Shown here piece after piece: positions 1-49,147 of a stretch of 49,147 nucleotides of DNA; positions within the stretch are counted from its first letter, which is position 1; the number at the start of each line of letters is the position of its first letter. The notes beneath the pieces are model-generated. The model saw nothing but the letters and a program-made list of their open reading frames with translations, was not told where the DNA came from and searched no databases. The position numbers and the translations under genes were made by a program. Source of the DNA: Chiloscyllium plagiosum (taxonomy: Eukaryota). The stretch spans positions 49,727,266-49,776,412 of the forward strand of contig NC_057721.1 in the NCBI RefSeq assembly GCF_004010195.1, given 5' to 3'.

Positions 1-890
1 CTTTCATCAGGTTCCTTCAATAAACACAAAAATAACATTTCCTAGGGGCATAACGTATTCTCCTAAGTGGCACATCCAATATGTAGATTAAACTATATCC
101 CCCTTTATCTAAGATGCAACTACATTCATATACAGACAGGACAAGATAGTACAATTCTGCAGAGGTATTATGGGTGAGAAAAGAATAGACAAAAAACACT
201 TCCCTACAGTTCAAAGTTCGAGTACAGACAATAGAATGGAGTGAATTCACGCAACTCCTTTTAATTTCCTGTCCAATTGCTGGCGATCACAGAGCAATGG
301 AAGATCTCCAGATTAAATTTCAGATTCAGCTGGGAAGCCGTTAGGAACGCTGATATTTGAAATATCAGGGATAACAAGTACTTCATTGAGAAAGTGAGAG
401 AGATTGCTTCCTTGCAAACCTCTCCAGCAGCTTCCACATCTGGGTATGTGTTGGGGAAAAAACCCAGCACTTCAGTCCAGGGGCTGTTGCTGAGCACATC
501 TCCTTCGGGGTCTATTTTCAAGCAATTAATGTAAGAAAACCCCATTTTAATCTCTCCCTTAAAAGCTTTGGCTTGTATTCTCCAGGAAACCAATTGACAG
601 ACAGCCCCCAGTTTTCTTTTGGCTTTTGAGTTCCAAGAAGTCACATGGTAAACTCTTTGTAGCCCAGGAAATGTCCAAATCTCCCATTTACCAATGCTCA
701 TGATCTATTAATATATATATCGCTGAGAGGCTGCATGTTGCAAGAGTCATGGTTATTCTTCAGAATGTGGATTATGGGAAGAATTGTGAATATAATTTAC
801 AGAGTGTTTGTGCGTGTTCTGCCTCTTTGTACATTAAAATTGCAAATGTGATTTGCATATTTAGTCAGCCTTCTGACTGTCTGGCTTAAA

Positions 891-1111
891 GTAGATTCCC
901 TACAGTGTGGAAACAGGCCCTTCGGCCCAACCAATCCACACCAAAGTGAAACCCACCCAGACCCATTTCCCTCTGATTAATGCAGCTAACACTACGGGCA
1001 AGTTAGCATGGCCAATTCACCTGACCTACACATTTTTGGACTGTGGAAGGAAACCAGAGCACTCGGAGGAAACCCACGCAGACACAGGGAGACTGAGCTA
1101 CCGTGCCGCCC
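891..1111 (-). mobile_element. HE1-type shark tRNA-derived SINE, internally deleted
   Basis: Reverse complement matches the + strand copies at 29890 and 32576 (gggcggcacgg head, ggtttcctcc...cacagtccaaa core, gggccgaagggcctgtttccacactgta tail). Confidence 0.85.
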
Positions 1112-3699
1112 TACTTGGTATTAATTTATTTGCTTAACAGTCAAATCAAGTGGGCACATGAATACCCAAAGTGACCACCAGGTTTTCCCCTCCCAGAGCC
1201 ACTCCCACTTCCCCAAAGAAATAGGCTTTGCAGTCAATCACAATTTTTACATCTTGGGGATTCAAGTAGAAAAGAGCTATTTCCAAATTTAGGCCAAATC
1301 ATATTGCTCAATCATAGTTGACATACCGGTATTTGACTTTAACAAGTATTACAGGAGCAAACTAAAATTATACATAAACTGATGTGGCGCTTCAATGAAG
1401 AGATCAATTCACTTATCTTGATTTGAGAAGCAGCAGAGATGCTCTAATTACAAAAGGTCATGTGGAACAGTAAGATGTTGCTTTGGGTGTTTCTGCTCAT
1501 GAATTTGACCATAACCTAATTTTGAGTTAATTGTTTTGGTTAGACATAGTTTCATTATGTAATCTGCTGAAGGACATGCCATTGTTAGTTTTTGTGTTAT
1601 GAGTAGCACTACTTATAACTGAATTACAGTTGAGGCTTTTGGAATACTTGGTTTCTATCAGATAAACCACAAATAATACAGCAATATGTTTGGAATTCAA
1701 ACATTGTACAATATCACATGATTATTTTCTGAGTGTCAAAACATGATCATAATGCTTCACCTTCTTTGTTTCAGAGCAGTATAAATTAGATTTAGAAAAG
1801 CTACTACACAAATACACTGTGAAATAACCATGCAAATATTTATTGAAAGCTAACGATTTGGTCAAAAATATTAAATATTTATTTGATTCAGTCGAGGCTC
1901 TTCTATTAAGATCATGATTTGAAGGAATATCAGTGTAACTCTGTTTGCTACTCAAACTATTTTCACATATTCTTCAGCACAATATTCTCATTTCAATACA
2001 ACATGGACATCACAAAAACTGTCAAAAGCGCTTTTTGAACTATTGACTTAATTCTTTTTAAAATGGTGAAAAATCTTTATTTAGCAATTCGAGTAATGTA
2101 CTAAAGATTCCAAGCATATGCATGCATTTAAAATAGTTTTTGTTTTATTCATTGATGAGACGTGGGTATTGCTGGTGGGCGAGTATTTATCGCTCGTCTC
2201 TAATTGCTGGGTGTTAAATATAATGTTTATTCTTTTCACACTAAGTTAGCAAATGAAATACTGCTAACAGCATCCCCTTCAAAATGCAACAAAAAAAAAT
2301 ACATAAACAATTTTGACTAAATTAAGGGCAAGGCATTTAAATGATTAAACGGACAGTATAAAAAAAGTGTGATCTGTCAAAATGAGTTAAAAAGTAAATA
2401 TATTGAGGAACTTATGGGAACATACGAGATTGAATTTCCACTCTTCCACACTTAAAAACAAACTGATTTTTTGGATTATATTTTGAAATATAAAGCAGGG
2501 ATGTAGGATATCATTTCCAAGTTCTATTGGTTGGAGAGAACCTTACTGAAGTTTAAATGATATGTTACTTGGTTTAATTTGTTTTTTTTTCCCCGAAGCA
2601 GTTTTGGAAAGACAAATTCAATATTGAACTATTGAAGGAACACAGTAATTGGAGCCAGTAACTTTGGGAATCGTTCAAGCTTCCAACAAAAATAGGCTCA
2701 AAATTCATTGGTTTGTTATAAATGTGACTCTCCGTAGATACATGAAAGTGACGTGTAATAAAAAAAAGCTTTCTCTTTGCTTAGACTTTAGAGCTGAAAT
2801 AATTTCCCTGATATTATATTTGAACGATGTAATGTGCACGGGGCTGCTGATGTTGGAGACTCACTCTCTTGACCGTCCTCGCTGCAGATTACACTTGACA
2901 CTGCGCATTATGTGAACAAGCTTACATTCTGAGCTGTGCTCCCTCAGCAATGGACTTCGAAAGTAATTCGTGAAATCCGCAGAAGCGTTGGTTCCCTTCG
3001 GTCTCGGTTTAGTTTTTGTATCTTTTACCTGGCCAGTGTCAGTGCTGTGTTTGCTTTCATGCCTTTAGTAGAAATAACATCGTTCCCAAGTTGCAGACAC
3101 CAACTTTCAGATTTGTTCATCAGGTGGATATTGAAAAGGACGCTGTGCAGTAGGTGTTCAGTCTAACCTGTTTTTAGATTGCCACTTAGGTGCAAGTTCA
3201 GTGTAGTTCAGATGTACATCTACATTACGGATAGTAAATTTAAGTCGTAATACTCTAGTTTGCTTTGAAGACTGCTTCACTCCTACCTAATGCAGCCAGA
3301 TTGGGAAAGAGAAAATTTTGAATATCCAAGTAAATATGGTAAGTACAATGATAAAAATAATACTACAATCTGGGACTTTTTCACACAGCTTTTATATGGA
3401 TACCATAAAGGAAAGACCTTTATGTATGTGGGACAACAGCTTTTGATTTTATTTGTTTCAAATAAGCATACATAGTAATCTAATCACATGGAGCCAGTGA
3501 AGAATATGTCCATTTGAAGTTTCCTGCTACCTCCATCCCATCCTATGGATTTCCCAAAGTAATAGCGTCTTAAGTTTCAGTAATTACATCAATGTTCAGA
3601 ACCTAAATTCAGTGCTTCATCTGCATTAAGATGTTTCTTGCTTACAGTCTGTATATCAGGTAAGCAACTGTGCATAAAGCCACGGTTTTATTTTGTTCT

Positions 3700-5046
3700 T
3701 GGTTTGAAGGTAGGACGCAGAGGGTGGTGGTGGAGGTTTTTTTTATCATACTGGCAACCTGTGACCAGTCGTCCACAGGGAGAGGTACAGGGTACACTTA
3801 CTTTGTCATTTATATAAATAATTTGGATGAGAATGTAGGAGCTGAAAATGTGTCGCTGGAAAAGCGCAGCAGGTCAGGCACATCCAAGGAGCAGGAGAAT
3901 CGACGTTTTGGGCATGAGTTCTTCTTCAGGAATGAGGAGAGTGTGCCAAGCAGGCTAAGATAAAAGGTAGGAAGGAGGGACTTGGGGGAGAGGTGTTGGA
4001 AATGCGATAGGTGGAAGGAGGTTAAGGTGAGGGTGATAGGCCGGAGTAGGGGTGGGGGTGGAGAGGTCAGGAAGAAGTTTGCAGGTTAGGAAGGTGGTGC
4101 TGAGTTCGAGGGTTGGGACTGAGACAATGTGGGGGGAAGGGAAATGAGGAAACTGGAGAAATCTGAGTTCATCCCTTGTGGTTGGAGGATTCCTAGGCAG
4201 AAGATGAGGCAGAAGATTAGGTCAATGTGCTGAAGAGTGGCAGATGGAGTTTAATTTAGTTAAATGTGAGGTATTGCATTTTGGTAAAACAAACAAGGGT
4301 AGGATTTAAACAGTTAATGGTTAGGCCCTGGACAATGTTGTAGAATTGGGAGACTTAGGGGTTCAGGTACTTAATTCTTTGAAATTTGCATCAGAGGTAG
4401 ACAGGCTGGTTAAGAAGGCACTTAGCATGCTTGCCTTCTTTGCTCAGACCATTGCTCAGGAGTTGGAACATTATGTTGATGCTGTACAGGACATTGGTGA
4501 GGCCCCTTCTGGAGAGCTATATGCACTTCTGGCTCCCCAGTAATAGGAAGGATATTATTAAATTGGAGGGAGTTCAGAAAATATTTACCAGGATGTTGCC
4601 AGGAATGAAGGGTTTGAGTTATAAAAATAGGCTGGACAGGCTGGGACTTTTTTCATTGGTATGTCAGAGGTTGGGGGTGGCCTTGTAGAGGTTTATAAAA
4701 TTATGAGGGGCATAGATAAGGTGAATAGCAAAGGTCTTTCCTAGAGCGGGAGAGTTCAAAAACTAGGGGGCGTATTTTTAAAGTAAGAGGAGAAAGTTTT
4801 AAATAGGACCTGTGTAGCAAATTCTTTATCTAGAGAGTGGTTCATCTGTGGAATGAACTGCCAGCAGAAGTGGTAAATGGCGGTACAGTTATAACCTTTA
4901 AAAGACATTTGGTTAGGTGCATGAAGAGGAAAGGTTTGGGGGGAAATGGGCTAAATGAAGGCAAGTTAGAATAGTTTAGTATGGTTGGCGCCGGCTGGTT
5001 GGACTGAAGGGTCTATTTCCATACTGTATGACCCTATGACTCTATG
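3700..5046 (+). mobile_element. CR1-clade (HER1-like) LINE, 3' part of ORF2 and 3' UTR, interrupted by a Penelope fragment at 3841-4210
   Basis: Translates to CR1 RT C-terminal motifs (WFEGRTQRVVV, FVIYINNLDE, LYRTLVRPLLE, DIIKLEGVQKIFTRMLPG, RLDRLGLFSL) and ends in an (atgactct)-type short tandem tail. Confidence 0.9.
3841..4210 (-). mobile_element. Penelope-like retroelement 3' fragment (end of GIY-YIG endonuclease ORF, pyrimidine-rich UTR, terminal repeat)
   Basis: Minus strand of ~4140-4210 reads LIFCLGILQPQGMNSDFSSFLIS, resembling the PLE endonuclease C-terminus (I..L.TL.P.G.N). 3841-3930 is the same arm sequence that forms the palindromes at 16790, 22211 and 34430. Confidence 0.75.
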
Positions 5047-6623
5047 GTGTTTATTAAACATTGCTATATGATTTAACACTAAGAAAAGCCTGTTAATTAC
5101 TCTTCAAAGGCACACATGCAGATGTTAAAAGTGTCTTTAAAAGTGAAAATGTACTTGTTGCAAAAATGCAGCCATTCATTTCATACTACGGTTCCTGAGT
5201 TTATTAAACTTTCTTTTTCAAAGTTGTTGAATCCTACAGGAAATTTTAAAGGCTTATTTTGCAAATGAACATAAATTGCTATCCTATTACTTGAATATTT
5301 GCTGTTCTGGTTTAAATTGTGAGTTAATTTTAGTCTTATAATCCAAAGTATATGAACTCACTGGCTCTCAGTGGTTTCTCATACATTGTATTAAAAAGAA
5401 ATGTAAACCATTGTGTATAATTAGACTTTCTGAATCTTACACACATTTCAGAAAATTTAGCCTTCTAGAAATTACAGAAGAAGAAATAAACTGATTAATT
5501 GAAACATAATGCAAGGAATTACTTTATAAACAAATAGTGGTCATTTTATAGGATTACACGGATTTTACTTGGGTGCTTTTAAGGTTTCCACATGTGTGCA
5601 ATAGATAGCTGAACACTCTGAACCCAAAGGTATTATTCAGTCTCATTTTAATTTACCATAGCACAGAGAAATCTTGGTTACAATATAATCTTTATAAAAC
5701 CAAAAACAAAAGAAGTGATTAATTATTCAAAGTCTGTAGTTATATAAAATATGACAAGTGAAACCAAACTTATCAATGGAGTAACCATTGGTTTGCCTTG
5801 TATTGTATATTAGAAGACTTACTGTTCCAGTCACACTTCCTTGCTTTCACATCACACTTGCAGACATAATTTTCTGCCAGTGTCTATGTTACACCACACT
5901 TCAGATGTGCCAAAAAAATTAAGTTATAGTATTCTATGACACACCTTATGCTGTTTATGTTTTAGATTGTAGTGCAACATTGCTATCAGTTTCCATAATG
6001 GTTAACATTACATGTCCACCTTATTTTTTTAAACCTTTCTGATGAATAACTTTGAGTTCAAAGTTTAATCACAATTTCTGAATCAGATACATATTATAGC
6101 TTATTTGAATTATTGCTCTTACAATGTTGCTATGACCAGGGTTTACAAGCACTTACGCTTAATCAGGTATTAACTGCATTCTATGTACTTGATTGAAGAC
6201 AAAACAATGATGTTTAAAATATTATGTTTGTTTTACAAGTCTATTTATACTCATTAGAACAATTATAAATTGAACTGAAGTTGACTAAATAACAAAACAT
6301 GACAGCAAAGGACCGATACAACTATGTTTTACAGCTTTAAACTAAAAAAAAGTTTGGGGGAAATACAGAGAGCCAATCAGAATCTAAAATGAGAAAAGAG
6401 TAAATGGTTCATCTAGAGAAAACCAAATCTCCACAATTTTCTGGACATGATTTTATGTCTAATGCTTGAAGCTTCAATTCATCTTTGATATTTCCAACAA
6501 TACTGCAGTGTCACATTTGCATTGTATTAGGTTTTAAGTTGAGAAATATAAGGTACTAAATGGCCAGTAAGGTCATGTGCATTTATTTGATCATAAAGCA
6601 GCCAGATAGATAGATTGATCAAC

Positions 6624-6855
6624 AAACAACTGCAGAGACTGCAGATCTGAAAAACCCAAGAACAGAAATTGATGAAGACACTTAGCAGGCCTGGCAGTAT
6701 CAGTGGAGAAGAAAACAGAGTTAACATTCCAATGCCAATGAATCTTCTTCAGATTCACCTGAAGAAGGGTCACTGGACTCAAAACATTAACTCTGTTTTC
6801 TCTTCACAGATGCTGCCAGAACTGCTGATTTTCCTCAGCAATTTCCCTTTTTGTA
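6624..6855. mobile_element. Older, diverged palindromic Penelope-terminal-type element
   Basis: Imperfect inverted arms (ggcagtatcagtggagaagaaaacagagttaac / ttaactctgttttctcttcacagatgctgcc) around ctgaagaagggtcactggactcaaaac. Related partial copies at ~13765-13925 and ~25500-25600. Confidence 0.6.
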
Positions 6856-8939
6856 TGTTTCTAATTGACAGGTTGATCAGGTATTGAAATATTAGGTAAG
6901 ATTGTCAATGACAAGTCAGTGAGAATTGTTTGTCTGAATATGTAAACTTGTTTGTAATAGGAAATATTAGAAATAATACAAGAAAACAATATGAATTAGT
7001 TCTAAACATCATGAGATGTATTTCGATTTTATACAAGCATTAGATATATTTTGTACTAAACTAACATGTCTATCAATTTATTTTTTTGCCATATTCATAT
7101 ACATATTAACCAAAGTAACTCAGGAATATGTAACAACTTCATAATGATAAATTAACTAACTTTAAATTTTGCTTTAATGCAATTCCATCAAATAAGTTCT
7201 GATTTTTAAGCTAATTGCTAATATTTTTCAAAAAAAAGTATTTATTTCTCTGAATTTCCTTATTCTACATTAATTTATACTTTCTGAAATTAAAAGTGTG
7301 GATTTCAGAAGCCGAAACAAATCTTAAACATTATCTTTTTCTCATAAAATTTGTCTCTTGCACTTGTTAAAGCTCGTGACATTTTATCAAAAACCAGCAG
7401 CTATTAAAATGTTTCTAAAAGGGATTTATTGCATATTTGCTTGTAATCTTTTGAAGTAACAATATGCAGAAGTATACAAAGTAAAACTTGAGAGTTTTCT
7501 TTGTATAAACATCTGCTGGTTATCTTTGATATAATAGTTTACATTTTGCAGCAGAAAATTGAAGGTAATGAAATTGTTATATTTCCAATATCTAATTTTT
7601 AATTTCCACACTTTGTATCCAAACTCTCTGATAATACTAAAATGCATAAACCACTGTACGTGCGTGAACAGCACAATATATGATTTTTAAAACACAGTTT
7701 CTTCCTGCTAACAAAATAACCTTCATGATTAAATCTTACATTTATTCCACTTACTATTCGTGCCAGTCTTTTCACTTAGATTCTGAACAGAAATTTTGTT
7801 TCCATAGTTGTAAGTCTGAAAAAACGTATACCATATTATTAACCACATTTAGAATAAGTATGTCAAACTAACTTGTGTAATTTTAGGAAAACTATGTATA
7901 TTAAACTTGCATTAAGTAGTGTGATAATTATGTCCTTAACCCTACATTAAATATGTTTATAACGTACTCTTAACTACGTATATAATGCAATGTATGTAAG
8001 CAATTTTAACATAAATGTTTCACTTAATCAATTTCCGATGAGAAATTGTTTCAAATGTCTTATTGAAACTATTTCAAATAAAATGTCTGATGAGAATTTG
8101 TCAGAATTATATTAAATGATGTATATGTTCTGTTCACACAACAAAAATGATTTGCATATCTGTCGTTTTAAAGGCAAAAAGATAAAAATGACCAGACACA
8201 AGTAGGTGGTAGAGGAGCTAGCCAAAAGCATGATTGAAGTGTTTAATATAGCGAAGCATTTGAAAGAGTATGGACATGTACAAGAACTGAGATTTTTGGG
8301 AATTGAGTTTTTGAATGCTGGATTTATTGCATGAATATTGTTAACAGGCTAGACTAAATTGAGAACCTGGAGCTTGAAGGGATCATCAGATTTAGAATAT
8401 TTTTCAAGGTTAAAATCCAGCTTCATGGTCATGGCTGTCTTTGTTTATTTATTCATGTAAGGTGAGTGTTGTTGGCAACATCAGCATTTAGTGCCTATGC
8501 CTGATTGGCCCTGAGAAGACCAAATGAGAACTCAATGAAGGTAATTTTGGACTGGAGCAATACTAATACCAAAGGAAGCAAGCATCAGGAGAGATATAGG
8601 ATGGTATCTTCCCATTTCTTAGCTAAATCCAAGTGCTGGAGAGATTGCCGATGCCTTGTCAAAATGTGAAGGCCTAATGGATCTTCCAGCAATCAAGCAG
8701 CTGATTGGTTTCTGGTGAGTTCTCCACTCATATTAGAGCAGGATGACTGCCAAACACTTCCAGCCAATCAGGGGCTGATGTTGTAAGATGAATTCCCACC
8801 ACAGCACACTATCACGTGTGATCCAGCTGGTAGATTTGCAGCCACTAATCTCTTTCCTGGTCGAGATCTACAGAGTCTACTTGATCTAGTGTAGTCAGGT
8901 ATTCTAACAAGCAGAGGCCGTTGTCTTAAATGAAGTACA

Positions 8940-9150
8940 GTTTTAAAGTGAAAAGAAAGTTTAGGGGAAAAGGTTTTTTACACAGAGGGAGGGAGTAATT
9001 TGGAATGCATTGTCTGGGAGGGTAGTAGAGACACTTGAAATATCATAACATTCAAGATTATGAGCCAGGTGCTAGCAAGTGTGATTAGTATAGATAGTTT
9101 GGCATAGACTCAATGGCTGAAGGGCCTCTTCTGTGCCGCGTAACTCTATG
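8940..9150 (+). mobile_element. Degenerate CR1 LINE 3' end
   Basis: Resembles the CR1 3' ends at 4780-5046 and 47500-47785 (ttttacacagaggg...tggaatgcattg...gaagggcctcttctgtgc...ctctatg). Confidence 0.7.
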
Positions 9151-9955
9151 TCGAGACCCATATGTGGGTCAGTAGAGAGTGCAGCACCGGAGCAGTCAAA
9201 CTCACAAGAGGTACACCCTGTGGACTGAGTTCCACCAGTAATCAGCTAAGTTGTAGTTTTGGAGAGTTTCACTGGCAATGTTATTCCGTGAGCTTCAGCG
9301 AGTTTTTTCATGGTGTTCTCCACAGCTCACCTCATTAGTTATGCAGCACACCTCTGTGATGTTTTGCTCACACTATTCTCCCCTTCACCAGAGCCAGAAG
9401 TCCCTGCTGCTGCTAGAAACTGCCAGGATTCCTGATGCCTGTTCCATTATTAAAGCCCAGCCATGCTGCGGGTCAAGTGCTGCCAGCCTTCATCATCCAC
9501 ACAGAGGGAGGGGAACCAAAACAAAATGATTGTGAGAGCATGTTGGTGGCACAGCTCGCACTTCATTGCAAGTACAAGTTCAATGTGGGACCCTCACATT
9601 TACTGGAAACCTAATAAATAGTTGAAGATGTTCACTTTTATTCAGTTTTGTGTGACACTGCAGTCCTCTATCATGGTGAAGGTGATGTGTCTCCTACTCA
9701 TTGTCCCCATCTTCCTCCTTGGAAGACTGCTAATGCTTTCCCAGCTCTTCAGCATCCATCACTTCCCCTCTTTGTCTGCTCCAGTTGTATAGAGCACAAT
9801 GTGCTAAAATTATTGGTAGACTCTGTCTAGACTAGATAGCAAGGCCCCTCAAGCCAATCCAGGCACTGAAATTTCACCTTCATCAGGCCTAGCATCCTCC
9901 CAATAATTAACTTACGTTGAAGAATGGATTACATTGTGTCCACACTCATCCTCAG

Positions 9956-10427
9956 TCAGGAGGTTGTATAAAGGAGACACCAGCTTTGTAGGGAGCCCTT
10001 GTCTCCCAGTAACCATCCTTCTGAGGCATTCAGTCCTTGAAGCAAAGCAGGAACATGGGAGTTTGGAAGGATATGGGCATCATGGCATTCCTCTGGATAC
10101 CTGGCACAAAGGTCTAAGAAGTGGTACCAATGATCACAGATGACTGGTCCATTGCTAGAATGGAATCCTTCAACAAAAAAAATGCCTGTAGCATTATGAT
10201 ATGACGCTCTCATTGAAATGTGCGTCCAGTGTATTTCATCTTGCACCTGGAGAAAGACAGCCATTGGAAAAGTCTACTGCTTGGGCCACACTACAGTGAA
10301 GTGTGTGATCAGGTACTATGGAATTAGCCTTAATACATCTATGGGTTGGTGAATGTGAGATCCCACACAGGGCCCCATTCGATCCTTGGAACCAACTAGG
10401 TGCAGGATAATGTAATTCAGTTGTCAC
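9956..10427 (-). mobile_element. PIF/Harbinger DDE transposase relic (HARBI1-like), frameshifted
   Basis: Two overlapping minus ORFs give FQGSNGALCGISHSPTHRCIK and QVQDEIHWTHISMRA...GFHSSNGPVICDH...CARYPEECHDAHIL...GWLLGDKG, collinear with Harbinger motifs (GISQS.V.RCI; GAIDCTHI; KGFHS.N.Q.VCD; PGS.HDA.IL; WLLGD.GY). Confidence 0.85.
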
Positions 10428-11263
10428 CTAGATGGCCAGTTAACCCTTCAGGTGACAATCCTAGTGGAACCTCAGCTTGAATTTCTTCATGTGGAGGCTC
10501 CAGCAGCTGTGGGAGTTTACTGCTGGTCCTGGGCTTGCTGCTGCATCTGTCCCTCCTGAAGTTCTCTGTGCCTTTGTAGCACTGCAGCCACAGAGACTAT
10601 AACTCTTGCTGTGGCTGGATCCATTGCTTATAGCCAAGGGGAGTGTCAGAAATAGAACAGGTCCTTTGTAATGTAAACCATCACATTCACATCACTGACA
10701 AATGACAGTTTAGCATAGCTGTCAAAGCAGTGGGGCAAAGAGAATTACAACAAGAAGGGCCATTGAATGGACCTTTGACATATTAGACTTTATTCTAATG
10801 GATGCAACACAAGGTATGCGACCCAAATGGAGTAATACAAGATTGTAAGTGCAATAGGGTTATCAAAACTTTGTTCCCCACACCATCCCTCCGCATTAGC
10901 CATGAAGGGCAGTGTTGTGTCTAAAAGCACAATGGCTAATGATTACTTTCCAAGGTGAAAGGGAATTAGTTCTGTGTCTTTGAACAGCCTATCAAAATTT
11001 GGGTGGCTTTTGTAAATTACAGCTCACTGGTGACACCCTTAAGATTGCCTGTGATTATTTCAGCTTCACAGAGATGACTGTGATCAACCTGGAATGACCA
11101 GTGACCTGGTCGAAATTTGTTTGTGACCAGGATTTGTACCCCATTTAGTTTGACATTGAATGCATTCCACATGCAGCATGTTATGATTACTTGTGCAGTG
11201 AAAGAACCTGATTTAATGGAGATATCCTTCGAAGGACTTCACATCACTCACAAGTCACAAGAG

Positions 11264-11582
11264 TGGCATGATGGTGAGCAATGCTACCTCACAGCTCCAG
11301 GTTTGATTCTACCCTCAGGCAACTGTCTGTGTGGAGTTTGCACATTCTCCCCATGTATGCATGGGTTTCCTCTTGGTGCTCCAGTTTCCTCCTACAGTCC
11401 AAAGCTGTTCAGGTTGGGTGAATTGGTCATGCTAAATTGCCCATCGTGTCCAGGGATGTGCAAGATTAGCTATAAGAAATGTGGGGTGGTGGCTGTGTGT
11501 GGCTGAGATGCTCCTCAGGGGGCCATGGTGCACTCAATGGACTGAGTGGCCTGCTTCCACATGGTAGGGATTCGATGATTCA
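11264..11582 (+). mobile_element. HE1-type SINE, diverged
   Basis: cctcacagc...tgtctgtgtggagtttgcacattctcccc...tttcctcctacagtccaaag...gaattggtcatgctaaattgccc, shared with the other copies. Confidence 0.85.
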
Positions 11583-11769
11583 AAGTTGAATCTGTGTCCT
11601 CCAGTAGAAAAGCAACATGGACTCTGTACTCCAGATGTAATGTCAGTCCCCTTCCATTTTCATTGTGTGTATACCTGACAATTGAAGGTAGTGCAGTTTG
11701 CACAGCAATGTGGTCTGCAAGCTCAGCCTGGTAATCAAGGTAGGCATCCTTGCAAGAGGATTCGCAGTA

Positions 11770-11995
11770 AGGTTAAGTTCTCTCCTCTCTCCACAAGAAT
11801 CTCAGCGAATCTCTCTCTCTCACTGCAACCCCCTGGTCAACTCCTCTGCCCTGAAGCTCTTCAACTATGTACTGAACCACCCTGGAGGCTCCCTGCCTTC
11901 ATTCCTGATGAAGGACTTTTTGCCCAAAGCGACGATTTTCCCGCTCCTCGGATGCTGCCTGACCTGCTGTGCTTTTCCAGCATCACTCTAATCTA
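11770..11995 (+). mobile_element. Penelope-like element fragment with one terminal arm
   Basis: 11900-11990 (ttcattcctgatgaaggactttttgcccaaagcgacg...gatgctgcctgacctgctgtgcttttccagc) is the palindrome arm. The ~130 bp before it is pyrimidine-rich and may be internal element sequence. Confidence 0.6.
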
Positions 11996-12659
11996 TGCAC
12001 CGTACCTGTGGCCTACTCCCCAGACCCTGACCACTGCAAGAGGCTAGCTGACTGTGTTCAAGCCCCTGGACTGAGATCAGGCACTCCTGTTGTCAGGGAC
12101 CCCCCTGATTGAAGGCTGTCTCCCTTGGCCTGAATGAGGGCTACACCCCTTAGAATTTGAGACATGGCCGTTTGGTTGAGGCAATGTGCAGTGTGTTTGC
12201 TGGCACATGGTGTTAATATGGTGCCACACACAAGCATGCCCCCTTTGATTGTTCACTCCTGACAGCCTTGTCAAGCTGCTTGGCATTGTCTGCACTGAAA
12301 GGCAAGGTTGTGTGCTGAGAGCCTGGAATTTCTGAATGTAGTCGCAAATTGCAAAAAAAAGATCCTGTGAACATCCCTGGAATCCACATTGGGTCCGTCA
12401 TTCCGCCACCTGTTCTATTATCTAATGTCAATCTCCTGCCTTTTCCCCATATCTCTGCACACCAAATAATCTTCCAATTCATTCACTAGCAAGATTCTCA
12501 TCACGCTTCCAAAGCTTAGTTGCAAAATTGGACATTTTATTCCTGACGTTGAGAATCTCTTTCTTTTCTGAACTCACCTAACTCTCCCAAGCAACTTGCC
12601 ATTGCTCACATTGTTCACGAGCTGGGAAAATTCTGTGGACCAATCAAATGAAGAAGAAA

Positions 12660-13300
12660 TCATAGAAACCATAGAAATGGTACAGCACAGAAGGGGAACA
12701 TTCAACCCATCTTGTCCATGCTGAGCCAAAGACACCCCGATGCCTTTTCTAATCCCATCTTCCTGTACACAGCACATAGCCCTGCAGCTTATATCACTTA
12801 AGGTGCAGATCCAGCTACATTTTAAAAACATTTAGGGTCTGTGCCTCCACCACCAACTCAGGCAGCGGATTCCACTCTCTGCGTAAAAATGTTTTTCTTC
12901 ACATCCCCTCCAATCCTTCTGCCACTCAGCTTGAATATATGACCCCTGCTTTTGAACTCTCTGCCAAGGGAAACAGGTTCCTCCTGTCTACTCTATCCCT
13001 ATCCCTCTAATTTTCAGACCTCATTCGTGTCACCCGTCCACTTTTTCAGTTCCTTGGAAAACAACCCCAACCTCACCAATCTCTCCTTCTAGCTACAATT
13101 CCCCGGCCCTGGCAACATTCAAGTAGATCTTCTCTACACTCACTCCAGAGCAATTATGTCCTTCCTGTAATGTGGTGACCAGAACTGCACACAATACTCC
13201 AATTGTGGCTTCACCAGTGTCTTGTACAGTTTTATCATTATGTCCCTGTTTTTGTATTCTATACTTCTACCAAAGAAGGAGAGCATTCTATATGCCTTAT
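12660..13300 (-). mobile_element. CR1 LINE 3' fragment
   Basis: Reverse complement of CR1 ORF2 end and UTR (ggtgaccagaactgcacacaatactcc reads EYCVQFWSP on the minus strand); (catagaaa) tail repeats at 12660. Confidence 0.85.
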
Positions 13301-14280
13301 TTTTAAGAGGATGATAAAGATGTTGTCATGTATTTGATGTTGTGATAAAAGTCTACAGGGTGAAACTTCTTCTGAGTTTCATGCACACCACACACTCCTG
13401 CTTCAAATGCACCTGGAGTTTCTGTTGGGCCCATTTGTTTAGCAAATAGAGTGTAAACACATTAAGTGCACTAATAGTGGAATGCTGAGCCGAAATAGGA
13501 AACAATAATATATGTTGGTGACTCCCACAGTCCAATAGTGAATTAAGGAATAATGGCTCCATCTCAAACTCAAATAGTTTATGTGATTTGGCATAGTAAA
13601 TCAGGACTTAATTTGCAAAGAGAAAGAAAAATTCATTAATGTTATGATTTATCATATCTCTCAGAAATATCTCCCATATGAAGAATTGCTATGACTCCTA
13701 TGTAGGTGAATGCAGCATCTGCCTTGCAATGACTGAGTGAGTAGTTAATTTGTTTTTATTCCAAAACAAAATATGGTGAGGCTGGAGATCTCAAAGTTAA
13801 AGCTGAAAGTGCTGAATGTAAATGAGATCTAGTTGCATCTGTGAAGAGAGATGTAGATGTTTCAGGTTGATGGCTTTTCAATCTGAAACCTTAACTCTTG
13901 TTTCTCTCCAGATGCTGACAGACCTGTATAACCAGCCTAAACCCAAAGTAAGGCACGATTTAATTTTTGCTGATTAGGCACTTTACTAAAATGTGCTGAT
14001 AAATGGGAGGGTGGAGGAGGATCAAGGCTACTTGGGCAATACTGTATCCCAATAGGGCTTCTTACAACAACACTGAATTTACCCACATACCACATGAATT
14101 ATGTGCTGTCCTACAAGGCTCTCACCCTTTGACTGTATCAGCAACAGAGGGCACTAGTGAGCACAGTCCTGGCATTCTTAGGAATTTCAGGGTCAATGTG
14201 TTGATATTTCAGGATAATATATTAAAATTGCATAACAAATGGAACTTGTTCATCTTGTCCGTTGTCAATTAATATCACAG

Positions 14281-14509
14281 TCAGCTGCTGATGCCAGTGA
14301 CTAGAGACAGTCCCAACAAGCAAGCGGTTATAAACAGTTTCATTACTTTCATTGTTGTGGCAAAAGCTACTATTGCTCCAAAAGCAGTCTGCATTGAGTT
14401 ACTGCTAGTGTCAGATGTGGTGCTGGGATCTCGGTCCTCTGATGCTGTAACACCTGCAATGATAGCAGCAGCAGAAACCTCTTTACGTTGCTTGTCCCCA
14501 GAACGGTTA
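14281..14509 (-). CDS. Candidate terminal coding exon of an unidentified gene (Ser/Thr-rich linker plus hydrophobic C-terminus)
   Basis: Open frame NRSGDKQRKEVSAAAIIAGVTASEDRDPSTTSDTSSNSMQTAFGAIVAFATTMKVMKLFITACLLGLSLVTGISS* after acceptor ttttctgctag (alternative acceptor ...tatcattgcag at ~14455). Not repeat-like; no family recognised. Confidence 0.3.
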
Positions 14510-15567
14510 CTAGCAGAAAAACCAGCAAAGTAGAGCAACACACATAATTCTGTAAATTACCTTCTGAATTATTTACTTTTGTTGAGCATTTTATGATGCT
14601 TGACATGCACAAACCATTTCTAATCACAGCACATGAAAAGCATTAACCTGGACGATGATGATGCTCACACTGGCAGAAGTAAAGGCAGGTTTCCTTCCAT
14701 ATGTTTCAGCGCAAAAAAAAACTGTGTCAATTGATTTAACATGAAAGGAAACATCTGTTTAGCTTCTAGATTCCTCCAGGGATTCCCCGGTCCAGCCCTC
14801 ATAAATACATGGTCTTCTCAAGATCACTTTATTAATCAGAAAGCTGAAGTGGCTTATCTGATGAGTCTGAATTTCCACATGGTGTATGTTTACAATATCT
14901 CTGTATTGACTCTTGAACGATGAGCTGTCACCTACTTAGATCACATTGTTTCCATTCACTGTTTTGTTTGAACCCCCACATAAGATGCATACTGTAGATA
15001 TGAAACACGGGAGAAAAGATTAAGCGTCCCATTATGGAATAAACATATAGACAACAATTTAACATAATAGTCCAGTTTTTGACACAATCATCAATAACAT
15101 TTTACTTAGGTACTGTAGGACAAGCATAGACCCCCCCACTGTAAATCTGTACAAGTGTGCTTCTTTTAGCCCTTTTGTACTGATATCATGAAGTTAATAT
15201 AATTTATATGTACAGATTTGGTATTTTTTAAAATTTAGATGAGATGGGAATACTAGGAAATCTTTAACAAAGTTAGATAACACGGCTTCTGATATTTTGT
15301 CCATTAGTGCAGGTATCCAGCGATCCATATTATCCACACCCTTTCAGCACCAATATGCTCTACTCCAACACTTACCCATCTGCTGAAGCTACTGTGGCAA
15401 CTCACCAAGCAACCTCAACCACCAAACAATACAAAAGCAGGAAATCTGTATGGACACTACCACATGCCTGTACCATCCTGACCTGGACATATTGCTGTTC
15501 CTTTATTGTCACTGAGCTAGTTCTATAATTATAATAGTATGAGTTTCTTCAGAAGCATCATACCCAC

Positions 15568-15888
15568 ATTAGATTAGATTACTTACAGTGTGGAAACAGG
15601 CCCTTCGGCCCAACAAGTCCACACTGACCCACCGAAGCACAACCCACCCAGACCCCATTCTCCTACATTTACCCCTACACTTAACACTACGGGCAATTTA
15701 GCTCGGCCAGTTCACCTAACCTGCACATTTTTGGACTGTGGGAGGAAACCAGAGCACCTGGAGGAAACCCATGCAGACACGGAGAGAATGTGCAAACTCC
15801 ACACAGTCAGTCGCCTGAGGTGGGAATTGAACCCAGGTCTCTGGCGCTGTGAGGCAGCAGTGCTAACCACTGTGCCTCCGTGCCACCC
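15568..15888 (-). mobile_element. HE1-type SINE, near full length
   Basis: Close reverse complement of the 32576-32890 copy, including the tRNA-like head and (taatc)n tail. Confidence 0.92.
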
Positions 15889-16789
15889 ACAAGGTCATGT
15901 GTTCAGTGATACTGCTTGGAAGTAGACATGTTGCAGTGATTGGCACAGTAAGGCCTGATTGGCCATCTAGATGCCACCAATCGTATGCAAAGTCACATTG
16001 CCCTTATCTGGTGCCAACAAACACTTTTTCTGCAGAGAGATGAGCGCACAGCTATGCCATCTGCTATTAAGGCATGTCTAATTACTAAACCACAGAGGAC
16101 TATTACCATCATTGGTAGCCTGTTCACTACATCACTTGCGCTTGTTTCGAGCCCCTCTATGGGAAATTGAAATGTTGATTTACTAGGATAGTGTTATGGA
16201 ATAGCAAGGAGGGCACCTTTCCTACAGCTAGGTCACAAAATACAATTGTGTGTTCTTGACTACAGATTTGAGACATCTGTTTCAGCCGTTTATTTGTGAT
16301 TATGCAGCTATTAATTTTTAGAACCTCTTACGATGGTGTATTATATGACAAAGCTGTACAAACTCTAGAAAATCTTAACAAGGTTTCCATAGCTGCTCTG
16401 CCAAATGTGACATCTGCTGAAGTAACCAGAAATATAATGATTCAATCAAAAGTTTAAAAATACTTAGTCATTACTCCACACGCAAAACTGTGTAAACATG
16501 GAACATATTGCTCATTAAACCCTTTACAAATTAAAAGTCATTTTTAATTTTCTTGACATACAAATTAACTACCAAGTCAAAATTCTATAAGTCTCTGCTT
16601 CTGATGAGTTCTAAATAGATTGACAAGTTGACAGATTGACATTTATCTTTGTCATATACTTTAAAAACATTTGGGCAGTGAGATTTCTTGTATTGTCAGC
16701 AGAGTCCAATGTTAGAACAGTACTCAGGGTTTTGATTTAACATCATTAATCTATTTTCAAGAAGTTGTAATAACTTTGTTAAAATAATA

Positions 16790-16996
16790 GCTGAAAAAGT
16801 GTTGCTGGAAAAGCGCAGCAGGTCAGGCAGCATCCAAGGAACAAGAGAATCGACGTTTCGGGCATAAGCCCTTCTTCGGCTTATGTCTGAAATGTCGATT
16901 CTCCTGTTCCTTGGATGCTGCCTGACCTGCTGCGCTTTTCCAGCAACACATTTTCAGCTCTGATCTCCAGCATCTGCAGCCCTACTTTCTCTCAAC
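16790..16996. mobile_element. Palindromic Penelope-derived insertion with 14-bp TSD
   Basis: About 80-bp inverted arms; ttgttaaaataata duplicated at 16776-16789 and 16997-17010. Confidence 0.85.
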
Positions 16997-17394
16997 TTGT
17001 TAAAATAATACACAGCAATTTAATTAATAAGCTTCTGCATTCACATAATGCCTTTGACATTTTCTGGATGTAGCTATTATGAATGATTTTAAGATAAGCA
17101 ATTTCCTCTGGTAACCAACGGTCAGGGACTTCAAATGGGAAATTGAAATGTTGATTCAAAAAGGGGCAACAGTTTGGGAGAAATGTAAGAAGGAATATTT
17201 TTCATGAGAAAAGCTGTTAAGATCTGGATCACAGTGCTAAAGTAGAGGTTTTTATTTAATTGTACAGCATCAAACCTTCATCAACCGATCAAAACAAAAC
17301 ATTCAAAATCACATATAATTCAAATATTTTTAGTCGTCTAAAGCCAGTGTTCCTGATAAAATAATTTGGCAAGTATTGTAACAAAGTAGCTCAC

Positions 17395-17474
17395 AAAACG
17401 TTTTGCCGTAGTGTATTGAGCATATTGTACCACTGAATCATTTTCAAACTGGCTTCAGTTACAAGGTCAAAGGC
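17395..17474 (-). CDS. Candidate 80-nt internal exon (AFDLVTEASLKMIQWYNMLNTLRQNV)
   Basis: Acceptor cttttacattcag, donor gtgagc; only one reading frame is open; its phase-2 end fits the phase-2 acceptor at 14509. Confidence 0.25.
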
Positions 17475-17559
17475 CTGAATGTAAAAGTAGCTGTTGAACC
17501 ATCCAATCCCTCAGCAAAGAAAGAGGCAATTCAGTATATCAGGCCTACATCAGCACTTT

Positions 17560-18000
17560 GAAAGGGTTTTTCAACTTAGTCCCAAACTCAGCCATTTTCC
17601 CTGTAACACTGCTAATGAATCATCTTCAATTACATGCTCATTTGAATGATTCCACAAAAACTGATTCCATCACCCTTCCAGGCAGTGTGATCCAGATCAT
17701 AACAGCTTTTCTCATGAAAAATAGTCCTTCTTACATTTCTCCCGAACTGTTGCCCCTTTTTGAAGTCCCTGACCGTTGGTTACCAGAGGAAATTGTTTAT
17801 CTTAAAATCATTCATAATAGCTACATTAGATTTCCACTTAATCTCCTCTGCTCCAAGTACTGCAAATCCCACTTGCTCCAGTCTCTCTTAGAAACGGAAC
17901 ATCATCATCATTTGTATTATCCTGGTTAGCTGCTTTTGTACCCTCTCTAAAGCCTTGATATCCATTCTGAATTGGATTGTACACAATACTCCAGCTGAGG
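17560..18000 (-). mobile_element. Degenerate CR1 LINE 3' fragment
   Basis: Similar to 12660-13300 (catcacccttccaggcagtg, cacttaatctcctctgctccaag, tacacaatactccagctgagg). Confidence 0.65.
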
Positions 18001-18309
18001 TTTGTAAAGTTGAGAGAGTTGTAAAGAAGAATTCCTTCTCTTGGAATGTGGCTAGTGTTTAGAATGCTCTCTTTTTGAGAGCAGTGGAGGTTGGGTCATA
18101 TTGAATTGAGAGTTGGTTTGACGTATGAGGGCATTAAGGGCTGTGGAGAATATGCAGGAAAGTGGAGTTAAGGCCATTTATTGCCTGGCACGAGCAGGTT
18201 TGAGCAACAGTCTGCTCCTGAACAATTTGTTACATTGTATTCTTTTGTCATTCTCTCTTTGCATGTCTTCTACCCCTTTCAATGTTCCCCTGCACTTCCC
18301 CTGCTATCA

Positions 18310-18565
18310 TGGCAGATGGTAGCATTTGAATTCAATAAAGAACTGGAATTAAGAGTCTCAGGGTGACCATGAATCCCTTGTCAATTGTTGGAAAAAACCC
18401 ATCTGGCTCACAAATGTTCTTTAGGGAAGGAAACTGCCAATGTACCTGGTCTGGCCCAGGATGTGACTGCAGACCCACAGCAATGTAGTTAACTCTGAGC
18501 AATTAGGAATGAACAATAAATGTTGGCCTAGCCAGTAATGTCCTCACCCCATGCATTCTGTAAAA
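18310..18565 (+). mobile_element. Second tRNA-type SINE family, 3' part
   Basis: Shares tttagggaaggaaactg...tggtct...atgtgact.cagacccacag.aatgt.gtt.actct...gcaattagg.atg...aataaatg with 39755-40050. Confidence 0.7.
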
Positions 18566-19489
18566 AAAAAGGCTATGTATTCTGCCTGGATTTGATTATA
18601 CTCTCTGCCTGACTTTTGGCATAAGCCACCTTTTATGGTTGTGGTTCTCTTTCTCTGTCAAGAAGAAAGTTCAAACTTTGGATGACCCATCTTCTTCCTG
18701 AAGTGAATGCCCCTGGCTGGTACCCAAACTATCTCCTGCTGTCATTCTCATTTACAGCTGAACTTCTTTTTGATTCAGGTTGTACTAGATTTATCTGAAG
18801 TTATTGGAACGGGCTTTGACTGGTTCGATATTTTGGTTTGGATTTTCTTGTCCCTTTCTGTAAGCACATTAAAGCTGATGATATGTTGATCATTGTTACC
18901 ATGTTTCAGTCTGGCTCAAATAGCTTGCAGTTGTCTGACTTCACTTTCGAAAGCTAGATTTCAGTTGGTCCCCTTTCTCATTGGACTGGAAAATAACTGA
19001 TTGAGAAAGTTCCTTTGTGTAGGTTTTAAGATTCCTTCATCCTCCTTGCACTTCTTTTTGAGTATTTTTTAAGTATACTGTTTAAGTATTTAATGTTTAC
19101 CAGTTATACACGGTAAATTTGAGCTTTTAATTAGTTAAAGAATGCGTCACTGCCAGGGCCCGTTCTTAATATGTAATTTATGACTTATGATTATTAAGAA
19201 TATTATATCGATTTTTTTTCAGTCAATTACTTCAGCATTTATGACGATACCAACAATAATTTATTTCCCTCTTCTTTCATCTCTCCATACTACATTTGGC
19301 TGAAGATGTCAGCAACTATCATGTCTATGTGAAATTTTTAAAAAGCGATGATTAGAAGTGAACAGAATGGCAAGGGTGTTAATGTTGACTAGATTTCACC
19401 ACATTTGATTTTTCATAAAGGATTTTAATGGCAGATTGCATTTTTAAGTTTACTGAGTACGCTCAATTGAATCTAGATCCCTGTAGATC

Positions 19490-20370
19490 GTAGGACATGT
19501 CAGTTAAGAAGACTTACGGGATACTAGCTTTATTAGCTGAGGCAGGGAAGTTATGCAGGAGTTGTATAAAACACTGGTTCACCCATAACTGGAGTGTATA
19601 TGCTTTCTGGTTATCACATTATAGGAAAGATTTTAAAGTGAGAGGAGAGAGATTTTAAAAAGATATAAGAGGCAAATGTTTCACACAGAGGGTGGTTCAT
19701 GTGTGGAATGAACTTCCTGAGAAAGTGGTGGATGCGGGTACAATTACAATGTTTAAAAGACATTTCAATAGATACATGAATAGGAAAGGTTTGGAGCGAT
19801 GTGGGCCAGGAGCAGGCAGATGGGATTAGTTTAGTTTGGGATTATGTTCGGCATGGACTGATTGGACCGAAGGGTCTGTTTCTGTGCTGTATGACTCTAT
19901 GTGAGTGCACTAGAGAATGTGTGGAGGAGATTTACACATTGCTGCTGGGGCTGGAGAGTCTGAGCTAAGAGGAAAGATTGGATAGGCTGGGGTTGTTTTC
20001 CCCAGAGCAACGAAGGTCTAGAGGAGACCCGATAGAGGTGTATGAGATTATGAATGGCAGAAGTAGAGTTGATGACTTTTTCATTACGCACAAGCATAAA
20101 ATTAGTGGGAAAGTATTTAAGGTAAAAGGTAGAAGGTGAGAAGGAGAGTTGAGGAGAAATATTTCAACCAGAGCGTGATGGGAATCTAGAATTCACTGTC
20201 TGAAAGGGTAATTGAGTCAGAAACTGTCATAACATTTAAACTATATTTGGATAGTCACTTGCATTGCCATAGGCTCTGGGGACATAGGCCAGAAACTGGA
20301 CAATGGGATTAGTATAGTCTGATCTTTGACTGGTACAGACAGGATGGAACGAATGGCCTTAATCTATGCT
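19490..20370 (+). mobile_element. Old CR1 3' fragment with a better-preserved CR1/HER1 3' end nested at ~19631-19900
   Basis: Outer copy runs ...cacattataggaaaga|...|tgtgagtgcactagagaatgtgtggaggagatttac; the inner segment is a complete 3' end finishing in tgtatgactcta. Confidence 0.8.
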
Positions 20371-20538
20371 GTAAGTATCTGTGAATTGATTTCCATTACT
20401 ATTTGGCTTTGAATAAAATGTAAGTGGTAAAGAATATTTGGCCTTGTACAGTGGAACGCTGATTCATATTTCAAAATTTCCATGAACCAAAAACGTAAGC
20501 AAATGGACGTCTTCACATAGAAAATAAGGGCAAGCAGA

Positions 20539-20560
20539 ACTTCCGGGTCGTACGGACGCC
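20539..20560. promoter_or_regulatory. Consensus ETS site (CCGGAAGT on - strand) in a small CpG cluster; candidate promoter
   Basis: acttccgg at 20539-20546 continuing as gtcgtacggacg: four CpGs in ~15 bp of otherwise CpG-poor DNA; donor-like acag|gtatgt at 20690/20691. Confidence 0.4.
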
Positions 20561-21732
20561 TCAATGCACACCTGCACCCCAACATATCCTGGTGCCATTA
20601 ACACAGATGCAGTACCAGCCGTGGTTTTTGTAAATGGCTTTATCCTTTTAAACATTTATTTACGAAGAATTTGTGCTGAAGTATTAACAGGTATGTTTGA
20701 CAGGAAAATATTATACATTATTCTGTTGAATGCTGTGCAAAATGTTTAAAATGGCAGTTATTTGGGTGCTGTAAAATGGTTTCGAAATCGAAAATTAAAA
20801 CGTGCAATTGTAATGTTTCTTGGAAACCTATATTCCCAATGCTTATTACTATACTTTAAAATATGAAAGAAGTATATTTTTGTGTGCAAACAAATTAAAA
20901 TACATATTGTAGACGAAACAATGTAATTTAACAGGAATTTACGATACTTGACTAACAGGAAACAGCACAGTGGGTGTTGACTGAAAATGGTTTAGGTTTT
21001 TAGTTTCCACTCAGCTTAACAAAAATATTCACTTGTTGTCTATTGATTTCAAAAATGCTCATGAATAAGATGCAGGCTCCATGTGCTCTGTCACAACTAC
21101 TTTGAGCAATGGATTGTGAATAGTTGCGGTATTTCTAAGTTTAAGATTGAAGGATTGTGCAGCCAAATTAAAGCCAGCAGTTGTTATATAGAAAAATCTT
21201 GTAAAAGATATTGTTCAGTCTTCTCAGGTAAGTAATTTTTTTAAAAAATTCTTAATCAACAAGTATTTGTTTTAGGACATGGTGACATTACTAAATTATA
21301 TCCCAGATGTAGGGTAGTTTAGGTATTGTTGAATATCTTTTGTGTTATAATTTATCAAGTTAGCCTTTTATCAGAAATGATACATCTTTAGAAAGAATTC
21401 AGCTACAGGAAATACGTGAATGTAATTTCTTCTTTTTCAGAAAATTGACAAAATTTCAAATTAGCCCATTAGGAGCTCCTTGCTCTATAAAACAAAGACT
21501 GGGGTTCAAAGCCCAGTTCTGGATTTGTTTAAATTGATGAATTTAAGATGTCAGCGATTTTTATAAACCGTTGACAAAATCACCGAGGAAATGGAAAGGA
21601 GACCATATCAGAAAGAAGTAAATTCTAGTCAATTCCACTATCTCCATTCACAAAGATGCTGAGCATGGGATGGACAACATCAGGTTTTTAAATGATGTGA
21701 AATGAAGTAGCCAGAAGTCACTTGAAAATATC

Positions 21733-22125
21733 AGCTGAGACTCAGTTGGTAGCACTTTTGCAGAATGTCAGAATGTTGTGGATTCAAGTCCACCTCCACC
21801 CAAGACCACGAAAGTCAAGGCTGTTACTCTGCTTCAATACTGAGGAAGTTTCACTTTATTAAAGGTGCCATGTTTTGGCTGAAATGTTAAACTGAAATTT
21901 TGTTTGCCTCTTGGGTGGATGCAAAGGATATTATGACACTGTTTTGAAAGGGAACAGGAAGTGTATCCTGGGTGTCCTAGCAAATATTAACTCACAATCA
22001 ATATCACAAATATCACCTTCATGTGCTCAACTTGACTATTGTGTTTCTTACATTCCAATAGTGACTGCGTGCTTTAGGACACCCTTGGTCGCTCATGAAA
22101 GCACTACATACATACAGGTCATTAT
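21733..22125 (+). mobile_element. DeuSINE (SacSINE1/AmnSINE-like), diverged
   Basis: tRNA-like head (actcagttggtagcac...ggattcaagtcc) and Deu-domain-like core (aggtgccatgttttggctgaaatgttaaactga...gggtgtcctagcaaatatt). Minus-strand pieces at ~32220-32400 and ~36195-36410. Confidence 0.65.
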
Positions 22126-22210
22126 TTCTATATCAAGAAATCCAGATAAAAAATAGAATTTTCTTTAGTGAATGCAATGTTTAAACTTGGACTGGCAACG
22201 TACTTATTTA

Positions 22211-22427
22211 GGGGAGAAAGTGAGGTCTGCAGATGCTGGAGATCAGAGCTGAAAATGTGTTGCTGGAAAAGCGCAGCAGGTCAGGCAGCATCCAGGGAAC
22301 AGGAAAATCGACGTTTCGGGCATAAGCCCTTCTTCATTCCTGAAGAAGGGCTTATGCCCGAAACGTCGATTCTCCTGTTCCCTGGATGCTGCCTGACCTG
22401 CTGCGCTTTTCCAGCAACACACTTTCA
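22211..22427. mobile_element. Palindromic Penelope-derived insertion with 16-bp TSD
   Basis: Near-perfect inverted arms of ~90 bp; gcaacgtacttattta at 22195-22210 and 22428-22443. Confidence 0.88.
22335..22375 (+). ncRNA. Minimal hammerhead-ribozyme-like motif
   Basis: CTGAAGA-A-GGGC-TTAT-GCCC-GAAA-C-GTC: CUGANGA and GAAA boxes, 4-bp helix II, palindromic ACGT in place of helix III, GUC site. Helix I pairing is weak. Confidence 0.55.
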
Positions 22428-25319
22428 GCAACGTACTTATTTAAACCACCAGTTACTTTTAGCTTGATGACAAATTCAGAATTCTCATGCCAATTCTTTC
22501 TTTAAAAATGTGAGCAGACCTGGGCAGTGGTGGAGAAGTGCATGATAGAAATCTAAAATAGACAAATATCCAGTGCTCAGAATTTTGCCTGTGGTTGGGT
22601 AAAGGCAGAATTTGGTTGAATTTCTGGTGAGGGATTGTAATTTAGTTGCACTGACTTTTCTCTCAATCCACTGGATGGACAGTTCTGACAAGAGAGAACA
22701 TGTTCTGTCTGCCCCACTCAACACCAAGTCAAGAAGAGTTGCAGCTCTCCCACTCTGGGCTTAGTGAAGGCGCAAAGATCGCAAAGCTCAATGGTAACTG
22801 ATGACTGGGTTATCGAAAGGCCCTGAGAATCCAGAGAATAAATACCAAAATATTTTGATTCTGTCCACCCGGATTCTGTGATTCTTCCTCTTGGGGCAAC
22901 AGGGAACTACAGCCACCTCATCCAGCTGCATCATAGTGATGAATGACCCTAAAAGACTCTATTCTTGGCTTTGGAGCTGGGGCACTGCAGAGCCATGGTG
23001 ATGAACAGAATTTCTATTCTACTACACTTCTGGCAGTGTCATTAGTCCAGGCTCCAGATTCCAGATCTTCTGTTTAAAAAGGTTTCCGTGGGAAACCAAA
23101 GGACAGCGTCCCATTTGGGATGACTGCAGTTGAATTTGTGAAGATGGATCGGTTTTGTATCTTCTTTTCACTGCAGACAGTGTTTTCCTGACAAGAACCT
23201 AACATAAGATGGTACAGAAACTCTTGATACCATATGATAGTCCCATTTTTTTGTGGGCTAATTGAAATGTTATCAATAGTGATGAAGTAAAATTGTTGAC
23301 ACAGCAACACAATCCATCCACCAAATTATTTATTTTCTATCAGCTGAATGCCTAGGTTCAAATTTGTTTTGAAAAACTACAAATGTACGTTTAAGTGAAA
23401 AAAAAAGAACAATATCTTGTTCTTTACTTGCTGGTTATTTTAATATTGAGTGTTTTAATTTGATTGGGCATTGAGGATGCTGTTTTTGGGGTTTTTTCTT
23501 GTCAGTTTTCCATAGTGTCTCAACTATAGTTGTGTAAATAAATATTCTATTTCCTCTGTAGAAAATAACTGAGCAACAGATTACAAATTTAAAAATACAA
23601 GTCAAATTAATATATACTCCTGTAATATCAATAGTTGTTTGTTTGATATAAAGACATTTTATTTGGCTTCAACTTATTCTCAACCACTGTAATACTGTTA
23701 AGAAAACAGTAAAATAGTAGCCTTTTTATGATTGTGTTTGCTGCAGTTTTCAATTATGTGCACCATGACTCTAAGTGAGAGTCAGATTTGTAACCGAATA
23801 TGAATTATGTCCATTTTTAAACTTGGTCACCACAACGCCATTGTTGAGGGTCAAGATGTATGCACTGCTGTAAAAGCAGATGCGTGGAATGGTTGCTTTG
23901 CAAACTAGGTGGGTGCCTCAGTCTTTCAACCAGCTCTGCACTTAGGTGGTAGATGAAACTATGATAAGATGCAGAGCACCATTACTGCACAGGAAATCCA
24001 CAAGCTTAGAGGTAGTTCCGCTCATATAAACTTGCCGCAATGAGATGCTTTTGAAAGTTCTTTTAGACCACACTGAAAACATACTGCAAACAGCGAGCAA
24101 TGCAGTATGCCACAAGGAAGATGAAGTTCACACAGTTTCAAAGCATTTTGTGATAAAACTGAGTGAAATTCAGATGGAATAGGTGGTTATAGATATTGGA
24201 ACTAGAATGTTGATAAGGTGACTTTCTGATTCTGTTAAAATGTGGATTGAAGGAAGGTAGAACTGAAAAGTATCTACCGTTATCTATCGTTAACAACTCT
24301 TTAAAAACTGATTTTGTCTAAAAAAAAGTTAAATTCAGGTCAAATAATTAAAAGATTAGGCTGGAAACTAAATTAGACTTGGAGGAAATATTAGCAATGG
24401 GATGGGAATTGACAAGATGCATGATTAAGAAAGTGGTTGATGACTGCAGTTTTCACATAATCCACATTCATGCCCAAGTAAAGGGACACCAGTAACATTG
24501 CAATTAACATGGGACCAGGATGAGGAATTGAAGTGTCTCCAACTGAATGGGAGCAGAACTAAGGGATTAAGGTTAGGGAGAGAGGGGAGGTTGGGCCATT
24601 ATAGACAGTGTGTCTGGCTGAATGGGAAGGGAATGATGGATTGTCAAAGTGAGCGAAGCGGCTACACAGTTGGAAGAAATTCAAAAGCATTTTAAACTTG
24701 ATACTGGAGTTGAATTGGAGGAGTACAATGGAGTGTAAGGGATATGAGAAGGTGGTAAGTCTTCAGTTTAAAGTGGAAAAGTATAGGCTAAGGAATTTGA
24801 GAAGGTAGTAAATCTTCAGTTTGCCCATGCCCTTGAAAAATGGCCGTGGAGTAGAGCAGGATATAGCAGAAGATTTTTGGAGATAAGTCCTTTCTAAAGC
24901 AGTTAGAATCTTCATGGTAACCTCAGCAAATGTGGGAAGGACTCGCCTTTGTAACCTCATCCCTCTCCTGATATGTGGTGACTCTCAGGTTAAACCAATC
25001 TCTCTTGAATCAGAGATCAACCCTATGGTCCACTCGGACTATGACTGGGCTGACTGTCACACAAAGAGCTACTCAAAGAATTTCCCGGTAATACATACTG
25101 AAACCAATATTTCAGGGGAGGATCCAAAAGCATTCTGGCAGATAATGAAGAAATTTACCACAGAAACAGCTCAAGAAAAACCAAGGAACTGTGAATTTTC
25201 AATAATTGTACATTAGTTAAGTCTGAATGCAGCCAACAAAGCAACTACTCAACATCAAACTTGGGTTAAAAAGTTACAGTTAAGACCAACCAAAGGAAAC
25301 TAAACTATATTTTATTTTT

Positions 25320-25325
25320 ATGTGT

Positions 25326-25364
<39 letters not shown>

Positions 25365-25366
25365 TG
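25320..25366. repeat. (TG)n microsatellite, interrupted
   Basis: Direct reading of the sequence. Confidence 0.97.
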
Positions 25367-25719
25367 AATTTAAACGCCATATACTTGATGTTTTATTATT
25401 TTCCTTGAGTTTAACAGCTAAATTTGTTCTGTCTTGTGACTGAAGAAATTGTTGTTCATTGGCTTCTAATGGTTTCCAGAAAATAAATAATTCACAAAGA
25501 AAACCAAAGAACTGTGGTGGGAAAGTTCTGCAGGTCAGGCCGCATCTGTGGAGAGAAAGCACAGTTAACGTTTTGGGTCCAGTGACCTTTCTTCAGAACC
25601 CAGTTAACGACATTTTAGTTGGAGAGAGATATATTGTCTTCTAAAAAACAGCCTTTGTCGTGCCCAATGGAAGAAATTGAACAAAAGGGAGCCAATTAAC
25701 CCCTTCTCATCTGGTCATG

Positions 25720-27065
25720 GTACTTTCCAGACATGGTAACTGCTGAATTCTAAAATGGCAAATGGAGCTATGTTGTTCAAGAAAGGATAGACAGAGAAAC
25801 CTGAGAACTGCAGGCCACTTAGCCTGATATCTATTATTGAGAAAATGCTGGAATCTTGTTGTTAAGGAAGTCTTACTAATACACTTAAAAATATCAGACA
25901 AAACCAACATGGTTTTATAAAGTGACTATCACCCTCTGCTTCCTGCCACTCCACCAATTCTGGATTCAATATGCCACATTTCCTTGGATCTCATTGGCTC
26001 CTACCTTCACTATCAGACTCCCATTCAGATTTTATCTAAAGTTTTGCTGAAGTCCAATTAGATTACATCGAAAGTATTAACCTCATCTGTATGCCATTTA
26101 TTTTATTTGTTACCTCTTCGAAGAACTCAAATCAAGTTGATCAGACAAAACCTCCCCTTAACAAAACCCTGCTGACTGTTCTTGATTAATCCTTGTGTCT
26201 CCATGTGCAGATTAATTTTGTCCCTTGAATTGTTTCCATTGTTTCCCCACCACCAAAGTTAGACTGACTGGCCCATAGTTTCATGATTTATCCCTTGCTC
26301 CTTGCTAGAATAATTGCACCATATAGTGTTTTTTGAGGATGGTATTAGTAGATATAATACATTTGGATAGCTAAAAAGTCACTTGATAAGATGTCACACA
26401 GAAAGGCAATATGCAAGACAAGGCTGCTGGAGTTTTGGCGATAAATTAGCTTTACAGAGAGGATTGGTTAATAGTCAAAAACAGAAGAAAGGGATAAATG
26501 AGGCCTTCAAGTTGGCAGGCTGTAACAAGCGGATCAATGCTGGGGACTCAGTTATTCACATTCCATTTTTATAACCTAGGCAAAGAGGCCAAGGTGATAT
26601 ACCCAAGTTTGTTGATGATACAAAGTGAAGTGAGAATGCAAGCTGTGAGCAGGCCACAAAGAGTGAGAGAGAGGACGTGAGGTGAATGAACAGCAAGGTG
26701 ACAAAGGGAAAAGCTGTTGGAGTCTGAGTAAATTGGCTCCATATTCTGTGGAGTTTAGAAGAACAAGAAGTGATGTCATTGGAACCCTTGCTGGGAAATC
26801 TAGAACCTGGGGGTACAATCTTGGGTTTAGTGAGTTATTTAGTTCAAAAGCATTAAACGCTGGCATTATTAGTGATACCCATGTCTATGAAAGACTAAAT
26901 GAAAAGTAGTTAAAGAAGATAGAGACTTTTGATCTCTCAATAAATTGAGCGATATGAGGAACAGGCTGGAAAATGCAGCTGAGAGAAACAATCAACATGA
27001 TCGTATTGAATGATGGATAGTGTTGAGAGGCCACTAGGATTACTACAGTTTCTGATATTCTTATA
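25720..27065. mobile_element. Block of decayed CR1 RT fragments in both orientations
   Basis: + strand LFKKG...KPENCRPLSL.S..EKMLE at ~25770-25860; minus-strand RT piece at ~26010-26320; further + strand pieces to 27065. Confidence 0.7.
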
Positions 27066-27632
27066 TTCAATCTAGCTCTCGTTTGACTTGCGTTACATCA
27101 GCGTTATCTGCAATGTCATTTCTCGGATGGATTTTTTTTCAAAGCCACTAAATTTCTCAATATAATTGGCAGTTCTCATTATTTTACAATTCTGTATATA
27201 CTATTTTGGAGGAAGATATTTTCAGAGGCAATCTTCTTTCTGGATGTTAATCTTTTTAAATGGTGAGATGTCTCCATTTAGACAGTAGCTGGGATCATGC
27301 AAATGTTTTAAGGTTGAGTCATGTACAATCACATCATAGTCCTATCAATCTTCCATTACAACAAGCTTCAGGGAGGACTAACAGTGAAGCTTTGAATAAT
27401 TGTATTTGTCATTTCCTAAGTCTCTTGGTCAACATTTGCAACAGTAAGGCTGCAAAATGACTTAGATTGAGGTCTGAAGATTGAAGGTTATAGAATTTTT
27501 AGAAAGGACATGAAGCTAGGAAAAAGTGGAAGACTGACTCTGTTAATTAATGATAACATTGGCACAATAGCCAGGGATAACCTAAATCCAGGAAACTGCG
27601 ATTTGGAAATGGTTTGGCTACAAACACAGCAA

Positions 27633-28021
27633 TATTGTTGATTCTTAATTACCCTTGGGGCAATTAAGGATAGGAATAAATGAAAGCCAAGGCAACAATG
27701 CCCACATTCCATGAACAGTTTACTAAAGAAAAGGATAACGTGGGAAAATGTGAAACCATCCATTTTGAGAGGAGTAATAAAATATGTTACCTAGATGGTG
27801 AAAGATTGTAAAGCTCTGACATGCAGAGGCATCTAGTGTGCTTATGTATGAGTTGCAAAAGCTAGTATACTAACAGGGCAAGGAATTGGGAAAGCTATTG
27901 TTGATTCTTAATTACCCTTGGGGCAATTAAGGATAGGAATAAATGAAAGCCAAGGCAACAATGCCCACATTCCATGAGTTGCAAAAGCTAGTATACTAAC
28001 AGGGCAAGGAATTGGGAAAGC
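27633..28021 (+). repeat. Interleaved exact duplications A..B-A'-B'
   Basis: 82-bp A at 27633-27714 and 27896-27977; 48-bp B at 27848-27895 and 27974-28021. Confidence 0.92.
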
Positions 28022-28269
28022 CATTAGAATGTTCTCAAACATTGCAAACTGAATTGAATAGAAAAGTAGGTGATTATTCAGGTATACAGGTGAGACCATA
28101 TCTGAAGTCTAATGTGCAGTATTGGTCACCTAGTTTAACTGCATTTGAATTAGTTGAAACAATGGAAAAGGACAATATAGGTATTGACATCAGCCTGGAG
28201 GACTGAGATATTAGAAAATAATAAATTAAAAAAGACACTAAGATAGAGAGAAAATACTAACAGGTTTAG

Positions 28270-29650
28270 CAGCCTTTAAAGTGACGAAATCCTCAGGTGA
28301 GATATATCCTAGACTGTTGAGGCAAGAGATGTCAGGGACCCTTGCAGTAGTTTTCAAATCATCCCTAGTAACAGGTGAGGTGCTAGAGGAGTGGTGGACT
28401 GCTAATGTTGGCCCATTAATAAAATCAAGGAGGGGATAGACCAGGAGCTTACAAGACAGTCAATCTGTGGTGGGGAAGTAATTAGAACTAATTCTGACAG
28501 ATTATATCTGCAGTTGAAAAGATGAGGATTAACCAAGGATAGTCAGCATGGATTGTTATGAGGAAATTGTGTTTGGAAAATTTGTTCGAATTTTTTGAGG
28601 TGGTAAGTGGGAGCATTGACAAGGATAATGCATTTTATGTGATCCTCATGGGCCTTAGCAAAGCTTTTGATAAAGTTTCTCATGGCAGACCAGTCAAGAA
28701 ATAAGAGCCCAAGGATCCAAGACAAACTGTCATGTTGGATGCTAAATTGGTTGAGAGGCAGGAAGCAGACAGTAATGAGAAAGAAATGTTTCTGTGACTG
28801 GAAGTCTGTTAATAGTGGGGTTCTGCAGAGCTCAGTGCTAGACCCTAGCTGTTTGTGGTGTACTTTAATAGCCTGGACTTAAATATAGGGAGGATGATCA
28901 AGATATTCAGACAGCAACTAAGGGGGCCTCTTAGAGGTGTATCAGACTGAGGGTTATAGACAGGGTGATCAGTGATGCATTTTTTCAATTAATGGAGAGG
29001 TAAATAACCAATATGGCATAGCAAGTACTGTATAAGGCTAAGAGGAGAATATTTTTTTCACTGAGGGAGTGAAATTCACTTTTTGAAAGAGATGTTGAAT
29101 TATGATCTCTGATAACATTTAAGCAGTATTTATGTGTTCACTTGTCATAGTCTCCAGGGTTATGAGCGAAGAACTGGAAAATGACATTAGTGTAGTCAGA
29201 TCGTTGCCTGATGTAGATATAATGGGCCGAATGGCCTCCTTCTGTGTCTATCAGTCAAAATTTTACCAGACCAGGACATGGAATGGATAGGATGAGCTTG
29301 TATCCATTGGAGCATTAAACAGAAGCAGTGACACTACTGAATCATGTAAGATCCTGAGGTATTGTGATGGGGTGGGTTTGGAGAGGATGTTTCCTCTTTA
29401 ACAGAAACTCGAATTAGGGCTTACTGTTTTAAAATGAGGAGTCATTTATTTGAATCAGACACTACTCTTTGGAACTCAAAATACAATGGGAGCAGAATCT
29501 TTCAATTTTTTTCGCAGAGATGGATAAATTCTTGGGAAAACCGAGAGTGATGGGTTATCAGGTTTAGATAGGAATGGGGATTTGAGGTAAATAGCAGCCA
29601 TGACTTTATTAAATAGCAAAGAGAGCAGTGAATGACCTACTTCTGTATGT
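28270..29650 (+). mobile_element. Decayed CR1 ORF2 fragments and 3' ends
   Basis: EEWWTANV, SQHGL, SKAFDKVSH, WMLNWLRGRKQ, SGVLQSSVL motifs with stops and frameshifts. Confidence 0.8.
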
Positions 29651-29889
29651 TTGGATGTAATGAAGTGTGAACATTAAATATCTTTTTACTTCATCAGTTC
29701 TTGAACTGGGACATTATTACAAATAGAATCCACCAATCTATTTAGAACTTCACTTCCATGGTCTGTTAGACACCCAATTTCAACTGATTGTCATATTTCT
29801 GCTGCTTTTGGTAAGTAATGCAGATTATGCTGTGCGGATTCAATTGAAAACCTGACACAGGTTTATGTAACAGTTTAGACTACAACTCA

Positions 29890-30212
29890 GGGCAGCACAG
29901 TGGCTCAGTAGTTAGCACTGTTGCCTCACAGCGCCAGGGACCCGGGTTTGATTCCCACCTCGGGCGATTGTCTGTGTGGAGTTTGCACGGTCGCCCTGTG
30001 TCTGTGTGGGTTTACTTCGGGTGCTCTGGTTTCCTCCCACATTCCAAAAGATGTGCAGGCCAGATGAATTGGCCATGCTAAACTGCCTAAAGTGTTAGGC
30101 ACACTTGCCAGGGGTAAGTGTAGGGAAATTAATGTGGGTGGTTACTCTTCGGAGGGTCAGTGTGGACTTGTTGGACTGAAGGGCCTGTTTCCATGCTGTT
30201 GGTAATCTAGTC
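29890..30212 (+). mobile_element. HE1-type SINE
   Basis: gggcagcacagtggctcagtagttagcactg head with A/B-box-like motifs; tail ttggactgaagggcctgtttcc. Confidence 0.92.
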
Positions 30213-31668
30213 TTGCCACGACTGATAACTTACGCATCCACCTAGCATTCTTCTGCTGGACTGCATATAGCAGGTAGTTTCAACCTGATCCCTGGCTCAT
30301 TAGCATATTCAACTCTTAAAGTAACACACTTTGTAAAACCAATAACACACATTGACCATTCTCAAAAATGGAGTGGTAAAATCCACACATTAGGGTCAAT
30401 TCTTCCTGCAAAAGAATAGCAGAGTGAAATTCCTATGTGACACCCCAATGGTTATTATCATGTCACTTTTTGGCCTACTCCCTCCTAGAACAGAAACTCC
30501 CCAGCTCATTCAATCATCCTTGATGGTTAACTGGTTCCTTTCTTAAGAAATTGTATTTCAGTTAGTAATGGGTTAATTATAAACACCCTATCTTTGAAGT
30601 AGTTTTTCTAATCTCTCTATGCAACTGAAGGCTCAAATACCTTAGGAATAGAATTATAACAGTGTAGCCCTGTATTCCTGAACCATATCACCTTCAAGCA
30701 AAACTCAGCATAGGGATCATTGACTCATTGATTTTGCCCTGTATTTTGTAAAAACAGAAGGTAGATTGAATAGGGCAGATACATTCCACTACTACCAATT
30801 TCAAGAAGTGTAATATCTGAACAAAATCTTTTTTACCCAATTTGGCAGACAGATATTTTGGTGCAAAATTATTTAAGTACCTGATAATTCAATCTCGAAA
30901 ACATTTTCCGTATGTTCTTCAAAAGCAACTAAATTGACAGGGTATAAATTATTCAAAACCTGAAGGAATCATCATTTTAAAAGATTCTTGAGCAGAATTC
31001 GAGATCGAAGGCGATTTTAACAAAATAAATTTGGTGGTCCTCCTTTGAATTATATGCATGTAAGAATCGGAATGAAAGATTTATTTGGGCCATTAATGTC
31101 ACTTTTCATTTTGGATACTTTAAAGAAGGTCATCCAAATCCCATACATTTAAATTGGATGACAACAATTTTGATTTTCCCTCTCAGGATTTTCCCTCTTC
31201 AAACCAGTGCTTCCTATGGGACTCATCTCCTGAAACAAACACTCATCTCCTCAAACCAAGAATTCTGCCTCCCAAGAGTTAATAGTCACAATTGAAGTTA
31301 TCCAAGTGAGCTGCAGAATATTCCCCAACTCCAGAAAAGTTAAGGATTATGTGAAGAGCTTCCCAAGTTTCTATTCCAAGAGAACAAAACCCTAAAGTAA
31401 AATGATGCTCCAAGTACTGGCCTCTGGTCCAACAATCAGATCCTGTTCAGCTGCAAGATCTAGCTTTGCACCATTGAGCAAGGAATTAATGCACCTCAAT
31501 ACATTCCACCCTCAAATAATGAACAAAGGAATACAGCTCGAATATATGTGAACTTCAGATGGGTGGATTCATGTACACCAATGTGTAGCACTGTGAAGTC
31601 GAATACTGGCACTGATTCCCAGCAGACCTTGCACCAAGCCACTAGATTTTACTTTCCTTGAATACAAA

Positions 31669-31712
31669 TGCCATCCCCTATTTCTTACATTGCCATCCCC
31701 TATTTCTTACAT
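31669..31712 (+). repeat. 22-bp perfect tandem duplication
   Basis: tgccatcccctatttcttacat x2. Confidence 0.9.
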
Positions 31713-32575
31713 TCTTACTATTTTTCCCAAACCCCCAACCCCATGTGCCCCCATTTTAATGTTTGAAACTTTGTGATCCTTCAGTGAGAACCTAGAGAAT
31801 GGGTTGGGGGTGCAGGGCCAGTGACTGGGTTATGACAGCTGTCTTAGAACTCTACATCAGCTATTCTGTCCAAGTGCTTAGGACCCCAACATTTCAGATT
31901 ATCACCCCATTTGGGGTTCCAACACCCACTTTGGGAAACAATGTTTTACCCATTCTTTCTCTTCTTTGCAACCTCACTGTTTGTGAATCAAGACTCTTCA
32001 GAGATTGTCACACTCTACCCCAATTATTGATAGTACCCCAAAACTGCAGAATTTCACATCTTCCTAAGCCCCTTCATCCTATAGTGTTGGTTTTCTGAAA
32101 TCATTAGAAGTTAAATGTGTATTTCCAGTTGTACTATGCAAAACACTGTAACCTGTTTAAACATAATGATAAGTAGCACAATAAACCCAAGATAACCCAT
32201 TTTAGATATTACTTGAAATATAAATGTTAGCTAAAGCAAGAAAATCTTCCTTCCTCAACAGACATTTGGGATGCTTTACAATCATCTGAGGTGAAAATCA
32301 TGATCTCAGTTTAACGTCTCATCTGGAAGACCCTCTCTGGTAGCATAATGTTCTCTCAGTATTTTGCTGAGGTGATTGCCTTAATTATGTTCAATGAATT
32401 CCTAATATTTATACTGCTCCATTTTACTTCAGAATTACAATGTTTCCTAGAATTATTCAATTTATTGGAAGATTAACCCCTCACTCTGTCATTGAGAGCT
32501 ATAAATGAGAAGGAAAATGTTTATGAATAGATAGTTTGGGAAATTATTTTAGGAGAAGGACAACTACTACACTGT

Positions 32576-32890
32576 GGGCGGCACAGTGGCACAGTGGTTA
32601 GCACTGCTGCCTCACAGCGCCAGAGACCCAGGTTCAATTACCGCCTCAGGCGACTGACTGTGTGGAGTTTGCACGTTCTCCCCATGTCTGCTTGGGTTTC
32701 CTCTGGGTGCTCCGGTTTCCTCCCACAGTCCAAAGATGTGCAGGGTCAGGTGAATTGGCCATACTAAATTGCCCGTAGTGTTAGGTAAGGGGTAAATGTA
32801 GGGGTATGGGTGGGTTTCGCTTCGGCGGGTCGGTGTGGACTTGTTGGGACGAAGGGCCTGTTTCCACACTGTAATGTAATCTAATCTAAT
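32576..32890 (+). mobile_element. HE1-type SINE, full length
   Basis: gggcggcacagtggcacagtggttagc (A box), ggttcaattacc (B box), conserved core, LINE-like tail and (taatc)n end. Confidence 0.93.
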
Positions 32891-33149
32891 ACAATGATAA
32901 TGGAAAAATCATGCAAACATGAATTTTTGGGGAATGTAAATTGACAGGATGGCTGCTTAAGAAAGAAGGGAGTGTGTATACATGCTGAATTTTGGGCTGC
33001 TATCCAAGTGGACAAATGAAAATTGAGATAAATAGATACAAATAATGCCATAGAATATATCAAGCAAGTTCTCTCACGCTGTAATAAACTGGAGCCAATT
33101 CCATTGATAACTAGACTTACCACTATCTTCCTGGAGTAGAAACAATGGA

Positions 33150-35490
33150 AATATCATGGAAAAACATTTCCATCAATGGAAAAAGATGAGTTGATTTGGA
33201 AGAGTCTGCAGCTTTTTGAAGAAGTAACAGAAAACATCGAGGGTATCTTTGTTGACATTTTAAACATGAATTTTTAGAAGGCATTTGACACACAACAGAC
33301 TTATGACAATAGAGCTAGGTCATGGAATAAAAGGGACAATTGTAACCTGCATACAAATTTAACTGAAGGATAGGACACAGAAAGAATTTGTCAATGGAGT
33401 TTGTCTAGGCTGGAGGAAGATTGGAGTGGAATTCTCCAGGGGTCAATATTGGGACTCTTGTTTTTCCTGATATATAGTAATAATCAGGACATTTGTTTGC
33501 AGGGGACAATTTCAAAGTTTGTAGATGACACTAAACCTGGGAGAATTGTAAACTGTTAGGAGGACAGTGTGGAGCTTCAAAATACATTAAAGAGTACAAT
33601 GGAACCTTGATCAAATGGGCCAATTGGCCAAGGAGTGTCAGACAGACTTTAGTTTAAATAAATGTGAGACTTTGCATTTTGGAAAGGCAAAGCAGGGCAG
33701 GATTTATACACTTAATGGTAAGGCCCTGGGGAGGGTTGCTGAACAAAGACACTTTGGGATGCAGGTGTATGGTTCCTTGAACGTGGGGTCCCAGGTAGTC
33801 AAGGTGGTGAAGAAGGCATTTGCCCTCACTGGTCAGTGCATTGAGTGTATGAGTTGGGAAGTCATGTAGCAAATGTACAGGACATTACTGTGACCACTTT
33901 TAGAATACTGCGTTCAATTCTGGTCTCCCTGCTATAGGAAAGATTTTGTTAAACTTGAAAGGTTTCAGAAAAAAAGATTTATAAGGATCCTGCCTGTGTT
34001 GGAGGGTTTGACCAATAGGGAGAGGCTGGATAGTTTGGGGCCTTCTTTCTTGGAGCATAGGAAGCTGAGAGGTGGTAAAATCATGAGGGGCATGGGTAGG
34101 GTGAACAGCAATGTCTTTTTCCCAAGAAAAGGGTGGTTCAAAATGAGAGGGCATAGGTTTAAGGTGAGAGGGGAAGATTTAAAAGGGATCTAAAGGGCAA
34201 GTGTTTCATGCAGATGGTGGTGCGTGTATGCAGTGAGCTGCCAGAGGGAAGTGATGGAAGTGGGTACAATTACAACATTTAAACGGTATCTAGACGCATA
34301 CATGAATAGGAAGGATTTAGAGGGATATGGGCCAAGTGCTGTCAAATGCTGACTAGATCAGTTTACGATATCTCATCGGCATGGACGAGTTGGACAGAAT
34401 GTTCTGACTCCATGCTTTAAATTTCTATAGGAGAAAGGGAGGTCTGCAGATGCTGGAGATCAGAGCTGAAAATGTGTTGCTGGAAAAGCGCAGCAGGTCA
34501 GGCAGCATCCGGGCAACAGGAGAATCGACGTTTCGGGCATAAGCCTTCCTGAAGAAGGGCTTATGCCCGAAACGTCGATTCTCCTGTTCCCTGGATGCTG
34601 CCTGACCTGCTGCGCTTTTCCAGCAACACATTTTCAGCTCAGTTTAAATTTCTATACCTCTGTAAGTTATTGGAGTAAGTGGAGAGGTAGAGAGTGGACA
34701 GCAGCTGAGGTTCAGTGCAGTGAAGTATGAGGTGATGCACTTTGGCAAGAAAAACATTTAAAAAACAATATAAAAATCTAAAGAAGGTGCAGGAGCAGAG
34801 GGGCCTGGATCTATAATTGCACAAATCAGTGAAGGTAGCAGGGCAGGTGAAGAGCAGTGGATAAAACATACAGTGTTGGTGGCTTTATTAATAACAGCAT
34901 AGATTATAAGAGTAGGGAGATGATGTTGAACAAGATACTTGTTAGACCTCAGCTGGAATGTTGTGGGCAGTTGTCAGGGCTAGAATATGGGAAAGATTGA
35001 ATACATTGGAGAGAGTGAGGAAGTGATTTACAATAATGGTTCCAGGAATCAGAAATTTCAGTTATGAGGATGAATTGAAGAAGTTCAGATTGTTCTCTTT
35101 AGTGAGAAGAAAGCTGAGGGGAGATTTGATAAAGACTTTCCAAATCATGGGGAGTCTAAATAGAGTAGATAGGGAGAAAATGTCCCTGTTCATAAATATA
35201 TACCCTCAAATTCCTTTTTTTTCTTTTAAAGTGATATGTGAATGAAACAAGCGTGATGAGGAAAAAGCTTTTTCACACAACATATAGTTAGGGTATAGGA
35301 TGCACTGCCTGGAAGTGTCATGGAGACAGGTTCAATGGAGACATTCAAAAGAGCATTGGATGATTATTGGGATGGAAATGACATACAAGGAAATGGGGAA
35401 AAGGCAGGGGATTGGCACTGGGTAATAGAACTGGTGTAGGCACGATGGGCCAAATCTTCCTGCACCATAATCATTCTGTGATTCTGTAAT
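33150..35490 (+). mobile_element. Composite CR1 LINE relic (older RT region with a nested CR1 3' part at ~33600-34415)
   Basis: KAFD, QGSILG, SKFVDDTK, KCETLHFG, LEYCVQFWSP motifs; two separate 3' ends (~34410 and ~35485). Confidence 0.85.
34430..34642. mobile_element. Palindromic Penelope-derived insertion with 14-bp TSD
   Basis: Inverted arms; tttaaatttctata at 34416-34429 and 34643-34656; intact ctgaagaagggcttatgcccgaaacgtc core. Confidence 0.88.
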
Positions 35491-38123
35491 AGACATGAGC
35501 AGAATGAAAATAGTTTAATTTGGGTGCAGTACCCCATTGGTCCTGGTGGCAGTGAAGTTAGGATAATCAAGATTGATGCCGAGAAATGATTGAAGGACCT
35601 GTTGCCTCGCTTTTCTAATACCTTTGAAGCCTTGTCAAAAACTAAAGTGGGATTCAAACCATAGATTTTGATCTATTTTGCCATAACTATTCCAGTGTCT
35701 TCAGCCTTGACCAGGATAAAAGAAAAACAATATTGAGATGCTGAGTAGTATGTTCAATTCTGACTGAGCAACAACAGTTTGAGAAAATTAGGATTATAAT
35801 TAGCAATAACTATAATCAGTGAAAATTGTGTGTGGTAGAACACAAAAAAATCAACAGTTTTGAGGAGATGGTAAACTGGCAGAAGGCTTGTTTCACTGAA
35901 CTGTAAAGGGGTCCAATGCTGGTGGATTACAAGCAAAGATTTGCTGATGAAATAGTAAAGGAACTTTGAGAGATCTTCAAAGAGCTGACCACTTGTGCAC
36001 AAGTTAGATACAGTCCTATGAGGAGTTAAGGCAAGACATTGAAAGCTAGAACTCCTTGGACAATTAAGAAATTAAAATGAAACAAGAAAATAATGCTTGT
36101 GATAAATATCTAATGCATAATAAAATAGCAAATCAAGAAGAATACAGCAAATATAGATTTGTAGGGAGAATGAAAGGAAAAGAAAGATAAGTTACAGAAC
36201 TTTCATGACCACAGGATACCCCAAAGTGTTTTACAACCAATGAAGTATTTTTGAAGTATAATCACCATTATAATGCAGGAACCGATTTATGCACTGCATG
36301 CTTCCACGAACAGCAATGTGGTAATGATCAAGTTTGCTGTTTTTCTGATGTGCCTTGAGGAATAAATATTAGCTAAGTCTAACTTCCTTGCTCCTCCTCA
36401 AACTGACATCTTCTGCTGTTGGGGCTGCTGCAGGATAAGGGCAAGTTTAATTCCATCTGTGCTTGTTGTGTAATTTGGACGGTTACCTGGTACTGGTTCA
36501 CATGTTGTACGTTGACTCAGCATCATGGCTACTATGTGACATCTTTATTCTCCTAATCCTTTCATGAGCTGCCTTCTCTCCCTGGAAAGACAGCAACAAC
36601 TCCCCACCTGGCTGCCATTTGTATTTCACATTTGGAGAAATTGTTTGCACTGGCAGGAAGGCTGGTAACCAAAGGTCACAAACTTAAGGCAATTGCCACA
36701 AGAACCAGAGGGAAGATTGTTAAGATTTTTTAATAGTTAAATTACTATGCAAGGGGGAGGAATTTGCAGGGGTACAGAGAAAGCACAGACAAATGGGCTA
36801 ATTGTACAGCAGTTCCAAAGGTACAATGAACCAAAAGACCCCTTTCTGGGCAGTATGATTTGGAGTATCAACATGAGCAGATGAAAGCTATGTCTAACAT
36901 CATCTATATGTTGAAGAAAACAACATCAGTTAAACATATTACTAGGCGCTTTACCGGACAGGTTTACATAAAGGATCACAAATTAGAAAGACTAGCAGTG
37001 ATCAGCCAGAGACATAACACTTGTGTTTTGTAAAGGATGTGGTCGATTGAGTCTGAAAAATAAATCCATTGTTCAGATTTCCGGAACAGCTTTAACAGCA
37101 TTTGTTCTCTGTTCATACAACCACTTGATATGTGTCTTTCTGCAATGTCAGTTACCCTATATTTACAGTGTATTTATTCAAAATGAATACATGTCACAAT
37201 TCTATATACAATAAATAGCTGACAGTTTTTCACACCTTATTTAATTGAGGGATTTCAATGATATAAACTGTAGGAGAGAAGCTCAATCCTATTCCAACAT
37301 TAACTGGGTTACAGTTTTGGAACTTCAGCCTTTGCTTTAATAAGGTGGTTCTGTTGAAGGTAAATGTGCTCAAACATTCATCTGGAAGAAGGCTGATGGG
37401 CAGGTTGGCTCAATTAAAGTAATAACAATGTTCTGAGAGAAGAGACGGGAGCTAGCAGTACAATGTTACCCTACAATGTTACATAAACATCAGTCAGCAA
37501 ATTCAGCACTTCCATATACATTTGAAGCTAATTTAAATCTGCTTCTTTCAAGTAGAAACATAGGAAATATTAATTGGGGTACATTTGATGAAAACCGACA
37601 GTAAATATCTGTCCAGGCATATAATGTTCTCAAGTTTGGTCAGACAGAAATAAGGTTAGAGTGTCTCTGAGCAACTTCCCTTAGAATATGTCCCAAAATA
37701 TTAATGCATCCAATATCTTATAGTCCTATCAAAATCTGCCTATCCTTCTCCTGATGCCTTTGTACATTCAGTTTGGTCCTTTCATATCTTTTCCCAGCTG
37801 ATGCTACAGTAGGTTTCTGAACTCCTGGTTTGAGGAAAACAAAATTGGGCAATATTCATCGTAATATTTGGTGATTCCAGCTGGAATTCAAATGTGTGGG
37901 CACACTTATTCTTCTCACACTGCACTTCTTGTGAGTTTTACTTGCTCTAAGTCAGTAATGCATCGGCAGTTGAATAGTCACCACTGAGGTTTACATGTGA
38001 ATAGTGATCATTTCATGACAGACAGGAGGATGACTGCTCAGAGTCGCCATCTGTTAAGAGAGGAGAAGAAAGATTAGTTGTAGAATAAGAAGATTTCAAG
38101 TGAACACCCTAATTACAATCGTC

Positions 38124-38310
38124 AGAAGTGGGTACTGTAGATGCTGGAGATTAAAGTCAAGATTAGAATGGTGCTGGAAAAGCACAGCAGGTCAGGCAGC
38201 ATCTGAGGAGCAGAAAAATTCCTGATGAAGAGCTTTTGCCTGAAATGTCGATTTTTCCTGCTCCTCGGATGCTGCCGGAACTGCTGTGCTTTTCCACCAC
38301 CACTCTAATT
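38124..38310. mobile_element. Older palindromic Penelope-derived insertion
   Basis: Same arm family, more diverged (ctgatgaagagcttttgcctgaaatgtc); no clear TSD. Confidence 0.75.
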
Positions 38311-38781
38311 GTAACGCTTGTCGACCACTGCTTCTTAATCAGGTTGCCAATAAAGCACATGACGGACAGTGTGGTCACAGGTTGGAAGGCTCGGAATTAA
38401 CGATCTAAAAATAAATTGAATTTGAATAATGCCGATACTGCAGCGGTCTTTATCATTTGGCTTTAGCTCACAATGAACCTCTGCTGTCAGTGGACACCCA
38501 CATGATATCATAGTTTTAATGTAGACTCCACCACACATTTCCTCCCTTTCTGAGGTTCAAATGACCCACTCACTCCTCTTCAGTGGTTCAGCCCCATGCT
38601 GTTCCATCTCTGCTGCACTTTTCTGATGACTCAAACTTTCAGTTGGTGTTCCACCTGTTTCTCTAATAGCTCCCATTTACATCCTTCACATTCCCACAAT
38701 ACCCAGGCAGCAAAGAGGAGTTAGAAATGGAGTTGGTTGACATGGATTCAGAAATAAACTATATTCCTGTAATCCCAACAT

Positions 38782-39075
38782 AGGCTGGCACGGTGGCTGA
38801 GTGGTTAGTACTGCCGCCTCACAGCGTCACCCACGGGATACTGCCTGTATGGAGTTTGCACATTCTCCCTGTGTCTGCATGGCTTCCTCCCACAGTGAAA
38901 GATTTGCAGGTTAGGTAACTTGGCCATGCTAAATTGCCCATAGTGACCAAGAATGCGTAGGTTAAATGGGTTAGCCATGAGAAATGCAGGGATGGGTTTG
39001 GGTGGATGTTTTTCAGAGGGTCAGTTTGGACACAATGGACCGAAAGGTGTGCTTCCCACTTTGGGGATTCTACTA
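38782..39075 (+). mobile_element. HE1-type SINE, diverged
   Basis: ggcacggtggctgagtggttagtactg head and shared core. Confidence 0.85.
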
Positions 39076-39754
39076 TATCAATTCATGCACAGTGATAACA
39101 ATACAACTCTGCAGCGATACTTCGGGATTTGAAAGAAAAGGCAGAAATGAATAACATCTCTGTGGGTCAAGGGTCCAAAGTGAGAAGACAGTACCTTCTC
39201 ACAGTACCTTCAATCCCCTGTCAACAAGGTCTAATCATTGACAGTGGCAGGATGATGGAAGAGCCTCAGGCTAGATTTTAAATTCAGAACAGAAACTATT
39301 CAGAACCATTGTATTTGAAACTTCAATATGTTTCACAAATACTTCAGTCTGGTGGTGTTACTGTGTTGTTAGTGAGACAGAGAGAGCACTCTGGTTTCTG
39401 TGTGCAAGCCTCTTCAGCTGACCGTACCCAGGTCTGTGAAAACACACAGCAACTTCAGTCCGAGACTGTTGCTGGGCAACACATTGCACAGATCTTCATT
39501 TTTTTTTCAAGTTTACCCAGCGATTATTAGCCACAAAATCCACATCTTATCTCTTTTGAAAGTTTTATGGACCCTTTTTGGAAAATGACTTCCTTTTCAA
39601 ATAAACAACAAATAATCAATTATTACCTTTTAACCTCTTGGCTTTCCCTCATTCACCCAAGTAATCTCATGATAAACCCTGTTCAACCCAGAAAAGACCA
39701 AATAGCTCCATACCCCACTCACTCATTGTCAATAAATATATATGTACAAATCTA

Positions 39755-40050
39755 GGGGAAGTGAAGCCTAGTAATATTATCATTGTTAATCCAGGGATGC
39801 AGGTAACATTCTGGGGACTCAGGTTCAAATCCTGGGTGGAATTTGAACTTGAATTTAATAAAACATCTGAAATTAAACGTCTAATGATGACCATAAATCC
39901 ATTGTCCTTTAGAGAAGGAAACTGTCATCCTTACTCTGTCTGGTCTACATGTGACTCCAGACCCACAGTAATGTGGTTGACTCTTAACTGCTTTCTGGGC
40001 AAATAGGGATGAGCGGTAAATGCTGCCCTAGCCCATAAATGAAGAAAACA
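39755..40050 (+). mobile_element. Second tRNA-type SINE family copy
   Basis: B-box-like ggttcaaatcc at ~39822; body shared with 18310-18565. Confidence 0.7.
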
Positions 40051-40069
40051 AAATATATTGCTGTGAGGA

Positions 40070-41230
40070 TATTGTGTGATCTGGAGGGGAACTTGGTGGT
40101 GATAGTGTTCAGAGGTATCTGCTGTTCCTCTCGGTTGTGAAATTATGCTGCCATCAGTGGTGGTTGTAATAAAAGGAGTCAGTGGTTAAGGAAGCAGGTA
40201 CAGTGTGAATCAAGCAGCCTGCTTTGTCTTGGATGATATTGAGCTTCCTGAGTGTAATTGGATCTGTACTCCTCCAATGACTGGACAGTAGTCCATCCCA
40301 CTCCTGACGGGTGTCTTGTAGACAGTAGATAGGAGTGGAGTTACTCGCTAAAGGATTCCCAGCCCATGACCTGCTCTTGCAGCCACTGTGCATATATAGC
40401 AGGTTTAGTTTCTGTTCATTGGATAGGTTAGGTTTCACTCCTCACTGAAATTGACAGGAGTGACATTTTGATTGGTGGGAAAAGCAGGAATCAGGAGATG
40501 CAAGCCACTGGGGATCTAAACAAAAAAAAAAATTCTCATTGTCTAGCTCACTGTCTGCCCTCTCAGATGGATGTAACATATCCCAAATTACTATTCATGG
40601 GGGAGCAGCAAGCTCTTCTCAAAATGTATTTTCTTTCTACATGTTTGAACTTGAAAATGTTGATCATTGAGAAGATCAGCAAACATCTTTATGAACAAGC
40701 CATGGGCAGAATTTCACATCCGCCCCATAGCAAACTTTGTGCCAATAGGCATTTAATTTGGTAGAAGAATGCAGGGTGGCACCTAACTGGGCAGGCCTTC
40801 CACAGGAGACAACCCAGGGCTTTTTTCAGCTCTTCACAGCTGGCTGCCAAGAACCTATCACCTCGAGGAAATATTGGCCCATTGCAACAGTAATGTGCAA
40901 CTTACACATAGGCACTTTAAATACAAAGTGTTTCACAAAGTTGCTTCAACAGCACCTTTCCAGCCTTTAGCCGTAACCATCTTGAAGGGCAAGGGCAGCA
41001 GATACATAAGAACAACACCACTTGCAAGTTCCCCTCTAAGCCACTCATGATCCTGATTAGGAAATTCCTTCAGAGTCACTGGAACATAATCCTGGAATTC
41101 ACTTCCAAACAGCCCTTGTGGGTGTACCTGCACCATGTGGAATGTAGTTCTCCTTAATTCTGAAGGACAAATGGTGATGGGCAGTAAATACTAGTCCTGT
41201 CAGCAGCCTTCACATCCCAGAAATGATAAA
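40070..41230. mobile_element. Fragments of a second CR1/L2-group LINE (minus ~40070-40430, plus 3' end ~40945-41230)
   Basis: Minus strand reads LRKLNIIQDKAGCLI; the + strand end gatgggcagtaaatac...cacatcccagaaatg resembles the tail of the second SINE family. Confidence 0.6.
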
Positions 41231-42432
41231 ATAATGATGCAATCATGAAAATGAACACCACACCAAAGACGGAAAAATGAAGCAAAGTGATGAAATGTGA
41301 CATGAGCGCAGAGTGCCTTAGGGATTGAGTTGAAAGAATTGGGGAGGTCATGAGATTTTGGGAGTGTATCTCAGAAGACAGGACCAAGGTGGCCTAAGGC
41401 ATGGCTGCCAATGTTGAGGTGAAGTGGGGAGGAAGCTGTGAGAATATTTGAGCACTTTCAGATTTTCAGCATTGGCAATTCTTTGTTTTTTGGAGGACAC
41501 ATGAGGCCTGGATCTGAAGAATAGAGAATCCAGAGGAAGTGACAGAGTTCGGGATGGGTAAGACCATGAATGGGTTTAAACAGGAAGATGAAACCTTTAA
41601 ATATGAGGCTTTGGGGAACTAGGGTCTAGTGTCCATGGAGGATAGAATTAATGGGCCAGTGATTCCTGCATAATAGAATACAGGGGCATGAATGTACTGT
41701 AAATTTATAGGTAATAGGTGACATGATCTGGAGGTGATTTTAGCATGAACGAAGATTTCAGAAGCAGCTGGACTATTGCAAAGGCAAATGCAGATGAATT
41801 ACAAAAATCCAAGTACATAAATACAGATTGTTCTGCTATCATGTGCATTTCATTAATGCAAAGTCACTATAAGGTGATTGATGAATTGGGGACTGTGTTT
41901 CTAAAGCGCGAACTTTCAAAACTATGGTGGCTGTAATGTGATTGTCTTGTCAACACTAATTGCTGTTTCTAAAGCATGATTTTTCTGTAATGCGGGCTTG
42001 CACAAACCGCGACTATCATGTTATAGAAGAACTACACTAATGTAAAAAAAAAGTAATAATGGATTAACTGGTCCATCAGGCCTGACCCACATCATGATGA
42101 AGAGCATTTTCAGGTGCAAACCCCTAACAAACACTCCTCCTTGCTTTTAACCTTAACTTAATCTATTTTGTATCTTATTACATACATTGTATCCCTCAAA
42201 GGTCACCAACACTATGACTGTGACTAACTGATAACATCTAATTAAATGAAGAATCATCACATTCACTAAATTAGCTTTAAAAATTCAAGTAAAATGCACT
42301 GTATTGTGATCAATTGCAAGCTTAAGAGAAAATACCTTGAGATATTTATTGAAGGATTCAGAAATAAGTGAATATTAGAAAAGACATTTGCAGCAATGGC
42401 TGAGTAGGCTTTTTTGTTTGCCATTTTGACAG

Positions 42433-42536
42433 ATGCTGACGTTATGAACCTGGATGACCCTAAGTTGTGTTATATTCTCGATGGAATTCTCTTTGTTTAT
42501 GGGATTATAGTCACTGGTCTCTACCTTAAGCTGAGG
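42433..42536 (+). CDS. CD247: T-cell receptor zeta chain (CD3 zeta) transmembrane exon
   Basis: ttttgacag|...|gtaagt; phase 1 to 0; [35 protein letters not shown] aligns without gaps to human [35 protein letters not shown], keeping the dimer Cys and the intramembrane Asp. Confidence 0.93.
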
Positions 42537-43747
42537 GTAAGTCATTTACTGTTATCTGCTATTGCTGAGCTTCAGAGGAACTAGAAATTAAAAATTAGTT
42601 ATAAATAAAGAGCAGTACATAGCATTAAATGTAATTTTTCTTAACATACAGATAATTAAGTAACTGAACCTGTACAATCAATCAATATTATTCCAGTGAT
42701 ACATTAACAGTTATAGTGGGTGCCACAGTGTAGACTTTGATGTATCAACATGCTGCAGCATTGAATGATACATTTCAGCATCCATGATTTCCCATTCCAG
42801 AAACTTCCTGATTTGGTTAAACAAAGGGGGACAGTCTTCAATTATTTTGCTAATGTTAAACGTGGTAATCTAAATTCAAATATTTTTACTGTGGCTGTTT
42901 GTTTGAAGTGGAACAGTAAACTCCCCCAACCCCAACTCCTCCAATTGTATAGATATTTTAAACAATGTGGATGTGGCTGTAAACACATGAAGCATTATTG
43001 TTTTCATTAGATACATTTTTCATTTTCTGCTTTACTGCAGCTTGACTTAGTGGAGCTGATTTCTTTTTCCCCTGTGGGATCTGTGGCAATTATCAGCATA
43101 GAAAACACATTTTTTCAGATATTTCAGTGCTTCATCTCTTTTCCAAGCATTAAATTAATAAAGCCGCAAAGAGGAAAATGACATTTTGTTTTTAAAAGAA
43201 AAAGTGAGATGGTTGTCCATTCAACTGTGGGAACATTTTGTTTCCTTCCTGATGCAGATCATAAAGTCTGACAAGCTTGCACAGCAGGAACGTGTGATCA
43301 GTCAACAACAGTTAGCATATTAATTTTACCAGACTTCTGACTGAATTCTGCTACAGAACAGAAGTAGCATCAGTTAAAGGAATATTCAGTCTTTCATTCC
43401 AGATACATTTTCTTCCTTGTACATCTTAATATGGTATTTATTTGCGATTTCTGCATTCACAAACAAATCATTGGAGATTTTGGTCATTTTATATTAAATT
43501 TTTTCCACTGCACACAGCCTTGTGGGTGCAGGATATTTTGTGAATGGCCACTCCCTTTTCTTCTGCAACCTTTCAGGGCACTCCACTGGTCACATATGAA
43601 CTGGTTTCTCATTACATAGCAAACAAATTAGTTAGAAGCGTGAGAATGCTGCTGGTTATTTTAATGAGCAATATTAGGGAAAAAAAGCAGGATTAATAAA
43701 TTAAATTTATTTTGTGTAATATGTTCTTTACCATTTTGTTTTCAAAG

Positions 43748-43816
43748 CTGACCAAGGCAAAAGGTAAACATGAGGATATTCCTGCAAACCAACCAAATGT
43801 AGAAGACCAATATCAA
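43748..43816 (+). CDS. CD247: CD3 zeta next exon (juxtamembrane region to first ITAM tyrosine)
   Basis: ccattttgttttcaaag|...|gtaagt; phase 0 to 0; LTKAKGKHEDIPANQPNVEDQYQ ends in Y-x like the human exon ending QLYN. Confidence 0.8.
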
Positions 43817-44479
43817 GTAAGTAACTGTTTACATTTTCTTGAAATTGGTTACTCTTTGTATATCGCAGTTGACAATAACATCCTGATTTGGGTCAGGTTA
43901 ATAAAGTAGGTAACACAGCAACAATTATTGCAAGTGTAGTTTGCCACCGCTACTGAAGGTCATAAGGCCTAAGTATACTGAAATTTGCACTTTGCACTGA
44001 GGCGGGTGAGTTAACCTGTCAGTTACAAACCACTACTGTAAATTGTACTCACTACTTGAGATATAGCTGTAGGTGAAAGCAGGAAAATACATATTCACAC
44101 ACATGATTTGTAATAGTTATTGCTGAAAATTAATTGGAAGAAAAGTAACACAAATGTTGACAAATGCATATCCATATTCTTTGAACAAGCTTGAAATGGT
44201 TTGGGATTTGTTATTATTTTCTGTTTCCCAATAAAGATTACTTCACCAATTCCCAACCATTGTTGTACAAACCTTTATTGTTTCAAAATGACTGAAGTGT
44301 TTTGTCAATGAATGAAGTAATAACAAAGCAAAACTGCCTTTTTCCTCTTGTGAGTTGTGTAATTGTTCACCACTATTCACAACTAGATGTTCAATACTGT
44401 AGAACATGCATCTAATATGATGGTTATGGGATCATTTGGGTCTATCTTTCATTTGCTGCTCCCGTGGTTTGGCATGCAA

Positions 44480-45690
44480 GTCATTCTATGTTGTAGCTTC
44501 ATCAGGTTGACAGCTCCTTTGTCGGTATTCCCTTGGCATGCTCTCCTGGTTTGATCCTTTGGCTTGTTGGTAATGCTACAGTCTGTGACTGAATACAAGC
44601 TGCTGCTGTTGGTGACCCAAAATGCTTCATGGTTGCCTGCAACACCACTTTCAAGTTGACCCCATTTAGCATAAGACGATAGAAGGTATCCTCAATATGA
44701 AGACAGGACTGCATTTCCACAAGGAGCAATGGTTACTCTTCCTAATATTGTCATGAACTGATATGTATGCAACAGGTGAGGTCGCGATCAAGTATTTTTC
44801 CTCTTATTGGTTCCCTCGCTATCTACCACAAACCCAGTCTAGCAGTTATGTCCTTTAGGAGTGGGTCAGCTTGTTCAGTATTGGTGCTACTAAGTTACTC
44901 TTGGTAATGGACACTGAAGCCACCTACCCAGAGTCTATTCTATGCCCTTGCCATCCTCAATGTTTCTTCCAAGTGTCGTTCAACACAGAGCTATACCAAT
45001 TCATCAGCTGGGGAGTGAGGAGGTTGTAGGTGGTGATCAGCAGGAGGTTCCCTTTCCAATGTTTGACTTGATATCATACGATGTTATGAGATTTGAAATC
45101 AATGTTGAGGACATCCAGGACATCTCCCCTGTCACAGGATAAATCTGTCCTGCTGTTTGGACAACACATACCCAGGGATGGTAATGGTGTTGCCTAAGGA
45201 ATAGTTCGATAAGGTATAATTTCCTGATTATGACTGTCAGGCTGTTGCTTGATTAATCTGTGGGACAGCTCTTCCAATATTGACACAAGTCCCTAAATGT
45301 TAGTAAGGAACACTTTGCCAATGTTATTTCCAGTATCTATATTGACACTGGATTGTCCTTCAGTTTAATTAATTTTAGACTTCATAGAGGTTTATTACAA
45401 TGGAATGTCTCATCAGGCCAATTCAGGATGAATTACTTGTCCAGAGATGTGACCACCATGGTACATCTTCCCCATGCAACAATATTGGAAAACCCCTAGG
45501 CAGATCAGAGATGATCAAATGTCATGTGTTTGGAAGGAATTAAGTGCAATCAAGCACAACAACAATCTGCTCACTGACATTCAGCTTGGATTCTGCCAGG
45601 ACCATGCAGTTTGTAATATATCGCAAAGAGGGACAAAGGAGTTGAACTCCAGAAGGAATGCTAGGGCGACTGCCACAGACAGCAATTAAC
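44480..45690. mobile_element. Decayed CR1/L2-group LINE ORF2 fragments (mainly minus to ~45360, plus ~45470-45690)
   Basis: Minus strand shows PIRGKILD and SNHCSL endonuclease-like remnants; plus strand NNLLTDIQLGFCQDH resembles the RT Q.GFR motif. Confidence 0.6.
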
Positions 45691-47074
45691 TGTTGATTGA
45701 CAAACAGCTAAATCTATCCTTCTCAATTCACTATAACAGTACTCTTCATAGCTTTAAAACATTCTGTTGAATCTCCACTTCTCCAATATGTGTTCTGATA
45801 TAGGCGAGCATCTTCCACACTTACGACGTACCTGTTTCCCACTGGAGCTGTTCTGAGTCATACAAGCATTTTGGTATTAATCAGTGTTAACTGAAGTAAT
45901 TCTGTGATTTGGACTTGTATCCATTAAGTGACTTGTGGCTGACCAAACTGATTTCACTTCCTTTTGGTTAGCTGGATGGCTGATATAGGTTTCTGTATTA
46001 ACACTTAATAGTGTCCAAGCCAATTTGTTGACAAGTTCATTCAGTTCTAACCTGTCATGGTGATCTGAATCACATTGGAGACAATCCAACCCTAAAGAGT
46101 CTCTGACCCGACTGTTAATGTGGAAAGTAGTTACATAGTGGACAAGACGCTGCTAGATAAGCAGGTTCTACTCTTAAGTGACATCTTGAACAGTATCTTG
46201 AACAGTATCTTGACTGTACATATGGTGTGTGTCCATTCATCAGTACATTGGCACAGAGCATTCCCCATTGAATGCTGGTTCTGACAGGTAAATATCAGGA
46301 GCTGAGATAGTAACTGAAATCTCTGTACAACCAATGACTGTTGGCACCTCAGTATTTGAGCAAACATCTTCATTTTAAGCCCTGGGTAAAACCAGCCAGG
46401 AAGATTGTCTCAATCATCTGTGTTCCTGACATGTATTGCATTTGGTAAATGAACACCAATAGATCAATTCTTTTGTAGCAGTTATACACTCGGGTCTCTG
46501 TTCAGAATAGAGACTATGAAATAAATGTTTCTTTTACCTTTCTTTATCATACAATATAACAGGATAGTTGGTGATCAGGAGATAAAATACTAAGATAAAG
46601 CATTTTTTCATATTAGGCAATAATCAACAATTTGTATGCATACAGCACCTTTAAATAAGTAAAACATCCTGATGGTTCACAGGTGTGGAAATCCTATCAT
46701 GGGCATTACATATTCAAAGTTTTAATGTTCATGTCAGAGTGTTCTGCCTGAATAAAATTTACTTAGAGATAGTTTAAGTCTTTAAGGATTCTTCTATCGC
46801 TGGGAGACAATGGGAATTTAACCTCAAAACCTTGGGGATGTCAGGGGAGATCGCCTGTTGTATTCCTGCTGAGGAAGCTGGCTCTGGAAAGATATGGTTT
46901 CACTGTGATTGGTACACAGGAGCTTGTCCCTTGCTGGTTGAGTCAGGACGATTTTTACCATTCCCTGTCTGCCCACCTGGCACCTGTGTTGGAGCTTCAG
47001 AAACTACTTGTTGCTGTGGTGGCAAACTGCTGGGTACAGCTGGTGTTGTCATTCACATCAATTGTCAGCTCGGC

Positions 47075-47785
47075 CTTGGAGTGCAGGTTCATAGCTCCTT
47101 GAAAGTGCAGTCGCAGATAGATAGGATAGTGAAGAAGGTGTTTGGTATGCTTTTTTTTATTGGTCAGAGCTTTGAGTATAGGAGATGGGAGGTCATGTTG
47201 TGGCTGTACAGGACATTGGTTAGGCCATTTTTGGAATATTGCATGCAATTCTGGTCTCCTTCCTATCAGAAGGATGTTGTGAAACTTGAAAGGGTTCAGA
47301 AAAGATCTACAAGGATGTTGCCAGGGTTGGAGGATTTGAGCGATAGGTAGAGGCTGAATAGACTGGGGCTGTTTTCCCTGGAGCGTTGGAGGCTGAGGGG
47401 TGACCTTATAGAGGTTTATAAAATCATGAGAGACATGGATAGGGTAAATAGACAAGATCTTTTCCCTAGGGTGGGGGAGTCCAGAACTAGAGGGCATAGG
47501 TCTAGGGTGAGAAGGGAAAGATGTAAAAGAGACCTAAGGGGCAACCTTTTCATGCAGAGGGTGGTACGTGTATGGAATGAGCTGCCAGAGGAAGTGGTGG
47601 AGGCTGGTACAATTCCAACATTTAAAAGGCATCTGGATAGGTATATGAATAGGAAGGGGTTAGAGGGATTGGGGCCAAGTGCTGGAAAATGGGACTAGAT
47701 TAGGTTGGGATATCTGGTCAGCATGGACGAGTTGGACTAAAGGGTCTGTTTCCGTGCTGTACATCTCCATAACTCTATGACTCAA
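47075..47785 (+). mobile_element. Well-preserved 5'-truncated CR1/HER1 LINE
   Basis: LGVQVHSSLKV...LYRTLVRPFLEYCMQFWSP...LERVQKR, TRGH, RVVRVWNELPEEVVEA..FKRHLDRYM; tail actctatgactc. Confidence 0.95.
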
Positions 47786-47814
47786 TTGTGCTGAGGACCT
47801 CTATGTCTCTGTTA

Positions 47815-48490
47815 ACCTCAACGGTGTTGAGGTGCAGATGGTCAAGAGTATCAAGTCTGTGGGAGTGATAATCACTGACATCCATCCTGGTCCACAAAGG
47901 TTGACATGATGGTCAAGAAAGCACACTAACATCTCTGTAGCCTTAGGAGGCTAAGGAAATTCAGCATATCTGGAAAGATTCTTCTCAATGTTTATAAATG
48001 CAACATAGAAAGTATCCTACTCAGATGCATCACAGTGTGGTATGGCAGATAATCTACCCAAGACTGCAAGAAACCACAAGAGTTGTGAACACATCCCAGA
48101 CCACCACGCAAACCAACCTTCCATCCACTGACTCCATCTGGAGTTCCCGATGACTCAGGAAAGAAACCAACATAATCAAAGACCCCTCCCACCTTGGTTA
48201 TACTACCTTCCTCTCTCTTCTGTTTGGCAAACGATATAAAAGTTTGAATACACCTATGAACAGATTCAAGAACAGCTTCTTCCCCGCTGTTATCAGACTA
48301 TTGAATGGACCTCTCAAATATTAATTCTGAACTCACACTCTCTCTCTGTGTACCTTCATTGTGGCTGTAACACTGTAGCCTGCATTCTGTTTAGCTACAC
48401 TGATGCACTTTGCATGGTACGACCTGCCTGAATAGTACGCAAAACAACACATTTCACTCTATCTCGGTACATGTGACAACAATAAATCAA
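47815..48490 (+). mobile_element. Rex1/Babar-like LINE 3' fragment
   Basis: VKSIK..GVIITD, VKKA, LRRLRKF, YKC.IESIL..CITVWYG, RFKNSFFP motifs; ends near aataaa at 48481. Confidence 0.8.
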
Positions 48491-48509
48491 ACATTTTTAA
48501 GTCTAAGCT

Positions 48510-48785
48510 TTGGGCACCTTGCAGACTATTTCCCCGTATTGCATGCCTTTGAGGATGTGGCCATCTTCCATCCTGCACATATGCCCAAGCTAGTGAAACC
48601 ATCTTGATCAGTGCCAGTGTGCTTGGCAGGCTTGCCCTAGTTAGGACTGCTTCATTGGTAATTTGTGTTTCTGTGAGTGCCAGGATATCATGCAGATATC
48701 ATAGTTGGAGAATATTGACATTGTTCTTTTGATAGATTATCCAGGCTTTCCAGCTGCACACCAATGTGCTGAGGACATAGGACTT
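48510..48785 (-). mobile_element. RTE-clade LINE fragment, decayed
   Basis: Minus strand gives VLSTL...AW and ITNEAVLTRASLPS, followed by a shifted LGH.CRMEDG.I.K-like segment. Confidence 0.65.
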
Positions 48786-48794
48786 GTAGTTAAA

Positions 48795-49147
48795 TATCAG
48801 AATGTTCTCATGGGGGAGGGGGCCAGCAGGAGGTCATTGTCTACATTGGAACCAACGATATAAAGGTTGAGATTCTGAAGGGAGATTACAGAGAGTTAGG
48901 CAGAAATTTAAAAAGGAGGTCCTCGAGGGTAGTAATATCTGGATTACTCCCAGTGCTACGAGCTAGTGAGAGCAGGAATAGGAGGATAGAGCAGATTAAT
49001 GCATGGCTAAGGAGCTGGTGTATGGGAGAAGGATTCACATTTTTGGATCATTGGAATCCCTTTTGGGGTCGAAGTGACCTGTACAAGAAAGATGGATTGC
49101 ACCTAAATTGGAAGGGGACTAATATACTGGCAGGGAGATTTGCTAGA
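48795..49147 (+). mobile_element. CR1 LINE ORF1 SGNH/GDSL esterase domain (runs off the window end)
   Basis: VIVYIGTNDI...VVISGLLP...INAWLRSWC...FTFLDHW...DGLHLNWKG carries the GxND and DGLH blocks typical of CR1 ORF1 esterases. Confidence 0.9.

Follow-up and report, generated by a model that had tools for sequence, protein, structure and literature searches.

Head-to-head mini-insertions of a Penelope-like element in Chiloscyllium plagiosum, probably built by reverse transcription from both target strands

Are the short palindromes of a Penelope-like element (PLE) in the shark Chiloscyllium plagiosum copies of a few palindromic masters, or is each hairpin built anew as it inserts? MITEs are likewise short, palindromic, abundant and without an ORF. 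The window analyzed here (the whole stretch of 49,147 nucleotides) holds four hairpins of about 200 bases, at 16790, 22211, 34430 and 38124, just where a preliminary description had placed them. They are confirmed as genuine insertions, each made up of two pieces of a PLE pseudo-LTR (pLTR) set head to head, and the genome carries the end sequence of this element tens of thousands of times over. Positions in the pLTR are counted from +1, the first C of a hammerhead core. Target site duplications (TSDs) at the four copies were called as the longest exact direct repeat across the flanks.

Copy 1 lies between exact 14-bp repeats (16776..16789 and 16997..17010); its short arm (16790..16877, minus strand) runs from about +91 inward to +3, and its long arm (16878..16996, plus strand) runs from +10 to the end of the tail, the two meeting at a blunt junction. 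Copy 2 has exact 16-bp repeats (22195..22210 and 22428..22443), a long arm (22211..22336, minus strand) from the tail end inward to +2, and a short arm (22334..22429, plus strand) whose last 2 bases are common with the TSD; the arms overlap by 3 bp (22334-22336). The A at 22336 is position -3, the putative 5' end of the template RNA. A descriptor scan places a minimal hammerhead motif at 22340..22367 on the plus strand (core, unpaired A, 4-bp stem II and GAAA), with the predicted cut after 22367. Copy 3, between exact 14-bp repeats (34416..34429 and 34643..34656), joins a long arm (34430..34545, minus strand) from the tail end inward to +10 bluntly to a short arm (34546..34640, plus strand) that runs from -2 to about +92 and holds the whole hammerhead motif. 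Copy 4, of an older sister subfamily, pairs a long arm that ends near +30 (38124..38219, minus strand, 76% to the reference) with a short arm from -3 (38218..38310, plus strand); its longest exact flank repeat is only 6 bp, so no TSD is callable, and the preliminary description had claimed none for it. The TSD lengths of 14, 16 and 14 bp given earlier for the three young copies, and a different centre in each of the four, are reproduced exactly. Two further family members, absent from the preliminary description, also lie in the window. One is a lone short-ended arm of the same family (3839..4210, minus strand, 372 bp, 89% to the genomic stretch L030) that runs into the 3' UTR and the end of the ORF, so that within the window, too, the arm is part of a longer element; the other is an unpaired arm of the older sister subfamily that starts near -5 (11899..11986, plus strand). 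Flank searches found no TSD at either.

The arm is the pLTR of a PLE with RT motifs, a Cys linker and a GIY-YIG domain. It is attached upstream to a reading frame with the Cys linker and GIY-YIG (L030) and downstream, via the tail, to an ORF start (L136), which disposes of the possibility, raised earlier, that it is never joined to a PLE RT/GIY-YIG ORF. The pLTR is found both after the EN (L030) and ahead of the ORF start (L136, L012, L101), a partial tandem, with the start ATG near +163. RT motifs are seen in L005 and L132 and GIY-YIG in L030, L136 and L137, all linked to the arm, and the pieces map in order on RT+GIY-YIG relatives of 800-900 aa. Pfam matches to GIY-YIG (E 0.0009-0.07) fall below the cut-off, and two short RT pieces are not recognized by Pfam on their own. 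A full-length autonomous PLE with the same terminus was looked for as the preliminary description had proposed, and none of 20 candidate stretches holds an intact full-length ORF; 17 of the 20 have assembly gaps, and their long "open frames" are mostly N gaps. A Cys-X4-Cys-X2-Cys linker and Cys/His residues visible in the translations are a Neptune-type feature: the accessible part of PMC8557442 defines Neptune by a CX2-5CxxC linker before GIY-YIG and a CCHH motif. In the literature consulted, the only PLEs reported from vertebrates are Neptune and Poseidon. The Cys linker is also common to Nematis.

A set of 53 young palindromes from the genome shows how regular these insertions are. Outer arm ends peak near +90 and at +125/126, about 35 bp apart, and 49 of the 53 have one long and one short end (the others being two long/long, one short/short and one intermediate); among the 52 that can be classified, such pairing has a binomial probability of 1e-11 against free choice. 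The claim that one arm always extends some 30 bp further stands as an asymmetry of about 35 bp, not as "always". TSDs of at least 12 bp flank 45 of 53, compared with 1 of 400 mismatched-flank pairs used as the null, and range from 12 to 19 bp with a mode of 14-15. Two positions 3' of the TSD edge, the base is a C in 26/45 cases on one strand and 22/45 on the other, against a background of 20%. Most palindromes (47/53) are minis, as described earlier for the population as a whole. That picture of inverted termini alone is nevertheless too simple, with arms of up to about 730 bp (e.g. L135) and with 98 of 204 young arms unpaired by the pairing rule used, 58 of these 98 having no TSD in a flank search.

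The probable explanation, and the best reading of these data, is twin priming on a capped 5' leader followed by end joining. The endonuclease/RT of the element would cut the two strands of the target at nicks staggered by 13-17 bp. Each nick then probably primes cDNA synthesis on the RNA leader, at one or other of two fixed internal start sites separated by about 35 nt. That both ends are nick-primed and RNA-templated, not made by fold-back, is very probable: the arm geometry and the symmetric target bias support the earlier proposal that each hairpin is built at insertion by reverse transcription from both strands. The template is likely the 5' pLTR copy in a transcript whose first base is A(-3), 3 nt ahead of the core. 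The two cDNAs would then reach the capped end and stop there at lengths of about 93 and 128 nt, which would explain why minis predominate. Long arms would arise from a read-through tandem transcript that is primed at its downstream pLTR. On balance we favor both primers sitting on one RNA, with the cDNA from the long site displacing that from the short site. The two cDNA 3' ends, of the same polarity, would then with good probability be trimmed and joined by host end joining, using 0-4 bp of microhomology or short locally templated inserts. Of the 31 junctions that are blunt or overlapping, 18 have an overlap of at least 2 bp, where simulation gives 16%.

An unlikely variant of this scheme has the two nicks prime on two separate RNAs, held by an asymmetric dimer with one subunit for the long and one for the short site. 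It would allow fully overlapping arms without strand displacement, the protein of an anole PLE is predicted to be dimeric (PMC11167929), and the two long/long palindromes and the short/short one are in keeping with it. At three variant sites, however, both arms of an insertion carry the same subfamily variants in 46/48, 43/47 and 42/42 cases, a high concordance that speaks for one RNA, with the few discordant cases (2/48 and 4/47) on the side of two. Shared variants do not prove a single RNA, because conversion, or a single source dominating at any one time, could also produce them. The long arm is the more shortened in 28 cases against 14 of 42 (Wilcoxon p 0.011; one row of the inner-end table, C1 1358670, is mis-called against the trend), as if on one RNA, and some long arms, including two listed rows, end at or near the short start site, as a shared RNA would predict.

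Very improbable is self-priming, in which a single cDNA (or an antisense RNA) forms a fold-back at a short palindrome and serves as its own template. The accessible text of PMC3846280 proposes it for rotifer PLEs, it would account for junction microhomology and for the same variants in both arms, and 17 of the 49 long/short geometries are compatible with it. The other 32 are not, since their short arm extends further inward and holds sequence missing from the long arm, whose tail is in turn missing from the short arm; simple fold-back cannot make these, barring frequent later deletions in the long arm. Four clean cases, all TSD-flanked, have a long arm reduced to a tail stub of 21-46 nt beside a short arm that reaches inward to +1 or beyond, so that neither arm could have been the other's template. 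The equal target bias at both TSD edges also counts against fold-back, as do lone short-ended and lone long-ended arms, both of which are found with TSDs (the null was computed for palindromes only).

Still less credible is the copying of a few palindromic masters, MITE-like by a transposase or as re-copied transcribed hairpins, and the preliminary description had argued against it on the grounds of variable TSDs and centres. The young set bears this out: 47 of 53 junctions are distinct, which refutes master copying as the main route, and there is a continuum up to long ORF-bearing arms. The unequal ends, which differ by the tail and are not the terminal inverted repeats of a MITE, the TSDs of 12-19 bp where a MITE has fixed short ones, and the lack of a shared centre rule out MITE identity. 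Some secondary copying or recurrence does exist. An 11-nt junction insert is common to two copies at unrelated sites (2 matches genome-wide), and three pairs have similar spans of 153-154 bp. Five junction types recur 2-3 times each; two of the recurrent types carry different subfamily variants, and every one without an insert lies on 1-3 bp of microhomology.

The inner ends bear on what sets the junction. Among 194 scored arms, 71 end at -5..0, only 3 at -9..-6, and 11 in a second pile at -89..-60. Genome-wide, 27,107 exact matches reach -3 and 13,777 (main variant) reach -7; of the arms that get to -3, about half continue past -7. An extra C (G in the sense strand) directly after -3 is present in 4,426 matches. 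In listed stops read by eye, 100 per position, a C follows in 67 at -3, 17 at -2 and 20 at -4 (Fisher p 6e-13 for -3 against -2), and the excess at -3 holds (54/80) once 20 rows explicable by overlap with the other arm are removed. The context of A(-3) is pyrimidine-CA-pyrimidine, which resembles the Pol II initiator consensus. The inner stop likely marks the RNA 5' end; the extra base could alternatively stem from a strong pause of the RT, or from terminal addition once it reaches an uncapped end. An extra G is described as a mark of cap copying in L1 insertions in the available portion of PMC11702581. Raw RNA reads contain no point where many molecules begin, and 93% run into unlike sequence; they are uninformative on the start because they come mostly from scattered genomic copies. 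A splice acceptor was rejected as the cause, with a polypyrimidine-AG near -25 and only 1 stop in -24..-21.

Junctions had been placed at the ribozyme-like core, which holds in that they cluster just 5' of it and fails at the predicted cleavage site. The least plausible reading, that hammerhead cleavage forms the template 5' end and thereby sets the junction, has for it a motif with covarying stems at the hairpin centre (55 matches against 0-2 in five shuffles) and 10 of 194 arms ending at +28..+31, and it founders on a main stop some 31 nt upstream of the predicted cut, most arms crossing that cut, and ribozyme mutants that leave in vitro insertion unchanged (PMC11167929). The ribozyme is probably a bystander with no part in setting the junction. 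Its features (core, unpaired base 9/10.1, G-C pair 10.1/11.1, palindromic 15.2/16.2) match the list for minimal hammerheads in PMC4209133. In this subfamily stem I has no more than 2 bp and a mismatch, minimum-energy folds keep stem II and form no whole hammerhead, and RNA reads show none of its predicted cleavage ends. An Rfam search gives no hammerhead family and only sub-threshold miRNA hairpins; with such weak matches, these insertions are prone to misannotation as miRNA precursors as well as MITEs.

The inverted layout and the two start sites have precedents in print. Insertion units of EN+ PLEs, as the consulted parts of PMC3846280 and PMC8557442 present them, have an inverted pLTR, an optional one-sided tail of 30-40 bp and a TSD. 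Head-to-head layout, tail on one arm, TSD, 5' truncation, partial tandems and a hammerhead in the pLTR are common to both; in the shark most palindromes lack an ORF, TSDs are 12-19 bp where those of rotifers span 8-10 bp in the examples given, and the inner ends accumulate at a single base followed by an extra G. Those same portions ascribe inversion to self-priming and the tail to endonuclease resolution, whereas the shark data favor two primed cDNAs. The anole Poseidon protein PAc nicks and extends both strands in vitro from two internal start sites whose spacing equals the tail, with product length tracking the RNA 5' end, no need for the ribozyme, a start site equal on both strands and an AT-rich preferred nick (PMC11167929, 2024). 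The shark hairpins share with it the two starts spaced by the tail, a probable use of both strands, a similar hammerhead-to-start distance and a ribozyme that is probably not needed. PAc belongs to another clade without the Cys linker, its starts lie in the ORF rather than the 5' UTR, and in place of AT-rich nicks and starts independent of strand the shark shows a C bias and strict long/short pairing. That study calls the steps after initiation "yet to be validated"; in its main text and methods the two starts are not linked to each other in a single insertion, and run-off at the cap goes unmentioned. Non-LTR retrozymes (bioRxiv 10.64898/2026.07.22.740005, in the part available) are also short, non-coding, hammerhead-bearing derivatives of PLE pLTRs, and consist of head-to-tail tandem units with their own RNA; the shark copies are head-to-head or single, by-products with unique junctions. 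Twin priming in L1 resembles our model, according to the available portion of PMC11702581, in that the second target strand primes a second cDNA, TSDs are 12-18 bp, the junction forms by microhomology or inserts, and an extra G marks cap run-off. In the same account L1 primes first on poly(A) and then at variable sites, giving arms that barely overlap, whereas in the shark both sites are fixed, poly(A) is absent and the overlap of the arms is almost complete, hence a hairpin. A search of titles and abstract openings, whose reach stopped short of Repbase/Dfam reports, the 2005 and 2006 PLE reviews and supplements, found neither twin priming nor cap run-off for PLEs, nor these hairpins.

Twin priming in L1 was reportedly first described in a paper of 2001. 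For PLEs we suggest, quite tentatively, that it may be the normal integration route of EN+ elements: a dimer would nick the strands about 15 bp apart and start two cDNAs at fixed sites of one capped leader, the default product, with starts only about 93 and 128 nt from the cap, being a junk hairpin and full-length copies needing a read-through tandem transcript. If so, a single model would account for the tail and the inverted pLTR and for why partial tandems are needed, and so would bear on how PLEs form inverted ends, a one-sided tail and tandems. With its tens of thousands of independent insertions, the genome serves as a natural experiment in which fold-back and two-ended priming can be told apart; the insertions also reveal how far apart a Neptune-type endonuclease places its nicks and which sites it prefers, and they predict a transcription start to one base.

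The hairpins can also be used as lineage-specific presence/absence markers. The proposed test for empty sites succeeded between species only, as same-species contigs break at the copies. Single contigs of two related organisms skip 22195-22427 (233 bp, copy 2) and keep one TSD copy, that at 22428..22443. At copy 1, contigs of two related organisms match up to 16789 and then continue unmatched for another 80 and 88 letters, as would be expected of an empty site in both.

The four hairpins in the window, each made of two head-to-head arms, are a real by-product class of a known retroelement, and their two-ended origin is well supported. They lie at 16790, 22211, 34430 and 38124 (copies 1 to 4), where the preliminary description had placed them, and the target site duplications (TSDs) it reported for copies 1-3 hold as exact flanking repeats of 14, 16 and 14 bp; copy 4, which belongs to an older sister subfamily, has no callable TSD when its flanks are compared for exact repeats. 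In single contigs from sequencing runs of two related organisms (X13 and X16), position 22194 is joined directly to 22428, and because these contigs skip 233 bp and keep one TSD copy, copy 2 is shown to be a genuine insertion that duplicated its target site. At copy 1, the match to X13 and X16 contigs breaks off precisely at 16789, leaving 80 and 88 letters of contig, which fits a putative empty site in both organisms.

A 40-base word from the arm has 69,069 exact matches in the 3.56-Gb genome, and a word spanning the border of the tail, which only the long arm of a hairpin carries, has 23,496. Arms were sampled from 849 kb (821 kb non-N) in 13 regions, picked irrespective of the repeat except for inclusion of the window, and from the neighbourhood of 100 exact matches, the first ones listed for contig 1. 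Taking core identity of at least 88% as young (204 of 345 arms), 106 young arms form 53 palindromes and 98 are unpaired by the pairing rule used; a looser search, with no null model, gave a TSD of at least 12 bp for 25 of the unpaired arms, none for 58, and placed 15 next to gaps. The 16 young palindromes per 821 kb extrapolate to roughly 50,000-70,000 genome-wide.

Amplification as MITEs from a palindromic master, which the preliminary description had disfavored, is ruled out as the main route by long TSDs (12-19 bp at 45 of 53 young palindromes versus 1 of 400 shuffled pairs, and 14-16 bp in 34 of the 45) and by mostly distinct junctions (47 of 53 palindromes). Copying or recurrence of hairpins occurs but is minor, as shown by an 11-nt insert common to two sites with unrelated flanks, the only two in the genome, and by three spans of 153-154 bp among the matches listed. 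That insert is one of five recurrent junction types; the other four rest on overlaps of 1-3 bp, and within two of these the subfamily variants differ. The insert's carriers (L219 and L220, near 1.80 and 1.91 Mb of contig 1) are 114 kb apart, and one of them is long/long without a TSD.

Past the arm, several of the 30 best long-arm loci contain a 3' UTR and a reading frame that encodes both a Cys-X4-Cys-X2-Cys linker and a GIY-YIG motif; reverse transcriptase (RT) motifs are present in two loci (L005 and L132), and a third (L136) reaches the ORF start via the tail. Attachment of the arm to a Penelope-like element (PLE) frame, as earlier proposed, is thereby borne out. Because arm loci run into the GIY-YIG frame, and natural pieces align in order along full-length RT plus GIY-YIG relatives, the arm is the pseudo-LTR (pLTR) of a PLE that probably bears an endonuclease. 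The nearest named protein relative is from a bamboo shark (75% identity, covering 45% of the query), which points to a shark as the probable host. No intact ORF was found among candidate stretches, 17 of 20 of which contain gaps. Judged by its linker, a feature that a section of PMC8557442 uses to define Neptune, the source element is probably Neptune-like. A minimal hammerhead motif within the arm gives 55 descriptor hits in the sample versus 0-2 in shuffles, and the stems covary across families. Passages in PMC3846280, PMC8557442 and PMC8969392 already describe inverted pLTRs, one-sided tails and TSDs in PLEs, and part of PMC4209133 describes hammerheads within pLTRs. The same 849 kb hold three or more further hammerhead families, whose stems differ. 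In the window, another family that carries a hammerhead is represented at about 6640-6860 by an older palindrome of head-to-head arms, its centre likewise just before the core, and a lone arm from a similar family lies near 25512-25600.

With +1 assigned to the first C in the hammerhead core, outer ends (beside the TSD) are bimodal, with peaks near +90 and +125, and a long end is paired with a short end in 49 of 53 palindromes. The 35-nt difference corresponds to the tail already known from PLEs, which in vitro equals the spacing of two RT start sites; extension of both strands was demonstrated in the same work (PMC11167929). Fold-back of a single cDNA would also make a hairpin, but it cannot yield a further-reaching short arm when the tail is confined to the long arm, and the short arm extends further in than the long arm in 32 of 49 long/short palindromes; four clean cases with the long arm reduced to a tail stub of 21-46 nt also count against it. 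Later deletions could rescue fold-back, if very common. The two TSD edges share a bias: C stands two bases 3' of the edge in 26 of 45 TSDs on one side and 22 of 45 on the other, as expected if a single endonuclease specificity cuts either strand (the scarcity of G one base 3' of the edge is in part an artefact of TSD calling). This geometry, the stubs and the shared C bias support the earlier suggestion of priming from both target strands.

With two primed ends, both cDNAs were probably made on one RNA, with displacement, and the use of two RNAs is possible but less likely. Variants are common to both arms of an insertion at four sites (46/48, 43/47, 42/42 and 33/34; permutation p < 1e-4), a concordance also expected, however, from a single dominant source at a time or from conversion; three rarer sites are uninformative and one is weak. 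Truncation is more severe in the long arm than in the short one more often than the reverse (28 versus 14, p 0.011), and some long arms terminate at the short start site, in keeping with one RNA and displacement. The junctions, 31 blunt or overlapping and 22 with inserts, suggest joining that resembles microhomology-mediated end joining: overlaps of at least 2 bp occur in 18 of the 31, versus 16% simulated. Many inserts look like nearby element or target sequence, and a few are call artefacts or N.

Inner ends, at the hairpin centre, have a sharp upstream edge (71 of 194 at -5 to 0, 3 at -9 to -6) and a downstream tail of 43 at +1 to +15; only 10 fall at the predicted ribozyme cut, and 11 form a second pile at -89 to -60. 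Genome-wide, 27,107 matches extend as far as -3 and, for the main variant, 13,777 as far as -7, to which the minor variant (about 42 of 100 matches listed) adds some. C immediately follows -3 in 4,426 matches genome-wide; in by-eye counts of the first matches listed for contig 1 (100 for each position), C is the next base after 67 of the stops at -3, compared with 17 of those at -2 and 20 of those at -4. The surroundings of A(-3) resemble the initiator consensus. A capped transcript would start at -3, and both RT start sites would lie in its 165-nt 5' UTR, so both cDNAs would run off quickly. Transcription of Drosophila Penelope begins within the pLTR (a passage of PMC2377424), and part of PMC11702581 treats an extra G on the L1 sense strand as a sign of cap copying. 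Possibly the extra base comes instead from terminal addition, or the stop is a pause. An RNA start at -3 is a sharp prediction, open to test. We found no literature report of two starts coupled within one insertion, nor, for PLEs, of an argument against fold-back, a dyad nick bias or extra-base run-off; reviews, database reports and supplements may contain some.

Elsewhere in the genome, one TSD-flanked insertion (L101, about 2118-2726) comprises two tandem long arms and a short arm; the tandem arms both end near -62 and are connected by about 135 bp of ORF start, which looks like a template jump. At another locus (L022), a long arm is followed by many tandem repeats of a 30-bp piece of 3' UTR. 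Unrelated to the PLE arm, the window carries a nested inverted duplication (17068-17237 and 17682-17826; about 170 bp, 95-99% complementary, 444-bp spacer) whose arms differ by about 20 bp, and contigs of the related organisms break there too. Two further abundant repeat families lie in the window, one at 4200-5030, 19640-19900, 33600-34400 and 47000-47760, the other at 990-1100, 11250-11560, 15570-15890, 29880-30210, 32570-32870 and 38780-39060; these are presumably LINE 3' ends (likely CR1/L2-type) and a SINE.
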